Positions 1-64,000 of a DNA stretch of 64,000 bases are shown piece by piece; position 1 is the stretch's first letter; every line of letters starts with the position of its first letter. The stretch spans positions 90,156 to 154,155 of the forward strand of contig DAOUDW010000034.1 of NCBI GenBank assembly GCA_034430895.1. Reading direction: 5' to 3'. A program made the position numbers and the translations under genes. The DNA is from Anaerolineales bacterium (GTDB lineage: Bacteria > Chloroflexota > Anaerolineae > Anaerolineales > E44-bin32). Under the pieces are notes generated by a model. The model worked only from the letters and a program-made list of their open reading frames with translations, was not told the origin of the DNA and did no database searches.

Positions 1-1
1 T

Positions 2-1393
2 TTACAAAAAGCCGGCCTCGATCCCGATCGTGCCAGTGACGGTCACCAGGCGTTGGAGCTAATCGAGAAGACGAACTACGATCTGGTTGTTACCGATATC
101 TATATGCCTGGGGCCACGGGGCTGGAGTTGCTGCGTCGGGCGAAAGAAAAAGACCCACACTGCCAGGTTATCGTAGTGACTGCAGCCGCGACTTTGGACA
201 ACGCGGTCGAAGCTTTGAACAAGGGTGCTTTCGGATACATGACCAAACCCTTCGATCACATCAGTGTTTTCAACAGTATGATTGCCAGGGCGCTGGAGTT
301 CCGGAAGCTAATACTGGCGAACCAACGCCTGGCGGCGGCGCAGCGCAGGCGTGGTGACCTCCTTGAAGCAGAAGTAACGGAGAGGGTGCAGAAATTACGC
401 CAACGCCATAAGGAGACAATGGATCTTCTTGGTGCGTTACCTGACGGAGTACTCGTCGTTGGGGAGGATGGTCGTATCATTCTTCGCAGCCCGGTGGCAG
501 AAAAGTGGTTGACGCTGGAGTTAAAATCTGAGAATCAGCCTATTCGAGACTTCATTGTGAAAGCGTATACGGCAGGCGGTTCGTGGGAGACTCAAGTGCG
601 TCTCGGTGGCCATGTATTAAACCTGCGCTCGGAGGAATTACCGGCCATTGACGACCACAAACGACGCGTGGTCATCATTCGAGAGATCGGTTCACAGGAA
701 CTCGAGTTCGATTCAAGGTTATTAAACCCCCTGTCTAAAATTCATCGAAGCATCGATTGGTTGGAGAAAAATCAGCAGCGAAGTGATATTTCAAGTTCGA
801 TTGAATTCTTAAGGCTTCAGGTTGCTGAGATCGAAGAGCTTGCAAAGCACTCCGACAGTTCCAAGGAGTCAAAACCGGAAAAGCAAGTTAGCAATTCAAC
901 GGAGGGGGAAAACAAAGGCGTACAGCGCGATTCGAAAAATGCCACGAAGAACGCGGCATCCGATGCCCGGCAACCACCTAATAATGGAAATGGCCGGACG
1001 AATAGTGGGAAATTGATCGCCATTCCGAAGGCGGAACCTGATCTGGAACCTGCCATCGCTGCATTAGATCAGACTCAAATTTCTATTTCAACCAGATCGT
1101 CGCACATCGAAGCCGATCCAGAACCCGAGTCGATCGCCACGAAGCTTTTCAGTGAGGAAGAAATTGATTCGGCCTTTGAAGGCAAGCCAGAGATCGATCC
1201 GGTTGAGCGAGAGAAGGCGTTCGAGAAACTGATCGCCATGCTTGAAGGCGGTGCGTCCGGTGTGAGTAGCCGATTGGAACCGAAGGGTGGTATTTTGCTG
1301 GATGTGGGGAATAAAGAAAGCGAAAGTGGTCCATTCCGTGCGAGAAGGGATGATACCCCCTGGCCACCATTACCGCCATCTAAGGAAAAATGA
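2..1393 (+). CDS. Response regulator, 5'-truncated by the window edge: receiver domain, PAS-like segment and a long low-complexity tail
   Basis: The reading frame stays open back to position 2 (LQKAGLDPDRASDGHQALELI...), so the TTG at 53 in the ORF track is internal. Receiver signatures are DLVVTDIYMPG (phospho-acceptor Asp), VIVVTAAAT and YMTKPFD. LPDGVLVVGEDGRIILRS is PAS-like. The C-terminal ~190 aa are Ser/Glu/Pro/Asn-rich. Confidence 0.8.
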   Translation, partial: LQKAGLDPDRASDGHQALELIEKTNYDLVVTDIYMPGATGLELLRRAKEKDPHCQVIVVTAAATLDNAVEALNKGAFGYMTKPFDHISVFNSMIARALEFRKLILANQRLAAAQRRRGDLLEAEVTERVQKLRQRHKETMDLLGALPDGVLVVGEDGRIILRSPVAEKWLTLELKSENQPIRDFIVKAYTAGGSWETQVRLGGHVLNLRSEELPAIDDHKRRVVIIREIGSQELEFDSRLLNPLSKIHRSIDWLEKNQQRSDISSSIEFLRLQVAEIEELAKHSDSSKESKPEKQVSNSTEGENKGVQRDSKNATKNAASDARQPPNNGNGRTNSGKLIAIPKAEPDLEPAIAALDQTQISISTRSSHIEADPEPESIATKLFSEEEIDSAFEGKPEIDPVEREKAFEKLIAMLEGGASGVSSRLEPKGGILLDVGNKESESGPFRARRDDTPWPPLPPSKEK

Positions 1394-1403
1394 ATCGATC
1401 GAT

Positions 1404-1440
1404 AAAAAAAACTTCCCGGGTGCTAATCGCATCCGGGAAG
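1404..1440 (-). terminator. Rho-independent terminator after secF (possibly also serving the convergent response-regulator gene)
   Basis: An 8-10 bp GC-rich stem (cttcccgg / ccgggaag, 1412-1419 and 1433-1440) has a 13-nt loop. On the minus strand it is followed by an 8-nt T tract (A8 at 1404-1411 on plus). It lies 12 bp past the secF stop. Confidence 0.7.
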
Positions 1441-1451
1441 TCTGCTTTAAC

Positions 1452-2372
1452 CTAGGCTGCCGCTCGTTCTTTTCGGCGGAACCAGCTACGCCATTCTCGA
1501 TTCTCCCAAACCACGAGGATTGGTGCAGCGTTGAAAATCGATGAATACGTTCCGCTGAATACACCGATCAGAAGGATGGTGACGAAGTGCCGTGTGGTCA
1601 CGCCGCCAAAGAGTAACAAAGCCAACAGGGTTAGCATAACGGTAAGCTGCGTGTTGATCGATCGGTCGAGTGTTTGAACGATGGAATGGTTGACCAATTG
1701 CTCAAATTTGAGCAGACGGTGCCTGCGCTGATTCTCGCGAATGCGGTCGAAGACAACAATCGAGTCGTGCACTGAAAATCCAATGACGGTCAATAGTGCG
1801 GTGAGGAAGAGCGCATCGACTTCCCAACCAAGATAATGGCCGAGAATTGCCTCGACACCAATGACTACAGCGACATCATGAAGCATGGCGATGATGGCAG
1901 CAATACCAAACCGTCTTGCGTTTGGAACTCCACGGAATGCGTAGGTGATGTATAGGAGAATGAAAAGCGCTGCTAAGCCGATTGCGCCCGCTGCTTGTTG
2001 TGCGACCTCGATGCCAATCGATGGCCCGACCGAGTCAAAGCGAAGCAGCGTTAACGGCCCTTCGAAACGAGTTTCCATCTCTTCCAGGATGAGCGCTTTG
2101 GTTGCTTCGTCGATTAATTTGCTGCGTACGATGATGTCCGTCACGTCAGCGCTTTGGGCGATTGGATCGAGAACGCCCAAATCGTCATACAATTCAACGA
2201 CCTGTGCAGGTGCTGGAGGAGTGCCGGATTCGAAGCGTACTTCCAGAATACTTCCACCTGTAAAGTCGATTGCCAGAGGTAGGCCCCAGAGGATGATCGC
2301 AATGATCCCGGGGATGATTACGATGGTGGAGAGCGCAAAAAACCAATAGCGTTTTCCGACGATGTTCAACAT
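1452..2372 (-). CDS. secF: Protein translocase subunit SecF
   Basis: 306 aa. The IDFTGGS motif follows TM1 and the C-terminal multi-TM SecD/SecF core is present. It starts 10 bp downstream of secD on the same strand. Confidence 0.92.
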   Translation of the reverse strand: MLNIVGKRYWFFALSTIVIIPGIIAIILWGLPLAIDFTGGSILEVRFESGTPPAPAQVVELYDDLGVLDPIAQSADVTDIIVRSKLIDEATKALILEEMETRFEGPLTLLRFDSVGPSIGIEVAQQAAGAIGLAALFILLYITYAFRGVPNARRFGIAAIIAMLHDVAVVIGVEAILGHYLGWEVDALFLTALLTVIGFSVHDSIVVFDRIRENQRRHRLLKFEQLVNHSIVQTLDRSINTQLTVMLTLLALLLFGGVTTRHFVTILLIGVFSGTYSSIFNAAPILVVWENREWRSWFRRKERAAA

Positions 2373-2382
2373 TGTGTGGCTC

Positions 2383-3801
2383 CTAAATCCCGAACCAACG
2401 CGGGTGTTCCGCGAAGTGGATATTATCCAGAACGATGTGCAAGAGAGTCCGCGTGACGGTAATCGCGGTAAAAAGGCTCACCAGGACACCCAACGCCAGC
2501 GTAATGGAAAAGCCTTTCACAATGCTGGCGCCGAAGGTGTTGCCGAACCAATACAGGATCAGACAAGTGATCAGCGTTGAAATATTGGAATCCCGAATGG
2601 AAGGCCAGGCGCGTGAGAAACCGAGATCAATGGCCGTGCGCAGGTTGCGGCCACTTCGCAGTTCTTCTTTCAAACGTTCGAAAATAAGCACGTTGGCGTC
2701 GACAGCCACACCGATGGAAAGCACGAAGCCCGCGATACCTGGCAGTGTTAGTGTGACCGGAATGGTTTTGAACAGCGCGAATGTGATCGCCGCATAGCAA
2801 AGCAACGCCAAATCGGCCAGTAGTCCGGGAAGCCGATAGTACAAAGCCATAAATGCCATCACGACACAAAGTCCTGCCAGACCAGCTGTTGTGCTTTTCT
2901 GGAGTGAATCCTGGCCCAGCGTTGGACCGACTGTTTTATTCTCCACGACTTTGAGGGGTATTGGCAAGGCACCATAATTCAATTGGATCGCCAGGTTGTT
3001 GGCCTCCTCCCGGGAGAAGTGACCGGTAATGCGAGCCTGGCCGCTGGGAATGGCTTGTTGAATCTCCGGGAAGGAAATCAATTGCTTGTCTAAAACGATG
3101 CCCAGGATGTCACCAATATGTGTAGCAGTGTAATCGGTAAATATTTCACCACCTTCTTCGGTGAACTCCAATGCAACGGAAAAGTTGCCAATTTCGTCTT
3201 GACCGACCCCCGAGCCTTTAAGATGTGCGCCGGTAAGAACCGTATGGAAGATTTTATCTTCCGATGTATCAACTGCTTCTTCCTCGCTTGGTGTGGGCTG
3301 CGCCTCATCCGAAGCTGGCGTTGGTGTTGCCGTCTCTTCGGCGGAGTCATCACTTTCTTCCAATCCGAAATCTGTTTTGATTCGTTGGCCGGGAGCCAGT
3401 GAATAGACATCTTCGTACCTGATTTCAATAAACTCGAGCAAGCCGGTTTCCTTGATGGTGGCTATGGCTTCTTCGGGGTTGCCAATTCCCGGCAGTTCGG
3501 CTAATATCCGGCGCGATCCTGCGACCTGAACAACAGGTTCGGTGAGACCAAGTGCATTGACTCGTTTCTCAATGATCGATGCTGCAGTGTTTAACTGCTC
3601 GGGCTCGATTTCCGTCGTCTCTGGTAGATCCGCCTCGAGGAGCACACGTAATCCACCTTGTAGATCCAAGCCCTGAACGACTTCAAAGTCTTTATCTAGA
3701 AATGATAGATGGATTCCCGGATTATCTGGAAGCACGATCCAGATTGCGCTGGCCATGATGAGTAGGATGAAGACGAAGCGTCTGTAATGGCTTTTAAACA
3801 T
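2383..3801 (-). CDS. secD: Protein translocase subunit SecD
   Basis: 472 aa. It has an N-terminal TM helix, the LDLQGGLRVLLEA signature, a large periplasmic head domain and a C-terminal 5-TM core (FERLKEELRSGRNLRTAIDLGFSRAW). An AGGAGG RBS precedes the ATG. Confidence 0.92.
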   Translation of the reverse strand: MFKSHYRRFVFILLIMASAIWIVLPDNPGIHLSFLDKDFEVVQGLDLQGGLRVLLEADLPETTEIEPEQLNTAASIIEKRVNALGLTEPVVQVAGSRRILAELPGIGNPEEAIATIKETGLLEFIEIRYEDVYSLAPGQRIKTDFGLEESDDSAEETATPTPASDEAQPTPSEEEAVDTSEDKIFHTVLTGAHLKGSGVGQDEIGNFSVALEFTEEGGEIFTDYTATHIGDILGIVLDKQLISFPEIQQAIPSGQARITGHFSREEANNLAIQLNYGALPIPLKVVENKTVGPTLGQDSLQKSTTAGLAGLCVVMAFMALYYRLPGLLADLALLCYAAITFALFKTIPVTLTLPGIAGFVLSIGVAVDANVLIFERLKEELRSGRNLRTAIDLGFSRAWPSIRDSNISTLITCLILYWFGNTFGASIVKGFSITLALGVLVSLFTAITVTRTLLHIVLDNIHFAEHPRWFGI

Positions 3802-3827
3802 CGTAATGAATTCCTCCTGCGCCCATG

Positions 3828-3851
3828 AAAAACCAGCCGCTCCTGGCTGGG
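3828..3851 (-). terminator. Weak hairpin plus T5, a possible attenuator or terminator between the P-loop gene and secD
   Basis: On the minus strand: ccagcc-aggagc-ggctgg followed by ttttt, about 25 nt upstream of the secD start. The stem is only 6 bp, so function is uncertain. Confidence 0.3.
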
Positions 3852-3920
3852 AGAGCTGGCAAGACGTTCTGATTATACTGTGTCCTGGGCTGGAAAAACA
3901 GGTTGTCGATAATGATGGCC

Positions 3921-4295
3921 TTACTCGATCTCAATGCCAAAGTCCTGTAAGGCCTGCAATGAACGTTGCAGCACTTCATCCGGGGTTAATTCGTCCGTTT
4001 CGATGTAGATATGACAATTCGCACGTGCGTGCGCTAATCTCTTTTTTTGTGCTTCGTACTCTTGTGATGTCCATGAGAGAGATTTTCGCTGCGTACATAC
4101 CGGGTAGGATGCGTCGAGGTAGATGAGAATTGTAGGCTTTGCGAGGACTGCCCACATATTTGCCACATAGGAATGTTCTTGTGCGATTTGCCGCGCAGAT
4201 ATCTTTTTAGCTTGAAGGGCATGGGCTAGCGTGGTCTTTCCCGAGGCACAGGGACCCACAATGGCAATTCTTGCTTGATTATCGTTTTGACTCAT
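3921..4295 (-). CDS. Small P-loop NTPase or kinase-like protein (124 aa)
   Basis: Walker A motif GPCASGKTT lies near the N-terminus. No other domain is recognisable. It starts 18 bp downstream of the phosphatase gene. Confidence 0.6.
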   Translation of the reverse strand: MSQNDNQARIAIVGPCASGKTTLAHALQAKKISARQIAQEHSYVANMWAVLAKPTILIYLDASYPVCTQRKSLSWTSQEYEAQKKRLAHARANCHIYIETDELTPDEVLQRSLQALQDFGIEIE

Positions 4296-4313
4296 CTCGC
4301 ATATTCATTCGAC

Positions 4314-5018
4314 TTATTTCAATGGCATACGAACATACAGGTTGCGAGTATCGTTGCTGTCGTGGGGGAGGATACACATCACGAGAACGCTGATATCGTC
4401 ACCAGGGCGGCCTTCATCGAGTTCCATGGCACAATTTAACAAGTGGGAAGCCCATTCTTGCGGATTCGGTGGGCCTGCATTGAGGAGTTCTTCTACACTC
4501 TGCATGATGTTCAGGCATTGTCCACTTCGCTCGCCAGCGTACATCAATCCATCGGTAAAAACAATCGCAGCCAAGCCTGCTCGAAGAGGGTATTCGTGGA
4601 TCGATGGGCGAATCGCTTTACGGATACCGACGGGTTCGACGGGATCGTCGATCGTTTCGATCTCCCTGTCTTGAACCAAGATTACAGGCGTGTGGTTGTT
4701 ACGAACGATGACCAGACTCTGACTGAGTAGATCGACCGAAAGTATATTTAGTGTTGCCATCACTTTGCCGGCTCGATAGGTAAAAAGGTAATCCGAGGCA
4801 GCTCGGGCTACGGCGCCATCGCGCACACCATCGGCGAGTAAACTGATCGCTTTCCTGGCTACGATGTTGGAGATCGCCTTTGCAGATTTTCCGGATCTTT
4901 GACCGTCGACCAATACAAAGGACAACCCGCCACTTGGGCGCTCCACCATCTCAAGTGTGTCCCCACTTTCGGAAGTTGCATATTTCCCAATCTTCGCGGC
5001 AGCAAATTGTGCTTGCAT
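4314..5018 (-). CDS. Stand-alone SpoIIE/PP2C-family (PPM) serine phosphatase domain protein
   Basis: 234 aa. The SpoIIE-type motif series is ESGDTLEM, VLVDGQRSGKSA, ATLNILSVD, IVFTDGLMYA and GDDISVLVM. There is no sensor or TM domain. Confidence 0.75.
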   Translation of the reverse strand: MQAQFAAAKIGKYATSESGDTLEMVERPSGGLSFVLVDGQRSGKSAKAISNIVARKAISLLADGVRDGAVARAASDYLFTYRAGKVMATLNILSVDLLSQSLVIVRNNHTPVILVQDREIETIDDPVEPVGIRKAIRPSIHEYPLRAGLAAIVFTDGLMYAGERSGQCLNIMQSVEELLNAGPPNPQEWASHLLNCAMELDEGRPGDDISVLVMCILPHDSNDTRNLYVRMPLK

Positions 5019-5169
5019 GGGTTAGATTGTACTTCTCACGCTTGGCATTGTCCAACTTGTAAGGGTATAGCAAGGTGACTTGATGCCGAAGTAGGATATT
5101 GTTAGCATGATACCTGCAGGGGGAAGACGTGCTGTGCACGGTCTTTGTGGGAGGTTCATTTTAGGTATT

Positions 5170-6480
5170 ATGGAAAATCATTCTATTCATTTGCCGTCGA
5201 CCATGGTGCAAGCGATAAGTCTCGTCGCGGACATGGTTGGCGATACGCATTATTCCGTTGTGTCGGAATACCCTGCCCATTTACCAGCGATTGAAGGTGA
5301 CGAGGATCGCCTGGTTCAGGTTATCGCCAGCCTTGTTGCACACATTGTCCAAACGACATCCCATGATGAGGTGCGCGTCCGCGCTGAATTCGTCTCGGCC
5401 GGCGATCAAGTATATAGCTTCCAACTCTCGGATGAGAAAATGCGCGATCTTCAGAATCGTGCGCCCTGCATCATTGTCACTGTCAGCAACGTCGGTCAGG
5501 AAGCGAATTTACCGAGCGTCGACATCCCTACGGAAGAAAGCAGGCTGAAACAGGACAGCGTAGCATATATTTACCCACTTTCAGAATGTGAAAGAATCAT
5601 TTCTACATTCGGTGGGCATTTATGGCTGCTCGGAAACGAGAAACTGGGGAAACGCTTGCACATGGCATTGCCGCTGCGGGCGACTCAAGTGGATGGCGCC
5701 GATGTATCTCCGCTGCGTCGGATCGTGGAAGATCGCCTTCCTGATGCTGATAAAACCGGAAATACGATTCTTGTGATGGTGGAAGAAAGATCAATCCGGG
5801 ATCTGCTTGTTAAGGAACTCAGAACGGCAGGGTATGAACTCATCGAAGCAATGAGAGCGGGAGATGTCTTGCCGTTGGCCAGGGAGCACCTGCCGGATTT
5901 GATCTTACTCGATTTGCTTGCTCGCGATCCAACGGCGATGGATATCGCCATGATATTAAAGCACGACCATACTGCTCAACGAATCCCGGTGATCTTTCTG
6001 ACTACAACGAGCAATCCGGATGGGAGTATTCGCTTAGGTGCCGCAAATTTTCTCGTTCGTCCGGTTGGAACGGGTGCATTGTTAGCTACCGTGCGTGCGG
6101 TGCTTCATTCTGGTTTTAAACCGGCTTCACGTGTTCTCATCGTCGAAGCAAACGAGGCAGCCCGCGAGAATATGGTCATGATGATCCAGGCACATGGCCA
6201 TCGGGTAACCGTAGCTACAGGCCCCGAAGAAGCCTTGGCACTCGCTGAAAGGGTCGAACCGGACATCATTCTCGTGAACGTTCAATTGGCCCAGGATCGT
6301 GATTACTGGCTGCTGCGAGGTTTACGTCAGTTATCGCAGGAAAGCGCGATTTTCGTTCTGGCAGACGTGCTCAGCGATGAGGAGGGTCAAGCTGCGATGA
6401 GCCGTGGCGCATCGGGATATGGAGACACGGGGAGGCTTTCCGACATCCTAGACCTTGTTGGTGGGGACGACGAGGAATAG
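5170..6480 (+). CDS. Degenerate HATPase-like domain fused to two receiver-like domains (no DHp/H-box)
   Basis: I prefer ATG 5170 (GGGAGG 15 nt upstream) over the ORF-track start at 5107. N-box-like EGDEDRLVQVIASLVAHIV has Asn replaced by His. The G1-like motif is SNVGQ rather than DxGxG. REC1 is ILVMVEE...DLILLDL...VIFLTTT...FLVRP (Lys to Arg). REC2 is VLIVEANE...DIILVNV (Asp to Asn). Confidence 0.7.
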   Translation: MENHSIHLPSTMVQAISLVADMVGDTHYSVVSEYPAHLPAIEGDEDRLVQVIASLVAHIVQTTSHDEVRVRAEFVSAGDQVYSFQLSDEKMRDLQNRAPCIIVTVSNVGQEANLPSVDIPTEESRLKQDSVAYIYPLSECERIISTFGGHLWLLGNEKLGKRLHMALPLRATQVDGADVSPLRRIVEDRLPDADKTGNTILVMVEERSIRDLLVKELRTAGYELIEAMRAGDVLPLAREHLPDLILLDLLARDPTAMDIAMILKHDHTAQRIPVIFLTTTSNPDGSIRLGAANFLVRPVGTGALLATVRAVLHSGFKPASRVLIVEANEAARENMVMMIQAHGHRVTVATGPEEALALAERVEPDIILVNVQLAQDRDYWLLRGLRQLSQESAIFVLADVLSDEEGQAAMSRGASGYGDTGRLSDILDLVGGDDEE

Positions 6481-6565
6481 ACTTCCACAGCGCGTATAAA
6501 CTTCTGTTCCCGTCCAGGGAACACAATCCTTGATCGATACTCAATTGTATTCGCATCCAAGTGGG

Positions 6566-7594
6566 CTAAAAAACATCCACGGTCGTTCCGTGGCCTGCTT
6601 TTAGGATTTCGTCGGCTTCAATCACCGGCGTACACCAGCGAAACAGCCATTTCGCTTCTTCAGAGCGCATATTAACGCAGCCATGGCTTTTAGGACGACC
6701 GAAGTCCGTATGCCAGTAGGTGCCGTGAAATGCCACACCCGTTTTGTGGAAGAACGAAACCCACGGGACTCCCGGAAGTTCGTAAGCTTCCAAATTGGGC
6801 GTGAGATGTCCATCACCCATATGACGCAGCGGCGTTTTCTTGGTGATGTAGAATCTGCCCCGTGGTGTCGCCGTAGGTATACCGTTTGGACCTGGTTCTT
6901 GATTGGGGATACCGCTGGATATGCGCGTGCGAAATATGACTTCTTCCTTCTCGTAAACTCGCAACTCTTGATAGGCCAAGGAGACTTCGATCCGTTTTTC
7001 GTGTGGTTCGAGATGTGTGGAAATGGGTTCGAGTTCTTCCTTTTCGATAAAGCGCAGGTGCTCGGCACGGGTATAGTATTTTACCTTTAGCAGATCATCG
7101 AGAAGACAGTACCAGGTTCTACCATCACTTCCCTTTTCTATCGAAGTGACCCAAGCAATTGATTGATAGTAAAGGCGGTAGAGTGGATCGGATTGCGGGT
7201 CAGGCTTTCGGTAGGATCGTGTGAATGGTACGCACACTTCGAAGAGGGCACCATTTTCCGGCACTTCACTGCGTGGCTGGACTGGCTTCCAGCTCACACA
7301 TTGGATATGACCGGAATGGATGAAACCATCAGATATTTGATACCAAACCGGGTTATTTACAGGACCATCGTCTGAACGGATGCGTTCCAGAAGGGTTAGC
7401 AAAGTGTCACGTTCGATGTATGCAAGACGAGTTGCCTGAAAAGATGGTTCGAGATAGAGTCCGATGGAGGTGACTGTAACACGTCCCAATCCGATAGGAT
7501 CGTTAAAGTTGATTGGAGGAGGGGGTGTGCAGATCATCCCCCCAGCGGCCAATGCAGCAAGCTTTACGAAGCTACGTCGATTCATTGTATCCAT
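6566..7594 (-). CDS. L,D-transpeptidase (YkuD domain) with a Tat-type signal peptide
   Basis: Catalytic motif HGTYWHTDFGRPKSHGCVNM is present. The twin-arginine signal MDTMNRRSFVKLAALAAGG begins at the internal Met, so I trimmed the start from 7744 to 7594. The upstream 50 codons look non-coding. Confidence 0.85.
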   Translation of the reverse strand: MDTMNRRSFVKLAALAAGGMICTPPPPINFNDPIGLGRVTVTSIGLYLEPSFQATRLAYIERDTLLTLLERIRSDDGPVNNPVWYQISDGFIHSGHIQCVSWKPVQPRSEVPENGALFEVCVPFTRSYRKPDPQSDPLYRLYYQSIAWVTSIEKGSDGRTWYCLLDDLLKVKYYTRAEHLRFIEKEELEPISTHLEPHEKRIEVSLAYQELRVYEKEEVIFRTRISSGIPNQEPGPNGIPTATPRGRFYITKKTPLRHMGDGHLTPNLEAYELPGVPWVSFFHKTGVAFHGTYWHTDFGRPKSHGCVNMRSEEAKWLFRWCTPVIEADEILKAGHGTTVDVF

Positions 7595-7743
7595 TGTTTT
7601 CAAATTGTACTGATTATGTCTAAAAATAACAACGTATACACAGATTTTGGCAAGATTATCCTCGGTTATTGATGCTTTGGATATGAATTTGCGGTAGGGT
7701 GGGCTGTGAAATTTATTCCTCCCCAAATTGGACAAACCCATCA

Positions 7744-7752
7744 TGGTATAAT
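7744..7752 (+). promoter_or_regulatory. Candidate extended -10 promoter element upstream of thpR
   Basis: TGgTATAAT (TATAAT at 7747-7752) lies about 83 nt upstream of the thpR start. There is no good -35 at proper spacing. Confidence 0.3.
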
Positions 7753-7834
7753 GCCCCGCATCCAGGGAATCCGTGAAAATCGGTTACGATTTCTATATTG
7801 ATCAGAATCATACCGAGAGCATCAGGAAAGCAGC

Positions 7835-8425
7835 TTGCAGGACGTACGCGCTTTTATCGCTATTAATCTGCCTGAAGATATCATTCAGCGATTGGGAAAC
7901 CAAATTGTAATTATCAGCGACCTTGTGCCGCAGGGTTTGATTCGCTGGGTGCGAGAAGCAAACATCCACATCACATTGAAATTTTTAGGTAATGTTACAA
8001 CTGTCGATCTCGATAAAATAACAAACTCAATGCAGCACATCGCAGTCAGGCATGCTGCTTTTCAATTTGATGTTGCTTCGTTTGGATGTTTCCCGGATAT
8101 CCAATCACCTCGTACATTATGGATCGGCATTCGTGAACCCAATGGTGCACTCTTGCGTTTACAATCTGATTTCGAGGATGGTTTAGAAGGGCTTGGTTTT
8201 TCACGTGAGCGGCGAAAATTCCATTCCCATCTGACGATCGGTCGCGTAAAAAGACATGTTCATCGAAATGAGATATCAGATTTGGCTCAGCATCTTACGC
8301 AGGTCAATGTTGGAAATATCGGCACAGTTCAGGTGAGTGAAATAGCGTTGATGCGTAGCGACCTTCGTCCGACAGGCGCTGTTTACACTCGTATCGCTGT
8401 TGTTAACCTCAAGGAGATGGTTTGA
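7835..8425 (+). CDS. thpR: RNA 2',3'-cyclic phosphodiesterase (2H phosphoesterase, LigT/ThpR)
   Basis: 196 aa with the two H-x-T/S-x motifs of the 2H family (HITLKF and HLTIGR) at the expected spacing. It has a TTG start. Confidence 0.85.
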   Translation: MQDVRAFIAINLPEDIIQRLGNQIVIISDLVPQGLIRWVREANIHITLKFLGNVTTVDLDKITNSMQHIAVRHAAFQFDVASFGCFPDIQSPRTLWIGIREPNGALLRLQSDFEDGLEGLGFSRERRKFHSHLTIGRVKRHVHRNEISDLAQHLTQVNVGNIGTVQVSEIALMRSDLRPTGAVYTRIAVVNLKEMV

Positions 8426-8922
8426 GTTACGAGTATATGCCCGTTGTGTCTGTAATCGGTGCTGCAGAAAGTACTGCGGCGCAGGATGCCGACGCTGAGG
8501 AAATTGGAAGATTGCTCGCGGAGCAAAGTATTATTCTTGCCTGTGGTGGGCGGAGTGGTGTAATGCAAGCGGCAAGTCGTGGCGCGCGAAACGCAGGAGG
8601 TTTAACCATCGGTATTCTTCCCGGAACCGATCGGGATAGCGGCAATCCTTATCTAAGCGTCGCTCTTCCAACCGGACTCGGCCATGCGCGCAATGTGCTT
8701 GTGATTCTCGCAGGACAAGTTGTTATCGCCATCGGTGGAGGATTCGGCACACTCTCAGAGATTGCGATGGCGTTGAAGATGGGGAAGAAGGTAATTGGCC
8801 TTCGCACATGGCAAGCTGAAAACCATCGGGGAGAGCTCGCCAGTATTCATGCAGTCAATACTCCTGTAGAGGCTGTATCTGTTGTGAATTCGTTCTTGTC
8901 AACTACAAGACCAGGCAGTTAA
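8422..8922 (+). CDS. LOG / TIGR00725-like Rossmann-fold nucleotide-binding protein
   Basis: Motifs are GGRSGVMQAASRGA and the PGGxGTxxE-like GGGFGTLSE. The TTG start overlaps the thpR stop and lies 5 nt after AGGAG; ATG 8437 is an alternative start. Confidence 0.75.
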   Translation: MSYEYMPVVSVIGAAESTAAQDADAEEIGRLLAEQSIILACGGRSGVMQAASRGARNAGGLTIGILPGTDRDSGNPYLSVALPTGLGHARNVLVILAGQVVIAIGGGFGTLSEIAMALKMGKKVIGLRTWQAENHRGELASIHAVNTPVEAVSVVNSFLSTTRPGS

Positions 8923-8925
8923 CGG

Positions 8926-9279
8926 ATGTCAGAAACCGCTCTTGAACTCGCGCACACCATTGTGGAAACCCTCGATGAGAAAAAAGGGGCCGATATCCTC
9001 CTCCTTGATTTGATCGGTGTTTGCTCGTTTACAGATTATTTTATATTGTGTACAGCGGTCAGTGAACGCACACTCAAGGCGCTTGCAGAGGAAGTCCACC
9101 TTCAGATCAAGAAGAAGTATTCCAAAAATGAATACAGCCTTGAAGGCGATGCAAGCAGTGGTTGGATCCTCATCGATTATGGTGATGTAATCCTGCATCT
9201 CTTTTCGGCGGATTTGCGTAATTATTATAAGCTTGAGGAATTATGGGAGGATGGGAAAGTCCTTTTGCGAATTCAGTAA
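8926..9279 (+). CDS. rsfS: Ribosome silencing factor RsfS (Iojap family)
   Basis: 117 aa. Family-typical motifs are KKGADILLLDL, TDYFILCT and WILIDYGDVILHLF...R.YY.LE.LW. Confidence 0.9.
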   Translation: MSETALELAHTIVETLDEKKGADILLLDLIGVCSFTDYFILCTAVSERTLKALAEEVHLQIKKKYSKNEYSLEGDASSGWILIDYGDVILHLFSADLRNYYKLEELWEDGKVLLRIQ

Positions 9280-9354
9280 TTAGCAGATAGCGAATTGCAG
9301 AGTGATCGAATACCATCGTGTAATATATTGAGGGATCGACAACGGGGATTCGAT

Positions 9355-9393
9355 AAAGGAAGCCCATGGAAAAATGGGCTTCCTTTATTTTAT
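9355..9393. terminator. Rho-independent terminator after rsfS (convergent with the giant TPR gene)
   Basis: A perfect 12-bp stem (aaaggaagccca / tgggcttccttt) has an 8-nt loop and is followed by attttat. It sits between convergent gene ends at 9279 and 9438. Confidence 0.8.
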
Positions 9394-9437
9394 AACTTGG
9401 TCTCAGGGTGACCACATTAACGAAGACGTATAAATAT

Positions 9438-12400
9438 CTACGCGACCTCTGTGCCTCGTTGGTAGGCTTTAATGGCTTCTTGTAGTTGATCGTTCTTCAT
9501 ATAGGCATCCCCAAGCAATTGCCATAGGTCTGGTGCTTCGGGTTCCCGATCCAGTGCTAAGTTTATGTCCTCGATCACCGCCTGCAACTCTTTTTTACGT
9601 TTGATTAGCTCGGTGTAATGCAGTTTTGCTTGTTCGATATTGTCCGTTGCGAAGGCTTGCCGGGCGAGATCGAGAATCTCGGAAGGCTCTAATTTTTTCG
9701 GTTTTGCTTTTATAGCACGAGCTGGTTCCGGTTCCGACTCGGGTTCCGGTTCGGGTTCCGGTTCGGGCTCCGGCTCCGGCTCTGGCTCGGGTTCCGGCTC
9801 GGGTTCCGGCTCTGGCTCTGGCTCTGGCTCGGGTTCCGGTTCGGGTTCCGGCTCGGGCTCCGGCTCTGGCTCAGGTTCCGGTTCAATCGCAGCCGCAGTT
9901 GGTATTTCTTCGATTGCTCCTTCGGGTTCAAGGAAGTCAATTTCTTCCATTTCGGCGATGGAATACGTAATCGCCGCTTCTTGTTCCATGGAAGCCATCG
10001 GTGCAACTTCTTCCACGGAGGATTGCTCTTGGATGGGTTCAGGTTGTTCGAATTCGGGTTGCGGTTCTTCACTCGCTGCAAATTCCTCTACCACGGGTTC
10101 GATTTCAGCTGCTGGTTCCATTTCGGGTTCCGCAGATGGCGCTTGTGCAACTTCCTCATGAACCGCTGGAGCAGGGGGTGGGACTTCATCTGCAGCAGGT
10201 CGCAGCCAATCGGGAATCTCGATCTCAATGTCGGTATCGGGATCTCGGTAGACTGGACGTCGGGGTTCTATGGATTCAATGGCCTCGTCCGATTCGATGG
10301 AAGGAACTTCTTCCTCAACTACACCAGAATCCACTCTGGCATGGGAAACCATCGTCGGCGCATCCGGTTCGGGTTGAGAGGCAGCGACCTCCAATAACCA
10401 ATCAGGCGCTTCGTCTTCCGATTCGGCTTCGGGCAATTTGAGTGGCTGGGTTGCCATGCGATCGAGCCAATCGGTTGTCTCTTCGACTTCTCGTTTATCG
10501 TCGATGGAAGTATCCGCCACCGGAATTTCTTCGATCGGTTCAGCTGGAACTGGTTCTCTCGGAGCTGGCGCCACGCTAGGTTCAGCTTGTTGTACAGGTT
10601 CAACCGGGACAGCTTTCTGAGGTGCGGGTGTTTCCTCCCGTATTGGTGCCTCGAGGCTGGGCTCGATTCCTACATCAACATCGAGACCACGCTGCGCTGC
10701 CAGGTCTTCAAGCCAGTCGAGGCCCTGCTGTGGTTCTTCAGGAATATGCTGCTCTTCCATGATGGGCGCGGCAGGAGTACCCATACCTGCGGAGTCTGTG
10801 GCTTGCCAATCTTGCTGTGCGGAGGCATCTTCTTGTTCTACAACCGTTTGTTTGGCTGCGAGATCTTCAAGCCAGTCGAAAACCTCATCGTCTTTCAAAT
10901 CCGTTGTATCAGCAGCAGCGACCTCGTTGGCGAATGCATTCAGTGATCCGGTGTCGACGAGCTTTTGTTCCGCAATCGGTCGTTCTTCTACGGGTGCTGG
11001 CTCCTGATCGATTTCGTCGGTAGCGATTTCCTTAAGCCAATCGATCGTATCTTCTTCGGCAGCCGAGATTTTAAATTCCTGAGAATCTGGCTCGGCAATA
11101 CCATCGAGCCAGGCCGGTGCTTCATCCTCGGATGGGGTTTCTTCCTTTACGTCTTCTGTTGACGGTTCATCAATGCCTTGCAACCAATTCGGGGTCTCTT
11201 GCATGGAAGGCGTCTCGAAGGATGGGGCGGCCTGCTCCATTTCGGGTTTGCCGATACCCGTGAGCCAATCCTCAGCTTCTCCGCTTTGGATCGATTCAAT
11301 CGAAGCCATAGGTTCCACTTGTTCAGCAGCAGGTGTTACCTGTTCGGGTTCGGCGGCCGGTCTATCCGTTTCCTTTGAATCCAGATCCGATAGCCAATCC
11401 AATGTGTCGTCGTCAGGCGCTTTTGCTATCCCTGGTGTGGGTTGGGCAATTTCTGGGCTGGTTTGAACTTCTGGTTGTGTTTCAACAACCTGCGGCATTT
11501 GTTCTGCTTCTTCACCTAGCTTGGTTAAACTCTCTAGCCAACTTGGTGCTTCTACGCTTTTTTCTTGTACTGCTTCGGCGTAGAATTCTTCTTCCTCTTC
11601 TAGTGCGGAGGAAAAATCCTTCTTCGAGAGTTCGACCGAATCAGGAGCGGCTATATTTTGAAGCCAATTTGGAGCTTCAGCTGCGGGTACCGCATCGGGA
11701 GGCGTTACGCTTGGCGTGAGTTCAAAATCGTCAGGTGGGGCAGCTGCTTGTGCTTGGTCTGCACTGTCTTTCTCGGGTGTGAATAGTCCTTCAGGTTGTT
11801 CCCCAACAACCGCTGCTGCATCTGCTTGTGAGCCTGGCTCAATCCCACCTGCATAGGCTTCCGCTGGGGTAGGTTCTTCAATGCCGTGTTCCCTGCTTTC
11901 ATCGAACCATTCGGGAAGTTTGACCTCCGACTTGACTGCAGTTTCTTCACTCACCGGCTCTTCTTCGTCATCGTCGAACGGAATTCCTTTCTTCTTTATT
12001 TCCTGGGATTCGCGATCCCCGAGCCAGGTGATGATTGTGGGAGTTGCTCCGGGTTCTTGCGCACCTAACCAACCTGGAAGCGATCCGGACTCGCCTTCAT
12101 CGTCCAGGTCACTTTGTTGGGATACCGCTTCTTCAATTTCCGGTTCGACGCCAAGTACTGGTTCATCCGAGATGGGTGGGGCGGAGTCGCTTGGGCTGGG
12201 CGCAACTTCACTCATATCTGCCGCGATGTCTCCCAGCCAATCAGGTAAACTGCTTCCGCCGCTTCCACCTTGCGCGGCCGCTTCATCAGGAGCAATATCA
12301 TGCATCCAACTCGGAATTTTAGCCGGCGTGAGTTCGGCATCTTCATCACCCGTCGCTTCATTCTCTGAAGATGATGAGTCGCTGGGCAAGATTCCCGCAT

Positions 12401-13544
12401 CGAGGGAATCAAGTTCATCGTCGCTGAATGAAACCGGTCCTTCCTGAATCTCACCCGTCGACTTTGTCCATCCGGCTTCACTCATCCATTCCGGGATCTT
12501 CGATGCAGCAGATTTTGCTTCTTCCTCTGAAGGTGTTCTTTCTGCTTCAGGAGATGCTGACTCTGAGGGTTCATCCGGCGTAAAGGGGGGAGGGGCATCA
12601 GAATCTTGATTCATATCGCTCGTCGCTTTTTGGGTAGATTTACCGAGTTCTTCGAGCCATGTTGGTTTTGACGGTTTTTTAAGTGTGCCCGAATCGGTGT
12701 CCCCAAGTTTTACTCCTAGAGATGCGGCCCAGGACGGTTTGCCAGGCTCCGTTGATGGCATGGGTTGGCCAGGGCTCCATTCGAGACGTTCCAATTTCAC
12801 ACTGCTTGCATCGACGGTTTCCGGATCGATGCTGGCATCCTCAACGAACGCCATGTACGGGTCAATTGCAGCCAATCGTCGATGGTATGTGCTGGCTTCT
12901 TCCGCTTTATTATTTACTCGAAGCACCGAAACCATAATACGGTTCGCATCCAGGCAATAAGGTAATTTTTCCAGGATTTGATTGCCAACTTCCGCAGCTT
13001 CAAGATATTGATTTGTCCGCCAATACATGGATGAGAGCATCACTTGCAAATCAGGACGTTCAGGGTCTTCATGAAGGGCTGCGCGTAACTCTGCGATCGC
13101 CTGAGAATACAATTCTCCATGTGCGTACATGCGTGCGAGTGCACCGCGCGTCATCCGTACTTTCGCGGGTTCGATTCCATCTCGATTGCCGATCAGTCGA
13201 CGCAGTTCCTGTTGGATCGCTGGATTGGCGGGGTTGGTCTCAAAAGCGCGTTCCATATGCCATATCGCAGAGTCTAAATTGCCTTCATCTTCACGAATGA
13301 TGGCCATTCCAATGTGAGAGACGAAATCATCTGGTGCGGCAGAGAGAACGCGTTGAAATATATCAGCTGCATCACCGTAGCGCTTGGCTTCCAGGTAGGA
13401 TTTGCCCAGCAGACGATAGGTTTCCAGGTGTTTTGGGTAAGATTCAAGGATTCTGCGGCAATGGGAAATCGCCTCATCGAGTTTTTGCTGTTCGATGAGA
13501 TCGTCGATTGCTTTGATATAGGCGCGTAACGTTATCTCTGCCAT
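9438..13544 (-). CDS. Giant (1368 aa) TPR-capped, highly acidic, largely disordered protein with about 20 P-x-W-L motifs and an (EP)27 tract
   Basis: It is a single uninterrupted ORF. The N-terminal ~235 aa and C-terminal ~80 aa have TPR-like periodicity ([18 protein letters not shown]...; [21 protein letters not shown]). The middle ~1050 aa are D/E/P/A/S-rich. I saw no signal peptide or TM helix. Confidence 0.85.
9723..9884 (-). repeat. In-frame hexanucleotide tandem repeat (GGYTCN on plus), x27, encoding (EP)24-ES-(EP)2
   Basis: Direct reading gives 162 bp of ggttcc/ggttcg/ggctcc/ggctct/ggctcg units. Codon check: aa 1221-1274 of the giant ORF. The plus-strand (GS)n ORF is its antisense shadow. 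Confidence 0.95.
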
Positions 13545-13729
13545 GCAGGTACCTCGTTATTAGTATGCTATAGTTGCAAGGTTTGTGCAAGCGAGCGAGG
13601 TTTGAGGTTAATGAGATTCTTAAATATTTCCTAATCGTTCGATTTAACAGAGACTGTCTTAAGAAAATGTCACGAAAAACCTGGAAAACATGCTGAGTAG
13701 CGATTTCGTGACTATCCCTGGCCCTTTTC

Positions 13730-14761
13730 TTATAATCCGTGTTGGGATCGAATGCGATCGATCAACGAGTTAATCGTCGGCTCCGGATAGGGGGCGGGAC
13801 CCAGTCGATCCCCATCAAGTGGCAGATCTTGCGTGGCGAGAAGAACAGCTTGCAGGTTATCTCTCAGTGCCTGTGGATCGTATCCACCCTCCAGGATGTA
13901 GATGATTCGTCCCATGCAGTGTATATCTGCATAGGATTTGAGAAATTCTCCGATTTGATGATATCCAGTAGTGGTTAATTGAAGGTTGGCCAGCGGATCG
14001 TTCCAATGTGCGTCAAAGCCGGCGGAGACCAGGATGATGTCGGGGGAAAAACGCTCGCAGATCGGCGCAACCAGTTCGGTGAAAACCCTTTCGAAGGCCT
14101 GGTCACCGGCACGAGGCGGCAGGGGGATGTTGACCACCGTTCCTTCTCCCTGATCGAGTCCTGTCTCTTCAACAAATCCTGTGCCGGGGTAGATTCCCGT
14201 TTGATGGGTGGAAAGATACAAAACGTCCGCATCCCGTTCGAAAATGTCTTGTGTGCCGTTACCGTGATGGACATCGAAATCCACGATCAAAATGCGTTTC
14301 AAGCCCAGGGATTGTGCGTGACGGGCAGCAATGGCAATGTTGTTGAGAAGGCAAAAACCCATGGCCTTTGTAAATGTAGCGTGGTGTCCGGGAGGACGAA
14401 CCAACGCGAATCCTCGGGACGCTTCTCCGCCGGCAACTCTCGAGACGATTTCAATCGCACCTCCGGCAGCCATTAGTGCTGCCTGGAATGATGCCGGTGT
14501 GACGTAGGTGTCCCCATAATCCACGAAGCCAGGTCCCTGTTTGGCCGCCTGCTCGAGTGCGGATAAATATTCTTGCGGATGTATGGTTGTTATTGTATCT
14601 GCCGCTGCAGCAGCAGCTTCAACAAATGTTACGGCATCACTCACAGGGGGGGGGAATACCTGATCGAAGTATTGAAAACGACGTGGATTTTCCGGGTGTC
14701 CTTCCAGTACATGATCTGGAGAAGGCACAAGCGTATATATGGAAGCATCCGATCGGGTCAT
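13730..14761 (-). CDS. Histone-deacetylase-family Zn amidohydrolase (AcuC / acetylpolyamine amidohydrolase-like)
   Basis: 343 aa. Motifs are RPPGHHA, DFDVHHGNGTQDIF, SAGFDAHWNDPL and EGGY. It starts 54 bp downstream of the priming transferase on the same strand. Confidence 0.85.
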   Translation of the reverse strand: MTRSDASIYTLVPSPDHVLEGHPENPRRFQYFDQVFPPPVSDAVTFVEAAAAAADTITTIHPQEYLSALEQAAKQGPGFVDYGDTYVTPASFQAALMAAGGAIEIVSRVAGGEASRGFALVRPPGHHATFTKAMGFCLLNNIAIAARHAQSLGLKRILIVDFDVHHGNGTQDIFERDADVLYLSTHQTGIYPGTGFVEETGLDQGEGTVVNIPLPPRAGDQAFERVFTELVAPICERFSPDIILVSAGFDAHWNDPLANLQLTTTGYHQIGEFLKSYADIHCMGRIIYILEGGYDPQALRDNLQAVLLATQDLPLDGDRLGPAPYPEPTINSLIDRIRSQHGL

Positions 14762-14815
14762 TAGTTGTATCCTCTTTGTGGGTCAAACGTTGTCACCGAA
14801 TTCCAAGAATTTTAT

Positions 14816-16231
14816 CTAGAATGCACCTCTCCCCATGATGACCGCGATGGGTGTCATCAGCAGAATTCTAATATCCAGCCAGAGAGAGTAGTTGTAGATG
14901 TAATACAGGTCTTCATCGGTGTTGAGGTGCATTGGCTTTTCGCTGCGCCCATTAATTTGCCACCAACCTGTGATGCCTTGTGGAACCGCGAAGCGTTTCC
15001 GTTGCCAGGGTCGATATCGATCTACCAACCAGGGCATCTCCGGACGGGGACCGACGAGAGACATTTCACCTTTCAGAACATTAATGAGTTGAGGTACTTC
15101 GTCCAGGCTGTAGCGTCTAAGGAAACGGCCGACTTTGGTAACGCGTGGATCACCGGCACGTTTGTGAATGACCTCGTTTTCTCCGGCCTCTCGCAATTTC
15201 TCCATCATCTTGATCTCAGCATCTGCGATCATCGTTCGAAATTTAAGCATCTCGAAGGGTTTGCCATTCTCGCCAACACGCGTTTGCCGGAACAGGATTG
15301 GCCCGGCGCTGTCTAGCCGGATGGCGGCTGCAGCTGCGGCCAAAATTGGCGATGATAGGATAACCATTATCAGACTGATAACGAAGTCGAAGACGCGTTT
15401 GATCATCCGAGGTACACCGCGAATAACGGGCTCTCGAAGACCGATAAGCGGGAAACCGCCAAGCATTTCGACATTCGCCTGGACCAATGCCAAAGAGAAA
15501 TAATCCGGAATTACTTTGATCCGTATCGGAAATCGTTCCAGGTTTGCGACGAGGGCGTGTAGTTTGTCGTATGCGCGTGGAGGCAAAGTGCTCCAAACTT
15601 CCGATACGACCTGGCTTTCAACGATTCGAAGCAAGTCGTCAAGCTTACCAAGGACGGGAACCCCATCGATATTCTGTCCTTTAAGATCAGGATCATCATC
15701 CAGGTACCCGATCACCTGGTAGCTTGAAGCATGGTAGCTTCGGATTGTTTTCAATACCTCTCGCCCTAGTGTGCCGGCTCCGATGAAGAGAACTCGGGTC
15801 GGTCCCAGAATAGAATGGTTACGCCTAAGACGTGTATATAGCAAGGTTGCAACTCGAAATGTTGTCATAAGAACGAGGGTGAGGATAAAGATATAGGCGA
15901 ATTGAAGGCGGGAGACTTGGCGGTAGGTCATATAAAGTGAACCGGAAAAAAGAATGGTGGCTGCAGCGGAAGCGGTAACCAATTGCGTGAAACGCGAAGT
16001 CAGTCGACGTGGCCGATCGAAATTATACGCTCCCGACATGACCAATGAACCTGACCAGCAAACGATGGCCAGGATATACACCGGCAGCGGCAAGATTTCA
16101 TCTCCGGTATCCAGTGTCTTTCCGAAGGGAAGCAGCACTCGCAGCCATGTGGCGGTCAACAGGCTGAGGGGAGTGAGGAATATATCCCCGATGGAGAGTA
16201 GAACGGAGAGGCGGCTTATGCGTCGATTCAT
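14816..16231 (-). CDS. Polyprenyl-phosphate glycosyl-1-phosphate transferase (WbaP/WcaJ-type priming enzyme)
   Basis: 471 aa. It has an N-terminal 4-5 TM segment, a Rossmann-like linker (VLFIGAGTLG) and a C-terminal Bac_transf core (ILFRQTRVGENGKPFEMLKFRTM...DPRVTKVGRFLRRYSLDEVPQLINVLKGEMSLVGPRP). Confidence 0.9.
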   Translation of the reverse strand: MNRRISRLSVLLSIGDIFLTPLSLLTATWLRVLLPFGKTLDTGDEILPLPVYILAIVCWSGSLVMSGAYNFDRPRRLTSRFTQLVTASAAATILFSGSLYMTYRQVSRLQFAYIFILTLVLMTTFRVATLLYTRLRRNHSILGPTRVLFIGAGTLGREVLKTIRSYHASSYQVIGYLDDDPDLKGQNIDGVPVLGKLDDLLRIVESQVVSEVWSTLPPRAYDKLHALVANLERFPIRIKVIPDYFSLALVQANVEMLGGFPLIGLREPVIRGVPRMIKRVFDFVISLIMVILSSPILAAAAAAIRLDSAGPILFRQTRVGENGKPFEMLKFRTMIADAEIKMMEKLREAGENEVIHKRAGDPRVTKVGRFLRRYSLDEVPQLINVLKGEMSLVGPRPEMPWLVDRYRPWQRKRFAVPQGITGWWQINGRSEKPMHLNTDEDLYYIYNYSLWLDIRILLMTPIAVIMGRGAF

Positions 16232-16273
16232 ACGATTACCCTGTCACAAGCATATCCATAGTATCGCTGCCAG

Positions 16274-17119
16274 TTACTCGATCGAATAGTGCTTCAATCC
16301 TAACAATTGCGCCGTAATGCGCAGGATAAACACGGGATTGTTATATAGATATCGGCGCCAGAGACGTCCTGGTTCGGAGAGCAAACGAAATAACCACTCA
16401 AGGCCTGCGCGCTGTATCCAGTGTGGGGCATGCGGTTTTCTTCCGGTGAGAAAGTCGAAAGCAGCACCGACGCCGATTAAAACGGGTGCTCGCAGGTGAT
16501 GTATAAACTCGGCCATCCACTTTTCTTGTTTCGGCGTCCCCAAACCTACCCATACGACATCGGCGTTGGATTCGTCGATGCGTTGAATGACACTTGCCTT
16601 TTCTTCACTGGAAAGCGGCCTGAAGGGGGGAGAGTAGGTGCCAGCGATGTGTATTCCCGGGAATCGTTCGTTGAGTGTGGCCGCAAGTTGCTCGGGGACT
16701 CCGGGTGCGCCACCGTAAAGGTAATGTTGGTGGCCTGTAACCGCGGAACGTTCGCAGAGCGCAAGCATCAGATCGGGACCGTAAACCCTTCTGACGAAAG
16801 GGAATCCCCTCATGCGGCTCAACCAAACCAATGGCATTCCATCCGGCGTCACCAAGCCTGCCTGGTTGTGAATTGTTCGGAGATCTGCATCTTTCTGACT
16901 CTCCATGACACCGTGGACGCCCGTAACGCAGACATAATGCTGCTCGCCAGAATCAATCCACTTCTCGATAGTCTCGATCGCCATTTCGGGATCGATCGCG
17001 CTGACGGCGACACCGAGGATGTTTGTGTGCCTTCGTTTCGTGAGGTAAGGATGGTAATCTTTCGTTTTTTTATCGTTATCTTGGCTGTCAACGCTCATTG
17101 TTTTTTCGTGATCTTTCAA
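16274..17119 (-). CDS. WecB/TagA/CpsF-family glycosyltransferase (GT26)
   Basis: 281 aa. Motifs ILGVAVSAI...VCVTGVHGVMESQ...LVTPDGMPLVWLSR...GTPKQEKWM are typical of the TagA/WecG family. Confidence 0.8.
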   Translation of the reverse strand: MKDHEKTMSVDSQDNDKKTKDYHPYLTKRRHTNILGVAVSAIDPEMAIETIEKWIDSGEQHYVCVTGVHGVMESQKDADLRTIHNQAGLVTPDGMPLVWLSRMRGFPFVRRVYGPDLMLALCERSAVTGHQHYLYGGAPGVPEQLAATLNERFPGIHIAGTYSPPFRPLSSEEKASVIQRIDESNADVVWVGLGTPKQEKWMAEFIHHLRAPVLIGVGAAFDFLTGRKPHAPHWIQRAGLEWLFRLLSEPGRLWRRYLYNNPVFILRITAQLLGLKHYSIE

Positions 17120-18293
17120 ATGTATTCATCGCTTGCTGATAGATATCAAGCAGTTGAGGATATACGATTTCTGCGCTGTAATTCTGCAAGTATTTTTTAC
17201 GAGCAAAAGCGCCCATTTCGGTAAGTCGTGCTGTGTTTTGCGTGGACCATTTTGCCAATTTCCTCAATTCGAGTGCATTTCCCGGTGTGAAGAGGAGCCC
17301 GGTTCTTTCGTGTTCAACGATCTCGGGTATGGAACCGATTCTTGTGGCCAGCACAGGAAGTGCGCAGGCAGCGGCTTCGAGTAAGACCATGGGGAACCCT
17401 TCGAACCATTCGGAGGGAAATACCAGAAATCTGGCTTTTTTCATGGTTGCAAGGACTTCATCATGGGCCAGTCTACCCAGAACCTCCACATCTGGCTTCG
17501 ATTGTACTTCAACCTTGCTGCGTACGATATCTTCCATCGGTCCATCGCCGATGATCTTCAATGGTGGTAGCTCTCGATCCTCCCATGCGCGCAACAACGT
17601 CTTGATCCCTTTTTCTGGGCTGAGACGTCCGATGTATAGGGCGTATCCTTCGGATCTGATCCCCGAGCCCGGATCAACAGGCAAGAAGTTGGGTTTGACC
17701 ACCAGACGTTCCGCAGGGTAGCCTCCTCGGATCATCCAATCTCGCATGAACGAGCTCAGCGCGATATAGCGTTGGACTTTTCTGTGCCAGGTAACCATGC
17801 CGCGATGGAAAGCGATCATCGTTGCCACCACTCCGCTCTGGGCTAAGGATTTGTGATAACAGCGGTGGATGACCGCCGGCCAGGGGAATCGCGATCCGAG
17901 GCAGTCATCACAGGGTTCACCGTTACGGAAATGGTTGGCAGCCGGGCAGGTCAAGCGGTAGTTATGCAGTGTTTGTACGACGGGAATGCCATGTTTTGCG
18001 CAAGCAATATAGGCAGCGGGAGAGATACGCAGAAATGTGTTGTGGAAGTGGACCACGTCAGGCGATGTGGTTTGAATGAGGTTCGTCAGTTCGCGTACAG
18101 ATCGACATGACCAGATGGTCTCAATGGCAGCGATGGATTTTGGAATGCGATCCAACTCTGTATTCGAGCGCCGGTATTCGATTACTCGATGTCCCCTCTG
18201 GCGTAGAAGTTGAGCTTCCGATTCAAATACTTGATCCTCTCCACCGGCTTGCCGATAGGCATTATGGGCGAGGAGAATTGAAATGGGTTTCAC
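17088..18293 (-). CDS. GT4-family (GT-B fold) glycosyltransferase
   Basis: 401 aa. It has the C-terminal GRLSPEKG motif and the E-x7-E motif (EGFPMVLLEAAA). It overlaps the next gene by 32 bp. Confidence 0.85.
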   Translation of the reverse strand: MKPISILLAHNAYRQAGGEDQVFESEAQLLRQRGHRVIEYRRSNTELDRIPKSIAAIETIWSCRSVRELTNLIQTTSPDVVHFHNTFLRISPAAYIACAKHGIPVVQTLHNYRLTCPAANHFRNGEPCDDCLGSRFPWPAVIHRCYHKSLAQSGVVATMIAFHRGMVTWHRKVQRYIALSSFMRDWMIRGGYPAERLVVKPNFLPVDPGSGIRSEGYALYIGRLSPEKGIKTLLRAWEDRELPPLKIIGDGPMEDIVRSKVEVQSKPDVEVLGRLAHDEVLATMKKARFLVFPSEWFEGFPMVLLEAAACALPVLATRIGSIPEIVEHERTGLLFTPGNALELRKLAKWSTQNTARLTEMGAFARKKYLQNYSAEIVYPQLLDIYQQAMNTFERSRKNNER

Positions 18294-18323
18294 GAGAAAA
18301 ATACTCCTATGGGCCTTAAGCGA

Positions 18324-19292
18324 TTATTGGACGATGATCTGATTTCTCGACTCGGATTTTGTAATGGTTGGGTATCCATAACGCCAAAGAAGCGGAGCGG
18401 TTAACATCGTGGTGAGATACTTATCTCGAACGCTCAGCTTTCTAACCCACTCCTGATTGGATCGAATACGGGTAGTGCCGGTATTAATACGGATGGGATT
18501 ACCGGAAACGGTGTGATGTTTTCCCAACTTAACGCTGGATGGCTCCTCGAAAAAGGCCAGGGGATCTTGGGCTCCGACAAATTGCAGGATTTTTTCGATG
18601 GCTTTTTTGGGATCCGAAACAAAGTCCTCATAACCGAGTCGTAGGTACGCAGCATGATTATTTTCTTTCCATAATTTCTCGATAACGAAATTCCAAGTTG
18701 TCCACATGATTGCGTTCCTAAGAATACTGTTCTGCATCATATACCGATCCTGAGCTGGATCGAACTTCCGTTTTTTCCATGAATATGCGGTGCCGCGTGG
18801 ATCACGTATGAGATGGAGGATCGATACATGGATTCCGGGCGTCTGGGAGAGGATGAATGCGTAAGCCGGCAGATTGGAGGAATCGATGATGTAATTTACT
18901 CCTGCGGTTTTACGTATGCTTTTGTAGAGAAGAAGAAGTTCGTTCGTATACTGCTGGAAATCGGGGTCGGACACAGGGGTGCTGGAAGTGAGGAGCATCC
19001 GAGGGAGGTTGCGCGTGCGCACGAATCGCTTGTGAAGCTTGATCATATGCTGGGGATCGATTGGTGGATGTTCCTTTTCGAATTCTCTGCGGACTTCTTG
19101 CCAAAAAACGTAATCAGAGAAGGGCTCTCCACAACCACACAATTGGTTTTCGAGGACACCGCTTTCCCAAAAATACCAGAATTCCCCGACGTGGGAAAAT
19201 GCCTCACATTGGCCGAGGATATTCCCAACAATGGTACTTCCACTACGACCCCAGCCTGCGATATAGAGAATTCTTATCTTATTGTCCGCCAT
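18324..19292 (-). CDS. Sulfotransferase-family protein (PAPS-dependent)
   Basis: 322 aa. It has a 5'-PSB-like loop (GWGRSGSTIVG) and a 3'-PB-like motif (LIRDPRGTAYSW). It appears soluble, with no TM helix. Confidence 0.75.
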   Translation of the reverse strand: MADNKIRILYIAGWGRSGSTIVGNILGQCEAFSHVGEFWYFWESGVLENQLCGCGEPFSDYVFWQEVRREFEKEHPPIDPQHMIKLHKRFVRTRNLPRMLLTSSTPVSDPDFQQYTNELLLLYKSIRKTAGVNYIIDSSNLPAYAFILSQTPGIHVSILHLIRDPRGTAYSWKKRKFDPAQDRYMMQNSILRNAIMWTTWNFVIEKLWKENNHAAYLRLGYEDFVSDPKKAIEKILQFVGAQDPLAFFEEPSSVKLGKHHTVSGNPIRINTGTTRIRSNQEWVRKLSVRDKYLTTMLTAPLLWRYGYPTITKSESRNQIIVQ

Positions 19293-20865
19293 GCTTGCCC
19301 TTCAGTAAAGACTTCGAAAGCCATGATTTCATAAGTTGAAAAGCTAGAAGATCCTCTGCGTCAAAACCGGTCAAGAATAAACCGAGACTAAAAGTGCCCG
19401 TGGAAATCAAGGCTATACCTAACAGACGGAGGATCGTATCATCGGGCAGCCAACTACGTGTGACGAAGGCAATTCCACTGGAAATACAAATGGCTATTAA
19501 TATTTTATAATATCGCTTGTCGTACGGCCAAAATCCCAAATCGGATCGTACTTGAAACAGTCCGATGATCGAGAGCAGACTCAGGCCAACCGATGTGGCA
19601 ATCGCAGCTCCGTTCATTCCCATTTGTGGAGTCAGAATGATATTGACTCCGAGACTGACACAGATCGTAATTGTGGTCACCCAAAACCACTTTACATGGC
19701 GGCCTGTCATCATCATCATCCAGCCTACGAAGCCTGAGGTGATACTCACGAGTTGGCCGAGAGAGATGATGATCAGAGGTGTAGTGCCTGTACTGTAACC
19801 ATTTCTAAAAATGACTTGTAAGAGTTCTCCCGGGACGAGTACGGCGATGAGTATGAGGGGGAGACTCATATAAAGTCCCCACTTGGTGCTAATCAGATAC
19901 AGCTCTCGAACCTCTTCGTGTTTATTCCTGTGAAAGAGATCGGCGATCATCGGTGAAAAAATGTAAGCAATTGAACTGGTTAATAGTGGGAATAATTGCG
20001 TTATCTGGGAAACCGCCTGATAGATACCGACTTCCGATTCGGGCCGAAAGACGCCGATCAAAAGCCGGTTAATCCAGATGATGAAAAGAGTGAAAGCTCC
20101 TGCGAGCCAGGAAGGCAAGGAAAAAGAGATCAACTTGCGCAGCAGGAGTCGTGTCTTCAGTTGTTGGGCAAAGATTTCTGGAAATAACCTTCGCAGAGCC
20201 AAAATTCCGATTATAAAACTCAGCAGGTAGCCGATTACGACGGATTTGATCGCCGCAGAGAGACCATAACCGAGCAGCAAGAGCGGGATGAACAAAAACA
20301 AACTCGTGCTCGATGGCAGCAAATCCTCTATCACAACTGCATAACGCATCCTCTGTGTTACCCTTGTTGACGCGGCGATTACTTTGACCGCTGTGAATAG
20401 AGTAAAAGCCGGTGAAAGTCCTCGGATTACCTGGGCAATTTGATCGTTATGGAAGATATCCCGAGCGATGATCGGTGCAGTCAGATAGAGTAAAACACCC
20501 AGACTCGTCCCACTGAGCAACGAAATGCCGATCGATTGGAAGATCACACCTTTGAGATCTGCGGTGTTCGTTTTCCAATATTTTGTAGCGTAGCGGATAA
20601 CGGCCTTATCCAAGCCCAATGGCGCAATTATGCTCGCCATCTGCAGCATTGTCCAACCGAGCGCATAAAGGCCGAATTCTTCAGGTCCCAGGTAGCGGGC
20701 GAAAATTATCTGCGTTAAAACGAACAGAAAACGCCCGACCACCCGACCGAATAACGCAATACCTGTGCCGGATATAAAACGGTCGAGGGCTATATCTGTC
20801 CACAAACCAGATTGAACAGGGGGCTCTTCGATGTCTTGTGTCTTATTTTGCGAGGAAGCTTGCAT
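19279..20865 (-). CDS. Wzx-like oligosaccharide/polysaccharide flippase (MOP superfamily)
   Basis: 528 aa with about 12-14 TM helices. The N-terminal ARYLGPEEFGLYALGWT motif is typical of the Polysacc_synt family. It is the first gene of the minus-strand glycan operon. Confidence 0.8.
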   Translation of the reverse strand: MQASSQNKTQDIEEPPVQSGLWTDIALDRFISGTGIALFGRVVGRFLFVLTQIIFARYLGPEEFGLYALGWTMLQMASIIAPLGLDKAVIRYATKYWKTNTADLKGVIFQSIGISLLSGTSLGVLLYLTAPIIARDIFHNDQIAQVIRGLSPAFTLFTAVKVIAASTRVTQRMRYAVVIEDLLPSSTSLFLFIPLLLLGYGLSAAIKSVVIGYLLSFIIGILALRRLFPEIFAQQLKTRLLLRKLISFSLPSWLAGAFTLFIIWINRLLIGVFRPESEVGIYQAVSQITQLFPLLTSSIAYIFSPMIADLFHRNKHEEVRELYLISTKWGLYMSLPLILIAVLVPGELLQVIFRNGYSTGTTPLIIISLGQLVSITSGFVGWMMMMTGRHVKWFWVTTITICVSLGVNIILTPQMGMNGAAIATSVGLSLLSIIGLFQVRSDLGFWPYDKRYYKILIAICISSGIAFVTRSWLPDDTILRLLGIALISTGTFSLGLFLTGFDAEDLLAFQLMKSWLSKSLLKGKHGGQ

Positions 20866-21021
20866 GCGGAGATGCTATCCTTCACTTTGGATTATTTCTG
20901 AATTAACTCTTTTAATAATTCCTTTGCTTGAGAGGTTTCGATCCTTCACCGCTAACAATAACCACAAGATGACGATTGGGATTCAAAGATATTTACTGAG
21001 GAACATGAGATCGTATTTTAC

Positions 21022-23100
21022 ATGAGGGGCGGGAGATCGGAAAGCTCATCGTTCGCTTTCACGCGAGATACAGCTAATATACAATACGCTGCCATGAGCA
21101 GAATTGGTCATTGGTTGAAATCTTCGTGGGTCGAGCGAGTTCTGTGGGGCGTCTGCGCCCTTGGTTTTCTCTGGCTGCGTACCCAGATTCCTGTTCGAGA
21201 TCTACAGGCAATAGGGCATGCGGCCCTGCAGGACCTGGCATTTACGTTGATTCTGTGGATTCTTATCCTCGTCCTATGCTTTTCACTGGGGAAGCTGCTG
21301 CTGCAGATCGTTCGTCTCGAAGGTATGGGGGATTTGGAGATGGGGGTTTTTGCCTTCGCCCTGGGATTTGGTGCGATAGCATATTGGATCCTCTTACTCG
21401 GCTTGATCCAGCTTCTCAGCGTGCTCACCCTTGCCGTTTCATTGATCGCTGCAGCCGTCCTGGTCGCGCCGGAAGCGACGGATTGCATCAAGCGGCTTGG
21501 TGCCTTGCCGGGAACGATTCGGCAATCCTGGCGAGAAACATCCAAGATCGGCAAGGTTGTCGTCAGCATTTGTCTGCTGATTGCAGGTCTAAGCTTCTTC
21601 AACGCGCTTACTCCGGCCTGGGATTACGATGGCTTGATGTATCATCTCGTGGGACCGAAACTCTTTTTAGAAGCCGGGAAGATCATCACGTTTCCGGATA
21701 ATTGGTATGTCAACGGACCGTTCACGATTGAGATGGTTTTCTCTCTCGGTTTGGGATTCGGCGATGATGTATTCCCAAAGTTGATCCATTTTTTCTTGGG
21801 GGTGATCTACATCCTCGCGGGCTACGCGCTTGCACGGCGCGTCTTGAACCGCCAGGGCGCCTGGCTTTCACTCGCTTTACTCCTGGGTATACCCACGTTG
21901 CCGATTTTGGCCGGTTTTGCTTACATTGACCTCGGTTGGGCTGCATTCGAGGCACTCGCTGTGCTGGCGTTCCTGGCATGGCAGCAGCATGATGAAGATC
22001 GCTGGTTGCTAATGAGTGGTTTGATGTGTGGATTGGCCATGGGGAGTAAATATCTGGGTTTGATGGGGTTTGGATTATTGGGATTGATCCTGGCAGCCAT
22101 TGGGCTGCGAACCAACCTGCGAACACTTTTCTCGAAAGCGTTGTGGTTTGGAATACCAGCAGTTCTTGTAGCCTCGCCATGGTACTTGAAAAATGTGATC
22201 TGGTTCGGTAACCCGGTTTTCCCACTCTACTTCGGGGGTCCAGGTTGGCCGGAGGCGAGATTGGATCTTTATGATGCGTACCTTCAAGCCTTCGGGCACG
22301 GCAGGTCGTTTCTCGATACGATCCTCTTACCCATAAATCTCTTCATCCACAACACAGAATTCGGTGCGGTAATGAATCGGATTGAAATCCCCAATCCACT
22401 GTTTCTCATGGTGTTTATCTATCCATTTCTTCGAAAGAATCGGTTCCTGACCACGTTGGGAGTCATTTCTGCAGGCAGGTTTATCCTTTGGGCAATTGGT
22501 TCGCAGCAGACGCGCTTCCTTCTGCCGATTTTTCCATTGCTGTCCATTCTTTCTGTTCATGTCTTGCAGGACCTGTTTTCCAGGCGGGAGCGATTCAACT
22601 ATATTCCCGGGGTACTTTGCGCGACTCTGATGGGGATTACGCTGTATTATCAGGTCATCTACACCACAGTGACGCAGCCATTGGGTGTACTGCTGGGCGA
22701 TGAAAGCAAGGAAACCTATCTCCTGCGCATGGTGAATACGCACACGGGTATCGCCTATGTCAGAGACAACTTGCCTGCAGAAGAACAGGTGTTGATGTTG
22801 GGAGATGGTCGAGGTTATTACTGCCTGCCGCAGTGCATTCCCGACCCGGATCATTTTCGATGGGCGGGGGAAATCACAGCCCTGGACTCGTATGAAGACT
22901 TGGGGGCTTGGTTCACGAAGAAGCATGTGCATTACCTGGCAATCAGTCGGGAAGATCTAGATTTTCTCCTGCAACACGACCCTCAAGGCGTGATGGAGCA
23001 GACGGTCGTGTGGCTGAGTATGTGGCGTGATGACGGATGCATGGAAGAGGTTTTTAGCAGTGAATGGATTTCGATTTATGAAATTAAGTGTGTGCAGTGA
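21022..23100 (+). CDS. GT-C-type polytopic membrane glycosyltransferase-like protein (paralogue of 37607-39667)
   Basis: 692 aa; the start is uncertain and ATG 21094 is an alternative. It has more than 10 TM helices. The loop motif is TPAWDYDGLMYHLVGPKLFLEAGK. The soluble C-terminal domain carries YYCLPQC. Confidence 0.65.
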   Translation: MRGGRSESSSFAFTRDTANIQYAAMSRIGHWLKSSWVERVLWGVCALGFLWLRTQIPVRDLQAIGHAALQDLAFTLILWILILVLCFSLGKLLLQIVRLEGMGDLEMGVFAFALGFGAIAYWILLLGLIQLLSVLTLAVSLIAAAVLVAPEATDCIKRLGALPGTIRQSWRETSKIGKVVVSICLLIAGLSFFNALTPAWDYDGLMYHLVGPKLFLEAGKIITFPDNWYVNGPFTIEMVFSLGLGFGDDVFPKLIHFFLGVIYILAGYALARRVLNRQGAWLSLALLLGIPTLPILAGFAYIDLGWAAFEALAVLAFLAWQQHDEDRWLLMSGLMCGLAMGSKYLGLMGFGLLGLILAAIGLRTNLRTLFSKALWFGIPAVLVASPWYLKNVIWFGNPVFPLYFGGPGWPEARLDLYDAYLQAFGHGRSFLDTILLPINLFIHNTEFGAVMNRIEIPNPLFLMVFIYPFLRKNRFLTTLGVISAGRFILWAIGSQQTRFLLPIFPLLSILSVHVLQDLFSRRERFNYIPGVLCATLMGITLYYQVIYTTVTQPLGVLLGDESKETYLLRMVNTHTGIAYVRDNLPAEEQVLMLGDGRGYYCLPQCIPDPDHFRWAGEITALDSYEDLGAWFTKKHVHYLAISREDLDFLLQHDPQGVMEQTVVWLSMWRDDGCMEEVFSSEWISIYEIKCVQ

Positions 23101-23222
23101 GATCAATGTAAGGTTAAGGAATTGCACGAGTCTTGATCTCGTGTTCTGTCTTTATCCCAATCTGCCCGTGAAATGTGCGATCAATTTGGATCGTCGAAAA
23201 TAATATCGCATTGGAGTATTTG

Positions 23223-25598
23223 ATGCAGAATAAGAAATGGATAATAAGGCCTGAGGTTTTTGCCATCATCTTCATGTGGTTGGTGGTGTTCGAATGGTTC
23301 GGGACAGGATTACCTCAAATCCATTATCTGATTCGAATCTCATATTTATTAATTCTATTCCAATGGCTGGTTGCTAAATTCAAAAGTCGAGATGATTTTC
23401 CCATTCCCAAAGCTGCTATTCCATTAGCTTTGATCTTATTTCAGCAAATCATTTCAATCCCGAATTCACCGCTGCCTTTTCACGGTCTCGAAGTCGTGCT
23501 TGGATATTTGATTTTAGGAATTGGATTCCTATACTTGCTGGATCTCCTACGGCATGATATTGAACCACGAAAGCTGGAGATCACGTTCTTCTCCATGGCG
23601 GCTGTCTTCTGTCTGTTTAATCTCTTGGATATTTTGAATTGGTTCAGGTCATGGTGGGATATCAGCGGATCAATGCTTTCATTACCACCCTTCGGGTATC
23701 GTCTTAAGGGTGTCTTCCTGCATCACGCCAACGTTGAAGCGGCGTTTTTGAATTTGGTTGTGCCATTGATTTTTGTGCGTCTACTTTGTCAGCGTAAGTT
23801 ATTCCAACGCTTCCTTTGGCTGTTGTTCATGGTGATTATCGTGATCGTGGAATACTTTGCTTCTTCTCGAGGGGGTTGGTTAGCAGCGATATCCGGTTTG
23901 GGTGTGACGAGCATCTTGCTTCTCGCGCCGGTTTTGAAACGTGCGAAAGATACGGGTTTATCCCTGTTTAAGGATTGGTTCAGTTCGAAAGGACGTCTGA
24001 TTTCAACCGTAATATTGCTCACAATCCTCATTGTTGGGGGGAGTGTTTTTCTGGGGCAATTGCGTTCCACGAGTCATGCGCCGATCGCTTCTGCAAGAAG
24101 CGAGATCTGGAATACTTCTTGGCAGATTTTCAAGGAATCACCGATTTTCGGAAATGGTGCGGGATCGATGCACATATTGCCTGTGGTGGAAGATCAACTA
24201 CCACCTGGTTTCTACCTCGTTCATGCACATAACGTACTGCTTCAAGTCGCGGCTGAAAATGGTGTGATCGGTGTTGGATTGCTTATGGCTGCTGTGGGAT
24301 GGGGATTGAAGGCATTCTTCCACTCTTGGCGAAGCGTAGAAGGACAAGCCCGCATCGATCTGGCCGCCTATGCCGGTGTCTGGGTGGGTATGGGGGTTCA
24401 TAACCTCGTCGATGTTGCTTTTGAAGCCCCAATCTACATCTTGGCTACGGGGGTCTTTCTCGCATTTGTGTATCGACATGCTCCGGCTGCGGAGCACGTC
24501 AAGTTGCACAGGCGATGGATTCTGTCCGGTGCGGGAATATTTCTCTGCGTATATCTCATTGGCATCCTCTTTACGCTGCGTGGCTCGATTGCTCATCAGC
24601 GCGGTGTGGCGGATGCTGCTGAAAATAATGATTGGCAGGGCGTAAGCGAAAACCTGTGTGAGGCCGTGGATCAAAATCCTCATAATTCTTACTTCTATTT
24701 TCAATGTGCGCTGGCAAAGGCGCGCGTCTACCAGGACTCTGGCGAAGCGGAGATGCTCCAATCCGCAATTGAGATTCTCGAAGAAGGTTTGCAGATCGAC
24801 CCCTATTGGCCAGTTCATCGAGCAAATCTGGCCATACTTCAGTGGGAGGATGGCCAGACTTCGCAAGCCATCGAGACCATGCTTCAAGCTACAATCGATG
24901 CGCCGAATAACGCCGTCTTTACGCTCAACTTGGGGTCGATGTATGCATCACTGGGGCAGAATGAGGAGGCCGCCGAAGCGTACCAACATGCATTACGAAA
25001 CGATCCATGGCTGATTGATTCGCTTTTTATGAGCTCGGACAATCTCCGATCTGAATTGATGCCAGTGTCGCCGGAAGATGCAACGGTAGCTCGCCGAAAG
25101 CAAATGGCCTGGGAAGGTTGGATTCATCTGCACGCCGGTCGATACAACCAGGCAGAGGAATCATTTCAGCAATCTTTGTGGATAAGCCCCGATTATGGTT
25201 TGGCATACGCAGGCCTGGCTTTACTCGCCGAAGCACGAGGCGAACCGGAGCAGGCTCGAATAGATGCGGGTACCGCGGTGATCGCGGACGTGGACACGCC
25301 ACGGGTATATCTTGCTGCCGGCCAGATCGCCGAACGTCAAGGTCGAACGGAAGAAGCAACCAGAATGTATCTCCTGACGTACTGGAGCGCATCCCATACA
25401 TCGTTCTCGAAACAGTACTATGCCAGCGTCTATCGCCGCCTGGCGCTTCCTTTCGATCTTGTTCCCCAAACCGAATTGGGGATATTAACGGATGATATGC
25501 TGCAGTCTTTCAATACGCTGGCGGATGAGCTTGAGGAACTTGGGCAAGATGATCTTGCACAGCAGGTGCAAGATTGGGTTGTAGAAAACACGCCATAG
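23223..25598 (+). CDS. O-antigen ligase/polymerase-like (Wzy_C) membrane domain fused to a C-terminal TPR domain
   Basis: I chose the start at ATG 23223 (GGAG 8 nt upstream) rather than GTG 23175. The Wzy_C-like signature is SSRGGWLA...HAHNVLLQVAAENGVIGVGLL. The last ~330 aa show TPR periodicity (EAAEAYQHALRNDPW..., AEESFQQSLWISPDYGLAYAGLALL). Confidence 0.75.
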   Translation: MQNKKWIIRPEVFAIIFMWLVVFEWFGTGLPQIHYLIRISYLLILFQWLVAKFKSRDDFPIPKAAIPLALILFQQIISIPNSPLPFHGLEVVLGYLILGIGFLYLLDLLRHDIEPRKLEITFFSMAAVFCLFNLLDILNWFRSWWDISGSMLSLPPFGYRLKGVFLHHANVEAAFLNLVVPLIFVRLLCQRKLFQRFLWLLFMVIIVIVEYFASSRGGWLAAISGLGVTSILLLAPVLKRAKDTGLSLFKDWFSSKGRLISTVILLTILIVGGSVFLGQLRSTSHAPIASARSEIWNTSWQIFKESPIFGNGAGSMHILPVVEDQLPPGFYLVHAHNVLLQVAAENGVIGVGLLMAAVGWGLKAFFHSWRSVEGQARIDLAAYAGVWVGMGVHNLVDVAFEAPIYILATGVFLAFVYRHAPAAEHVKLHRRWILSGAGIFLCVYLIGILFTLRGSIAHQRGVADAAENNDWQGVSENLCEAVDQNPHNSYFYFQCALAKARVYQDSGEAEMLQSAIEILEEGLQIDPYWPVHRANLAILQWEDGQTSQAIETMLQATIDAPNNAVFTLNLGSMYASLGQNEEAAEAYQHALRNDPWLIDSLFMSSDNLRSELMPVSPEDATVARRKQMAWEGWIHLHAGRYNQAEESFQQSLWISPDYGLAYAGLALLAEARGEPEQARIDAGTAVIADVDTPRVYLAAGQIAERQGRTEEATRMYLLTYWSASHTSFSKQYYASVYRRLALPFDLVPQTELGILTDDMLQSFNTLADELEELGQDDLAQQVQDWVVENTP

Positions 25599-25647
25599 AC
25601 GACGATCTGCTCAATGCCTTGATAATAATGTACCACGCTGGAAAAAC

Positions 25648-25679
25648 AAAAAGGCTCGGAACTCTCCGAGCCTTTTTTA
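25648..25679. terminator. Bidirectional rho-independent terminator between convergent genes
   Basis: A perfect 13-bp stem (aaaaaggctcgga / tccgagccttttt) has a 4-nt loop. A/T tracts on both sides allow it to work for either strand. Confidence 0.85.
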
Positions 25680-25694
25680 TTACATTTATCCGAT

Positions 25695-28037
25695 TTACGA
25701 ACTTGGTTCTGAGATATCTGCCAAGCTCGGCGCAGTGCGCTTGCTTTGATAGATCGCCCAAACCAGGACGAGGACAAGCACGGCTGCAACGGAGATCACG
25801 CCAAAATCCAGGTTTCGGTATTGAACCGCAATGGGTGCGATGATCACCGAGACCAGGTTGACAACCTTGATCATGGGGTTCAAGGCGGGACCGGCGGTAT
25901 CTTTCATCGGGTCACCAACCGTATCACCGATCACACTCGCCATATGCCGCTCCGAACCTTTTCCGGTATTGTTGGCTGGATCGGAAGGTTCGTCTTCGAT
26001 CACTTTCTTGGCATTGTCCCAGGCGCCGCCGGCGTTGTTCATGAATACGGCGAGCAGCTGACCGGAGAGGATAATGCCTCCCAGGAAACCGCCAAGGGCT
26101 TCAACCTGTAAAACCAAACCGACGACGATCGGTGTTACTACGCCAAGCAACGCCAGTGAAACAAGTTCTTTCTGCGCGGCAGCCGTAGCGATGGCAACGG
26201 GTCGGTTGTAATCCGGTTCAACCTTACCCTCGAGTACGCCGAGTTTGAACTGACGCCGGGCCTCTTCTACGATGAGTGAGGAAGCTCGACTAACGGCGTT
26301 GATGGCGAAGGACGAGAACAACCAGGGCAGCGCGCCACCAATCAGCATGCCGACAAAGACCTGTGGAACGTCGATGCGAATGCCGGTGGAACTGATTTGA
26401 TCGGCCAAGGCAATACCAGCTGTGAGTTGCGCGCGGCTGACGTCAACGATGTAGGATCCGAACAGCGCCACCGCCGCGATCACGGCCGAGCCAATGGCAA
26501 CACCTTTGGTAATTGCTTTGGTTGTATTTCCCACGGCGTCGAGATCGGCCATGATTCGCTTGGCCTGGACGGTCTCCTTGTCGTTCATATCTTGCCAGGA
26601 CATTTCGCCGATGCCGTTGGCGTTATCGGAAATCGGGCCGAAGGAATCCATCGCCACGTTGTTGCCTGTAAGGGTAAGCATGCCAATACCGGTCATGGCT
26701 ACACCGTAAAGAATGTAGGTGACCTGTTGGCTTCCTTCGATTCCGGGAATCGTGCCGAAAATCAAGATCGATGAAAAGATCGTCACTGCGATGACGAGAA
26801 CAGACCAAACGCTGGATTCGTATCCGATGGCGATACCGGAAAGGATGGTCGTCGCTGGTCCCGTGTCTGCAGCTTTCTTGATCTCTTGGACTGGTGCGTT
26901 GTGGCTGCTGGTGAAGTATTCCGTGATGCGGTCGATGGCGATGGCCAAGAGAACACCAACTGTGGTTGCTGCAAAAGGCCGCCACCAGCCGCCAGGGATA
27001 TCCTGCAGATAAAAGATGGCCAGCACGAGAAAACTAACGATCGAAATAGCTGCGGAAGTCAGGAAACCTCGGAAGATGGACTTCATTGCATCGCCGCTCT
27101 TCCCGGGGGAACTTTTTACGGCGTAGGTGCCGAAGATCGAGGACAGCACGCCGATGCCTCGTACGAGGAGCGGATAGATAATCCAGTGCAGATCCTTTGT
27201 GATGTGCCAGAGTGCGATGGCCAGGATCAACGCGGACACGATCGTGACTTCGTAGGATTCGAAAATGTCCGCCGCCATTCCGGCACAGTCTCCAACGTTG
27301 TCGCCCACCAGGTCGGCGACAACGGCCGGGTTGCGGGGATCATCTTCGGGGATGCCCGCTTCGATTTTACCTACCAGGTCGGCGCCAACGTCAGCCGCCT
27401 TGGTATAAATACCGCCGCCTACTCGCATGAATAATGCCAGCAGGGTGCCGCCAAAACCAAAGCCCAGCAGAGCGTCGGGGGCTGCGATACCGAAGACGAT
27501 GAATATGGCCGTCCCGCCGAGCAAGCCCAGGCCATCCGTCAGCATGCCGGTGATCGTGCCGGAGCGGTAGGCGATGCGCAGTGCGTCTCCGAACGATACT
27601 CGCGCGGCGGATGCCACGCGCACGTTTCCTTGCACCGCCATGCGCATACCGATTTGCCCGACAGCCAGACTGAAGCCCGCGCCCATGACAAATGCGAGCG
27701 CCCGGCCGAGGCCAACGATCAGGGTAATTTCATCTTCGCTTCTGCCTGCAAAGCGTTCCATTGCTTCCGGTGTGGGTTCGACGATATAGACGGAAAGAAA
27801 TAATGCAACCGTGAGTACAACAATCAGAGGCAGGATCGATTTCAACTGCCGGCCGAGGTATGCGTCGGCTCCCGTTCGGATTGCTCCCCATACCTCCTGC
27901 ATCTTTTTCGTCCCTTTATCTTCACGCAGCACCTGAGAACGCAGAAATACCGCATAAAGCAAACCAATGATCGCTACCCCCATTACCCCCCACACAGCGA
28001 CCTGTTCGAATTGTTTTATACCTTCCATTGTGAACAT
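25695..28037 (-). CDS. hppA: Membrane-bound proton-translocating pyrophosphatase, K+-independent type
   Basis: 780 aa with about 16 TM helices and family-typical motifs throughout. [10 protein letters not shown] (Lys and Thr instead of Ala and Gly/Ala) is the published signature of K+-independent H+-PPases. AGGAGG RBS. Confidence 0.93.
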
Positions 28038-28084
28038 TGAATTAGACTCCTCCTAGATTAAGTTGATGTGAAACGGGAGTTTTC

Positions 28085-28113
28085 ATTCTAAAAGCCGTTT
28101 CATTTACTGTCAA
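28085..28113 (-). promoter_or_regulatory. Sigma-70-type promoter for hppA
   Basis: The minus strand reads TTGACA-N17-TAGAAT (plus-strand tgtcaa 28108-28113, attcta 28085-28090). It lies about 45 nt upstream of the hppA ATG. Confidence 0.55.
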
Positions 28114-28197
28114 GCAATTTCTATTATTGGAAAAGGTAAACACTTGCGTAACTTCGTAGAAAAATGTGTGTGGATAGAAGCGTTGGGAAAATGGCTA

Positions 28198-28227
28198 TTG
28201 ACTCACAGGCGTAATTTTTTGTATAGT
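28198..28227 (+). promoter_or_regulatory. Orphan sigma-70-like promoter about 620 nt upstream of rpoD
   Basis: TTGACT (28198-28203)-N18-TATAGT (28222-28227). There is no convincing ORF downstream before rpoD. Confidence 0.4.
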
Positions 28228-28848
28228 GTGCTCTGCGATTGAAATATTTCATGAGATCGGTGTGTGCAGTAAGTGCTCGCGCGATCAGGAGAACTAAGCT
28301 GTACATTCAGGAAGTATAATCGGGAGGTATTGGCAAGAGACAGGTTTTTTCGGGAGTTTTATCGTAACGCTTATCGAAAATGTCCATTGTATGGTATTGT
28401 AACTATACAGATATGCAATGCGGAATCCGATGCCAATTACGGTCACTCGGGCGCAGATAAATGCATTCGTAGAGGGGGCAAGCGGATCCATTTTCAAACC
28501 ATTATCATCATGTACGGTGTGAGCCGATAACAGATTTTCGTTCGTTATCTGCGTTCCGATCGATTGGCGAAGCAAGATGATGTCATTGCCTTGACCATCC
28601 TGCGAAGAACCAGGCAGCGATTTCAAACGTATTTCAGCATCGGCAAACACACTCAACCTATTGATCGATTGACCAATAATTCAAGCGATAGGATCATCGT
28701 CGATTCGAGGGGGTTTTGAGTTGTTTGTAAAAGAATAGATCAACGTTACCATTTGATTTTGAACCGTTCAGGTGGATGAAGAGAGAAGTCATATAAAAAT
28801 CAATGTGCTGTATCGGCTGAGAAAGGGTCGTTTTGGTATAAACTGAAT

Positions 28849-30150
28849 ATGAGCGTAGAGATGACAGAAGAGAAAAAAGGTAGAAAGCAGAAGAATAAAA
28901 CAACGAAACAGGCTGACAAGCAGACTGATTTCGAGGCGCGCTTCGATCTCCATGATGACGTGAATCCATATTCCGAAGAAGAACATCCCGGGATTGGTCG
29001 ACTCGTCGAACTGGGGAAAGAACGGGGATATGTAACCATCGATGATATCCTCATGATCTTTCCTGAAGTGGAACGCGACATTGATCAACTCGAAGATGCA
29101 TACGCGGCGTTAATCAGTGCAGGTGTGAAAATTCACGATGATGAACGCAAAGGCGCAAAGGACGAGACCCAGCAAGAAGAATCCACGGATCAGAATGGTT
29201 CAGCTGCCGAATTGGAAGAAGAAAACTATCTTTCTGCCGTGGATACGGATGACACAGTGGGGCTCTATCTAAAGGAAGTCGGACGTGTGCCGTTGTTGAC
29301 GGCTGAAGAAGAAGTATCGCTGGCGAAACGAATCGAAAGAGGGCGAACGGCGAGAGAAAAGCTGGCAGAAAATTCGGTATCGCTAACAAAGAGACGCGAA
29401 TACCAAATGCTCATAGAAGATGGTTGGGCTGCGCGAGAGCATCTGATCACTGCCAATTCTCGCCTGGTGATCAGTGTCGCCAAGAAGTACATGCGCAGAG
29501 GGGTGCCTTTCCTGGACTTGATTCAGGAAGGGAATATCGGATTGATCCGGGCAGCGAAGAAATTCGATTACCGCCGAGGGCATAAATTCTCCACGTATGC
29601 AACATGGTGGATCCGACAAGCTGTAACCCGGGCGATCGCCGACCAAGGGCGTACAATCCGTGTGCCGGTTCATATGGGAGATCAGATCAACAAGCTGCTG
29701 CGGATTTCGCATCAATTAACGCAGGAATTGGGAAGAGATCCGACGACGGAAGAGCTTGCCAAGTCTTTAGATGTACCGACGAAAAAAGTTGAAAACATGA
29801 TCCAGGTAGCACGAAGACCGCTTTCGCTGGAGACGCCCACGGATGAGGAAGAAGATTCTGAACTGGGTGATTTCATCGAAGATTCTGATTCTCCCGCACC
29901 CCCTGATGCCGTCATGCACAATTTACTTAGGGAGCATCTGCGTGATGTGCTCACAAATCTTCCTCCCAGAGAAGTTCACATCCTGCAGCTTCGTTATGGA
30001 CTGATGGATGGTCAGAGCTATACGTTGGAAGAAGTGGGGCGTAAGATGGGCGTGACGCGTGAGCGCGTGCGTCAAATTGAAGCGCAGGCGCTGAACCGAC
30101 TGCGTCATCCGGGTCATCGTCGTAAATTGGTCGATTACTTGCGAGATTGA
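28849..30150 (+). CDS. rpoD: Primary RNA polymerase sigma factor (sigma-70/SigA)
   Basis: 433 aa. It has an acidic region 1. Region 2 is [59 protein letters not shown], and regions 3 and 4.2 are present ([31 protein letters not shown]). Confidence 0.95.
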
Positions 30151-31478
30151 TTGGGCTCTTGCGTTTGATCTGACAGGCCGCCGGTTCGTCGTGCGGCCTG
30201 TTTTTGTGTTAACTGCAGCAGCTCTTCAATACTGTATGCCGCCCAAAGGCAAATGAAGGGCACCATGGGAATCCAATAGCGTTGGTATGGCAGCGGGATT
30301 GCGATGAGTAGGGAAACTATTTGTACGGTGGTCGCCAATAGGAGAAGTGCTCGCTTGCGCTTACCCTGACGGTCACGTGCGAGTGTCAAATAACGCAAGC
30401 CCAGGACTATGCCAAGAATGGTCAGGAGGAGCAATAAACCGGCTCCCAGGGGATTGCGGAATAAATTGTGCAGTGAGTCGGCCAGGTAGGCATTAACCAT
30501 AGGCGCGATTTGTGTTTGATAATTCCCTACCTCTTCGAATTGCAGCGGCGAAAGATATAAATGTCCCAGCATAACCGCGGTTCTCATTGGGAATGTGTCC
30601 AGAACCTGAGCCGGCTGCAGCTCTCGCAGCGTGTTTACTTGCCTTTCTACGAATTCCTGGCGGGCATTCCAGATTTGTGTGAATGCCTGGATAGGATCTG
30701 TCCATGCGATCGGACTGAGAATGAAAATCGTTAGCGCTGCGACGGTAGCATAAATCAGGATATTCCGAAGGATTCGTGAGCGATTCGATGACTCATGAGA
30801 AGGTATCCAAACGCAAGCCAGGAAATTAATCAGCAGCAATGGGGCGCAGGAATATTTCGCTGAAGCTGCCAGTGCTGCCCCCAAACCCGCTAGCCAGGGT
30901 TTGCGATCGGCTTCGAACATGCCCAGGATGGCCATGCACACGCCGAAAGTCAGTACTCCTTCTGCCATTGCCCTTCGATTATGAAGCAAGATGAGCGCGT
31001 TCGTAGCGAAGAGGAAAACTGCAGCGTATCCCATCGTTCTGCTCCGCAATGTCACGCCGATGCGATACAGCAGGAGCAGACTGAACGGAAACAGCAGTGT
31101 GATGGTCAGTCGACTTGCAGTGAGTAGTGCATCTGCTGGCAGGGCACCCGTTGCTTGATTTTCTTGCCAGGTCTTCGACCAATCCCAATCGGTGGATACA
31201 GCGTCCGCGCCGTAGCCTGCAAGACGTCTTCCCATCCCAAGCACGTACTTGGTCAGCGGGGCATTAAGTGCTCTGTATGTCTGATCGTAATCATCCGGAT
31301 TCGAGGAATCCCAGGCGAGCGAGAGCGGCTCCGTGAGTAAGCTTTCGAATTCGCGACTCTGGTACAGCAGCGAACTCTCATCCGGATGAAAGGGGACACT
31401 CTCGACACCCTGCGCTATCCAAACGATATAGACGGCAAACAGGATGGGGATAAAGAGGAGACGAATATAACGTTTCAT
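30135..31478 (-). CDS. GT-C-type (GT39/PMT_2-like) polytopic membrane glycosyltransferase-like protein
   Basis: 447 aa with about 11 TM helices. [15 protein letters not shown] follows directly after TM1. Its start overlaps the stop of the upstream gene by 4 bp, and its 3' end overlaps the rpoD 3' end by 16 bp. Confidence 0.65.
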
Positions 31479-33013
31479 CGAGTTGATGCTCGCTGATAGA
31501 TCAACATGCCTTCACTGGTGTAGATATCGGTTTGAAAACGCGTGTCTACGATGTATTGCGCGTTGAACGTCTCATCATCTCGCAGCGTTTTGCGGATATA
31601 CACCTCTAAGGTGACAAAGTAATCCGGGTTCGACTCCAGAATAAGTTCTTTAGGAATGGCATAGTTGATCACGTAGGCGGAATCTGGGATGGGGTAGTAC
31701 GACAAGGATTGTGGAGAGATCAAACCAATGGTGTCCAGAATGCGGGCATTGGTGTAGTAACCTAACGCGCCGATATCGCCTGCGGCGAGCACTTGATCCG
31801 GTTGGATTCGTCCTTGCAGTTCTTCCGCTGCCCTGCGGTAGAGGAGTTCCAATTCAATGTAGGCCATTTTGGGCGCGGGGCGGTTAGGACCATGATCGGG
31901 GTGAAGAGTCCAGCCAAAGAGTGTGGAGAAAAACGCCAGTGATGCAACAATGGCGAGTAAAGCAGGTGGTTTCCAGTGCTGGCCAAGTCGTTCCACGCCG
32001 ATGAAAATTCCCAGGATGTAGAATGGGAGTGGTGGAGTCAGGTACCAGCGAAAGATGAGTGGATTGGCGATGGCGAAGACAATCAAATAAGCCCATGGAA
32101 AAACGAAGAGCGGCCAGGTGGACTTTTTCTTTCGTGCCGTACCCGATGCCCCGATAAGATACAACGTCAGGTAGATCACAAACCCTGCACCGATCCACCA
32201 GTTCCCGAGTATTTCCTGGCCGAGGAAAGGGGTGCCATAATGCTGCAACAATCGCGTGAGGGCCGCGTCTGAAGGCAAATGGTATGCGGCAACTTTGGCG
32301 AGAATGGAGTGTGGGATCGGATTGCCGTACGCCAGGTATCCGATGACAGCCCAGCAGGCAACGGGTAAACTGAACGTCGCAATTTCTTTCACGCCCGATT
32401 GAGGGATCTGTCGCTCTTTGTGCCATTGCATTGCAAGGCGACGAAGTCGTTCAATCGCAAGAGGGCCGATGAACAACAACGCATCCGGACGGGTGAGCAG
32501 GCTCAGGCTTGCCGACAAGGAAGCCCAAATTGGCCTGTTCGTCGAATGTAAGTAAAATGTTGAGACCATCATGAGCACAAACAAACTCGTCTCCATGCCG
32601 CCAATGGCAAAAGTGACGGAATATGGCGCGATGGCCCAGATGATCGCTGCCGACAATCCGGCACGCCGATATCCAAGCGTCTCTCCGAGTTTGATCAGTA
32701 AGCAGCAGGTTAAACTGTCCGCCATCGCATTGACGATGGTCGCAATGACAGGAAAAGAGGCTTGTGCGCCACCATCCAACAAGCCCAAACCCGTCATGAG
32801 GAGCGCATAGACAGGCGTCGTTGTACCCAATACAGCTTCGCCTGGATTGTAGACCAACCCATGACCGGAAATCAGGTTCTGGGCATAGCGAAAGGTAATA
32901 AAGGCGTCGTCAATCGTACGCGGTCCGGGAAGGGTTCGGGCAACGAATGAAACGACGAACACAATTATTTGTGGATTTAATAAACGGCGAATGCGCATGT
33001 GTGGATTATACAT
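31475..33013 (-). CDS. GT-C-type polytopic membrane glycosyltransferase-like protein (paralogue of 45630-47129)
   Basis: 512 aa; the alternative start at ATG 32998 sits 6 nt after a TATAAT. The first-loop motif is IDDAFITFRYAQNLISGHGLVYNPGEAVLGTTTPVYALL. The C-terminal motif is GDIGALGYYTNARILDTIGLISP. Confidence 0.65.
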   Translation of the reverse strand: MYNPHMRIRRLLNPQIIVFVVSFVARTLPGPRTIDDAFITFRYAQNLISGHGLVYNPGEAVLGTTTPVYALLMTGLGLLDGGAQASFPVIATIVNAMADSLTCCLLIKLGETLGYRRAGLSAAIIWAIAPYSVTFAIGGMETSLFVLMMVSTFYLHSTNRPIWASLSASLSLLTRPDALLFIGPLAIERLRRLAMQWHKERQIPQSGVKEIATFSLPVACWAVIGYLAYGNPIPHSILAKVAAYHLPSDAALTRLLQHYGTPFLGQEILGNWWIGAGFVIYLTLYLIGASGTARKKKSTWPLFVFPWAYLIVFAIANPLIFRWYLTPPLPFYILGIFIGVERLGQHWKPPALLAIVASLAFFSTLFGWTLHPDHGPNRPAPKMAYIELELLYRRAAEELQGRIQPDQVLAAGDIGALGYYTNARILDTIGLISPQSLSYYPIPDSAYVINYAIPKELILESNPDYFVTLEVYIRKTLRDDETFNAQYIVDTRFQTDIYTSEGMLIYQRASTR

Positions 33014-33022
33014 AGGCGGAAT

Positions 33023-34645
33023 ATGGTGGGAAAGCGTCTGAATCTAAAAAATTTGAACATTGCAGCGCCTTTGATTGTTCTCGCCATTGGGGTTGGTTTC
33101 AAATGTATTCTTCTGGCGATGGATGTGTTCCCCCTTAATGCCGATGAAGCCGTTGTGGGATTGATGGCACGACATATATTAGAAGGGGAGTGGCCGACAT
33201 TCTTCTATGGACAGGTGTACCTGGGAAGCTTGGATGCAACCTTCGTGGCTCTTGGAATGGCATTTTTCGGGAAAAAGGTTCTCGTCATTCGGCTGGTGCA
33301 GATTCTGCTTTATGTGGGTACCATTCTCACGACGATCCATCTCGGAGAGAAGATTTTTCAATCTCGATGGACAGGCTGGGTGGCGGGTTTGCTGATGGCC
33401 ATCCCAGCATTAAACGTCACTTTGTACACAACCGTCTCTTTGGGAGGATATGGAGAGGCGTTGTTGATTGGAAATCTTCTACTTATTCTCACACTGAAGA
33501 TCATTGAAACGCCAGACTCGAAAGGACTTTACCTGGTATGGGGTGGGCTGGCAGGATTGGGTTTTTGGACTTTTGGGCTTACCTTGATCTATAGTCTACC
33601 CTGTGGGATTTTGATTCTCTGGAAACTTCCCGAACAACAACAAAAGAAAGCGATCGGTCTTCGCGTTGGGCTCTTGTTGGTTGCAGCAGCTATTGGGGCT
33701 TTGCCCTGGATTGTATGGGCTGTATCGCATGGCCCTGGAAAATTGATTCAGGAGATGATGGGATCGGCGATTGCAGGCGCTTCATCCGGCAGCGTCTGGG
33801 AAACGATCTTGATGCGGCTTCGCAATTTCATCCTGCTTGGTACAAGTGTGATCTTTGGATTACGGCCTCCCTGGGAGGTGCGTTGGCTTGCACTCCCGCT
33901 GCTACCCTTCGCGTTTGCTTTTTGGTTGGTTATTATTTTCAATGTATTTACTCACATGAAAGGCAGTGGTTCACAGCAAAGTGGTCGGTTGTTGTTGTAT
34001 GGTGTTTGTGGCTTCCTTACGATTGGATATTTATTTTCTCCATTTGGTGCGGATCCTTCGGGCAGGTATTTTCTTCCGCTTGTTGTACCGATGTCCCTTT
34101 TCGCGGCTGATTTTCTAATCGATGCAAAGCCGAAATTACAGACGAAGTGGGCTATCGCATTATTACTCGGAATCCTGTCCTTTAATCTTTGGGGAAACCT
34201 GCAATCTGCCTTTCGCAATCCACCGGGAATTACCTCGCAATTCGATGCTGTCACCCGGATCGATCATCGTTATGACGAAGCGTTAATAGATTTTCTTGTT
34301 CAGCAAGGTGAGTTGCGAGGATATTCCAATTATTGGGTGGCATATCCCCTGGCATTTCTTTCAGATGAGCGTTTGATATACATACCGATGTTGCCGTATC
34401 ATCAAGATTTCCGGCATACATCCAGAGATAATCGATACGGACCATATAATCCGCTGGTTACATCTACCGACCATGTTGCCTACATCACAATCAACCATGC
34501 AGCACTCGATCAATTTCTTCGTGATGGATTTGAAGCGCATGGCTTGCACTGGCGAGAAATTCAGATTGGGGATTATCAGGTTTTTTATGATCTGGAACCT
34601 TCGATCCATATCGAAAATCTAGATCCAGCGTGGTCGATCGAGTGA
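33023..34645 (+). CDS. GT-C-type (GT39/ArnT-like) polytopic membrane glycosyltransferase-like protein
   Basis: I prefer the ATG 33023 start; the ORF-track GTG at 32999 would overlap the divergent gene. The first-loop motif is NADEAVVGLMARHILEGEWPTFFYGQVYLGSL. It has about 12 TM helices and a soluble C-terminal domain. Confidence 0.65.
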   Translation: MVGKRLNLKNLNIAAPLIVLAIGVGFKCILLAMDVFPLNADEAVVGLMARHILEGEWPTFFYGQVYLGSLDATFVALGMAFFGKKVLVIRLVQILLYVGTILTTIHLGEKIFQSRWTGWVAGLLMAIPALNVTLYTTVSLGGYGEALLIGNLLLILTLKIIETPDSKGLYLVWGGLAGLGFWTFGLTLIYSLPCGILILWKLPEQQQKKAIGLRVGLLLVAAAIGALPWIVWAVSHGPGKLIQEMMGSAIAGASSGSVWETILMRLRNFILLGTSVIFGLRPPWEVRWLALPLLPFAFAFWLVIIFNVFTHMKGSGSQQSGRLLLYGVCGFLTIGYLFSPFGADPSGRYFLPLVVPMSLFAADFLIDAKPKLQTKWAIALLLGILSFNLWGNLQSAFRNPPGITSQFDAVTRIDHRYDEALIDFLVQQGELRGYSNYWVAYPLAFLSDERLIYIPMLPYHQDFRHTSRDNRYGPYNPLVTSTDHVAYITINHAALDQFLRDGFEAHGLHWREIQIGDYQVFYDLEPSIHIENLDPAWSIE

Positions 34646-34675
34646 GCGATATGGACGCTTGAGTGAGGTGCTGAA

Positions 34676-36142
34676 TTGAGTTTTCGTAGATTGGTTTTGT
34701 GCTTTACTTTCCTGGCAATATTCACGATGGCGGTGCGTGTATCCATTGATACCGATACATGGTGGCATTTGGCCGCGGGAAAGCGCATCGTCGAAACCGG
34801 CGAGATTATTCGTGAAGATCCCTTCTCACTTACACGGCAAGGCCAGTCTTGGATCTATCCGGGTTGGCTATCCCAGGTCATTTTATTTCGATCCTATGAC
34901 CAATGGGGATATCAAGGGTTGATCTTGTTGACGGCGTTGTTTGTTGTTCTGGCATTCGCCTGTGTCTGGCCTCTACTGGATGGACCGCCGCTCATGCGTG
35001 CAGGCACTATCCTTCTGGCGGCCTCGGTTTCAGCCGTCTATTGGTCTGCCCGTCCGCAAATTATGAGTTTTACACTCTCGGGAGCTTTTTTACTCCTGCT
35101 GGTGAAAGTGCGTGACGGCAATCATCGCTTGGCCTTGACACTGCCGTTTATCATGGCGTTGTGGACCAATCTGCATGGTGGTTTTGCCATTGGGTTTATT
35201 CTAATCGTCGGTTTTCTGGTCGGGGAAATCATGGATGCCATAAGTGGGATCGTACGCGATGGGGCTCCATATAAATCGGTGTGGCTTCAGTATCGTGGAA
35301 AATTCGTGATGTGGATCGGGATTGGTTTCGCTTGTACTGTGGCGGTTATTATTAACCCCCATGGGACTCAAATGTTGCTTTATCCGTTTAAAACCATCTC
35401 TTTAGGTGCACTGCAAGATTATCTCCAGGAGTGGCAGTCACCGAATTTCCACGAGCTTCGAATGCAACCATTTCTATGGATGCTTTTACTTCTTCTCGGA
35501 AGTCTCGCTTTCTCGAAAGAGGAAGTTTCATGGACCTCGCTCATCCTGGTGACAGGATTTACTTATTTGAGTCTTGTTGCTGCTCGCAATATTGGACTTT
35601 TCGCTCTGGTCACGGCGCCCTTGCTGTGTAAGCATGGGTATATCGCTATAAGCCCTTTTATCAATCGGAGAAAACAGGATAAAAAAATCCCGGAAGGGGT
35701 CGCCCGAATCCTCAATCTGGTAATTTTAGTTTTGATCGTACTTGCTGCGGGTGTAAATTCAATTGTACATTTGGACAATGAGTATATTCAGGAAGAGTTA
35801 TCCGGGCAGCTTCCCGTTCAAGCCGTGGGTGTCATACGAGATAACGAGTTGTATGGAAATCTGTTTAATTCTTATAATTGGGGTGGGTATTTAATCTGGG
35901 CTTCCTATCCGGATATATTGAGTTTTGTTGATGGACGAACGGATTTATTTGATGATGAAATTTTGGATGACTATCTTCTTACGTGGCTTGCCGAACCGGG
36001 ATGGGAAGAAATTCTAGATTTCTGGAATATCGAAGTTGCATTACTTGAGACTGAGTCTCCTTTAGCGAAGGTTTTAAGCATCTCTGGTTGGAACACTGTG
36101 TATAAAGACAAACAGGCCGTGGTGCTCACAAATTCCCAATAG
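34676..36142 (+). CDS. Polytopic membrane protein with a C-terminal soluble domain, GT-C-like (family uncertain)
   Basis: 488 aa. The TTG start is preceded by GAGGTG. DTDTWWHLAAGKRIVETGEI follows TM1. There are about 11 TM helices, and the C-terminal domain contains YNWGGYLIW...VDGRTDLFDDE. Confidence 0.55.
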   Translation: MSFRRLVLCFTFLAIFTMAVRVSIDTDTWWHLAAGKRIVETGEIIREDPFSLTRQGQSWIYPGWLSQVILFRSYDQWGYQGLILLTALFVVLAFACVWPLLDGPPLMRAGTILLAASVSAVYWSARPQIMSFTLSGAFLLLLVKVRDGNHRLALTLPFIMALWTNLHGGFAIGFILIVGFLVGEIMDAISGIVRDGAPYKSVWLQYRGKFVMWIGIGFACTVAVIINPHGTQMLLYPFKTISLGALQDYLQEWQSPNFHELRMQPFLWMLLLLLGSLAFSKEEVSWTSLILVTGFTYLSLVAARNIGLFALVTAPLLCKHGYIAISPFINRRKQDKKIPEGVARILNLVILVLIVLAAGVNSIVHLDNEYIQEELSGQLPVQAVGVIRDNELYGNLFNSYNWGGYLIWASYPDILSFVDGRTDLFDDEILDDYLLTWLAEPGWEEILDFWNIEVALLETESPLAKVLSISGWNTVYKDKQAVVLTNSQ

Positions 36143-36278
36143 ATCGTAGAAGCTCCAATTGGGCAGCACTAATTCATAAAAGAAAATAATCTCACGTCCG
36201 ACATTTCCTGGGTAAATTGTCATTATAGAGTTCCGGTTTAGTGGATAGGCAACAGGGAAACAAGTAGTTCCTTATTGA

Positions 36279-37553
36279 GTGATTCAAAAGCTTTTTTGGA
36301 GGTGTTGTTTGCGTTTTTTAAGTGGTTGGAAACGAAAAATAACTTACGCGATGATACCAGTTGTTCTGATTGGTTTGGTAATTGTTAGCTATCAATTGGC
36401 CATAGAAACTCCGGGAGGGAATGATTTTCTTCCCCGCTGGAAAGGAGCCCGCTTATGGCTTTTAGAGAATAAAAACCCTTATGACGAAGAAGTAAGTCTC
36501 GCCGCTCAAATTGATATCTTGGGGCGACCAGCTGATCCCACGAAATTGGAGGATCTTGCGCATTACTATTACCCGCTTTATTCAATGTTGTTCTTCGGTC
36601 CATTTGGCTTGCTCCCGTATACATATGCGCGTGCAATTATGACGACGATTCTGGTGATCGTCCTTCCAGTGCTGCTATGGATGGGTCTACGTATCGCCAA
36701 TTGGAAACCGGGTGTCACGATGATGGCACTTCTCATGGGTTTCTCCATATTCTGGTATCCAGGCGTTCGAACCATTTTCCTTGCGCAATTCTCGGCAATC
36801 AACGCTGCATTCATGATTGGCGCATTATTGGCGATTCGTCACAAGAGTGATGCATTTGGGGGCGTGTTATTGGCGTTATCAACGATGAAACCACAAATGT
36901 CGTTTCTACTTATTCCATTCGTGTTGTTATGGGCAATATCCCAGAAACGTTGGCGTTTGATACTATGGGCAGCGGGTACAGAAGGTCTGTTTTTCGCTGG
37001 CTCTCTCGCACTGGTGCCCGATTGGCCCATTCGTTGGATCTGGCAAGTTATGGAATATGCAAAGTACACAGTGGAAGGACAACCAATTGCCATAATCGCC
37101 AGTATATTTCCTGCTCATTCGGACAATATCACGAGAATTCTGACAGGTATTATTCTTTTTTATCTGGGTCTCGAGTGGGTCTTAGCATGGAGAAAGGGTG
37201 ATAGCTGGTTTCAATGGACCGCCGCAATTACGATTGTAGTTACCAATATCGTAGCCTATCGAACTGCAACCACGAGCTATGTGGTCATGATCCCAGCGCT
37301 TTGCATCATTTTCAGCACATGGGTTCGACGCTGGAACAAGAAGGGAAATTTAACCGTTGTGTTCGCGATAATCTTTCTCTTTCTGGGAATGTGGGTTTTA
37401 TTCCTCGCAAGCGTAACGGGCAATCAAGAGAGTTCAATAATGTATCCTCCATTGCCGATAATAACCTTTATTGGATTATTCTGGGTTCGTTGGTGGGCAA
37501 TCCGGTCGGAGAAACTGCCTCTTGAGGGATCCTTCACCGAGCAGAGAATATGA
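36279..37553 (+). CDS. GT87/DUF2029-like (PimE-class) polyprenyl-phosphate-sugar-dependent glycosyltransferase-like membrane protein
   Basis: 424 aa, all-TM architecture. The motif GGNDFLPRWKGARLWLLENKNPY...HYYYPLYSMLFFGPFGLL resembles the D-x...YPP pattern of GT87. The start (GTG) is uncertain. Confidence 0.55.
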   Translation: MIQKLFWRCCLRFLSGWKRKITYAMIPVVLIGLVIVSYQLAIETPGGNDFLPRWKGARLWLLENKNPYDEEVSLAAQIDILGRPADPTKLEDLAHYYYPLYSMLFFGPFGLLPYTYARAIMTTILVIVLPVLLWMGLRIANWKPGVTMMALLMGFSIFWYPGVRTIFLAQFSAINAAFMIGALLAIRHKSDAFGGVLLALSTMKPQMSFLLIPFVLLWAISQKRWRLILWAAGTEGLFFAGSLALVPDWPIRWIWQVMEYAKYTVEGQPIAIIASIFPAHSDNITRILTGIILFYLGLEWVLAWRKGDSWFQWTAAITIVVTNIVAYRTATTSYVVMIPALCIIFSTWVRRWNKKGNLTVVFAIIFLFLGMWVLFLASVTGNQESSIMYPPLPIITFIGLFWVRWWAIRSEKLPLEGSFTEQRI

Positions 37554-37606
37554 TCTATTCGACCGGCATAATCATTTGCAGCCATCTCTGGGGAAGCGAG
37601 TAAAAA

Positions 37607-39667
37607 GTGTCTCAGGAGTCCAGTCGCCACGATAAAAACGAAAACAATAAGTCCTCGTCCCTGATTTCTTCATTGATAATATTGCTCTGGATCGAAGGAA
37701 TAATTGCGGCGCATTTCTGGGTTCATAAACCCTGGCCAATTGGCCAAAATAGTGCGCCGCTTGCAGCCGTTGTGGATTTGCTGCTTGCACTTATGCTTGT
37801 GGCCTTGGCGGGAGGGATTGGGCGATCCATCTTTCGTTCAAAACTTCCATTCTCGCATATCGAAAACATCGCTTTGCAAGTAGCCCTCGGTATGGGGATT
37901 CTTGGGTTCGTGGTGTTTGCTGCAGGATTGATCGGTTTTCTCGGGCCCTGGCAAGCCTGGCTTGGGCTGGGAATCTCAGTGCTCATTTTTTATAAAACCA
38001 TTCTCGCCTGGCTTGGAGAATGGCGCGTGGTATTCGATGATTCTCAAAATCCTGGCGCCGTGGAGAGAGTAGCCCGCTGGCTTGTCGTGTTTCTTGTTGT
38101 GATTGCAGGTTTTCAAGCCCTTGCACCACCTTTGAAGTGGGACAGTCTCGTATATCACCTGGAATTGCCACAACGTTATTTCGAGATGGGAAAGCTCTTC
38201 CATCTCAGCGATAATCTCTTCTCTGGATTCCCCCAATTGTCTGAGATGATGTTTACATGGGCGGTTGCTTTACGAAGTGGTTCAACCGCAGCGACGCTGG
38301 GGTGGATTGTTGGTGTGATGGCAATCCTTGGGTTAGGAGGTTTTGCTGCGCGAAAGGTCGGAAAGGAATTTCAGTGGATCGCGCCTGCGTTCTTGTTAAC
38401 CGGCGCGAGTATTTCACGGGGATTGAGCTGGGCGTACGTCGATTTGTGGGTGTTTTTATTCGGGTTGGCCACGATCATCTTTTTAGATCAGTATGGTTGG
38501 ACAAAGAAAACGGTTTGGGTGGGATTATCTGCCGTCTTCGCCGGCTTTGCCTCCAGCACGAAGTACACAGCAGGAATGATCCTTCCTATCGGAGTAGTTT
38601 ATTTAATCGTGGTGTGGATTCAATCTCATCGAGCAACGTCATCCCCACAAAGATCATGGAAACCCCTGGTTGTATCCGTATTGCTGTTCGTTTCCATCTC
38701 TATCATGATCGTCATCCCATGGTTCGCGAAAAATACCGGGATGACAGGGAATCCGGTGTATCCATTCTTTTTCGACGGCAAGGATATGAACGACCTGCGT
38801 TTGTCGTTCTATCAGGGCGAGATGTATGAGCGGACGATATTCGATCCGCTACTGCTTCCGATCGAAGGTACGATCCTGGGTATTGAGGGAGGCCCAAAAT
38901 TCAACACGAGTATTTCCCCCTTATTCCTGGCACTTATTCCGGGTGTGTATTTTGGTTGGCGATATATCCAGGAGAAGAACAGGAAGAGCGTTATAGGATT
39001 GGCGGCCATGGTGTTCTCTGCCTGGTTCGTTTGGGCGCTGGGCTCACAAATCGCCTCAGCACTCACGAGGACGCGTCACTTTTACGTCATATTTCCTGCA
39101 CTCGTGCTATTAACCTCTTTTGGCTATGACTATGTCCGGCGGCTTAAAATTGGATCGGTTGATATCGGATGGCTTGTGCAACGCCTGATTATGGTTGTAT
39201 TCATCTTGACGGCGATTACGGAAGCTTTATTTTTTGCAAAGGCCAGTCCTATTCGTGTGCTCTCCGGCTTTCAAACAGAGGATGAATATCTCGCGGAACA
39301 ACTCGGCTGGTTTGGACCTGTAATGAACGATGTTAATTCACTTCCCGAGGGATCGAACGTGGCGATGTTCTGGGAACCACGCTCCTATTATTGTATAGTC
39401 TCTTGTTCTCAGGATGTGATTCTGGATCGCTGGTGGTATTTAATGCGTACAGTCGGTGAGGCAGGTGAAGTCGTTTCGTTGCTAAGGACGCAAGGATTTA
39501 CTCACGTGCTTATATACGACTTCGGCGTACAATTGGTTCGCGATAAAGATAATATGCTCGAACCTGAAGACTGGGAAGAACTGGAACGATTTCGAGAAGA
39601 AGAGCTGCGTGTTCTTCAAGAATATCATGATGCATATACGCTGTATGAAATACCTGCAGACATCTAA
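37607..39667 (+). CDS. GT-C-type polytopic membrane glycosyltransferase-like protein (paralogue of 21022-23100)
   Basis: 686 aa. It has an N-terminal 4-TM extension followed by PPLKWDSLVYHLELPQRYFEMGK. The C-terminal soluble domain carries YYCIVSC. It is colinear with the 692-aa protein. Confidence 0.65.
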   Translation: MSQESSRHDKNENNKSSSLISSLIILLWIEGIIAAHFWVHKPWPIGQNSAPLAAVVDLLLALMLVALAGGIGRSIFRSKLPFSHIENIALQVALGMGILGFVVFAAGLIGFLGPWQAWLGLGISVLIFYKTILAWLGEWRVVFDDSQNPGAVERVARWLVVFLVVIAGFQALAPPLKWDSLVYHLELPQRYFEMGKLFHLSDNLFSGFPQLSEMMFTWAVALRSGSTAATLGWIVGVMAILGLGGFAARKVGKEFQWIAPAFLLTGASISRGLSWAYVDLWVFLFGLATIIFLDQYGWTKKTVWVGLSAVFAGFASSTKYTAGMILPIGVVYLIVVWIQSHRATSSPQRSWKPLVVSVLLFVSISIMIVIPWFAKNTGMTGNPVYPFFFDGKDMNDLRLSFYQGEMYERTIFDPLLLPIEGTILGIEGGPKFNTSISPLFLALIPGVYFGWRYIQEKNRKSVIGLAAMVFSAWFVWALGSQIASALTRTRHFYVIFPALVLLTSFGYDYVRRLKIGSVDIGWLVQRLIMVVFILTAITEALFFAKASPIRVLSGFQTEDEYLAEQLGWFGPVMNDVNSLPEGSNVAMFWEPRSYYCIVSCSQDVILDRWWYLMRTVGEAGEVVSLLRTQGFTHVLIYDFGVQLVRDKDNMLEPEDWEELERFREEELRVLQEYHDAYTLYEIPADI

Positions 39668-39710
39668 TAATAACCATTCGTTACGCGCATCGATCGAGAA
39701 AAGGTGACTC

Positions 39711-40655
39711 ATGCCTGAAAAGGGAAAACCAATGAATTCCTCCCAACAGGAAGCGAACGAACGGATCTCTTCCGGCATCTCCATCATCATTCCTGCTTAC
39801 AACGAACAGGATGGGATCGGAACCGTTTTGAAGCATATTCATGAGGTTCTCCAGGATCGAGGTTGGGCATACGAGTTGATCGTAGTGGATGATGGCTCAG
39901 ATGACGATACGTATGACATTGCTGGAAGCATCACGAATACGAAGGTACTTCGTCATCCACGGAACAGGGGCTATGGCGCGGCGCTGAAAACCGGTATCCG
40001 GCATGCTCAATTTGAGAATCTCTTGATTACCGATGCGGATGGAACATATCCTGTCCATCAGATTCCCGAACTCGTGGAACGGCTCATCGGCAGTAAATGT
40101 GATATGGTCGTGGGAGCGAGAGTGGGAAAGCATGTATCCATCCCCATTCTACGGAGACCGGCGAAGTGGTTCATTCGCAAGTTGGCGGAAATCGTTGCCG
40201 GGATTCCGATTCCGGATTTGAACTCAGGCCTGCGAGTTTTTCGCAAGGGCGCAACACTTCCATTCTTTAATATGCTGCCGGAGGGTTTTTCGTTTACAAC
40301 AACGATCACATTGGCAATGGTGACCAATGGTTATACCGTTGAATATGTTCCCATATCGTATTTTCAACGAGTAGGGAAATCGAAATTACGACCGATACGA
40401 GATACGCTTAATTTCGTTCAACTTGTATTAAGAATCACGTTATATTTTGCACCGTTGAAGATTTTCGTACCGATCAGCATGGTTTTGATTGTGATTGCAA
40501 TCGCCTGGGCGGTATTTTCCACAATAGTCCTCGGTCGCCTTGCGGATACATCGGCGGTTGTTATCTTCATGACCGGTGTTCAAGTTGGCGTTCTCGGGCT
40601 GCTTGCCGAATTGCTCGATCGCCGCTTACCTTCCTTTCACAGACCTGAAGATTGA
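39711..40655 (+). CDS. GT2 polyprenyl-phosphate hexosyltransferase (DPM1/GtrB/ArnC-like)
   Basis: 314 aa. Motifs are ISIIIPAYNEQDGI, ELIVVDDGSDDDT, RNRGYGAALKTG and LITDADGTYP, plus two C-terminal TM helices as in GtrB/ArnC. AAGGTG RBS. Confidence 0.85.
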   Translation: MPEKGKPMNSSQQEANERISSGISIIIPAYNEQDGIGTVLKHIHEVLQDRGWAYELIVVDDGSDDDTYDIAGSITNTKVLRHPRNRGYGAALKTGIRHAQFENLLITDADGTYPVHQIPELVERLIGSKCDMVVGARVGKHVSIPILRRPAKWFIRKLAEIVAGIPIPDLNSGLRVFRKGATLPFFNMLPEGFSFTTTITLAMVTNGYTVEYVPISYFQRVGKSKLRPIRDTLNFVQLVLRITLYFAPLKIFVPISMVLIVIAIAWAVFSTIVLGRLADTSAVVIFMTGVQVGVLGLLAELLDRRLPSFHRPED

Positions 40656-42142
40656 AGCATATCCGTGATTTAGGTGATTTCCGGGAAGGCGATCTCGATC
40701 AAAGAATTTCATTGCAAGTCGTTCGGGCATTTTTCGTCGAGGTAGAGCGTGCAGTGACCGATCCCAGGAAGAGCATATCGGGAAACGTGTATCAGCGTCT
40801 CCGTGAGGAGGTCGTCGATCGTGGATTGTGTACCCATTGTGGAACATGCGCGGGTTTATCCAACGGGAGTGTCATCATGGCGCGTGAGAGCCGGGGTCCG
40901 CTGCCGGTATCCCGACGGGATGATGCCGCATTGCTAACAGAACTAGCCTACCAGGTTTGTCCGGGATTGGGGGTTGATTATCCGGATATGTTCCGTTGGT
41001 TGTTCGACAGTCTTCCCGAAAATTGGTTGATCGGCGTTTATCGCAAGCTATTTCTCGGGCATTCCTCAATCCCCATGATTCGCCGTAATGGTTCTTCAGG
41101 AGGCGTGATCACCCAGACATTGCTATATTTGCTTAAAAATGATCTTATCGACGGTGCCGTCGTGCTGCGTCATGGGGAGCCGGAGACTTGGTTGTCTACA
41201 CCGATCATCGCCCAGTCCGCAGCGCAGATCGAAGCAGCTGCGCAAAGTGTCTACGTGCCGACTCCGGTGAACACGATCCTGGCTGAAATCGAATCTTTCG
41301 ACGGACGCTTGGCATACGTTGGGCTGCCGGATCAAGTGGCTGCGATCCGGCGGTTGCAGCGCTTAGGTCACGCTGGCGCGAAGAAAATCGAATATATCAT
41401 CGGCCCGTATGTCGGTACGATCTTGTACTTGGAGGCGATTAAGAGTTACTTGCGATCCAATGGGGGCAAAACCCTGGACGATGTCGCTAAACTCCGTTAT
41501 CGGGAAGGGGAGTGGCCTGGATTCCTGGAGATCAGATTAAAGAACGGCGAAACCTTGCGGGAGAATAAATTTTATTACAACTACTTGATTCCCTTTTATC
41601 TCACTGCGAGTACGCTGCTGAGTGTAGATTTTACTAATGAATTAACCGACATATCCGTGGGCGATGCCTGGCAACCGCAGCTCGAAGATAAGGGGGAAGG
41701 TTTCTCTGTCATCTTGGCTCGCACAGATCGGGGATTGCGATTGTTAACCGATATGAAGGACAATGGATTGCTAGCGCTCGAAGAAATCTCGCTGGAATCC
41801 GCATTGGCGATGCATGGTCACATGCTTGATTTTAAAAAGAGGGGATCCTTTATTCGCATGGCCTGGCATCGCCGGCTTGGTCTTGCTGTCCCCACATACG
41901 GATACGCACCCGAACGAGTATCCTTCTCCCGCTTCCTGGTTGAATTCATCATTTCAGGAATCCTGCTCGTCGGACACTCCCGGTTGGCGAGGTGGTTAGT
42001 TGAACGCATCCCCCTCAAGTTGATCGGACCGCTGTTTAACGTTATACGGAAGACCTGGAAACGAATTTCCAAACCGACAAAAAGAAGTGGTTTACGGACG
42101 ATGTCGTTTCGGATCGAGCCACCCTCACAAACGAAACTATAA
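40652..42142 (+). CDS. FrhB/FdhB-like (coenzyme F420 hydrogenase/dehydrogenase beta-subunit family) Fe-S flavoprotein
   Basis: It has one ferredoxin-type cluster motif (CTHCGTCAG...VCPG) followed by an FrhB-like N/C domain pattern (SSGGVITQTLLYLL..., VGLPDQVAAIRRL, SVDFTNELTDISVGDAW). The start is uncertain: TTG 40652 overlaps the GT2 stop, and in-frame GTG codons up to about 40800 are possible. Confidence 0.7.
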   Translation: MKHIRDLGDFREGDLDQRISLQVVRAFFVEVERAVTDPRKSISGNVYQRLREEVVDRGLCTHCGTCAGLSNGSVIMARESRGPLPVSRRDDAALLTELAYQVCPGLGVDYPDMFRWLFDSLPENWLIGVYRKLFLGHSSIPMIRRNGSSGGVITQTLLYLLKNDLIDGAVVLRHGEPETWLSTPIIAQSAAQIEAAAQSVYVPTPVNTILAEIESFDGRLAYVGLPDQVAAIRRLQRLGHAGAKKIEYIIGPYVGTILYLEAIKSYLRSNGGKTLDDVAKLRYREGEWPGFLEIRLKNGETLRENKFYYNYLIPFYLTASTLLSVDFTNELTDISVGDAWQPQLEDKGEGFSVILARTDRGLRLLTDMKDNGLLALEEISLESALAMHGHMLDFKKRGSFIRMAWHRRLGLAVPTYGYAPERVSFSRFLVEFIISGILLVGHSRLARWLVERIPLKLIGPLFNVIRKTWKRISKPTKRSGLRTMSFRIEPPSQTKL

Positions 42143-42147
42143 AAAAA

Positions 42148-42975
42148 ATGGGATGGCCCTGCGGTCATCCGGGGAGTTACAAGAATTTGATGCATCAAAA
42201 TTCTGCGGAGCAATCATTCATCGGACGTGTACGAGAAGAGATCGGGCACTGGCGGCGGACGCATTGGACTTTCGAGGATGTTGGTAATCATTGGGACGCG
42301 ACGGAAGATTATGATGAGATCAATGAGGGAACGTATTCTTATTTCCGTCGCTTCATTGATGGCCTGCGTTTGAGTAACCTCGATGCGAAATCGCATGTAT
42401 TGGATTTCTGCGCGCGCACGGGTAACGGAACCGCCTATTTCTATGAGAATGGAAAAGTGGGGTCGGCAGTTTGCGCGGATGTTTCCGACCGCATGGGTGA
42501 GATATGTGTCCAGCGGCTCCGTGAGTGTGGATTGCAAGACTTCGTTTGGGAGAAAGTCCTCGATTACGCCTTTCCTTATGAAGACAATGCCTTCGATGCC
42601 GTTCTGTGTTTTGAATCCGTAGAGCATTTTCCCGATCCTGCCCGTTTGATCAATGAACTTGGCCGCGTTACCCGTCCGGGAGGGTCACTCATTCTAACGA
42701 CACCCAATGTGTTGTGGGAGCCGGTTCATGCGCTTGCGGCGGTAACGAAGCTCCATCACTCTGAAGGTCCGCATCGCTTCATTCGTCTGGGGAAATTGAA
42801 GTCGATGATCGAGGAGGCTGGTTTTAGCATAGAATGCGACGAAACAACCGTTCTTATCCCGGCAGGGCCGGGGTGGTTGATCAAACTCGGGGAGTGGCTC
42901 GAAAGACGGACGGTGAATTGGCTTATGCCGATTTTGGGTTTACGCCGTGTGATCGTCGGCCGAAAGCGTCCATGA
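42148..42975 (+). CDS. Class I SAM-dependent methyltransferase
   Basis: Motif I-like VLDFCARTGNG and post-I/II motifs (VLCFESVEHFPDPARLINELGRVTRPGGSLILTTPN). It appears soluble. ATG 42190 (GGGGAG upstream) is an alternative start. Confidence 0.8.
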   Translation: MGWPCGHPGSYKNLMHQNSAEQSFIGRVREEIGHWRRTHWTFEDVGNHWDATEDYDEINEGTYSYFRRFIDGLRLSNLDAKSHVLDFCARTGNGTAYFYENGKVGSAVCADVSDRMGEICVQRLRECGLQDFVWEKVLDYAFPYEDNAFDAVLCFESVEHFPDPARLINELGRVTRPGGSLILTTPNVLWEPVHALAAVTKLHHSEGPHRFIRLGKLKSMIEEAGFSIECDETTVLIPAGPGWLIKLGEWLERRTVNWLMPILGLRRVIVGRKRP

Positions 42976-43019
42976 GATTGGATCCCCGATGACGACCAAC
43001 GCCGTGATGGAATTCACGA

Positions 43020-44057
43020 TTGGGATGCGTTGACATGACAAACGTGGCAGGCGGCGACGAAAGATCGGTAGTCCGAACTCGTGGAATTCGAGACGGTATG
43101 CGGTTTTTATTACCGCGGACAATCGGACTAATCCTGCTGATTGTCTTACTCCAGCGGATAGACACAGGTCATCTTCTGGATACGCTGAAGAAAGCAGATA
43201 TCGGCATGGTCATGTTGGCGATGATCTTGCTGATCGTGTTAATCGGTATCAAGACCCTTCGCTGGCAACTGATTCTGCGGACGTTAAAGATATCCATATC
43301 CTGGCGCAATGCATTCCTGGCCTATTTTGCAAGTATTTTCATCGGGTTCCTGACACCGGGGCGTTTGGGGGAATTCGGAAGAGCACTGTATATTCGTAAT
43401 GACCCGAACGCGCAATCTGGTGTGGGATTTTCCAGTGTTCTTGCCGATCGGCTTTTCGACCTGTATGCGCTCCTTCTCGCGGGAAGTGCCGCTATCTTCT
43501 CGCTGGGAAGCAGGCTATATTGGATGTGGACCCTTTTGTTCTTCGTGGTCTCTTTGTTGCCCGTGTTTCTATTTATATCTGAGGTTTCTTTCAACTGGTT
43601 AAAAACCATCGCAACTCGCCTGGGGCGGGTTGGAGTGGGACTATTCGATCGAAATGGATGGCTGGTCGGCATGCGTCAAGGATTGCTTAAAATGGGAATG
43701 AGGCTCCTCGCTATCAGCGCAGTCTTGACGGTGACAGCGTATCTGGTCTATTTTACGCAGTGTTTTATTTTGTCGAAGGCATTGGCTATCGAGGTCAGCT
43801 ACTCCAGTGTCATGTTCGCTGTGGCTTTGGGCAGCTTGATCACGCTCTTACCTTTTTCAATATCCGGATTGGGAACACGTGAAGCAACGATCATCGCCTA
43901 TTTGAGCACAGTCGGTGTATCCCCCGAAACAGCGCTTAGCTTCTCCTTCCTCGTATTCGTCACTTTTTATGTTATGGGGGGATTGATCGGAGCATTAGCC
44001 TGGTTAGTTCACCCGATCCAGTTGAATTTGAAACGAGGAGAGGGGAATCGGGATTAG
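43020..44057 (+). CDS. Flippase-like membrane protein (LPG_synthase_TM / UPF0104 family)
   Basis: About 8 TM helices. Family-typical motifs are KTLRWQLIL and FLTPGRLGEFGRALYI. The start is uncertain (TTG 43020 or ATG 43035). Confidence 0.7.
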   Translation: MGCVDMTNVAGGDERSVVRTRGIRDGMRFLLPRTIGLILLIVLLQRIDTGHLLDTLKKADIGMVMLAMILLIVLIGIKTLRWQLILRTLKISISWRNAFLAYFASIFIGFLTPGRLGEFGRALYIRNDPNAQSGVGFSSVLADRLFDLYALLLAGSAAIFSLGSRLYWMWTLLFFVVSLLPVFLFISEVSFNWLKTIATRLGRVGVGLFDRNGWLVGMRQGLLKMGMRLLAISAVLTVTAYLVYFTQCFILSKALAIEVSYSSVMFAVALGSLITLLPFSISGLGTREATIIAYLSTVGVSPETALSFSFLVFVTFYVMGGLIGALAWLVHPIQLNLKRGEGNRD

Positions 44058-44058
44058 G

Positions 44059-45633
44059 ATGAACAGAGGCGACACAATTCTCCTTCTCGCCCTGGCGGTG
44101 TTTGTATATCTTGTCGTTACTGTGGCTGTGTCTGTGCCAGGCTACATGGACGCGGACTACTACTACGCCACAGCCAAGCAGTTGGCTGCTGGCAAAGGAT
44201 TCTCTGAACCGTTTATCTGGAATTATCTCGATAATCCGGCCGGTTTGCCGCATCCTTCTCATACTTACTGGATGCCGCTGACGAGTATTATCTCCGCAGG
44301 TGCGATCTATCTTTTCGGCGATCATTTCCGAGCAGCGCAATTTCCCATGTTCATTGCGGCCGTTCTCCTGCCGCTGATAACCGCATGGTTGGCAAGACGA
44401 TTCGGCGCAGATCGAAGGTTGATGTTGAGTGCTGGAGTGATATCCATTTTCTCAGGATTTTATGTGCCGTACTTTGTGACAACGGATTCTTTTGCTATCT
44501 TTGCCTGGATAGGAAGCGCTGTTCTCATTCTGGCGGCAGACACGAGCCATCAACCCAAAGTCTCCACATGGTTTTGGGTAGGAGTCCTTGCAGGACTTGG
44601 GTATCTCACTCGCGCGGACGGTTTGTTGCTGCTCATACCGGCCGCTTTGGCGGTTTTGTGGAGCAATGCGGCAAGACGCAAAGCGATCGTGATGCTTGCG
44701 CTCGGTTATTTTCTCTGCGCGGGTCCCTGGTTTATTCGGAACCTGATCGAGACGGGACACGTGTTTTCAACAGGGGTGGGGCGCTCGCTATGGCTGCTTT
44801 CGTACAACGAGCTGTTCAGCTATCCCGCAGATGTACTGACCCCTGAACGCTGGTGGCAAGCTGGAATTGGGGAGATATTGTCGACGAGATTATCGTCTTT
44901 GGGAATCATCCTGCAGCGATTTATCGCCGAAATCGGTTTGGTTTTTTTGTGGCCATTCATGATGGTGGGCCTCTATCTGCAGCGAAAAAGAAGAGAGATC
45001 CGTTTGCTATTGGTCTATCTCATTTTCCTTCTCGGTTTGATGATGGTTGCCTATCCTTTCGCTGGCGCGTACGGCGGCATTTTTCATTCAGGCGTGGTTT
45101 TACTGCCATTCCTTTGGGCGCTTGCACCCATGGGAATCGATCGTACGATCGAATGGGGTGCACGAGTCCGTAAGTGGGATGTACGCCAAGCCAAGAGAGT
45201 TCTGGGCACAGGTGCGATCGCCCTTGTGATCTTGTTCTCCATTGGCCTCACTTGGAGCAGAGTGGTTGGTTCCTCGATTTCCTCCCCTCGCTGGCAGGCG
45301 CCGAATCACACGTACACGCAAATTGGCGAACAGCTTTTTGACCTTGCTGGCGCGGCAGACATCGTGGCGGTGAACAACCCGCCGGGGTTTTTCCTCGCAA
45401 CGGGCATGCAAGCCGTCGTCATTCCCAACGGCACGCCAGAGACTTTGAAATCCGTAGTCGACCGATATCAGGTCCACTGGCTGATACTTGATGTTAATCA
45501 TCCCGCCGGTTTGGCTTCGCTGTATACTAGTGATCGTTCACCTACCTGGCTGGAATTAATCGAGACCATCCAGGACTCAAATGGAGAAGATGTTCAAATT
45601 TGGAAAGTGCGATCCACGGAGGCAGCGCCATGA
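44059..45633 (+). CDS. GT-C-type (GT39/PMT_2-like) polytopic membrane glycosyltransferase-like protein
   Basis: 524 aa. It starts 1 nt after the preceding stop. PGYMDADYYYATAKQLAAGKGFSEPFIWNY follows TM1. It has about 12 TM helices and a soluble C-terminal domain. Confidence 0.7.
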   Translation: MNRGDTILLLALAVFVYLVVTVAVSVPGYMDADYYYATAKQLAAGKGFSEPFIWNYLDNPAGLPHPSHTYWMPLTSIISAGAIYLFGDHFRAAQFPMFIAAVLLPLITAWLARRFGADRRLMLSAGVISIFSGFYVPYFVTTDSFAIFAWIGSAVLILAADTSHQPKVSTWFWVGVLAGLGYLTRADGLLLLIPAALAVLWSNAARRKAIVMLALGYFLCAGPWFIRNLIETGHVFSTGVGRSLWLLSYNELFSYPADVLTPERWWQAGIGEILSTRLSSLGIILQRFIAEIGLVFLWPFMMVGLYLQRKRREIRLLLVYLIFLLGLMMVAYPFAGAYGGIFHSGVVLLPFLWALAPMGIDRTIEWGARVRKWDVRQAKRVLGTGAIALVILFSIGLTWSRVVGSSISSPRWQAPNHTYTQIGEQLFDLAGAADIVAVNNPPGFFLATGMQAVVIPNGTPETLKSVVDRYQVHWLILDVNHPAGLASLYTSDRSPTWLELIETIQDSNGEDVQIWKVRSTEAAP

Positions 45634-47129
45634 GCGTCACGGGCACACGACGTGAGGCGCGTCGATATCTTATCTTGCTTCTGCTTACAGGCTTGGTCCT
45701 GGGAGGCTATCTGGCGACCAGCAAAGCCGTTTATGGTTTCGGTTTCCCGCTGGATGATGCTTGGATTCACCAAACGTACGCTCGAAATCTTGTTGCGGAG
45801 GGGGAATGGGCGTTTCTGCCTGGTCAACCAAGCGCTGGATCGACAGCCCCATTGTGGACGTTGGTTCTAAGCCTGGGATACCGTTTGGGGATAGATCCGA
45901 AGGCGTGGAGCTATTTACTCGGTGGATTGCTGCTGATGGCCACTGCATGGGTGTGTGGACTATGGTTCGTACAACGAATGGAAAAACCCCGGCGATGGAT
46001 CTTGTGGGCGGCTTCACTCGTGATTCTTGAATGGCATTTGGCCTGGGCCGCTGTTTCAGGAATGGAAATCCTCGCCCTGGCCTTTATCGCTGCGTATGTC
46101 CTCTATCGCCTGGAATGTACGCAGTTCCGGGCCGTGTTTCTAGGCGCTGTAATCGGTTTAGGTGTCTGGATACGACCGGATGCGTTATCCTTGCTTCTAC
46201 CGGTGGGCTGGACGATTTTATTTCGTGATCGGGCAACGTTTAAGCGTCTGATCGTCGATATTGGATGTGTTTGTTTGGGATTGGTCATCACGATCATTCC
46301 TTATGGGATGTTCAATTTCTGGCTTTCAGGAACATGGTGGCCGAGTACCTTCTATGCCAAATCTGCTGAATACGCCGTTCTTCGAGAGTCTTCTCTCATT
46401 CAACGCTTGATCACTCAGCTTTCTGTGCCTTTTGTGGGAGCTGCTGTCATTCTCCTTCCCGGAATTGTGATCTCCGTTATCCAATCTTGTCGTACGAAGA
46501 AATGGACGCAGTTCGCATCGTTGCTCTGGGCCGTTGGATTTCTGGCTGCTTATGCCTGGCGGCTGCCGGTGACCTATCAACATGGGCGATACGCCATGCC
46601 CGTGATCCCTATCTTGCTTGTCGTCGGATCGAGTGGTTTGATCGTCGTTATGGATTATGAACCAAAACAAACGTTTCGTCGGTTGCTGGCGAAATCCTGG
46701 CCGATATCCACCTGGGCAGCAGCCCTGGCGTTCCTCGTTCTTGGCGCCCAAGCCTACGGTCGTGATGTGGCGATTATCGAAACGGAGATGGTGCAATGTG
46801 CACAATGGATCGCGGTCAACACGGAATCAAATGCCATTGTCGCTTCACATGATATCGGAGCCTTGGGATATTATTCGAGGAGGCCATTATTGGATTTGGC
46901 AGGATTGATTTCACCGGAGGTGATACCATTTATTCGAGACGAGGATGCCCTGGCGCAATACCTGACAAAGAACAATGCGGCCTATCTGATGACTTTTCCG
47001 CAGTGGTATCCATCCCTTGTCCAACAGGCCAAGAGAGTGTATCTTACAGCATCGGAGTTTAGCCCACGTTCGGGTGGTGAGAATATGGCCGTTTATAAGT
47101 GGACATTGCGAGGTTTGCCTCATGAGTAA
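45630..47129 (+). CDS. GT-C-type polytopic membrane glycosyltransferase-like protein (paralogue of 31475-33013)
   Basis: I chose the start at ATG 45630 (GGAGG 7 nt upstream, ATGA overlap with the previous stop). Motifs are FPLDDAWIHQTYARNLVAEGEWAFLPGQPSAGSTAPLWTLVL and the C-terminal HDIGALGYYSRRPLLDLAGLISP. Confidence 0.65.
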   Translation: MSVTGTRREARRYLILLLLTGLVLGGYLATSKAVYGFGFPLDDAWIHQTYARNLVAEGEWAFLPGQPSAGSTAPLWTLVLSLGYRLGIDPKAWSYLLGGLLLMATAWVCGLWFVQRMEKPRRWILWAASLVILEWHLAWAAVSGMEILALAFIAAYVLYRLECTQFRAVFLGAVIGLGVWIRPDALSLLLPVGWTILFRDRATFKRLIVDIGCVCLGLVITIIPYGMFNFWLSGTWWPSTFYAKSAEYAVLRESSLIQRLITQLSVPFVGAAVILLPGIVISVIQSCRTKKWTQFASLLWAVGFLAAYAWRLPVTYQHGRYAMPVIPILLVVGSSGLIVVMDYEPKQTFRRLLAKSWPISTWAAALAFLVLGAQAYGRDVAIIETEMVQCAQWIAVNTESNAIVASHDIGALGYYSRRPLLDLAGLISPEVIPFIRDEDALAQYLTKNNAAYLMTFPQWYPSLVQQAKRVYLTASEFSPRSGGENMAVYKWTLRGLPHE

Positions 47130-47174
47130 TGTCTGTGCTATACTCGCCAATGTTAAAAAATAGGTGGCTCAGTT

Positions 47175-47867
47175 ATGGAGAATATCCCCGTTATCATCGT
47201 CGACGACCATCCCCTTTTTCGCGAAGGCGTGCGAAACGTTCTTGATTTGGAAGATGACATCGAGGTGATTGCTGAAGGCACAAGTGGTGACCAAGCACTC
47301 CAGTTAGTGCGAGAGCTAAAACCACGTGTTGCACTTATTGATGTCAATCTACCGAATATGAATGGAATGCAGGTTACGCGTCAGATTTCCGCGGAACGGC
47401 TGGACACATCGGTGGTACTCGTTACAGCGTATGATGATGTCGAGCAAGTCTTGCATGCCTTTCGAGCTGGCGCGGCAGCCTATTGTTCCAAGGATGTCGA
47501 AGCGGGTAAACTGGTTGACGTCATACGGCATGTGGCCAGGGGTTTCTTCGTTGTTGGTGATCAGGTATATGATTCCTCCGGGCTGGACCAATGGCTTTCA
47601 CGTGGCGTAGAGACGGTTCGTCGTCCCCACCTCGACGGCGATGTAGAAGCCTTTACACCGCTTTCACCTCGCGAAATGGAAATCCTTCAATATGTGACCC
47701 GCGGGATGAGTAATAAAGAGATTGCAGCCCGATTGGGGATTAGTCACCAAACGGTAAAAAATCACATGACTTCGATTTTGCACAAACTGGATGTGGAAGA
47801 CCGGACACAAGCTGCCGTGTATGCTTTACGACACGGCTGGGTACGTCTCCAAGATACTCGGAAGTAA
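47175..47867 (+). CDS. NarL/LuxR-family response regulator (DegU-like)
   Basis: The receiver is canonical (IIVDDHPLFREG, ALIDVNLPNMNG, VVLVTAYDD, AYCSKD). The C-terminal LuxR HTH is LSPREMEILQYVTRGMSNKEIAARLGISHQTVKNHMTSILHKL. Confidence 0.9.
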   Translation: MENIPVIIVDDHPLFREGVRNVLDLEDDIEVIAEGTSGDQALQLVRELKPRVALIDVNLPNMNGMQVTRQISAERLDTSVVLVTAYDDVEQVLHAFRAGAAAYCSKDVEAGKLVDVIRHVARGFFVVGDQVYDSSGLDQWLSRGVETVRRPHLDGDVEAFTPLSPREMEILQYVTRGMSNKEIAARLGISHQTVKNHMTSILHKLDVEDRTQAAVYALRHGWVRLQDTRK

Positions 47868-47879
47868 ACAGGCATTGAG

Positions 47880-48926
47880 ATGACCGAATCGGAAATTAAT
47901 GAACTCTCACCTTTTGATGAATTCCTCCATGCATCCCGTGAAGAAGTGGAGCAAGTACGTAGAGAGTTGAAAGAAATCACCTTGCTTGTGGAACAGAGCC
48001 AGGGAGAGGTAGAGAAGCTCGCAAAACGAAATGCTTCGATCACTGCCCATTTGCATCAGATGCAGTCGCATTTCGATACTGTGCCCCGTGAGGATATTCA
48101 ATCTACCTATGAAGCGTTTAGCGATGCACAACAACGTCTATTCACGATGCGCGGTCAATTAGAAAAATTGCAGAGTGATGAAGCCCATTTAAAACGGTAT
48201 GGCGATCATCTGGCAAAGACTATGAATATTCTAGAAGGTGGGCCGAAGGACTCCATTGCGGGTTTAATGGATGGTGGGCCATCCACAATCCAACAAATAA
48301 TCGAGGCGCAAGAGGATGAAAGGCGGACGATTTCACGCCAATTGCATGATGGTCCGGCTCAGGCGTTATCGAACTTCATTCTCCAAACGGAAATTGCAGT
48401 ACGCCTCTTCAGCACAGATCACGAGAAAGCCAAAGAAGAGTTGAATAACTTGAAGGCAGCAGCCGGTTCCACTTTTGCAAGGATACGCGATTTTATTTTC
48501 GATTTGCGGCCGATGATGTTGGACGATCTGGGTCTGGTGCCAACGGCCAAGCGATATATTGAGGCGTTCAGCGAGAAGACGGGTGTTGAAGTCTCGACGG
48601 TTATCACCGGCACAGAGCGTCGCCTGGAACCCCATATCGAAGTGCTGACATTTCGTGCCTTGCAGACCTTACTACGCAACGTGCGGGACTATGCCCAGGC
48701 TACTCAAACCAAAGTTATGGTCGATATCGGGGAACAAGAACTGAGGGCTAGTGTTGAAGATAATGGTCGTGGGGCGGATCTCGAGTCGCTGTCGGAAGAC
48801 GAGCTGAAGAAGTATGGTTATGAAGCACTTGAGGATCGTATACATCAAGTGGGAGGCACAATTGAAATCGACAGCACGGCCGGGGAAGGTACTCGTGTAG
48901 CCTATACGATTCCTCTGGGGGCATGA
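47880..48926 (+). CDS. Soluble HisKA_3-type sensor histidine kinase (DegS-like, coiled-coil N-terminus, no TM)
   Basis: The H-box is EDERRTISRQLHDGPAQALSNF. The HATPase_c C-terminus is VEDNGRGAD...GGTIEIDSTAGEGTRV. The N-terminal ~130 aa are heptad-rich and contain no hydrophobic segment. Confidence 0.85.
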   Translation: MTESEINELSPFDEFLHASREEVEQVRRELKEITLLVEQSQGEVEKLAKRNASITAHLHQMQSHFDTVPREDIQSTYEAFSDAQQRLFTMRGQLEKLQSDEAHLKRYGDHLAKTMNILEGGPKDSIAGLMDGGPSTIQQIIEAQEDERRTISRQLHDGPAQALSNFILQTEIAVRLFSTDHEKAKEELNNLKAAAGSTFARIRDFIFDLRPMMLDDLGLVPTAKRYIEAFSEKTGVEVSTVITGTERRLEPHIEVLTFRALQTLLRNVRDYAQATQTKVMVDIGEQELRASVEDNGRGADLESLSEDELKKYGYEALEDRIHQVGGTIEIDSTAGEGTRVAYTIPLGA

Positions 48927-49161
48927 TCCAAATCCAAGCGCATTAATACAGATGAATCCTTATTGGTTCGAATCCTGTCAATGGAGTGTTCAATAGCACA
49001 ATCTGGATAAATATGACATTGTTGACGGGAGAGACTGGTCGCCTATATACAACGAAATGTGAGAGTAAATGAAGAGAATGATAACACTTACGATTCTCGA
49101 TCGAAATATACATCCCAGATATCGTTTTTATTGGTAAAGTAAGCATCGGAAAGATGTCCTA

Positions 49162-49190
49162 TTGAATCAGGGTGCTGTAGTACCTATAAT
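49162..49190 (+). promoter_or_regulatory. Strong sigma-70-type promoter for the flp pilin gene
   Basis: TTGAAT (49162-49167)-N17-TATAAT (49185-49190). The predicted transcription start is about 45 nt upstream of the flp ATG. Confidence 0.6.
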
Positions 49191-49241
49191 TATTCATACT
49201 CAATTTATTTCTTGAAACCACATGAAAAGGAGGTGAATCAG

Positions 49242-49388
49242 ATGCTGTACAGCCCGAAGGAAAAAGGTCAAGGCCTCGTCGAATATGCTTTGATTCTTGT
49301 ATTGATCGCAGTTGTAGTGATCGTTATTTTGGCGTTGCTTGGACCTGCCATTGGAAACGTGTTCAGCAATATCGTCAATAATATTTAA
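49242..49388 (+). CDS. flp: Flp/Fap-family type IVb pilin precursor (48 aa)
   Basis: Hand translation gives MLYSPKEKGQGLVEYALILVLIAVVVIVILALLGPAIGNVFSNIVNNI*. It contains the Flp motif G/xxxxEY (KEKG|QGLVEY) followed by a ~20-residue hydrophobic helix. An AAGGAGG RBS lies 8 nt upstream. At under 60 aa it is absent from the supplied ORF track. Confidence 0.9.
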   Translation: MLYSPKEKGQGLVEYALILVLIAVVVIVILALLGPAIGNVFSNIVNNI

Positions 49389-49440
49389 CAACCGTCAAAG
49401 GCGTACTATAGGGAACGTTTTGACATCGTTACCAACTGGA

Positions 49441-49466
49441 GGAGCCCTATCATCCGATAGGGCTCC
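49441..49466 (+). terminator. Strong hairpin downstream of flp (partial terminator or mRNA-stabilising 3' structure)
   Basis: A perfect 11-bp stem (ggagccctatc / gatagggctcc) has a 4-nt loop. There is no immediate T tract, although T-rich sequence follows about 35 nt later. Confidence 0.45.
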
Positions 49467-49534
49467 TAAGTGCACTGAAAGGTCTTATCTTCTTATTTTT
49501 ATTTTAGATGTAAGGTTTTTGTAATTAAGGTCAC

Positions 49535-49562
49535 TTGACTTTTAGCGCGGAATAGATAATAT
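49535..49562 (+). promoter_or_regulatory. Candidate internal promoter for cpaB-tadC
   Basis: TTGACT (49535-49540)-N16-TAATAT (49557-49562), about 48 nt upstream of the cpaB ATG. Confidence 0.35.
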
Positions 49563-49609
49563 ACGCGCACGGGAACTTTTTTTCAGTTCTCACCACGAAA
49601 GGAGGCGCT

Positions 49610-50767
49610 ATGCGTGGTGGCCGAGTCCTGATGCTGCTTGCCATAATTATTCTCTTAGTTGTGCTTGCCGCATATCTTATGCTTGGGGGAAATGAAGAAC
49701 CTGCACAACCTGAAGAAGGTGGGCCAATGCAACCAGGATTGTCTGCAGATATGGTTTTTGTTGTCGTCGCTGGGCAAGATATTTCCCGCGGTTCAATCAT
49801 TCCCGAACAAGATGGTGTCGTCGTCTCCCAGATGCCGAGAGATCTGGTTATCGAAACGATGATCAGTGGTGAAGATGAAGAAGAACTTAAAGAACGGGTT
49901 GTTGGACGTAGAGCCCGGATGGACATCGCTCGTGGCATCTTTATCACGGAAGGCATGCTTACAGAGGAAGCCGGTGATCTGCTTGGGGTTGGATCTGATG
50001 CGGCAATGGCGATCGAGCCAGGGTATACGGCGATCACCATTCCATGGACTCGTATTTCGGGTGTAGCCTATGCACTGCGAAAAGGAGATCAAGTTGATGT
50101 TCTCGTCAGTTTCCTGATTGTCAGCGTCGATGCGGATTTCCAAACCGTGCTTCCCAATGAAACGACAGCTCTCAGCGCGCTCGGTGGTACCCCACAGCTG
50201 TTTGGACCGCATGTTACCGCACCAGTTTATCCTGGAATAGAAGATCCAACGAGACGAATAGATGGCGAATACTGGCCATACGGACGTGTCGATATTGATC
50301 CGTTGTTGGATTTGCCTGTCCATGTAGTTCCGTCAGAATCGCAACGACCTCGATTGGTTTCGCAGCGCTTGATCGAGAATGCTACGGTTCTTGAAGTCGG
50401 AACTTTTCCATTGCGAGATGTCATGGGACATGATGTGGTCATTCTGGACACCCCCGAAGGCGAGGAGCCGACAACTGAGAATGTAGAGGAAAGTCTTCCG
50501 GACATCATTACACTGATTGTCACGCCACAAGACGCTTTGGCTTTGAATTGGGCGGTTAAAGCAGGAGCAGATCTCGTATTAACACTGCGATCACCGGACG
50601 ATACTACGATTACAGATACCAGTAGTATCACCCTGCAATACTTGTTGGATAATTACAACATTACTGTCCCGGCCAAGCTCCCCTTTGCTTTGACGCCCGC
50701 CATCAATCAACCGATCGTTCCATTCATCGATTATAAAGTCAATGTTGAAGAACGAGGTGGTGAATAG
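49610..50767 (+). CDS. cpaB: Flp pilus assembly protein CpaB/RcpC (SAF domain)
   Basis: 385 aa. It has an N-terminal TM anchor (VLMLLAIIILLVVLAAYL), then a SAF-like segment (VVVAGQDISRGSIIPEQ), then an RcpC-like beta-rich region. GGAGG RBS. Confidence 0.75.
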   Translation: MRGGRVLMLLAIIILLVVLAAYLMLGGNEEPAQPEEGGPMQPGLSADMVFVVVAGQDISRGSIIPEQDGVVVSQMPRDLVIETMISGEDEEELKERVVGRRARMDIARGIFITEGMLTEEAGDLLGVGSDAAMAIEPGYTAITIPWTRISGVAYALRKGDQVDVLVSFLIVSVDADFQTVLPNETTALSALGGTPQLFGPHVTAPVYPGIEDPTRRIDGEYWPYGRVDIDPLLDLPVHVVPSESQRPRLVSQRLIENATVLEVGTFPLRDVMGHDVVILDTPEGEEPTTENVEESLPDIITLIVTPQDALALNWAVKAGADLVLTLRSPDDTTITDTSSITLQYLLDNYNITVPAKLPFALTPAINQPIVPFIDYKVNVEERGGE

Positions 50768-50812
50768 GTATTTCTGCAACATCTAAGGGTTGGTTGATCA
50801 TCGGAGGATCGT

Positions 50813-52033
50813 ATGTCTGAAAACGCGGAAGGAACAATCCGCGTACTCATCGTTGATGACATTGCGGAAACACGTGAGAATATCCGAAAATTGCTGCAAT
50901 TTGAATCGGATATTAATGTCGTTGGTGCTGCAGTAAGTGGTCAGGATGCACTTGAATTAGCACGTGAAATAGATCCTGATGTTGTTGTTATGGATATCAA
51001 CATGCCTGACATGGATGGTATCACGGCAACACAGGAATTATTAAAAGACGTTCCCTATGCGCAAATAGTTATTTTATCTGTTCAAAGTGAAGCCGATTAC
51101 ATGCGTCGCGCAATGCTTGCTGGCGCGAGAGATTTCATCGCCAAGCCTCCATCTGGCGATGAGCTTATTGCAACGATTCGATCTCTTGCAGAACGAGCTC
51201 AAGAACAACGCAAATCGTTAGAGCGGCCGACTACTCAGATCCTACAGCCCATGCCAGGAATGGGGTATGCACTGCCGGAGGGGAAAATAATTGCCATATA
51301 CAGCGCAAAAGGTGGGGTGGGCTGTACAGTCTTGGCAACAAATATCGCTTTGGGTCTCCAAACTGAAGAGACTCCAACCGTCCTGGTGGACACTTCATTG
51401 CAGTTTGGGGACGCTGCTGTCTCCCTCAATTTGCAGGTTAAATTCAGTATTGCGGATATATCTCCGCGGGCCGATGAGGTAGATCCGGAACTTCTCGGGG
51501 AAATCCTTCTCCATCATGATAGCGGTTTAAATGTACTTGCAGCACCGCCGCGCCCTGAAATGGCGGATGAGGTTAACGCGGAACAGATTCGAAAAGTGTT
51601 ACAGCACCTCCGCAAGCAATTTGCTTATGTTATCGTCGACATGAGCTCCAATATGGATGATATTGCTCTTGCCGTTATGGATGCAGCTGATATCTTGGTC
51701 GTCGTTACTGTACCTGAGATTCCTTCCATTAAGGACGCTAGGCTGTTGTTTGACCTATTGACTGTTCTGGAATTTCCCAAAGAGAACGTCTTCTTTGTGC
51801 TTAATAAAATGGATCGCAAATCCGGAATAACGCCAGACGCAGTTGAGGAAAATTTAAATTACTCGGTTAACGGGGTAATCCCATTTGACGAACGAACGGT
51901 TTCGACTTCGGTTAATCGTGGTGCCCCATTAATGCTTTCGGATCGTGGTTCATCGATTGCAAGGAGTATCATCGACATCCTGGGAGCATTAAAAGAAAAG
52001 TTGCTCGAGATGGAGAAGGTTGTAGAAGAGTAA
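50813..52033 (+). CDS. cpaE: TadZ/CpaE pilus-assembly ParA/MinD-like ATPase with a canonical N-terminal receiver domain
   Basis: The receiver is RVLIVDDIAETRE, VVVMDINMPDMDG, IVILSVQSE and DFIAKPPS. The ATPase domain carries a deviant Walker A (IYSAKGGVGCTVLATN). Confidence 0.85.
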   Translation: MSENAEGTIRVLIVDDIAETRENIRKLLQFESDINVVGAAVSGQDALELAREIDPDVVVMDINMPDMDGITATQELLKDVPYAQIVILSVQSEADYMRRAMLAGARDFIAKPPSGDELIATIRSLAERAQEQRKSLERPTTQILQPMPGMGYALPEGKIIAIYSAKGGVGCTVLATNIALGLQTEETPTVLVDTSLQFGDAAVSLNLQVKFSIADISPRADEVDPELLGEILLHHDSGLNVLAAPPRPEMADEVNAEQIRKVLQHLRKQFAYVIVDMSSNMDDIALAVMDAADILVVVTVPEIPSIKDARLLFDLLTVLEFPKENVFFVLNKMDRKSGITPDAVEENLNYSVNGVIPFDERTVSTSVNRGAPLMLSDRGSSIARSIIDILGALKEKLLEMEKVVEE

Positions 52034-52091
52034 GTGTAACGTACCATGGGTTGAGTATAATGCTGAGTGTGATTTTTAGGAGAGTGATACT

Positions 52092-53498
52092 GTGTCGCTA
52101 TTAAAAAGAATTGAACAAGGACAGGCAGAGACTCCCTCTAGCGCTGCTGGTACCCCCCCCGTTGGGGGGACCGGACGCCTATCGGGGTTGAATGCTCGTC
52201 GTGTCGCACCACCACGCTCAGCACAGCGGGATACGTATTACGATCTAAAAGCGCGGGTTCAAAATAAACTTTTGGCGGAACTGGATCCATCCATGGATGT
52301 CAGCCAAACCGCAGAAGTGCGAAGAACGATCGAAGAGCTGTTTGAAAATATCTTGGCGGAAGAAAAAATCGCTCTCTCTCGGCCAGAGCGCAGACGTCTC
52401 TTTGAGCAGATTGTAGCTGAGATTCTCGGTCTCGGACCGCTTGAGCCGCTTCTCGCGGATGACACGATTACTGAAATCATGGTCAATGGCCCGAAACAAA
52501 TCTACATCGAACGGCATGGTAAACTCCATCGCGAACCGGCGTCCTTCGAAAGCGGTGACCATCTCATGCGCATCATCGACCGCATTGTGGCTCCTCTTGG
52601 TCGACGCATCGATGAATCTAGTCCCTATGTTGATGCTCGTCTTCCGGATGGTTCGCGTGTGAATGCAGTCATTCCTCCAATTTCCCTGGTTGGTCCTATA
52701 CTGACCATTCGTAAATTTTCTCGCGATCCCATTACCGTCGAACAATTGATTGATTATGGCACACTGACTCATGAATCTGTGGAATTCCTCAAAGCCTGTG
52801 TTATTTCAGCGATCAATGTTGTTATCTCTGGCGGTACTGGTTCGGGAAAAACCACGTTGTTGAACGTTCTCTCCCAGTTTATCCCCACAGACGAGCGCAT
52901 TGTCACCATCGAGAACGCGGCTGAGCTTCAATTGCGTCAGGAACATGTTGTTACGCTCGAATCGAGGCCACCCAACATCGAGGGGCGTGGTGAGGTAACT
53001 ATTCAAAACCTCGTTGTAAACAGCCTGCGTATGCGCCCGGACCGCATCATTGTAGGTGAGATCCGTGCGGAAGAATCGCTGGACATGTTGCAGGCGATGA
53101 ACACCGGCCATGAGGGCTCAATGACTACTGCACACTCCAACAGCCCGCGCGATACGCTTGCTCGTATCGAAACGATGACTTTGATGGCAGGTATGGACCT
53201 GCCCGTGCGGGCGATTCGTGAGCAGATTTCATCCGCTATGGAACTCGTCGTTCACCTGGGCCGATTACGCGATGGTACCCGAAAGGTAACCCACATTTCA
53301 GAGATTCAAGGCATGGAGGGTGATGTCATTACCATGACGGACCTCTTTGTCTATGAACAAACCGGCTTCGAAAACGGTAAGATCATTGGCAGATTGCGGC
53401 CTACTGGACTTCGTCCGAAATTTATTGATAAGATAGAGACATCCGGGATTCATCTCCCCGCCACCATTTTTGGTGTTGGTGGAAAGCGTGGGTACTAG
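52092..53498 (+). CDS. cpaF: Tad/Flp pilus secretion ATPase CpaF/TadA
   Basis: 468 aa with a GTG start after AGGAGA. Walker A is SGGTGSGKTTLLNVL. Asp/His boxes and Walker B are present (DRIIVGEIR...AMNTGHEGSMTTAHSNS). Confidence 0.92.
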   Translation: MSLLKRIEQGQAETPSSAAGTPPVGGTGRLSGLNARRVAPPRSAQRDTYYDLKARVQNKLLAELDPSMDVSQTAEVRRTIEELFENILAEEKIALSRPERRRLFEQIVAEILGLGPLEPLLADDTITEIMVNGPKQIYIERHGKLHREPASFESGDHLMRIIDRIVAPLGRRIDESSPYVDARLPDGSRVNAVIPPISLVGPILTIRKFSRDPITVEQLIDYGTLTHESVEFLKACVISAINVVISGGTGSGKTTLLNVLSQFIPTDERIVTIENAAELQLRQEHVVTLESRPPNIEGRGEVTIQNLVVNSLRMRPDRIIVGEIRAEESLDMLQAMNTGHEGSMTTAHSNSPRDTLARIETMTLMAGMDLPVRAIREQISSAMELVVHLGRLRDGTRKVTHISEIQGMEGDVITMTDLFVYEQTGFENGKIIGRLRPTGLRPKFIDKIETSGIHLPATIFGVGGKRGY

Positions 53499-53501
53499 CA
53501 T

Positions 53502-54485
53502 ATGGATTCGAATTTTCTCCTTGTAGTAGGATTGGTCCTCGGCTTACTTCTACTACTTGTCGGTATTGTCTCGTCTGTCGTCGGGCGAGGCTCTATCGTG
53601 GAAGAGCGGCTTGGCCAATATTCCGAGACGGGCCAATTAAGCTATGGGATGGAAGAGACCGCTGATCGTGAGCGTGAGAGGTCTACGCCACTCTCGGATT
53701 TCTTCAATCGTATGGGGGAGGGAACGGATCTCTTTGATGGGATCTCAAGGGACCTCGCCCGCGCAGATATCAAACTGCGGCCGGCCGAATACATCGCCGG
53801 CCGTTTCATAAGTGGTATCATTGGTGGAGCGCTTGGCTATTTCGCGACCGGTCAAAGCATTTTATTTGGCATCGTCTTATTCTTCATCGGTTTATTTATC
53901 CCTCCCTTTTACGTTGGATTTGCAAAAAAGCGGCGGTTGAAATCATTTGACAACCAGTTGTCTGATATGATCAATTTGATGGTTAATGGGTTGCGAGCTG
54001 GTTTCTCCATATTACAGGCGATGGAATCCGTAAGCCGTGAATTGCCATCTCCAATTTCAGATGAGTTCCGACGCGTCGTGCAGGAAGTGCAACTGGGTCT
54101 AAGCATTGAGGATGCACTTGATCACCTGATTCGCCGTATAAATAGTGACGATCTTGATCTGGTGATAACGGCGATCAATGTTCAACGCGAAGTCGGTGGC
54201 AATTTAGCAGAAATTCTCGATACGATCTCGCATACGATTCGCGAACGTGTGCGGATTAAAGGACAGATCGCAGCCTTAACGGCACAAGGCCGGGCGACAG
54301 GATGGGTTATCGCCGCGTTACCCTTTGCATTGACAGGGATTTTATTCGCCGTGAATCGTGAATACATTATGGTGCTATTTGAGCCCGCAACCAGAGGTTG
54401 TGGTATTCCGTTGGTCATATTGGCCTTAGTCATGGTTATCACGGGTATGATCGCCGTTCAGAAGATTGTAAGTATCGACATTTAG
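53502..54485 (+). CDS. tadB: Tad pilus platform protein TadB (T2SS F-family)
   Basis: 327 aa. It has an N-terminal TM helix, a T2SSF domain (FDNQLSDMINLMVNGLRAGFSILQAMESV...) and C-terminal TM helices. Confidence 0.85.
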   Translation: MDSNFLLVVGLVLGLLLLLVGIVSSVVGRGSIVEERLGQYSETGQLSYGMEETADRERERSTPLSDFFNRMGEGTDLFDGISRDLARADIKLRPAEYIAGRFISGIIGGALGYFATGQSILFGIVLFFIGLFIPPFYVGFAKKRRLKSFDNQLSDMINLMVNGLRAGFSILQAMESVSRELPSPISDEFRRVVQEVQLGLSIEDALDHLIRRINSDDLDLVITAINVQREVGGNLAEILDTISHTIRERVRIKGQIAALTAQGRATGWVIAALPFALTGILFAVNREYIMVLFEPATRGCGIPLVILALVMVITGMIAVQKIVSIDI

Positions 54486-54596
54486 TAATCGAAAATCACG
54501 CTGTGTATTCTTGAGGACAAATTGAAAAGCGTGATGTTGGACACTACAAGGATGCTTTTAGGATCGTGAAGGCGCGAAGTATCGAGGTGAACTGAT

Positions 54597-55538
54597 ATGG
54601 ATTCGATGCTCATTTTGATCGTTGTCGTGGTTGTTTTGATACTGGCGATCGCTCTGGTGGTCGCAGGAATCAAGGCGCCGCAGGCTGGTGATCCGATTTC
54701 AGATCGCCTGGCAGAATATTCTGCCAGCGAAATGCCCCTGTCGCTTGAAGATCTCGAATTATCCCAGGGTTTCTTTGAGCGAATAGTCCTACCGATGTTT
54801 AATAAAGTCGGTGAGATTGCCTCGCGCTTCACGCCGCAAGCAACGATCGAAAATGCACGGAACCGCATTGAGATGGCAGGCAATCCGATGCAGTTGGATC
54901 CCGCCTTCTTTCTGGTCATGCGGGTTATTGTCGGAGTCTTTTTTGGTGGCGCGATCTTTTTTGTTTTTTCGACATCCAGTGAAAATTGGCTCCAAGGCCT
55001 GGGTTTATCCGTGCTCTTTACCGTCCTTGGTTTTTACTTTCCGGATTTATGGCTGACGAGCAAGATCAAATCTCGGCAAAGGTCGGTATTTCGGGCATTA
55101 CCGGATGCCCTTGATTTACTCAACGTTTGTGTCGAAGCGGGTCTTGGTTTTGATGCCGCAATGGGGAAGGTTCATGAGAAGTGGGAGGACGATCTCGCCT
55201 TGGAGTTCGGTCGGGTGCTCCAGGAAATTCGCCTGGGCAAGCTGCGACGTGAAGCGTTGCGAGACCTGGCAGACCGTGTTGATGTGCCCGAACTGACTTC
55301 TTTCATCGCTGCCGTCATCCAATCCGAGCAGTTGGGTGTGAGCATGGCGAAAGTCCTTCGCATTCAATCGGATCAAATGCGTGTCCGCCGGCGTCAACTT
55401 GCCGAAGAGGAAGCAGGTCGTGCGCCGATCAAAATGGTGTTTCCAATTGGTTGTCTGATCTTTCCCTCAATTTTGATATTGTTGCTTGGACCCGCTGCGC
55501 TGACCATCATGACTTCAACACTGGGCGGATTATTTTAA
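54597..55538 (+). CDS. tadC: Tad pilus platform protein TadC (T2SS F-family)
   Basis: 313 aa. The T2SSF domain is LPDALDLLNVCVEAGLGFDAAMGKV...LRREALRDLADRV. GAGGTG RBS. Confidence 0.85.
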   Translation: MDSMLILIVVVVVLILAIALVVAGIKAPQAGDPISDRLAEYSASEMPLSLEDLELSQGFFERIVLPMFNKVGEIASRFTPQATIENARNRIEMAGNPMQLDPAFFLVMRVIVGVFFGGAIFFVFSTSSENWLQGLGLSVLFTVLGFYFPDLWLTSKIKSRQRSVFRALPDALDLLNVCVEAGLGFDAAMGKVHEKWEDDLALEFGRVLQEIRLGKLRREALRDLADRVDVPELTSFIAAVIQSEQLGVSMAKVLRIQSDQMRVRRRQLAEEEAGRAPIKMVFPIGCLIFPSILILLLGPAALTIMTSTLGGLF

Positions 55539-55574
55539 ACAACATACTTGAGAGACCAATCCAGAGGGGGGTAA

Positions 55575-56318
55575 TTGCCACATTTGATTCTCGGTCGGTA
55601 TCTGAATAGTCCGAAAAGTATACTTGGCGCCTGTCTTGACCTACTCTTTCCTCCTCGTTGTGTGGGATGCAATCGACCGGGGACGTTTTTATGTCAGAAT
55701 TGTATTAAAAACATTGCGAACATTTCTGGTCGGCTTTGCATTTCTTGCGGCTTGCCCCTTAAGGAAGGAAATGTGTGTCTTTCCTGCCAGTCGGAGACAT
55801 ATCCCTTTCAAATTCGATCATATGCCTGGTATCGAGAACCACTGCGTCGGGCTTTGTTGCACTTAAAATATCGACCCAATAAACGATTGTCCGATTGGTT
55901 CGCGGATCGATTGGCAGAGATCGTCGAACGGGAGTCATGGCCGCGGATGACCGTGTTATCCGTGCCTTTAAGTAAAAATAAATACCATCGAAGGGGGTAT
56001 AATCAAGTAGATTTAGTCGCTTCATCTCTGGCACGTAAGCTTGGTTTACCATTTCAGCCCAATATACTTCGTAGGATAAAAGATACACAATCTCAGGTAG
56101 GGCTTTCTCCAGAAGCTCGCAAACATAATGTGCAAGGGGCTTTTGTGGCAGAATATAGAAAGTTACAGGGAGCGTGTATTCTATTGGTTGACGATCTATT
56201 TACAACAGGTGCAACACTTTCGGCATGCACGCAAGCTTTGATGCTTGCAGACGTGGGAGAGATATTTGCCGTAACCATCGCGCGTGCGGATCATTCTGAT
56301 TTTGTATTCAGCACATAA
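55575..56318 (+). CDS. comF: ComF-family protein (ComFC-like, phosphoribosyltransferase domain)
   Basis: It has N-terminal 2x CxxC zinc-finger motifs (CVGCNR...CQNC; CISCG...CLSC). The C-terminal PRT motif is ILLVDDLFTTGATL. Confidence 0.85.
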   Translation: MPHLILGRYLNSPKSILGACLDLLFPPRCVGCNRPGTFLCQNCIKNIANISGRLCISCGLPLKEGNVCLSCQSETYPFQIRSYAWYREPLRRALLHLKYRPNKRLSDWFADRLAEIVERESWPRMTVLSVPLSKNKYHRRGYNQVDLVASSLARKLGLPFQPNILRRIKDTQSQVGLSPEARKHNVQGAFVAEYRKLQGACILLVDDLFTTGATLSACTQALMLADVGEIFAVTIARADHSDFVFST

Positions 56319-56337
56319 TTTACTCTGAGGATATTAA

Positions 56338-56907
56338 ATGACCATTAAAGTGATGATAAATGTGAAGGACATGGATCTTGGAGATCGCTTAAGGGGGTAT
56401 ATTACCAAGAAGGTTGAAAAATTGGATCGTTATCTTGACATTCTCCAAGAAGCCAAGGTGGATTTGCGGTATGTAAAATCAGCTCGTAATGCGAACGATC
56501 GGCAGGTTGTCCAACTCACAGTCCGCGGGAAAGGTGTCTTGCTGCGCGCGGAGGAACGCACCGATGACATCTTCGCGTCGGTGGATGCCGTTATGGATAA
56601 GATGTACCGACAGATCGAACGCTATAAGGGGCGCCGTTGGCGTGGTCGGGGAGACGGACGTTCAGCCTCCGATCTCGCTTTGGACCAAGCCGAGACTACG
56701 GAACCAGCATCCGATCTGGAAAATACAATTGTGCGACGTAAACGTTTCCTGCTTACACCGATGGACGAGTTGGAAGCGATTGAGCAAATGAGCCTTGTCG
56801 GTCATGAGGATTTCTTTCTATTCCTTAATGCTGAAAGTCAGACGGTGAATGTCCTTTATCGCCGTCGTGATGGAACGCTTGGTTTGATTGAACCTGAATT
56901 TGATTAG
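56338..56907 (+). CDS. hpf: Ribosome hibernation-promoting factor, long form
   Basis: 189 aa. It has an N-terminal S30AE/YfiA domain (ITKKVEKLDRYL...) and a C-terminal dimerisation domain (PMDELEAIEQMSLVGHEDFFLFLNAES..VNVLYRRRDGTLGLIEP). Confidence 0.9.
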   Translation: MTIKVMINVKDMDLGDRLRGYITKKVEKLDRYLDILQEAKVDLRYVKSARNANDRQVVQLTVRGKGVLLRAEERTDDIFASVDAVMDKMYRQIERYKGRRWRGRGDGRSASDLALDQAETTEPASDLENTIVRRKRFLLTPMDELEAIEQMSLVGHEDFFLFLNAESQTVNVLYRRRDGTLGLIEPEFD

Positions 56908-56972
56908 CCGGTCTATTTATTTTCCCTTCGGATATTAGATAACCTGCGGTATCTGCATCGGCACACAACCCA

Positions 56973-58115
56973 ATGAATATGGTTCCAGTCATTATTATGC
57001 TTTCCCCAGCCGGTCCTTCTGAGGCCGAAAGCTGGGTCGCGGAGGGTCGCCGGGCTTCTGCGTGTGACTTGATGCATCGATTATCTGGTGTGCCAAGTGC
57101 GGGAGATATTTTTGTGCTTGCAGCCGATTCGATCGATCGAGATGCGCTGGTCGAAGCTGGCGCGGTTCCTTTACCGACGTCTTCCGGACAGTTTCATTTC
57201 GGACAAACACTCGCAGGTATTGTCGATGAAAAGGGTTTTCGACAAACGGCCTATTTTGGTGGTGCCAGCGCACCTTTGATGACCGAAAGTATGCTGCAGG
57301 ATGTATTCGATCGCATTGAAAATTCTGACCGCCCAACGGCAGTCGTGAATAATTATCATTCGACGGATTGGATGGTGCTCAATCAGGCGGAAGTTCTACA
57401 CCAGTTGCAACACCGGTTGACCAACGATAATTCTCTGGGTTGGGTCCTCGACCATGATGCTGGTTTCGATGTCCAGGTTGTTCCGCCCAGCGCAGCAAGC
57501 CAAGTGGATATCGACACACCTGGCGATCTACTGATGTTGCATCGACATCCTTCATTGGGTAGTGAACTCAAGAAGTTCCTGGAAAGTGCACCAGCAACCT
57601 GTCTGGATGTGGTTGATCACATACTCGAGATCATGTGCACGCCCGCCAGCAGCCTGACACTGATCGGAAGAACCTCACCTCAACTGTGGAAAATGCTTAA
57701 CCAGCAGACACAGATTTGGATTCGCTCTTTCGCTGAAGAGCGCGGCATGATTGCGAGCGGGCGCTTCGATCGAGGAGAAGTCCGGTCGCTTATTGGCGAG
57801 ATGGTGGAGGATTGGGGACCTCAACGCTTCATTGAATATATTGCAAGTTTATCCAATGGCGTACTTTGGGATACACGAGTGTGGATGGCCCATCGTGGTA
57901 AATGGCCTTCGACAGCCGATCGATTTGCCGCTGATCTGGGCTGGGTGGATCAAATTAGAGATGAGCCGCTGAAAAAACTGGCTCATTCTGTTCACCAGTG
58001 TGATATTCCCATTCTCATGGGAGGGCATGGTGTAGTAGCAGGGGGTATATATGCGCTTTTGGAATCTCTCGAAACGGTCGGTTACCAGCCTTCCAGAAAT
58101 GAATGCCAATCTTGA
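56973..58115 (+). CDS. Hypothetical protein; the N-terminal half is possibly a MobA/CofC-like nucleotidyltransferase fold
   Basis: 380 aa. The only recognisable element is DIDTPGDL at about aa 180, which resembles the C-terminal signature of MobA/CofC-type NTP transferases. The C-terminal ~190 aa are unrecognised. Confidence 0.35.
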   Translation: MNMVPVIIMLSPAGPSEAESWVAEGRRASACDLMHRLSGVPSAGDIFVLAADSIDRDALVEAGAVPLPTSSGQFHFGQTLAGIVDEKGFRQTAYFGGASAPLMTESMLQDVFDRIENSDRPTAVVNNYHSTDWMVLNQAEVLHQLQHRLTNDNSLGWVLDHDAGFDVQVVPPSAASQVDIDTPGDLLMLHRHPSLGSELKKFLESAPATCLDVVDHILEIMCTPASSLTLIGRTSPQLWKMLNQQTQIWIRSFAEERGMIASGRFDRGEVRSLIGEMVEDWGPQRFIEYIASLSNGVLWDTRVWMAHRGKWPSTADRFAADLGWVDQIRDEPLKKLAHSVHQCDIPILMGGHGVVAGGIYALLESLETVGYQPSRNECQS

Positions 58116-58609
58116 TTTTCAGGCAGGTGAGTGCCGTAGAGATAGAGGGCACTTGCGAGAGGTTCTCTTGGCTCACGCAGTAGTTTCATGTGCGCAGTTT
58201 TTAGATTCCGTCCACCTTTTTTTAGATTGCATGCCTCACAAGCTGTAACCAGGTTGCTCCAGCTGTATTCGCCGCCCTGATGACGCGGAATTACATGGTC
58301 CAGGGTCAAACGATGCGCGCGCACACCGCAATACTGACACCTGTGATCATCGCGCCGAAAGACTTCACGTTTGGTCAGACGTACATGTGGACGAGGTCGT
58401 TTCACCATGTAATCCAGGCGGATTACCGAGGGGCGAGGGATTTCCTGCCGCACAGTTCGGATGAAGCCGCGCCCGTTTAACAGCATCTCCGCTTTTCTTG
58501 CCATGAGCAATCCAACGGCTCTGCGTGTCGTACATACATTCAATGGCGCGTAATTCGCGTTGAGCAGAAGCACCGGTTCGTTCATTAATTCAGGCCTCAT
58601 TAGGGGCAA
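58082..58609 (-). CDS. HNH endonuclease-family protein
   Basis: 175 aa. The HNH/zinc motif is DDHRCQYCG...LTLDHVIPRHQGGEYSWSNLVTACEACNLKKG. Confidence 0.85.
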   Translation of the reverse strand: MPLMRPELMNEPVLLLNANYAPLNVCTTRRAVGLLMARKAEMLLNGRGFIRTVRQEIPRPSVIRLDYMVKRPRPHVRLTKREVFRRDDHRCQYCGVRAHRLTLDHVIPRHQGGEYSWSNLVTACEACNLKKGGRNLKTAHMKLLREPREPLASALYLYGTHLPENQDWHSFLEGW

Positions 58610-58658
58610 ATTATACCATCCATGCGATAGGCTACAACCCAGGCTCTATGAGAAATTG

Positions 58659-58697
58659 AAAAACGCTGATCTCATGAAATTTGAGATCAGCGTTTTT
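58659..58697 (-). terminator. Rho-independent terminator after phnE (palindromic, potentially bidirectional)
   Basis: A perfect 16-bp stem (aaaaacgctgatctca / tgagatcagcgttttt) has a 7-nt loop. It begins about 19 bp past the phnE stop. Confidence 0.85.
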
Positions 58698-58715
58698 CTG
58701 AATCAAGCTAACGGA

Positions 58716-60230
58716 TCACACGAACCGTTGGCGGATCTCCGAGCTAATGAAGTCTAAAATCGCTACAGTGATTGCGATGAACCAAACCGCAAGACCTGCA
58801 GCTTTATAATCCAGTAGTCGGATCCACTGGAGTAGAAGGAAGCCAATCCCACCACCACCCACAAATCCGATGATTGTGGACATGCGGATGTTGATGTCCC
58901 AGCGGTAGATCGTGAAGGACACGAACGGGGGGACGATTTGAGGGATAACAGCGAATACTACAACCTGAAGCCAATTGGCACCGGTTGCCTGGATTGCCTC
59001 GATGGGACCGGGGTCGATCGATTCGATCGACTCCGAATAGAGTTTACCAAGCGCGGCAATCGAGTGGACGGTTAATGCCAGAACGCCGGCGAACGGACCT
59101 AAACCGACAATGATGACGAAAATGATCGCCCATATGAGCGGTTCGATCGATCGGATGATATTTAAAACGGTACGTGTGACGAAGTAAATAACCAATGTGA
59201 ATGCTGAGGCGGACATCAGATTGCGAGCGGCGAGGAAACTTACTGGCAGGGCAAGGATCACGCCTAAGAAGGTTGCCATCATACCGATGAAAATGGTTTC
59301 TGCGATCTTCTCGATGGATAATTTGAGTTCCGTGCTGAATTGCCATTTCCCGACGCTGGCGACCTGTCGAGCCTGAAATTCCCAGATCGAGACACTGTCG
59401 CGTATGCTTTCCGGATTAAGCCGATAGGGCATAACGATAAGCTGCTCGAATGAACCATTCTCATCTGGTGTAACCCGAATATACTCACCGCCTTGACGTT
59501 GTCGAAACTCATTTCCAATCGGATCCTTCCACCATAATTCGGCTACTGTATTCGGGATGAGGTTGTAGCCGTATATGACAAGCGTTGTGCCGGTTTCTCC
59601 CTGGAACTCAGCAAGTGTGCCGCATGTTGGGTCTGCAATCAGGTAAGGTTCATCTTCGAGAGGTTCGTTTGCAGCGGGTGGATTCTCAGTACATGGAATC
59701 TGAATTTCGGCAATTGTTGTGATGATGTCTTTGGGAAATTCGATACTCCTTTCCCACGGCCAAAGTATACTTCCAAGTACGGGTCCAGCATCATCTGCCT
59801 GAGTGATTAGATCAACAAAGTCGATCTCGCAGATTTGCCAACCGAGCATGAAGAAAACGATCAGTACCAGAAATAACAATCCTGCGGGATTGCTGCTCGA
59901 CCGTCTGGCAATTGCATAGGCATCGATCACATTCCATATATAGAAAATGATGATGAGGACACTCAGGAGAATAAGTGCCGGGTCCAGGCTCAAACCTTTC
60001 TTGATAATGTTTATGAAACCAGTGTCCCGCCTTGCAGTGTCCGTGAAACGCCATACAAGTAAAACGATGATCGTGGCAAAGCTAAAGAATAAAAGCAGAC
60101 CTCGGCGGAAGGTTCGAGCAAGTATTTGGCCCAATCCCGGGATGATCATTGACAGGATTGCGGCGAAGAACGGTGGCACAAGGCTGGGCTTAAGTTCTTC
60201 TGTAGGGGTTGGTGTGTGCCTGAGTGTCAT
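58716..60230 (-). CDS. phnE: Phosphonate/phosphite ABC transporter permease PhnE with a ~290-aa N-terminal extension
   Basis: The C-terminal ~210 aa are typical PhnE (IEAIQATGANWLQVVVFAVIPQIVPPF...RMSTIIGFVGGGGIG). The N-terminal part has 3-4 TM helices (IIPGLGQILARTFRRG) and a ~150-aa hydrophilic domain. Confidence 0.8.
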   Translation of the reverse strand: MTLRHTPTPTEELKPSLVPPFFAAILSMIIPGLGQILARTFRRGLLLFFSFATIIVLLVWRFTDTARRDTGFINIIKKGLSLDPALILLSVLIIIFYIWNVIDAYAIARRSSSNPAGLLFLVLIVFFMLGWQICEIDFVDLITQADDAGPVLGSILWPWERSIEFPKDIITTIAEIQIPCTENPPAANEPLEDEPYLIADPTCGTLAEFQGETGTTLVIYGYNLIPNTVAELWWKDPIGNEFRQRQGGEYIRVTPDENGSFEQLIVMPYRLNPESIRDSVSIWEFQARQVASVGKWQFSTELKLSIEKIAETIFIGMMATFLGVILALPVSFLAARNLMSASAFTLVIYFVTRTVLNIIRSIEPLIWAIIFVIIVGLGPFAGVLALTVHSIAALGKLYSESIESIDPGPIEAIQATGANWLQVVVFAVIPQIVPPFVSFTIYRWDINIRMSTIIGFVGGGGIGFLLLQWIRLLDYKAAGLAVWFIAITVAILDFISSEIRQRFV

Positions 60231-61033
60231 GCGTTGCCTCCTTCTGCAATGACCAGCTCGCCCTCTAATCCGCCACCAACTCTCACGGCTTCTTGACCGT
60301 ATATTTCCTTGAATTCTTCGTCGCTCATGGCGCGGATCTGCTTTTGTGTACCCCGGTAGACGATCTCTCCTTCGCGAAGACCGATGACGCTGGTTGCATA
60401 ACGCTGTACGAGGTCGAGATAATGCAAACTACATATAATGGTGATTCTATCTTCCTTGTTAAGAAGTTCTAGACGCTGGAGTATCGAGTGCGCTAAAACC
60501 GGATCGAGGCTGGCGACGGGCTCGTCGGCCAATATCATTTCTGGCTCTTGCATGAGCGCTCGCGCTACGCCCACGCGCTGTTGTTGCCCGCCACTTAATT
60601 CATCAGCTCTTTTGCTCGCTTGATCTTCGATGCCCAATCGAATGAGGGCTTGATGTGCTTTTTCGTAGTCTTCCTTAGAGAATCTGCCAAATAAGCTTTG
60701 CCTTGAAGACGTATACCCTAGACGACCAGCGAGTACGTTGGTCAAGACTGTCGAACGTTTTACTAAATTGAAGTGTTGAAAGACCATTCCGATCCTTCGT
60801 CTTGCCATTCGTAGTTCTTCGCCTTGTAATTCTGCAAGATTAATATCATGCCAGATGATCTCGCCTTCTGTGGGATCGATCAAGCGATTAATACACCTTA
60901 AAAGCGTTGACTTTCCAGAGCCGCTTAAACCGATAACTACCAGGAATTCATCATCTGGAACAGTAAAGCTAATATCCCGTAAGGCTACAGTTCCGTCGTT
61001 GTATATTTTGGTTAGGTTGCGTACTTCGAGCAT
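60227..61033 (-). CDS. phnC: Phosphonate ABC transporter ATP-binding protein
   Basis: 268 aa. Walker A is GLSGSGKSTLLRCINRL, the signature is LSGGQQQRV and Walker B is ILADEP. It overlaps phnE by 4 bp. Confidence 0.88.
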   Translation of the reverse strand: MLEVRNLTKIYNDGTVALRDISFTVPDDEFLVVIGLSGSGKSTLLRCINRLIDPTEGEIIWHDINLAELQGEELRMARRRIGMVFQHFNLVKRSTVLTNVLAGRLGYTSSRQSLFGRFSKEDYEKAHQALIRLGIEDQASKRADELSGGQQQRVGVARALMQEPEMILADEPVASLDPVLAHSILQRLELLNKEDRITIICSLHYLDLVQRYATSVIGLREGEIVYRGTQKQIRAMSDEEFKEIYGQEAVRVGGGLEGELVIAEGGNA

Positions 61034-61173
61034 AGGCCTCTCCTAGATTCTCTATTCATTATATTCTGCCGCGATACCAGGAAACCAGGTTAAGAGTACA
61101 CGCGGGAGTGGGAATATCATCATCCCACCCCCGCTGATATAACCGCGAATTTCAACGGCAAGAAGTGTGAATA

Positions 61174-62088
61174 TTATTCTGAGTAATCTGTAACATTGAC
61201 ACCCGCAGCATCGAGGAATTGACGGAATTGATCATAGAAGCTGTCATCGTGCCTTTCCAGTGCGTTCCACTGGTAGGCGACGTTCAAGGCTTCTTGTCCC
61301 GCTTCGGTTTCGGCGATCGCTAACAATGCATTCGTGATTTGCTCGCGAATATCAGGATCGAGGTTGGTCACGTACTGCACACCGTCGTTGGGAATGCCTT
61401 CAAAGGTTTCAATGACGACAACGACATCCATGATGTCATCATAGGTTCCTTCGACGGTTCCTTCGACACGGGTTCGAGCGTCAATATACGAAGCGCCGAT
61501 GTCACAATCGCCGTTGTAGACGCCTGCGACTGCCGCCTCGTGGGAGCCAGCATCCACCACTTGGGCGAGATCCGTATCTGGATCGATACCGGCAGCTTTC
61601 ATATAAATCGTGGGGATCACCCAACCACTCGTGCTGGTCGGGTCTGGTCGGCACCATGTCTTGCCGGCAGCATCTGCAACCGATGTAATGCCGCTGTCTG
61701 CACGCACGTATATTTGACCGCTGTAGGTGGCTGAGTCATAGCGGGTTGATACCAGATCGACATCCGCACAACCTTTGTCGCTGGCGATAATATAAGAGAA
61801 GGTCGCCAGAGATGCCATATGGGCTTTGGGTGGATCTGCGCACATGGCTTCGATAACGCCAGCGTATTCGGTTGCCACAAATGTTTCGATGACCAGGCCT
61901 GTCTCGTCATAAATCATATCGGCGACTTCTTCAAATCCGGTGAGAACACGCTCGGACTCACCAGATGGCACAAGACCCCACTTGAGGGGATTCTTTTCTG
62001 TACCAAGTTTCCCGGGTCCACAGCCAGCAAGTAAAATTACGGATAGCGCAAATAGTGTTAGGATCAATGTCGAGCGACTTTTACCCAT
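61174..62088 (-). CDS. phnD: Phosphonate/phosphite ABC transporter substrate-binding lipoprotein
   Basis: 304 aa. It has a lipobox (ILLAGC) and PhnD-family features (LKWGLVPSGE..., ATEYAGVIEAM, GYVIP-like WVIPT). Confidence 0.8.
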   Translation of the reverse strand: MGKSRSTLILTLFALSVILLAGCGPGKLGTEKNPLKWGLVPSGESERVLTGFEEVADMIYDETGLVIETFVATEYAGVIEAMCADPPKAHMASLATFSYIIASDKGCADVDLVSTRYDSATYSGQIYVRADSGITSVADAAGKTWCRPDPTSTSGWVIPTIYMKAAGIDPDTDLAQVVDAGSHEAAVAGVYNGDCDIGASYIDARTRVEGTVEGTYDDIMDVVVVIETFEGIPNDGVQYVTNLDPDIREQITNALLAIAETEAGQEALNVAYQWNALERHDDSFYDQFRQFLDAAGVNVTDYSE

Positions 62089-62295
62089 TGGATTCTATCC
62101 TCCTCAATATCGTGTTATTCGATTTCGTCTTGCGTAGTTCTGGAAAAAATGGAGAAAATACAAAGTTCAATACCTCGACACCACCTCCTCCTCGTATGAA
62201 CTTGTTATCCTATTTCATCTTAGCGCGAAATAAGGCCGATTGCAAGAAATTGGTAACTTGTGTCTTTCCGCAGTGAAAGATAAAATCTTCTTCCC

Positions 62296-63690
62296 ATGGA
62301 AAATCAGCGCTATCAGGAAGCATTGGATTTTATTTACAGCCACGTCGATTACAGCATCGAACGAAGTTATCGATATGCGGCAGAAGTATTTGACCTGGAT
62401 CGCGTACGGACTCTTTTAGAAGCCATCGGCAATCCGCAAAAAACATATGCCTCGATTCACATCGCTGGAACAAAAGGAAAGGGTTCGACAGCAGCGATGA
62501 TCGCTTCTGTGACACAAGCTGCTGGTTATCGTACGGGTTTGTATTCTTCTCCCCATTTGAACCGGTTTACCGAACGCATTTGTGTTGATGGCGTTGAAGT
62601 ATCGGAGTGTGAGGTCGCCGATCTCGTCGAGGAAATTAAACCGCACGTTGCGAAGATTAGTGCATTAACCGCCTATGAAATCATTACAACCCTCGGTTTT
62701 TTACATTTCCAAAAAAGTGGGGTTGAATGTGCCGTGATCGAAGTAGGCTTAGGGGGGCGTCTGGATGCCACGAATGTATTGCATCCCCTGGTGGCGTCGA
62801 TTACCTCTTTGTCCTACGATCATATGCACTTGTTGGGAAATAGCCTTTCCGATATCGCCAGAGAAAAGGCCGGGATCATAAAGCCAGAAGTGCCTATTGT
62901 CATGGCGCCGCAATTATCCGAGGCCGAACGCGTGGTCGAAATGGTGGCAGAGAAGCTCTCGGCGCCATTGGTGAAAGTCGGACGGGATTGGCTCTTTTCA
63001 CCGGGCAAGTACTCTCTTGAAGGACAGACCTTTTCGGTGTGGTCTTCACAAGAACAACCCTTGATGGATGCCTACGTCGAATCAGCAGGGGTCGAGGAAT
63101 GGGTTCCGCCGCGTTTCTTTATTCCTCTCCTGGGTCATCACCAAGTTGTAAACGCGGCTGTGGCTTATGCTACACTGCAATGTATGCGGGATCAGGGGAT
63201 GGAAATACCTGAGCAAGCGATGCGCGAAGGATTTGCCTCCGTTCGTTGGCGAGGGCGGCTGGAGATCATTTCGCGATCGCCGTTGGTATTGGTGGACTCG
63301 GCACACAACCGTGATTCGGCCTTGAAACTTCGTATCGCCCTGGATGATTACTTCCCAGGACAACGCGTAATTATGGTGTTTGGTGCTTCGTCCGACAAGG
63401 ATATCAGCGGCATGTTTACTGAGCTGCTGCCGCGTGTTTGGCGATTGATCCTGACACAAGCGGTTCATCCACGTGCGGCGGATCCGGAAGCTCTTGCGGA
63501 TTTGGCACATGCCGCGGGTGTTGGTGTGGATATTATCGTGCCTGTTGCTGACGCAATTTCCCATGCCATGAACTGGACCGGAAGTACTGAAGGTGTAATC
63601 CTGGTTACGGGAAGTATTTTCGTTGCCGGTGAGGCGATCGCCGCGGTTGAAAACCATAAGCCTGAAAATTTGGAAGAAGGTACCCAATGA
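62296..63690 (+). CDS. folC: Bifunctional folylpolyglutamate synthase / dihydrofolate synthase
   Basis: 464 aa. It has the Mur-ligase P-loop (HIAGTKGKGST), and VEVGLGGRLDATNV and DSAHN motifs. Confidence 0.9.
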   Translation: MENQRYQEALDFIYSHVDYSIERSYRYAAEVFDLDRVRTLLEAIGNPQKTYASIHIAGTKGKGSTAAMIASVTQAAGYRTGLYSSPHLNRFTERICVDGVEVSECEVADLVEEIKPHVAKISALTAYEIITTLGFLHFQKSGVECAVIEVGLGGRLDATNVLHPLVASITSLSYDHMHLLGNSLSDIAREKAGIIKPEVPIVMAPQLSEAERVVEMVAEKLSAPLVKVGRDWLFSPGKYSLEGQTFSVWSSQEQPLMDAYVESAGVEEWVPPRFFIPLLGHHQVVNAAVAYATLQCMRDQGMEIPEQAMREGFASVRWRGRLEIISRSPLVLVDSAHNRDSALKLRIALDDYFPGQRVIMVFGASSDKDISGMFTELLPRVWRLILTQAVHPRAADPEALADLAHAAGVGVDIIVPVADAISHAMNWTGSTEGVILVTGSIFVAGEAIAAVENHKPENLEEGTQ

Positions 63691-64000
63691 CAATTCGAGC
63701 ACTTGATTGGCCACATCTGCCAGGGGAGTGGAGCAGCGCGATTGGGCGTCGAGCAGATGCCCTGTATGATATCCATGAGGCATCGGTCGACGAGAGCGGG
63801 TTAATCGAATGTTCTGTGCTGCCGCTGCGTGACATCGTTTTATTTCCCAATATGGTCACCCCGCTGTTTGTCAGCCAGGATGATTCGTTGTTGGCCATCG
63901 ATGAAGTATCCCGTAACAACGAAACGATGATCGCGGTAACACAGATCGATCCGGACATCGAGAATCCTCGCTATGATGACTTGTACGCCGTTGGAGTTGA
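63687..64000 (+). CDS. lon: ATP-dependent Lon protease, N-terminal fragment (3'-truncated by the window end)
   Basis: Hand translation from ATG 63687 (ATGA overlap with the folC stop) gives MTIRALDWPH...LPLRDIVLFPNMVTPLFVSQDDSLLAIDEV...MIAVTQ. This is the classic LON N-terminal substrate-binding domain start. The frame is open to the window end, which is why it is missing from the ORF track. Confidence 0.8.
   Translation, partial: MTIRALDWPHLPGEWSSAIGRRADALYDIHEASVDESGLIECSVLPLRDIVLFPNMVTPLFVSQDDSLLAIDEVSRNNETMIAVTQIDPDIENPRYDDLYAVGV

Follow-up and report, generated by a model that had tools for sequence, protein, structure and literature searches.

The window analysed here, a 64-kb stretch of Anaerolineales bacterium DNA, encodes on its minus strand (9438..13544) a 1368-aa protein in which 20 short tryptophan-anchored motifs are dispersed through an acidic disordered chain lying between two TPR regions. 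The motifs are enriched over shuffled sequence, conserved in position and predicted to be helical, and the same logo recurs in a second, tail-anchored architecture. We consider it roughly an even bet (probability about 0.5) that the gene product is a soluble cytoplasmic scaffold of Anaerolineae and that its motifs are protein-docking SLiMs for a reader protein.

Domain organization of the TPR protein

The gene, drawn from the ORF list, ends in a stop codon at 9438-9440 and starts with a 'MAEI(S/T)LRAY' sequence that is kept among homologues; an identical protein is encoded in NCBI GCA_964606275.1. All features described below lie on the minus strand and are given in window coordinates. The family, annotated to date only as "TPR protein", was found in at least 515 GTDB species, and the best 80 are nearly all labelled Anaerolineae. 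Its N-terminus is a TPR solenoid of about 7 helix pairs (aa 1-233; 12846..13544), detected from aa 12-81 onward by the Pfam models TPR_19 (78.1 bits, cut-off 25), TPR_16 (70, cut-off 32.7) and TPR_14 (68.1, cut-off 23.5), with 14 helices predicted by AF2 across aa 3-233 and 80-90% identity among 120 homologues. Foldseek and phmmer matches for this solenoid are to generic TPRs only, the best Foldseek matches being consensus TPR, OGT, PEX5 and APC TPRs. The C-terminal cap (aa 1286-1368, about 83 aa; 9441..9689) matches TPR_2, TPR_8 and TPR_1, with TPR_2 reaching 60.2 bits (cut-off 27) at aa 1338-1365, and its equivalent in the homologue P0013 consists of 5 AF2 helices with pLDDT 93-98. With Pfam scores above the gathering cut-offs and an all-alpha solenoid fold seen with AF2 and Foldseek, the protein belongs to the TPR repeat superfamily, and the TPR modules that the original prediction placed at both ends are recovered by Pfam and AF2 alike.

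A conserved linker (aa 234-261; 12762..12845; identity about 0.5, with W256 conserved in 100%) joins the solenoid to the polyacidic IDR that bears the motif array (aa 262-1218; 9891..12761). We noted an IDR net charge of -215 over 1024 aa (family median -203), which together with its placement among disordered sequences in the charge-hydropathy plot and AF2 pLDDT below 50 between motifs is in agreement with the acidic disordered central region proposed earlier. This is followed by a Pro-Glu dipeptide tract (aa 1219-1277; 9714..9890), which is probably a stiff spacer and corresponds to a Pro-rich, variable region in homologues. An identity as TonB or procyclin PARP was rejected, the scores of 39.4 bits for Trypan_PARP (cut-off 100) and 18.4 for TonB (cut-off 315) being compositional and confined to this tract. 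The tract also holds the sole tandem DNA repeat, an imperfect 6-nt repeat at 9727-9884; the spacers between motifs are otherwise non-repetitive at the DNA level, as had been claimed, indicating that the motif copies are old and have been maintained without recent duplication. No signal peptide or TM helix was detected, in line with the earlier reading (the top 19-aa Kyte-Doolittle mean is 0.92), and the 2 Cys of the protein form no Cys pair. The protein has 26 Trp in total, 22 of them within residues 260-1130.

The motif array

All 20 motif strings that had been quoted are present, the first being W272 (codon 12729-12731) and the last W1113 (codon 10206-10208), so that the quoted range of 10200-12735 is correct, and nearly every central Trp does lie inside a motif, the exceptions being W359 and W913. 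In 20,000 shuffles of residues 260-1130, none attained any of the values seen in the protein: Trp with L directly after it was observed 16 times against 1.2 expected, P at -2 of Trp 13 times against 2.5, and W-[LMF]-x-x-[ILMV]-[AGTD] 14 times against 0.1, so that the enrichment called for by the original prediction is clear. The family logo, E-[IVA]-P-[DE]-W-L-x-[GDE]-[LI]-[AG]-E, is uniform over 120 homologues, whose median Trp count is 25, and it has acidic flanks in the form of E at -4, D/E at -1 and E at +6. W0, L+1, L/I+4 and A+5 form a single hydrophobic face of the motif helix, and the mean hydrophobic moment is 0.42 in motif windows versus 0.24 in the IDR background. We propose the term PDWL array for an acidic disordered chain in which E-hydrophobic-P-[DE]-W-L-x-x-[LI] is dispersed in at least 10 copies, a description that fits this protein.

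The copies are not the identical docking peptides initially envisaged: they fall into at least three motif classes, and two composite islands can be distinguished, with position-specific variants conserved in orthologues, and the Trp-to-Trp spacing is 6-82 residues rather than roughly 25-70. The array begins with W272 (12714..12743; Trp in 99% of homologues; AF2 helix 271-275) and W296 (12642..12671; 99%; helix 295-309). These are followed by the first composite island (aa 350-385; 12390..12497), in which motif 3 (W353) is combined with W359, and P351, M354, G358, W359 and F373 are invariant; its pLDDT of 72-83 is the top value outside the TPRs. Next come W413 (12291..12320; 100%; helix 412-417) and W436 (12222..12251; 92%; helix 436-444), and then the second composite element (aa 488-512; 12009..12083), whose W492 and W507, each found in 100% of homologues, are separated by exactly 14 residues in 121 of 121 sequences. 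Two lineage-specific motifs, W546 (11892..11921; Trp aligned in 3%, present in the close relative P0001) and W627 (11649..11678; 7%, present in P0001 and P0003), precede W669 (11523..11552; 100%; family consensus PSWLAGVAEAA) and W717 (11379..11408; 82%). A quasi-periodic block (aa 756-842; 11019..11279) carries four motifs, W760, W787, W812 and W836, about 24-27 residues apart with median spacers of 22-24 aa, Trp in 97-100% of homologues and a family consensus PDWLxG(I)AEPE. The class-B motifs W891 (10851..10892; 100%; consensus DDDEVFxWLExLAAxQ) and W944 (10671..10724; 99%; consensus GLEWLExLAxxRGxDxDV) are 92% identical in DNA over 25 nt and are held 38-53 residues apart among homologues; in P0013 the equivalent of the W891 helix spans 19 residues with pLDDT 71-81, and that of W944 reaches pLDDT 79-80. 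The array closes with W1026 (10452..10481; 86%), the lineage-specific W1049 (10383..10412; Trp aligned in 1%) and W1113 (10191..10220; 79%), the last of which provides the single match to [DE][ILV]Px[FWY][LM][RK] (EIPDWLR, aa 1109-1115).

Conservation and predicted structure

The expectation that orthologues retain the motif positions holds for 17 of the 20 Trp, which are conserved in 79-100% of 120 homologues, although it should be noted that anchoring of the aligner on Trp could create part of this apparent positional conservation; it fails for W546, W627 and W1049, which are specific to this sub-lineage. Sequence identity is 45% in motif windows as against about 16% in spacers, a difference that none of 5000 random placements attained, and the motifs persist while spacer lengths vary up to four-fold. 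Two observations are independent of Trp-anchoring by the aligner. Firstly, when the gene is compared with that of its closest relative, spacers show a dN/dS of 0.35 and motif windows one of 0.14, with 0.05 for the N-terminal TPR and 0.08 for the C-terminal cap. Secondly, each homologue contains 11-25 stretches matched by the motif profile. Given the three additional sub-lineage copies and the range of 18-39 Trp per IDR across the family, the array shows the motif gain and loss that is typical of linear motifs.

In the AF2 models only the two TPR ends are folded; helices of 4-19 residues form on nearly every motif, and the rest is of low confidence. For most canonical motifs the confidence is below 60, so that no docking is predicted in cis. 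Raised confidence is confined to the 340-390 island in an N-terminal construct and to two WLExLA helices in a full-length homologue.

A second architecture carrying the same motif

The motif profile found only 392 matches among 1.84 billion representative proteins. Among the best 150 of these, 83 are without both TPR ends; a C-terminal TM helix is present in 64 of the 83 and a Zn ribbon at the N-terminus in 42, and the logo is the same. Most of these TPR-less matches thus display a second architecture, comprising a Zn-ribbon, a PDWL array and a C-terminal membrane anchor, which, along with its operon, is new here. Uncharacterised examples from Anaerolineae include MDR3575510.1, MBN2002723.1 and a Longilinea arvoryzae protein (L092:3302-6328). 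Like the 1368-aa protein, members of this family belong to Anaerolineae and have an acidic disordered chain, which shows the logo E-[LVI]-P-D-W-L-x-x-L in 10-35 copies; they differ in having a (double) zinc ribbon at the N-terminus, a TM anchor at the C-terminus and no TPR ends. Their operon, conserved in all five contigs examined (L088-L092), encodes DUF6754, several membrane proteins and a GlmL/MutL-like actin-fold ATPase (PF13941), and no TPR was found in the family or its operon.

In contrast, the TPR gene is set in an unrelated, conserved housekeeping neighbourhood with HDAC-like, NDK, RsfS and LigT genes, which gives no functional pointer. No DUF6754/PF13941 operon genes were found in the flanks of 85 TPR loci, and no contig among the matches listed carries both the TPR gene and the ATPase operon. 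We also considered the 1368-aa protein itself as a member of the Zn-ribbon tail-anchored family and rejected this, for it has no Cys pairs and no TM segment, and the window has no operon genes.

Functional implications

Taken together, positional conservation, purifying selection, the AF2 helices and the arrays of the second architecture support the original prediction of a multivalent Trp-motif display in a disordered acidic chain. Given that the same array is found in unrelated Zn-ribbon tail-anchored proteins, it appears not to be a peculiarity of one protein but to present a portable ligand to a reader that acts in trans, and the motif is probably a reusable docking peptide. In the scaffold that we favor, the conserved 7-repeat TPR solenoid and the small C-terminal TPR cap would flank a polyanionic disordered chain of about 1000 residues, in which each motif would fold upon binding into a hydrophobic pocket of the reader, with the acidic, length-variable spacers keeping each site accessible and independent of the others. 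A single molecule could in this way gather a large number of readers, or engage an oligomeric or repetitive target with high avidity, and the TPR ends might contribute further contacts or self-association. As candidate readers we would rank the GlmL/MutL-like actin-fold ATPase first, the protein's own N-terminal TPR second and an FtsA/SepF-type division protein third. We also put forward, tentatively, a wider scheme in which E-hydrophobic-P-D-W-L-x-x-L would be the ligand of an unrecognised Chloroflexota-specific interaction system. Here the Zn-ribbon membrane arrays would gather the GlmL/MutL-like ATPase at an uncharacterised membrane machine encoded by the DUF6754 operon, in a possible parallel to the recruitment of the actin-fold FtsA by the FtsZ tail, and the TPR-capped soluble protein might be a cytoplasmic hub or buffer, possibly a multivalent condensate.

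The alternative that survives best, though we regard it as rather doubtful, is self-recognition, in which the protein's own TPR domains, chiefly the N-terminal solenoid, would read the Trp motifs. Every chain would then offer about 20 ligands and 2 readers, from which intra- or intermolecular networks such as autoinhibited coils, gels or condensates might form, and the Zn-ribbon tail-anchored arrays could draw the TPR protein to the membrane. The N-terminal TPR is the most constrained part of the protein, as expected of the reader of a conserved peptide; the raised AF2 confidence of the 340-390 island and the WLExLA helices suggests packing against a folded part; and kinesin light chain offers a precedent for a TPR that binds Trp-containing acidic peptides (PMC5739299). 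However, the kinesin-type motif [LM]-[DE]-W-[DE] has no match in the 1368-aa protein, the canonical motifs are of low AF2 confidence in cis, and the second array family and its operon have no TPR, so that whatever reader is encoded together with these arrays is not a TPR.

Two further explanations appear improbable, to a similar degree. One holds that the Trp helices insert weakly at the cytoplasmic face of the membrane, with about 20 copies supplying the avidity to tether an acidic polymer brush. The preference of Trp for the lipid interface and the amphipathic character of the motifs agree with this, but the helices span no more than about 6-9 residues, their Asp/Glu flanks would be repelled by anionic bacterial membranes, and the second family, being already TM-anchored, needs no 15-20 additional anchors. 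The other takes bulk charge to be the function, be it in cation or polyamine buffering, nucleic-acid mimicry or as an entropic spacer between the TPRs, the Trp motifs being merely transient structure-promoting or solubility elements. The strongly negative net charge here and across the family is consistent with it, as are the purifying selection on the spacers, compatible with a compositional constraint, and the HDAC/acetylpolyamine-amidohydrolase-like gene upstream in 59 of 80 loci; it nevertheless leaves unexplained why about 17 Trp motifs are conserved position by position, why another architecture shares their logo and why such arrays are so extremely rare among proteins.

Least likely of all is an FtsZ-tail mimic that would engage FtsA, SepF or some other Z-ring partner through many motifs at once, serving at the division site as a competitor or a scaffold. 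Docking of a peptide to an actin fold is plausible by analogy, since FtsA is itself an actin-fold ATPase and the gene for another such ATPase adjoins those for the membrane-anchored arrays. But ftsZ, ftsA and sepF are absent from the 64-kb window and from about 0.95 Mb of related loci (85 loci), with no division gene near the TPR gene in any of them, and a protein that constantly competed for FtsZ anchoring with 20 binding sites would probably do harm.

Comparison with known systems

The FtsZ C-terminal peptide, with the consensus [DE]-I-P-x-F-L-[RK], is a single C-terminal copy that docks as a short helix into a pocket of its partner. The resemblance initially seen in the best copies is borne out for the core, acidic-[ILV]-P-x-aromatic-L, which corresponds to the N-terminal half of our logo, E-[IVA]-P-x-W-L, and for the short helix. 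It does not extend further, as the FtsZ peptide ends in basic residues whereas the approximately 20 internal copies continue as x-[GDE]-[LI]-[AG]-E, with acidic or aliphatic residues at +3 to +6, and the pattern including the basic +2 residue, [DE]-[ILV]-P-x-[FY(W)]-[LM]-[RK], is found once among the 20 copies here and at 126 (4%) of the 2891 Trp sites of the family. HubP and FimV are large bacterial hubs that combine a TPR-like end with a long and very acidic region bearing repeats; the repeats of HubP are sequence repeats of about 46 aa, which differ from the dispersed Trp motifs. A FimV/HubP hub was rejected for the 1368-aa protein, as LysM, a TM segment and the FimV C-terminal domain are all absent by Pfam, NCBIfam and hydropathy.

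The W-motifs of GW182 place Trp in acidic disordered sequence, are read by a helical-repeat domain and gain avidity from multiple copies. Kinesin light chain TPRs likewise read Trp-containing acidic peptides (PMC5739299). Both systems resemble the present array in having several copies of Trp within acidic disordered sequence, but their motifs bind in an extended form, unlike the predicted helices here, and there is no homology.

A resemblance in overall plan is seen with PEX5, in which a TPR domain is linked to a disordered region with multiple Trp-anchored amphipathic mini-helices, whose hydrophobics lie at i and i+4 (PMC8086558). The 1368-aa protein likewise joins a Trp mini-helix IDR to a TPR in one polypeptide, and PEX5 TPR structures are among the Foldseek and phmmer matches to its N-terminal TPR. 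PEX5 carries 7-9 motif copies, as against about 20 here, and, to our knowledge, bacteria have neither a peroxisome nor PEX14. A PEX5-type receptor as such was rejected on three grounds. The diaromatic W-x-x-x-[FY] has 0 matches here, compared with 15 for W...[ILMV], the present motif being W-L-x-x-[IL]; PEX5 has its motif-bearing disordered half at the N-terminus and its cargo-binding 7-TPR domain at the C-terminus, whereas our protein has its 7-repeat TPR at the N-terminus and only the small cap at the other end; and the similarity to PEX5 TPRs is no better than, and by phmmer far below, that to consensus TPR or OGT (E-values of 2.5e-4 to 3.5e-4 for PEX5 chains versus 3e-21 and 2e-17). If the proposed interaction system is correct, it would be an equivalent in bacteria of the SLiM-array receptors of eukaryotes, PEX5 among them.

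Motif content of the window protein

The ORF list places an open reading frame of 1368 codons at 9438..13544 on the minus strand of the window, and its product contains 26 tryptophans, 22 of which fall within residues 260-1130. All 20 Trp-anchored peptides quoted in the original prediction were found in it, from W272 (codon 12729-12731) to W1113 (10206-10208). When residues 260-1130 were subjected to 20,000 composition-preserving shuffles, none reached any of the observed counts: Trp is followed by Leu 16 times (expected 1.2), Pro occupies the -2 position of Trp 13 times (expected 2.5), and the six-position pattern W-[LMF]-x-x-[ILMV]-[AGTD] occurs 14 times (expected 0.1). W0, L+1, I/L+4 and A+5 of the motif make up a single helix face, and the mean hydrophobic moment is 0.42 in the motif windows versus 0.24 in the rest of the central region. 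The motif array is confirmed with small corrections. Nearly every central Trp does lie inside a motif, with two exceptions outside the canonical motifs; the spacing is 6-82 residues rather than the proposed ~25-70; and the copies, described as identical, are heterogeneous, with orthologues keeping position-specific versions.

The canonical class has the form PDWLxG[IL]AEPE, and four of its copies form a quasi-periodic block at aa 756-842 with a period of ~24 residues. Two longer copies, which we term class-B motifs, read DDEVFxWLExLAAxQ (aa 885-898) and GLEWLExLAxxRGxDxDV (aa 941-958). A composite island, IPxWMxEAGWxESxGExxExPVSFSDxELxxLEAG (aa 350-385), contains five invariant residues, and a further composite element, PxW(14)...PGATSTIxTWLGDR, spans aa 490-510.

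The spacers are non-repetitive in the DNA, as had been claimed, the sole tandem repeat being a Pro-Glu tract (9727-9884). This belongs to a run of ~29 dipeptides at 9714-9890 coded by an imperfect GGYTCN hexanucleotide repeat. Recent DNA duplication was rejected as the source of the motif copies, because the tandem repeat is confined to this tract and the other short repeats are motif codons of 15-28 nt. The Pro-Glu peptide is kept despite a very high synonymous divergence (pS 0.66) from the closest relative, and the strand opposite it carries a spurious 173-aa Gly-Ser ORF (9640-10161). A promoter and terminator scan gave nothing above shuffle expectation.

Disorder and predicted structure

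In a charge-hydropathy plot the central region, with its net charge of -215, lies on the disordered side. The protein has no hydrophobic segment (top 19-residue Kyte-Doolittle mean 0.92), and Pfam TPRs are confined to aa 1-230 and 1290-1368; the original description of an acidic disordered chain with a TPR module at each end and no TM helix therefore stands. Pfam and NCBIfam detected no known domain in the central 1000 aa beyond compositional PARP and TonB matches on the Pro-Glu tract.

AF2 was run twice with a 114-sequence alignment, on aa 1-520 of the window protein and on a full-length 1079-aa homologue (P0013). In the first construct it predicted a TPR solenoid at aa 3-233 and short helices at 271-275, 295-309, 352-356, 375-382, 412-417, 436-444 and 503-509, almost all of which coincide with Trp motifs; pLDDT stayed under 50 in the spacers and was 72-83 across the island at 340-390. 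In the homologue both TPR ends were predicted to be folded, the C-terminal cap with pLDDT 93-98, and the remainder stayed below 50 apart from helices on nearly every motif, among which the class-B helices were the longest (14-19 residues) and most confident (71-81). Foldseek and phmmer searches with the N-terminal TPR domain yielded no specific structural neighbour in the PDB, the matches being generic TPRs alone (consensus TPR, OGT, PEX5, APC). Within this domain, aa 61-90 (window 13275-13364) is the most conserved stretch of the protein (90% identity) and has the lowest AF2 confidence of the domain (pLDDT 46-60 in the window construct, 66-74 in the homologue); this stretch may represent an atypical repeat, serve as a hinge or form a binding site.

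Conservation of the motif array

Homologues contain a median of 25 tryptophans, and the logo around those of their central regions reads E(-4, 38%), [I/A/V](-3), P(-2, 63%), D/E(-1), W, L(+1, 63%), x, G/E/D(+3), L/I(+4), A/G(+5), E(+6). The motif positions are conserved in orthologues: in a 121-sequence alignment 17 of the 20 motif Trp residues align to Trp in 79-100% of homologues, although the aligner may anchor on Trp, and alignment-light checks (dN/dS and a motif profile) were therefore added. Identity is 45% in the motif windows versus 16% in the spacers, a gap that 0 of 5000 random placements reached. Relative to the closest relative (L006), dN/dS is 0.05 in the N-terminal TPR domain, 0.14 in the motif windows, 0.35 in the spacers and 0.08 in the C-terminal TPR. 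A 30-column profile built solely from the 20 motif windows of the window protein matched 11-25 separate stretches in each homologue.

Spacer length is highly variable (54 to 240 residues between W836 and W891), with constrained spacings at W492-W507 (always 14 residues) and W891-W944 (38-53). W546, W627 and W1049 are confined to the closest relatives, and the disordered region of other lineages has up to 39 Trp. Judged from these comparisons, the pattern of gain and loss is that expected of short linear motifs (SLiMs).

Phyletic distribution and gene neighborhood

A protein search recovered 1896 relatives of the window protein; the best 120 score 580-1833 bits, are 900-1500 aa long and, where named, are called "tetratricopeptide repeat protein" or hypothetical, with one mislabelled CcmH/NrfG. 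A scan of one genome per species found relatives in at least 515 GTDB species, and nearly all of the best 80 are labelled Anaerolineae, Anaerolineales or Anaerolineaceae, the exceptions being generic Chloroflexota-type labels and one evident mis-bin. The Anaerolineae are an environmentally dominant class of sediments, digesters and activated sludge. The Anaerolineae gene also occurs under two archaeal MAG labels, a Methanosarcinales archaeon (L016, JAIWHF010000127.1) and a Bathyarchaeota archaeon (P0090), in both at the similarity usual within the family (for L016, 54% identity across the first 515 residues); these labels most likely reflect mis-binning.

The neighborhood is conserved, with H+-PPase, PMT_2 and HDAC-like genes preceding the TPR gene, NDK (and in places SIR2) following it, and RsfS, a LOG-like gene and LigT convergent with it on the opposite strand. 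In 59 of 80 loci the HDAC-like gene lies upstream in the same orientation, and in 60 of 80 NDK follows ~75 bp downstream on the same strand; NDK is missing in the window, where 158 bp (9280-9437) separate the TPR stop codon from the convergent RsfS gene. The synteny suggests vertical inheritance of a housekeeping region, and as a functional clue the neighborhood was set aside: it is conserved, but its housekeeping genes give no hint to function. Directly upstream in the window is a histone-deacetylase/acetylpolyamine-amidohydrolase-like gene (13730-14761, minus strand), and a SIR2 deacetylase occurs downstream in 20 of 80 loci, so that two deacetylase types flank a protein of net charge near -230. 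Among the ORFs of the window and the related loci, no other has two or more motif copies, a weak test in that these loci are mostly one syntenic region.

Elsewhere, the window contains a large envelope/exopolysaccharide gene cluster (~14800-45600) with Bac_transf (14816-16231), WecG, GT4, a Polysacc_synt flippase, several PMT_2/GT87/GT2 glycosyltransferases, an FrhB-like protein and an LPG_synthase_TM protein. Tad/Flp-type pilus genes (~49600-56900) encode an RcpC/SAF-like protein, a TadZ-like response-regulator-ParA fusion, a T2SSE ATPase (52092-53498) and two T2SSF proteins; a ComF-like DZR_2 phosphoribosyltransferase (55575-56318) and a ribosome hibernation factor (56338-56907) come after them.

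A second, membrane-anchored architecture

Searched against 1.84 billion representative proteins, the motif profile gave 392 matches at E <= 1e-3. About 67 of the top 150 are members or fragments of the TPR family, and 83 have neither TPR end. Among these 83, 64 end in a hydrophobic helix with a short basic tail, 42 start with a single or double zinc ribbon (Pfam Zn_Ribbon_1 / DZR), and 40 combine the zinc ribbon with the C-terminal hydrophobic helix. Their acidic chains carry 10-35 Trp with the same logo as the TPR family: E(-4), [L/V/I](-3), P(-2, 68%), D(-1, 62%), W, L(+1, 72%), x, x, L(+4). Named sources are Anaerolineae/Anaerolineaceae MAGs and one Oscillochloris fragment. Several of these proteins, including P0123, match SAM_1/SAM_2 with whole-protein E-values of 2e-10, through many partial matches to profile positions 4-20 only. 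SAM domains were rejected, as the motif covers SAM helix 1 alone; the resemblance of PDWLxxLG to that helix ('WLxxIGL') could produce false SAM annotations.

Each of the five contigs examined (L088:6464-15871 and its equivalents in L089, L090, L091 and L092, the last being cultured Longilinea arvoryzae, DF967972.1) places the zinc-ribbon array protein in one and the same conserved operon. In order, the operon encodes a small ORF, DUF6754, a polytopic membrane protein (~205 aa), the tail-anchored zinc-ribbon/PDWL-array protein (~900-1230 aa), a second polytopic membrane protein (~225 aa), a PF13941 "MutL"/GlmL-like actin-fold ATPase (~575 aa), a ~350-aa protein with a weak barrel-sandwich-hybrid match, and a single-pass protein (~205 aa). 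The ATPase family is widespread in Anaerolineae (2029 matches). Sequence searches found no PDB relative of the operon ATPase, and a literature search on DUF6754/PF13941 found nothing relevant. No contig is common to the TPR gene and the ATPase operon among the 120 + 120 matches listed, and no operon genes were found at the TPR loci.

A proposed portable docking motif and its candidate readers

The motif peptide is held at ~17 orthologous positions in a fast-evolving polyanionic chain, is gained and lost elsewhere, and recurs on an unrelated protein within the same class. For these reasons the best explanation, drawn from sequence, is that it would serve as a portable docking motif that a separate protein reads in trans, made multivalent by the array. 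On this reading, to which we give a probability of about one half, the window protein would be a soluble hub, with further contacts or self-association supplied by its TPR ends.

One candidate reader is the operon's PF13941 ATPase, the sole clearly soluble partner encoded with the membrane-anchored arrays. FtsA has an actin fold and reads the FtsZ tail; the ATPase shares that fold and could read a similar peptide. The obvious alternative is that the protein's own N-terminal TPR domain, with its extreme conservation, may bind the Trp motifs, but as no TPR is encoded in the operon of the second family, it is excluded as the reader encoded alongside those arrays. The original prediction had suggested that the motif could mimic the C-terminal peptide of FtsZ itself. 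This likeness holds for acidic-[ILV]-P-x-aromatic-L and fails beyond it, the basic residue that should come next being present only in EIPDWLR (aa 1109-1115) and at 4% of family sites. The motifs are moreover internal, the window has no tubulin signature, no FtsZ homologue lies near the TPR gene in ~0.95 Mb of related loci, and no division gene is linked to it in the window or those loci. The mimicry is unsupported rather than refuted. Membrane insertion of the motif and a purely electrostatic role are less likely than a portable docking motif.

Relationship to known systems

SLiM arrays within long disordered stretches typify eukaryotic hubs, among them PEX5, GW182 and the endocytic adaptors; to our knowledge conserved arrays of this kind are rarely documented in bacteria. 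Pfam/NCBIfam and pattern searches excluded the kinesin W-acidic pattern, FimV/HubP, TonB and PARP for the window protein. Neither Pfam nor NCBIfam has a model for the motif, and literature searches on the motif strings and on Anaerolineae TPR proteins found nothing relevant. The family is already known in databases as "TPR protein" only; what is new is a candidate bacterial SLiM-array hub protein and a motif common to two unrelated architectures, a soluble one capped by TPRs and a membrane-anchored one whose operon also encodes an actin-fold ATPase. The array is kept position by position in at least 515 Anaerolineae species, and only 392 of 1.84 billion representative proteins match it. It defines a testable peptide-reader module that lacks Pfam/NCBIfam annotation and gives an entry point to two large protein families listed as "hypothetical" or "TPR"; cultured Longilinea arvoryzae has at least the membrane-anchored version. 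In PEX5, the nearest functional analogue of the window protein, a disordered region with Trp-anchored i/i+4 mini-helices is joined to a TPR domain (PMC8086558). Every testable defining PEX5 feature fails in the window protein, so the relationship is one of analogy and not of membership.

Follow-up and report, generated by a model that had tools for sequence, protein, structure and literature searches.

A gene string of GT-C-type proteins in an Anaerolineales bacterium, with a four-gene cassette for the predicted synthesis, tailoring, and flipping of a lipid-linked sugar

The gene string and its GT-C-type proteins

The window analyzed here is a stretch of 64,000 nucleotides from an Anaerolineales bacterium, in which the ORF check places ten genes (g1 to g10), all on the + strand, at positions 33023-47129. 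The intergenic gaps from g1 to g10 are 30, 136, 53, 43, -4, 5, 44, 1, and -4 bp, the values already given by an earlier sequence-only reading. Five of these ORFs have a TTG or GTG start, such starts being model-dependent, and the TTG start of g2 is backed by the conserved g2 N-terminus. The string recurs, whole or in large part, in four other Anaerolineales genomes (loci L005, L035, L019, and L040) and partly in locus L001, so the arrangement is not due to chance. The spacing and common direction give the operon-like look described before, but a promoter/terminator scan of the string produced the same signal as shuffled sequence, and we only infer a single operon. A literature search found no published account of the locus.

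The six polytopic proteins of the string, with 7 to 11 predicted TM helices each, all belong to the GT-C type by Pfam, profile-profile links, or AlphaFold/Foldseek, as had been proposed, and their first-loop acidic residues are kept in orthologues. The acidic motifs quoted for them are all present, directly after the first TM helix in every case except g4. The number six proved too low, as the locus has eight GT-C-like genes and the window nine. The eight proteins of the locus are highly divergent from one another in BLASTP and hhalign comparisons.

The g1 protein (33023..34645) falls into the PMT_2/ArnT-like superfamily, with a weak Pfam PMT_2 match (17 bits, E 0.007, below cutoff) and hhalign links to the families of g9 (1.5e-5) and g10 (3.7e-4). 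Its motif after TM1 is N-A-D-E, and the acidic DE is kept across 5 orthologues. The g2 protein (34676..36142) represents an orphan GT-C family lacking a Pfam model, with about 1,900 homologues, none of which carries a functional name. Residues D27, W30, and H31 are invariant in 52 sequences, and the AF2 model (pLDDT 90.6) has a fold nearest to STT3/AglB/DPY19 (Foldseek 7oci_F 5.3e-8, TMq 0.54-0.57; ArnT 3.1e-4). The g3 protein (36279..37553) is a GT87-family GT-C of the PimE-like class (Pfam GT87 6.5e-13, 49.4 bits, cutoff 25), whose motif G-[GA]-N-D-F, including ND, is conserved among 14 homologues. The PMT_2-like g4 protein (37607..39667, 686 aa) has four extra N-terminal TM helices, and its acidic motif lies after the fifth predicted TM helix (151-169); D179, Y183, and H184 are invariant in 64 sequences, and 44 of 64 homologues match PMT_2.

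Downstream, g9 (44059..45633) encodes a PMT_2-family GT-C (5.5e-11, 43.4 bits, cutoff 26.1) with the motif Y-M-D-A-D-Y-Y, the first D of which is kept in orthologues. The g10 protein (45630..47129) shows an ArnT/AftB/STT3-like fold (AF2 pLDDT 91.4; Foldseek ArnT 5ezm 3.7e-9, AftB 9dlh rmsd 5.7) and an invariant P-L-D-D after TM1, with D42 and D43 unchanged in 57 sequences; its NCBIfam match LA3751_2_3 (2.2e-12) is under the 200-bit cutoff of that model.

Two further GT-C-like genes lie upstream on the - strand. The gm1 gene (31475..33013, 512 aa), whose start codon lies 9 bp away from that of g1, on the other strand, encodes a GT-C-type paralogue of g10 (BLASTP 1.7e-14; hhalign 1.9e-22 across 430 columns) with the conserved motif DDAFITFRYAQNL. 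The polytopic gm2 protein (30135..31478, 447 aa) is encoded divergently from the string and matches Pfam PMT (9.7e-06, 25.7 bits, cutoff 22.7) and, by hhalign, the g4 family (1.5e-5), and its motif after TM1 is kept in L035 and L004. The ninth GT-C-type protein is encoded at 21022..23100 on the + strand (692 aa; PMT_2 1.1e-08, 35.8 bits, cutoff 26.1).

The g5 to g8 cassette

The four genes between g4 and g9 include the GT2 with C-terminal TM helices (g5) and the LPG_synthase_TM protein (g8), which the sequence-only reading had correctly recognized, but also two central enzymes that it had passed over. The g5 protein (39711..40655) carries DDGSDD and TDADG motifs and matches Pfam Glycos_transf_2 (1.8e-27), and its PDB matches are GtrB (5ekp, 1.2e-16, residues 22-304, full length including the TM region), DPMS (5mlz), and ArnC. 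It is supported as a putative polyprenyl-phosphate glycosyltransferase of the GtrB/DPM1/ArnC/AglJ class. The NCBIfam matches (AglJ, Dol-P-hexose transferase, PpgS, and ArnC) all score far below their equivalog cutoffs and thus define neither a sugar nor a lipid acceptor for g5.

The g6 gene (40652..42142) encodes an FrhB/FdhB-like Fe-S flavoprotein that ends in a conserved hydrophobic tail (FrhB_FdhB_N 7.8e-17; FrhB_FdhB_C 2.6e-22; PDB match 8riu_B, 1.4e-21). The g7 protein (42148..42975) is a class I SAM-dependent methyltransferase (Pfam Methyltransf_23/11/25), and g8 (43020..44057) encodes a UPF0104/LPG_synthase_TM membrane protein resembling the MprF flippase domain (Pfam LPG_synthase_TM 5.1e-43; TIGR00374 2.6e-26), which these matches support as a proposed flippase for the tailored lipid-sugar.

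Orthologues of g6 with 45-90% identity occur in 80 fetched loci of many phyla. In 69 of the 80 they have a g5-like neighbor and in at least 38 a g8-like one; in 59, a g7-like gene stands next to them or is fused with them. The hosts include Chloroflexota, CPR Peribacteria, DPANN archaea, Bacteroidales, and other phyla. Eighteen ORFs of the fetched loci fuse the FrhB and methyltransferase parts in either order (13 FrhB-MT and 5 MT-FrhB; examples of fused proteins are P0361, P0363, P0366, P0378, and P0395), and in one case (P0381) a triple fusion MT-FrhB-LPG_synthase_TM is found. These fusions show that g6 and g7 form one functional unit with the flippase-like g8, and the donor module, read before as a simple synthase plus flippase, in fact comprises four genes, those for a redox enzyme and a methyltransferase included. 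We predict that this widely conserved cassette makes, tailors, and flips a lipid-linked sugar.

Large polytopic ORFs, tallied by a crude hydropathy rule that also takes in some Wzx-like rather than GT-C proteins, are about five times denser beside the cassette than farther away (1.76 per 10 kb within 5 kb versus 0.36 per 10 kb), and at least one such ORF lies near 41 of the 46 well-flanked cassettes. Sampled neighbors in Bacteroidales, Nanoarchaeia, Dehalococcoidia, and Caldilineaceae are PMT_2, PMT, or TMEM260-like GT-Cs. The GT-C gene most consistently adjoining the cassette in Chloroflexota is g4-like (L007, L011, L017, L018, L020, L023, L029, L034, and L038), and in many Chloroflexota the cassette is followed by a g4-like and then a g3-like gene, an order unlike that of the window, which implies independent co-location.

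In the related Anaerolineae loci L085-L087, the backbone of g2, GT87, g4, g9-like, and g10 genes is present while the cassette is missing between g4 and g9, indicating that g3, g4, g9, and g10 do not need the cassette in cis. Since the cassette in other Chloroflexota adjoins g4-like and g3-like genes only, its firm link, as judged from gene neighborhoods, is restricted to g4 and g3. The logic of synthase, flippase, and GT-C suggested earlier fits the g5 class, the g8 type, and the GT-C folds, but with a larger donor module, and these comparisons do not establish that a single module supplies the six GT-Cs together. Donors of other kinds, lipid-PP-glycans from the upstream Wzx pathway among them, may serve the remaining GT-Cs.

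Genomic context

The window had been described as containing no nucleotide-sugar synthesis, export, or acceptor gene. Among the scanned window ORFs the first is indeed missing, but an export gene and candidate acceptor genes are present. On the - strand lie an initiating phosphoglycosyltransferase with Bac_transf and CoA_binding_3 domains (14816..16231; Bac_transf 1.1e-64), a WecG/TagA/CpsF-family glycosyltransferase (16274..17119; Glyco_tran_WecG 1.4e-65), a GT4 glycosyltransferase (17088..18293; Glycos_transf_1 3.2e-29), a sulfotransferase (18324..19292; Sulfotransfer_3 2e-12), and a Wzx-type (MOP) flippase for lipid-PP-glycan (19279..20865; Polysacc_synt 3.1e-25). They are followed on the + strand by the ninth GT-C and an 807-aa Wzy_C (O-antigen ligase/polymerase-like) plus TPR protein (23175..25598; Wzy_C 2.2e-15 plus TPRs). 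In L001, an 820-aa Wzy_C plus TPR protein lies within the string itself, between g2 and GT87. Because the phosphoglycosyltransferase starts a lipid-PP-linked glycan, the 14.8-25.6 kb region, which encodes a complete Wzx-type lipid-PP-glycan pathway, is a candidate acceptor pathway.

Downstream of g10, a LuxR/GerE response regulator and a DegS-like HisKA_3 kinase (47175..48926, + strand, by Pfam) are found, and the pair follows the g10 homologue in the same order in L085-L087, making a regulatory link to the GT-C string possible. A Flp pilin gene (49212-49388), a further candidate acceptor, and a Tad locus come after the string.

Comparison with known systems

The three-component systems (GtrA/GtrB/Gtr*; ArnC/ArnEF/ArnT; GacI/GacK/GacL; CsbB/GtcA/YfhO; and the pentofuranose systems, PMC11127046) share the logic of a polyprenyl-P-sugar made by a GT2 or another synthase, a small membrane protein as proposed flippase, and a GT-C with acidic first-loop residues that transfers the sugar outside, with cytoplasmic tailoring of the lipid-linked donor in some of them (ArnD, ORF13, DprE1/E2). 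Here, in contrast, the flippase candidate is of the UPF0104/MprF type and not GtrA, SMR, MATE, or Wzx, eight or nine GT-Cs stand in place of one, and tailoring would fall to an FrhB-like Fe-S flavoprotein and a SAM methyltransferase, a pair for which our literature search found no description.

For archaea, Makarova et al. (2015) predicted a neighborhood of AglD-like GT2 (arCOG00897), UPF0104 (arCOG00899), and PMT/STT3-like (arCOG00563) proteins, AglD itself being a GT2-UPF0104 fusion (PMC5898192). The same three classes are present here, and the cassette itself also occurs in a DPANN archaeon (locus L050). The archaeal neighborhood has no described FrhB-like or methyltransferase part and is tied to S-layer N-glycan capping, whereas the present locus is bacterial with many GT-Cs.

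The Corynebacteriales LM/LAM/arabinogalactan assembly (Ppm1 or the DPA pathway plus PimE, MptA-D, EmbA-C, and AftA-D) likewise supplies many divergent GT-Cs, a GT87 member (PimE class) and proteins of ArnT/AftB-like fold among them, from one or two lipid-P-sugar donors, and one of these, DPA, arises when flavin-dependent enzymes (DprE1/E2) tailor the lipid-linked sugar by redox chemistry. It differs in its scattered genes, donor chemistry, flippase type, tailoring enzymes, and phylum, and we found no sequence orthology to the locus past the family level. The use of one lipid-P-sugar donor by several GT-Cs is not unprecedented. In Corynebacteriales, PPM serves multiple GT-Cs. Araf provides a second precedent (PMC11127046).

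The order of glycosyltransferase, head-group tailoring enzyme, and UPF0104 flippase-like protein is shared with GpgSDF (Pseudomonas aeruginosa GlcN-PG; PMC12713373) and HexSDF (Clostridioides difficile), which differ in that a GT4 synthase and a deacetylase produce glycerolipids as end products and in having no GT-C partners. Finally, more distant g6 relatives have polysaccharide pyruvyl transferase or heparinase-like domains as fusion partners. Those fused with or lying next to a pyruvyl transferase in glycan loci (P0418, P0436, and P0445; about 30-33% identical) are Fe-S flavoproteins of the FrhB_N/FrhB_C superfamily in a glycan-biosynthesis setting, with that enzyme rather than a methyltransferase as partner. 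The literature search returned no functional characterization of these proteins.

Proposed function and alternatives

We lean, by a little, toward an extracytoplasmic glycosylation system in which the donor is tailored while lipid-linked and in which g4, then g3, are the likeliest users. At the cytoplasmic face, g5 would charge polyprenyl phosphate with a sugar taken from a nucleotide sugar. The lipid-linked sugar would then receive a redox step from the membrane-associated g6 and a methyl group from g7, before g8 would flip the tailored lipid-P-sugar to the outer leaflet. There, the GT-Cs would pass the sugar to an envelope acceptor by means of the conserved Asp/Glu of the first external loop. 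The direct results are fold and family assignments, residue conservation, synteny, and gene fusions, from which we infer every biochemical step, which sugar is used, whether tailoring precedes flipping, and the acceptor. No reaction on a lipid-linked sugar is known to us to call for an FrhB-like enzyme together with a methyltransferase. Tailoring of a lipid-linked donor has precedents in DprE1/E2 and ORF13 (PMC11127046), and the combination of GT2, UPF0104, and a PMT/STT3-like enzyme has one in archaea (PMC5898192). Experimental ties of UPF0104 proteins so far concern end-product lipids (Lys-PG and GlcN-PG), not polyprenyl-P-sugars, and flipping by GpgF is unproven (PMC12713373).

A single lipid-P-sugar made by g5 and flipped by g8 could instead feed all six, in fact eight or nine, GT-Cs for the polymerization or decoration of one product, much as PimE, MptA-D, and Pmt of Corynebacteriales all draw on polyprenyl-P-mannose. 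The tightly spaced co-directional string with its recurrence in relatives, the position of g5 as the sole polyprenyl-P-GT-like gene in the window, and the several PMT_2-like genes flanking the cassette in Caldilineaceae L024 and Bacteroidales L041 all speak for it. We nevertheless consider it unlikely, given the cassette-free backbone of L085-L087, the g2 homologue standing alone in the complete genome L003, and the divergence of the eight proteins, which is compatible with several donors, the fold of g2 being nearest to OSTs that use lipid-PP-oligosaccharides. More doubtful still is a cassette that yields an end-product membrane glycolipid, with g5 glycosylating a lipid, g6 and g7 modifying the head group, g8 flipping it, and the GT-Cs drawing on other donors. 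The UPF0104 proteins with some experimental link do belong to end-product lipid systems (MprF and GpgF; PMC12713373, PMC5898192), the gene order matches the GpgSDF and HexSDF operons, and the cassette in L013 has no large polytopic, GT-C-like neighbor. However, g5 has its best matches exclusively among polyprenyl/dolichyl-P glycosyltransferases, which share its C-terminal TM hairpin, while GpgS belongs to GT4 (PMC12713373), and the enrichment of large polytopic proteins, many of them GT-Cs, across phyla and the two gene orders with g4/g3-like genes count against it.

The lipid carrier is a further conceivable target of g6 and g7, for example by reduction or methylation of an isoprene unit of the polyprenyl phosphate to a dolichol-like or otherwise modified carrier dedicated to the pathway. 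Stand-alone FrhB-like enzymes include C=C or hydroxymethyl reductases of lipophilic substrates, among them HCAR (5dqr, a weak g6 match at 1.1e-3) and BciB, and the hydrophobic tail of g6 and the presence of the cassette in DPANN archaea and CPR fit such a role. It is the least probable of the readings to us, as the distant g6 relatives have sugar-acting fusion partners and g7 is a generic class I enzyme with no Pfam or NCBIfam match to a lipid methylase of the cyclopropane/mycolic-acid-synthase type, its PDB matches being MitM and D-glucose O-methyltransferase. A protein acceptor (such as the Flp pilin, a sheath protein, or an S-layer protein), with the GT-Cs as protein O-/N-glycosyltransferases in the style of PMT/TMEM260/STT3, seems rather improbable. 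The PMT_2 and PMT-like families, the STT3-like fold of g2, and the synteny of the Flp pilin and Tad locus with the string, kept in L085-L087, would agree with it. That synteny says little on function, because it also spans unrelated housekeeping genes (upstream, rpoD and an H+-PPase in the window and in L001; downstream, in L085-L087, a PRTase and a ribosome hibernation factor). Moreover, the predicted mature Flp has about 37 mostly hydrophobic residues, direct reading of g2 finds no WWDYG motif, and the window offers a polysaccharide pathway.

For the favored system with a donor tailored on its lipid, the most economical acceptor would be the glycan from the upstream PGT/TagA/GT4/sulfotransferase/Wzx/Wzy_C genes. 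The g1, g2, g9, g10, gm1, gm2, and 21022-23100 proteins are part of a conserved Anaerolineae backbone of envelope glycosyltransferases and may share the same donor or use others.

Gene string and its recurrence

The ten plus-strand genes at 33023-47129 (g1 to g10, in order) and the four-gene cassette within them (g5 to g8) are a real feature, whose most interesting element is the conserved, fused, and pan-phylum cassette; the number of GT-C genes alone is less so. The ORF listing reproduced the ends of all ten genes and the gaps between them (30, 136, 53, 43, -4, 5, 44, 1, and -4 bp). The exact gene starts are model dependent, with TTG or GTG start codons in five genes. The TTG start of g2 is supported by the first 17 residues, which are kept in homologues. 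The database gene call for this protein (P0001, 471 aa) begins at an internal ATG (34727 instead of 34676) and omits the first transmembrane (TM) helix; the longer N-terminus is kept in homologues of 486 to 490 aa, so that the TTG start is probably correct.

The neighborhood check found the string again in four other loci (L005, L035, L019, and L040) and partly in a fifth (L001), and it is therefore not a chance arrangement. These loci were fetched via g2 or g6 homologues, the nearest relatives being Anaerolineales MAGs, and their g6 homologues are 53 to 90% identical to g6 of the window. L035 carries all twelve genes, including the two divergent minus-strand genes just upstream of g1, gm1 and gm2, whereas L005 covers gm2 to g6, where the locus ends. 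The start codons of gm1 and g1 lie about 9 bp apart in the window (33013/33023) and in L005 (2363/2373) and 0 bp apart in L035 (2298/2299), a conserved arrangement in which the promoter of each gene must lie within the coding region of the other. The promoter and terminator scan of the string gave site counts equal to those of shuffled sequence, which is neutral on an operon, and the Rfam scan of the window gave no RNA family at threshold. Spacing and synteny suggest that the string is an operon.

GT-C-type proteins of the locus

The sequence-only reading had taken six polytopic proteins of the string to be GT-C-type glycosyltransferases, and Pfam, homologue matches, fold comparison of g2 and g10, and profile-profile links all support this class. 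The count of six was too low: the locus holds eight with gm1 and gm2 and nine with a further gene at 21022-23100. Pfam assigns g3 to GT87, the PimE-like class (49.4 bits, cutoff 25, with positions 1-229 of the 237-position model aligned), g9 to PMT_2 (43.4 bits against 26.1), gm2 (30135-31478), which has a conserved FHPDES motif, to PMT (25.7 bits against 22.7), and the ninth GT-C to PMT_2 (35.8 bits, above the gathering threshold). The PMT_2 match of g1 is weak, at 17 bits and below the cutoff. For g4 there is no Pfam match and a weak NCBIfam match to LIC_10190 (2.4e-5, far below the cutoff), and 44 of 64 g4 homologues match PMT_2 at an E value of ≤0.01 (best, 1.1e-10). The g10 protein has no Pfam match either and is named by NCBIfam LA_3751/3752 (“putative glycosyltransferase”) alone, far below the cutoff; its paralogue gm1 (31475-33013) carries the motif DDAFITFRYAQNL and has no PMT or PMT_2 match. 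Neither Pfam nor NCBIfam matches g2, and none of its approximately 1,900 homologues has a functional name or a Pfam domain.

The fold comparison covered the models of g2 and g10, the remaining GT-Cs being placed by sequence or profile. The AlphaFold2 model of g2 (pLDDT, 90.6) is matched by Foldseek to STT3, AglB, DPY19, ArnT, PglB, and AftA (best E value, 5e-8; TMq up to 0.57). The best fold match of the g10 model (pLDDT, 91.4), whose family has more than 5,000 homologues, is ArnT (3.7e-9), and STT3/AglB, ALG9, AftB (rmsd, 5.7), and AftD were also retrieved. Searches of PDB sequences gave no usable match with the family profiles of g2, g4, and g10 or with g3 and g8 as single sequences, and g3 found no PimE match at an E value of ≤1; for the GT-Cs, PDB sequence searches were thus unproductive, and fold comparison alone worked. 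Profile-profile comparison links g1 to g9 (1.5e-5), g4 to g9 (3e-7), g9 to g10 (3e-7), g10 to gm1 (2e-22), and g4 to gm2 (1.5e-5), with g2 and g3 as outliers of the network. We also considered recent paralogy and rejected it, since all-against-all BLASTP joins just g10 and gm1, plus a weak g9-gm1 match. The six proteins of the string therefore represent old, divergent lineages and not recent duplicates.

The proteins have 6 to 11 predicted TM helices each, and the first-loop acidic residues are conserved in the orthologues of all six string members. Invariant residues are D27 in g2 (52 sequences), D179 in g4 (64 sequences), and D42/D43 in g10 (57 sequences); the motifs DE in g1, D in g9, DD in gm1, and DE in gm2 are kept in orthologues, as is N-D-F of g3 in 14 homologues. 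The acidic motif had been described as directly following the first TM helix, which is right in general and is seen in the g2 and g10 models, where helix 1 precedes the residue and a short second helix follows it, but fails for g4, whose motif follows the fifth predicted helix because of an N-terminal extension of four helices. From their class, these proteins are predicted to use a lipid-phosphate-linked sugar outside the membrane.

Although STT3 is the best fold match of g2, we do not accept g2 as an oligosaccharyltransferase, because the WWDYG string is absent; the g2 profile search of PDB sequences likewise retrieved no oligosaccharyltransferase. Near the start of its C-terminal soluble domain, g2 has the invariant motifs NSYNWGGY (398-405) and VDGRTDLFDDE (418-427), of which the former recalls WWDYG of STT3/PglB/AglB by its position and the G-Y, but without the Asp.

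Components of the g5-g8 cassette

The g5 protein matches the GT2 family (Glycos_transf_2, 1.8e-27) and gives a full-length alignment with GtrB (PDB ID 5ekp) that takes in the membrane hairpin (1.2e-16, residues 22-304); it also aligns with Pyrococcus DPMS (PDB ID 5mlz) and ArnC. It contains DDGSDD and TDADG and two or three C-terminal hydrophobic segments, and is thus predicted to be a polyprenyl/dolichyl-phosphate glycosyltransferase of the GtrB/DPM1/ArnC/AglJ class. The best NCBIfam scores are far below every equivalog cutoff (AglJ, 114 bits against 325; a further model, 97 against 375; PpgS, 90 against 370; ArnC, 63 against 529), too low to define a sugar specificity.

The g6 protein matches FrhB_FdhB_N (7.8e-17) and FrhB_FdhB_C (2.6e-22) and, in the PDB, FrhB, Fsr, and 8riu_B, and has a conserved, partly hydrophobic C-terminal tail. 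These matches identify it as an FrhB-like Fe-S flavoprotein. A true FrhB or FpoF subunit was rejected on its scores of 70 to 89 bits against equivalog cutoffs of 269 to 475; a second point against it is that no FrhA/FrhG or other hydrogenase genes and no Fpo genes were found in the window. The N-terminal region of g6 in the window (residues 60-104) has only four cysteines (C60, C63, C66, and C103-P), enough for one [4Fe-4S] cluster; eight, the set of a two-cluster ferredoxin domain, are present in the majority consensus of the family.

According to Pfam, g7 is a class I SAM methyltransferase. The g8 protein belongs to LPG_synthase_TM/TIGR00374 (“flippase-like”), also known as UPF0104. It was considered as MprF and rejected, being a protein of 345 aa with the TM domain alone and no aminoacyl-PG synthase domain (DUF2156), and scoring 16 bits against the equivalog cutoff of 600.

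Spread and fusions of the cassette

The full-library search with g6 gave 4,469 relatives, 524 of them below 1e-30, and CPR and DPANN genomes are among those that carry the family. The Pfam scan of long g6 relatives revealed fusions of the FrhB-like protein and the methyltransferase (MT) in the orders FrhB-MT (P0361), MT-FrhB (P0363, P0366, and P0395), and MT-FrhB-MT (P0378), and one of both with the flippase-like domain, MT-FrhB-LPG_synthase_TM (P0381). In relatives farther removed, the fusion partner is a polysaccharide pyruvyl transferase or, as in P0485, heparinase II/III domains.

Scanning one genome per species yielded 80 loci with g6 orthologues of 45 to 90% identity. The Chloroflexota among them are Anaerolineae, Caldilineae, Ardenticatenia, Chloroflexia, SAR202, and Dehalococcoidia; about 25 loci are from Peribacteria/Peregrinibacteria, and Woese- and Nanoarchaeia, Bacteroidales, Gemmatimonadota, Cyanobacteria, Verrucomicrobiota, Myxococcota, and others are also represented. 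A g5-like GT2 adjoins g6 in 69 of the 80 loci, a g7-like methyltransferase adjoins it or is fused to it in 59, and a g8-like protein adjoins in at least 38. The fetched loci include 13 fused FrhB-MT ORFs, in Chloroflexota, and 5 MT-FrhB ORFs, in Peribacteria. Chloroflexota and Bacteroidales have the order g5-g6-g7-g8; in Peribacteria it runs g8-g7-g6-g5. Adjacency, fusions, and gene order across phyla together indicate that g5 to g8 form one predicted functional module.

A distant g6 subgroup from Cyanobacteria, Rhodospirillaceae, and Myxococcota lacks the methyltransferase. Here, g6 adjoins a soluble protein of about 540 aa (L051, 11509-13152; L074, 4605-6203; L076, 8255-9865) with the N-terminal signature D(R/K)D(P/R)DSPTFGxFDRNxWHYKIRDF.

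Cassette and GT-C genes

Large polytopic ORFs, counted from 400 aa and 8 hydrophobic segments upward with the g8-like ones left out, have a density of 1.76 per 10 kb up to 5 kb from the cassette, compared with 0.36 farther out in the same loci. At least one stands beside 41 of the 46 well-flanked cassettes, and at least two stand beside 27. The sampled neighbors are PMT_2/PMT proteins in Bacteroidales (L041), Nanoarchaeia (L050), and Dehalococcoidia (L039), and four genes with PMT/PMT_2-type matches in Caldilineaceae (L024), of which two exceed the gathering cutoff and two are weak; a weak match in Peribacteria (L047), a TMEM260-like protein (L016), some Wzx-like proteins, and several proteins without a Pfam match were also found. 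In many Chloroflexota (L007, L011, L017, L018, L020, L029, L034, and L038), a g4-like and then a g3-like gene directly follow the cassette, an order that is reversed in L023; the window has g3-g4-cassette. This co-location in two gene orders argues for a functional tie of the cassette to g4 and g3.

L085-L087, three Anaerolineae loci that are more distant and were reached via g10 homologues, have the order g2, (GT4s), GT87, g4 (DUF8201), g9-like, g10, regulator, kinase, Flp, and Tad genes, continuing with a PRTase and a ribosome hibernation factor, and contain no cassette. A g2 homologue stands alone in L003, and the cassette of L013 has no polytopic neighbor. From these loci, the GT-C string is a conserved Anaerolineae backbone in which, in this lineage, the cassette sits as a mobile or variable module.

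Surroundings in the window

Upstream of gm1 and gm2 lie rpoD, an H+-pyrophosphatase gene, and, at 14816-25598, a complete, Wzx-type lipid-PP-glycan locus. It comprises a Bac_transf phosphoglycosyltransferase, a WecG/TagA-family GT, a GT4, a sulfotransferase, a Wzx flippase, the ninth GT-C, and a Wzy_C + TPR protein (23175-25598); the sulfotransferase suggests that the wall glycan may be sulfated. A protein of 820 aa that shares the Wzy_C and TPR domains stands between g2 and GT87 inside the string of L001 and so ties the string to the upstream block.

Downstream of the string are a LuxR-type regulator, a DegS-like kinase, and a Flp/Fap pilin with Tad assembly genes (49212-55538), an order, counted from the GT-C string, that is kept in L085-L087. 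The pilin, a 58-aa ORF containing GQGLVEYALILVLIAV, narrowly misses the Pfam cutoff (Flp_Fap, 4e-7); next come genes for CpaB/RcpC, a CpaE-like ATPase with a receiver domain, and CpaF, and then two TadB/C genes. A functional link of the Tad pilus drawn from synteny was not adopted because the same synteny spans unrelated housekeeping genes (rpoD and H+-PPase upstream; PRTase and ribosome hibernation factor downstream). The sequence-only reading saw no export or acceptor gene in the window, which the Wzx/Wzy_C block and the Flp pilin contradict, and no nucleotide-sugar synthesis gene, of which indeed none was found among the ORFs scanned.

Two further observations concern genes outside these blocks. 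The minus-strand gene at 9438-13544, which adjoins a histone-deacetylase-family gene and the glycan locus, encodes a 1,368-aa protein that has TPR repeats at either end and an acidic, repetitive stretch rich in Pro and Glu, with a PARP-like match at residues 1219-1277. At 7835-8922, a LigT-like 2′,3′-cyclic phosphoesterase gene overlaps the start of an SLOG cluster-4 (LDcluster4) gene by 4 bp; the pair has no relation to the string.

Proposed function

The best-supported scheme is one of charging, tailoring, flipping, and transfer, in which every biochemical step is inferred. The g5 enzyme would load a sugar onto polyprenyl phosphate at the cytoplasmic face, g6 and g7 would modify this sugar on its lipid through redox chemistry and methylation, g8 would flip it, and g4 and g3, possibly with further GT-Cs, would transfer it to an envelope acceptor, for which the product of the upstream Wzx/Wzy_C pathway is the most economical candidate. 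That a g5-g8-type module generally builds a modified sugar on polyprenyl phosphate, for example a methylated and reduced or oxidized hexose, and flips it for GT-Cs across the phyla that carry it (including Chloroflexota, CPR Peribacteria, DPANN archaea, Bacteroidales, and Gemmatimonadota) is a reading that we put forward tentatively. ArnD is one precedent for the tailoring of a lipid-linked donor. DprE1/E2 and the ORF13 epimerase are others (PMC11127046), and an archaeal neighborhood of a GT2, a UPF0104 protein, and a PMT/STT3-like enzyme provides a precedent for the gene combination (Makarova et al., PMC5898192).

The sequence-only reading had one donor module serving all GT-Cs. Its parts, namely, synthase, flippase-like protein, and GT-Cs, are all present, but the cassette-free backbone of L085-L087 weakens the notion of a single donor, which we consider unlikely. 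About equally unlikely is a protein acceptor such as Flp, whose gene lies downstream of the string. The cassette product could instead be an end-product glycolipid, as in GpgSDF or HexSDF (PMC12713373); this is weakened by the enzyme class to which g5 belongs and by the enrichment of GT-C genes near the cassette, and we regard it as quite improbable. That the lipid carrier, and not the sugar, is the substrate of g6 and g7 is an option to which we give very little credence.

The charging, tailoring, and flipping scheme resembles three-component glycosylation, since a synthase and GT-Cs are present and would work alike, but the locus is not a canonical member. The classical Gtr-type flippase is a GtrA, SMR, Wzx, or MATE protein, whereas here the candidate is a UPF0104 protein, the string containing no GtrA, SMR, or MATE protein; the classical system has one GT-C instead of eight or nine and lacks the FrhB-like enzyme and the methyltransferase. 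A likeness to mycobacterial multi-GT-C assembly also exists, of which the locus is not a canonical member either. Our literature searches on the cassette and the locus found no description, and those on FrhB with pyruvyl transferase and on Anaerolineae or Peribacteria glycosylation found no characterization. The PplT preprint (10.1101/2022.03.11.483950) reports rare UPF0104-SAM methyltransferase fusions and does not describe the present system.

Chloroflexota envelopes are poorly understood, and we found no characterized Anaerolineae glycan pathway in the literature. The locus offers a parts list: the lipid-PP-glycan pathway, the donor cassette, and a set of eight or nine GT-Cs, in which two families number thousands of homologues and lack a Pfam model. 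The cassette reaches beyond Chloroflexota, at 45 to 60% identity even in reduced Peribacteria and Nanoarchaeia, with its parts repeatedly fused. If the sugar is indeed tailored on its carrier, this would add to the few known lipid-linked tailoring steps (ArnD, DprE1/E2, and ORF13) and would provide sugar diversity without nucleotide-sugar tailoring pathways. It would also give a first assigned function to the FrhB-like subfamily of g6, which is common in polysaccharide loci, and make g8 the first UPF0104 protein assigned as a polyprenyl-P-sugar flippase.
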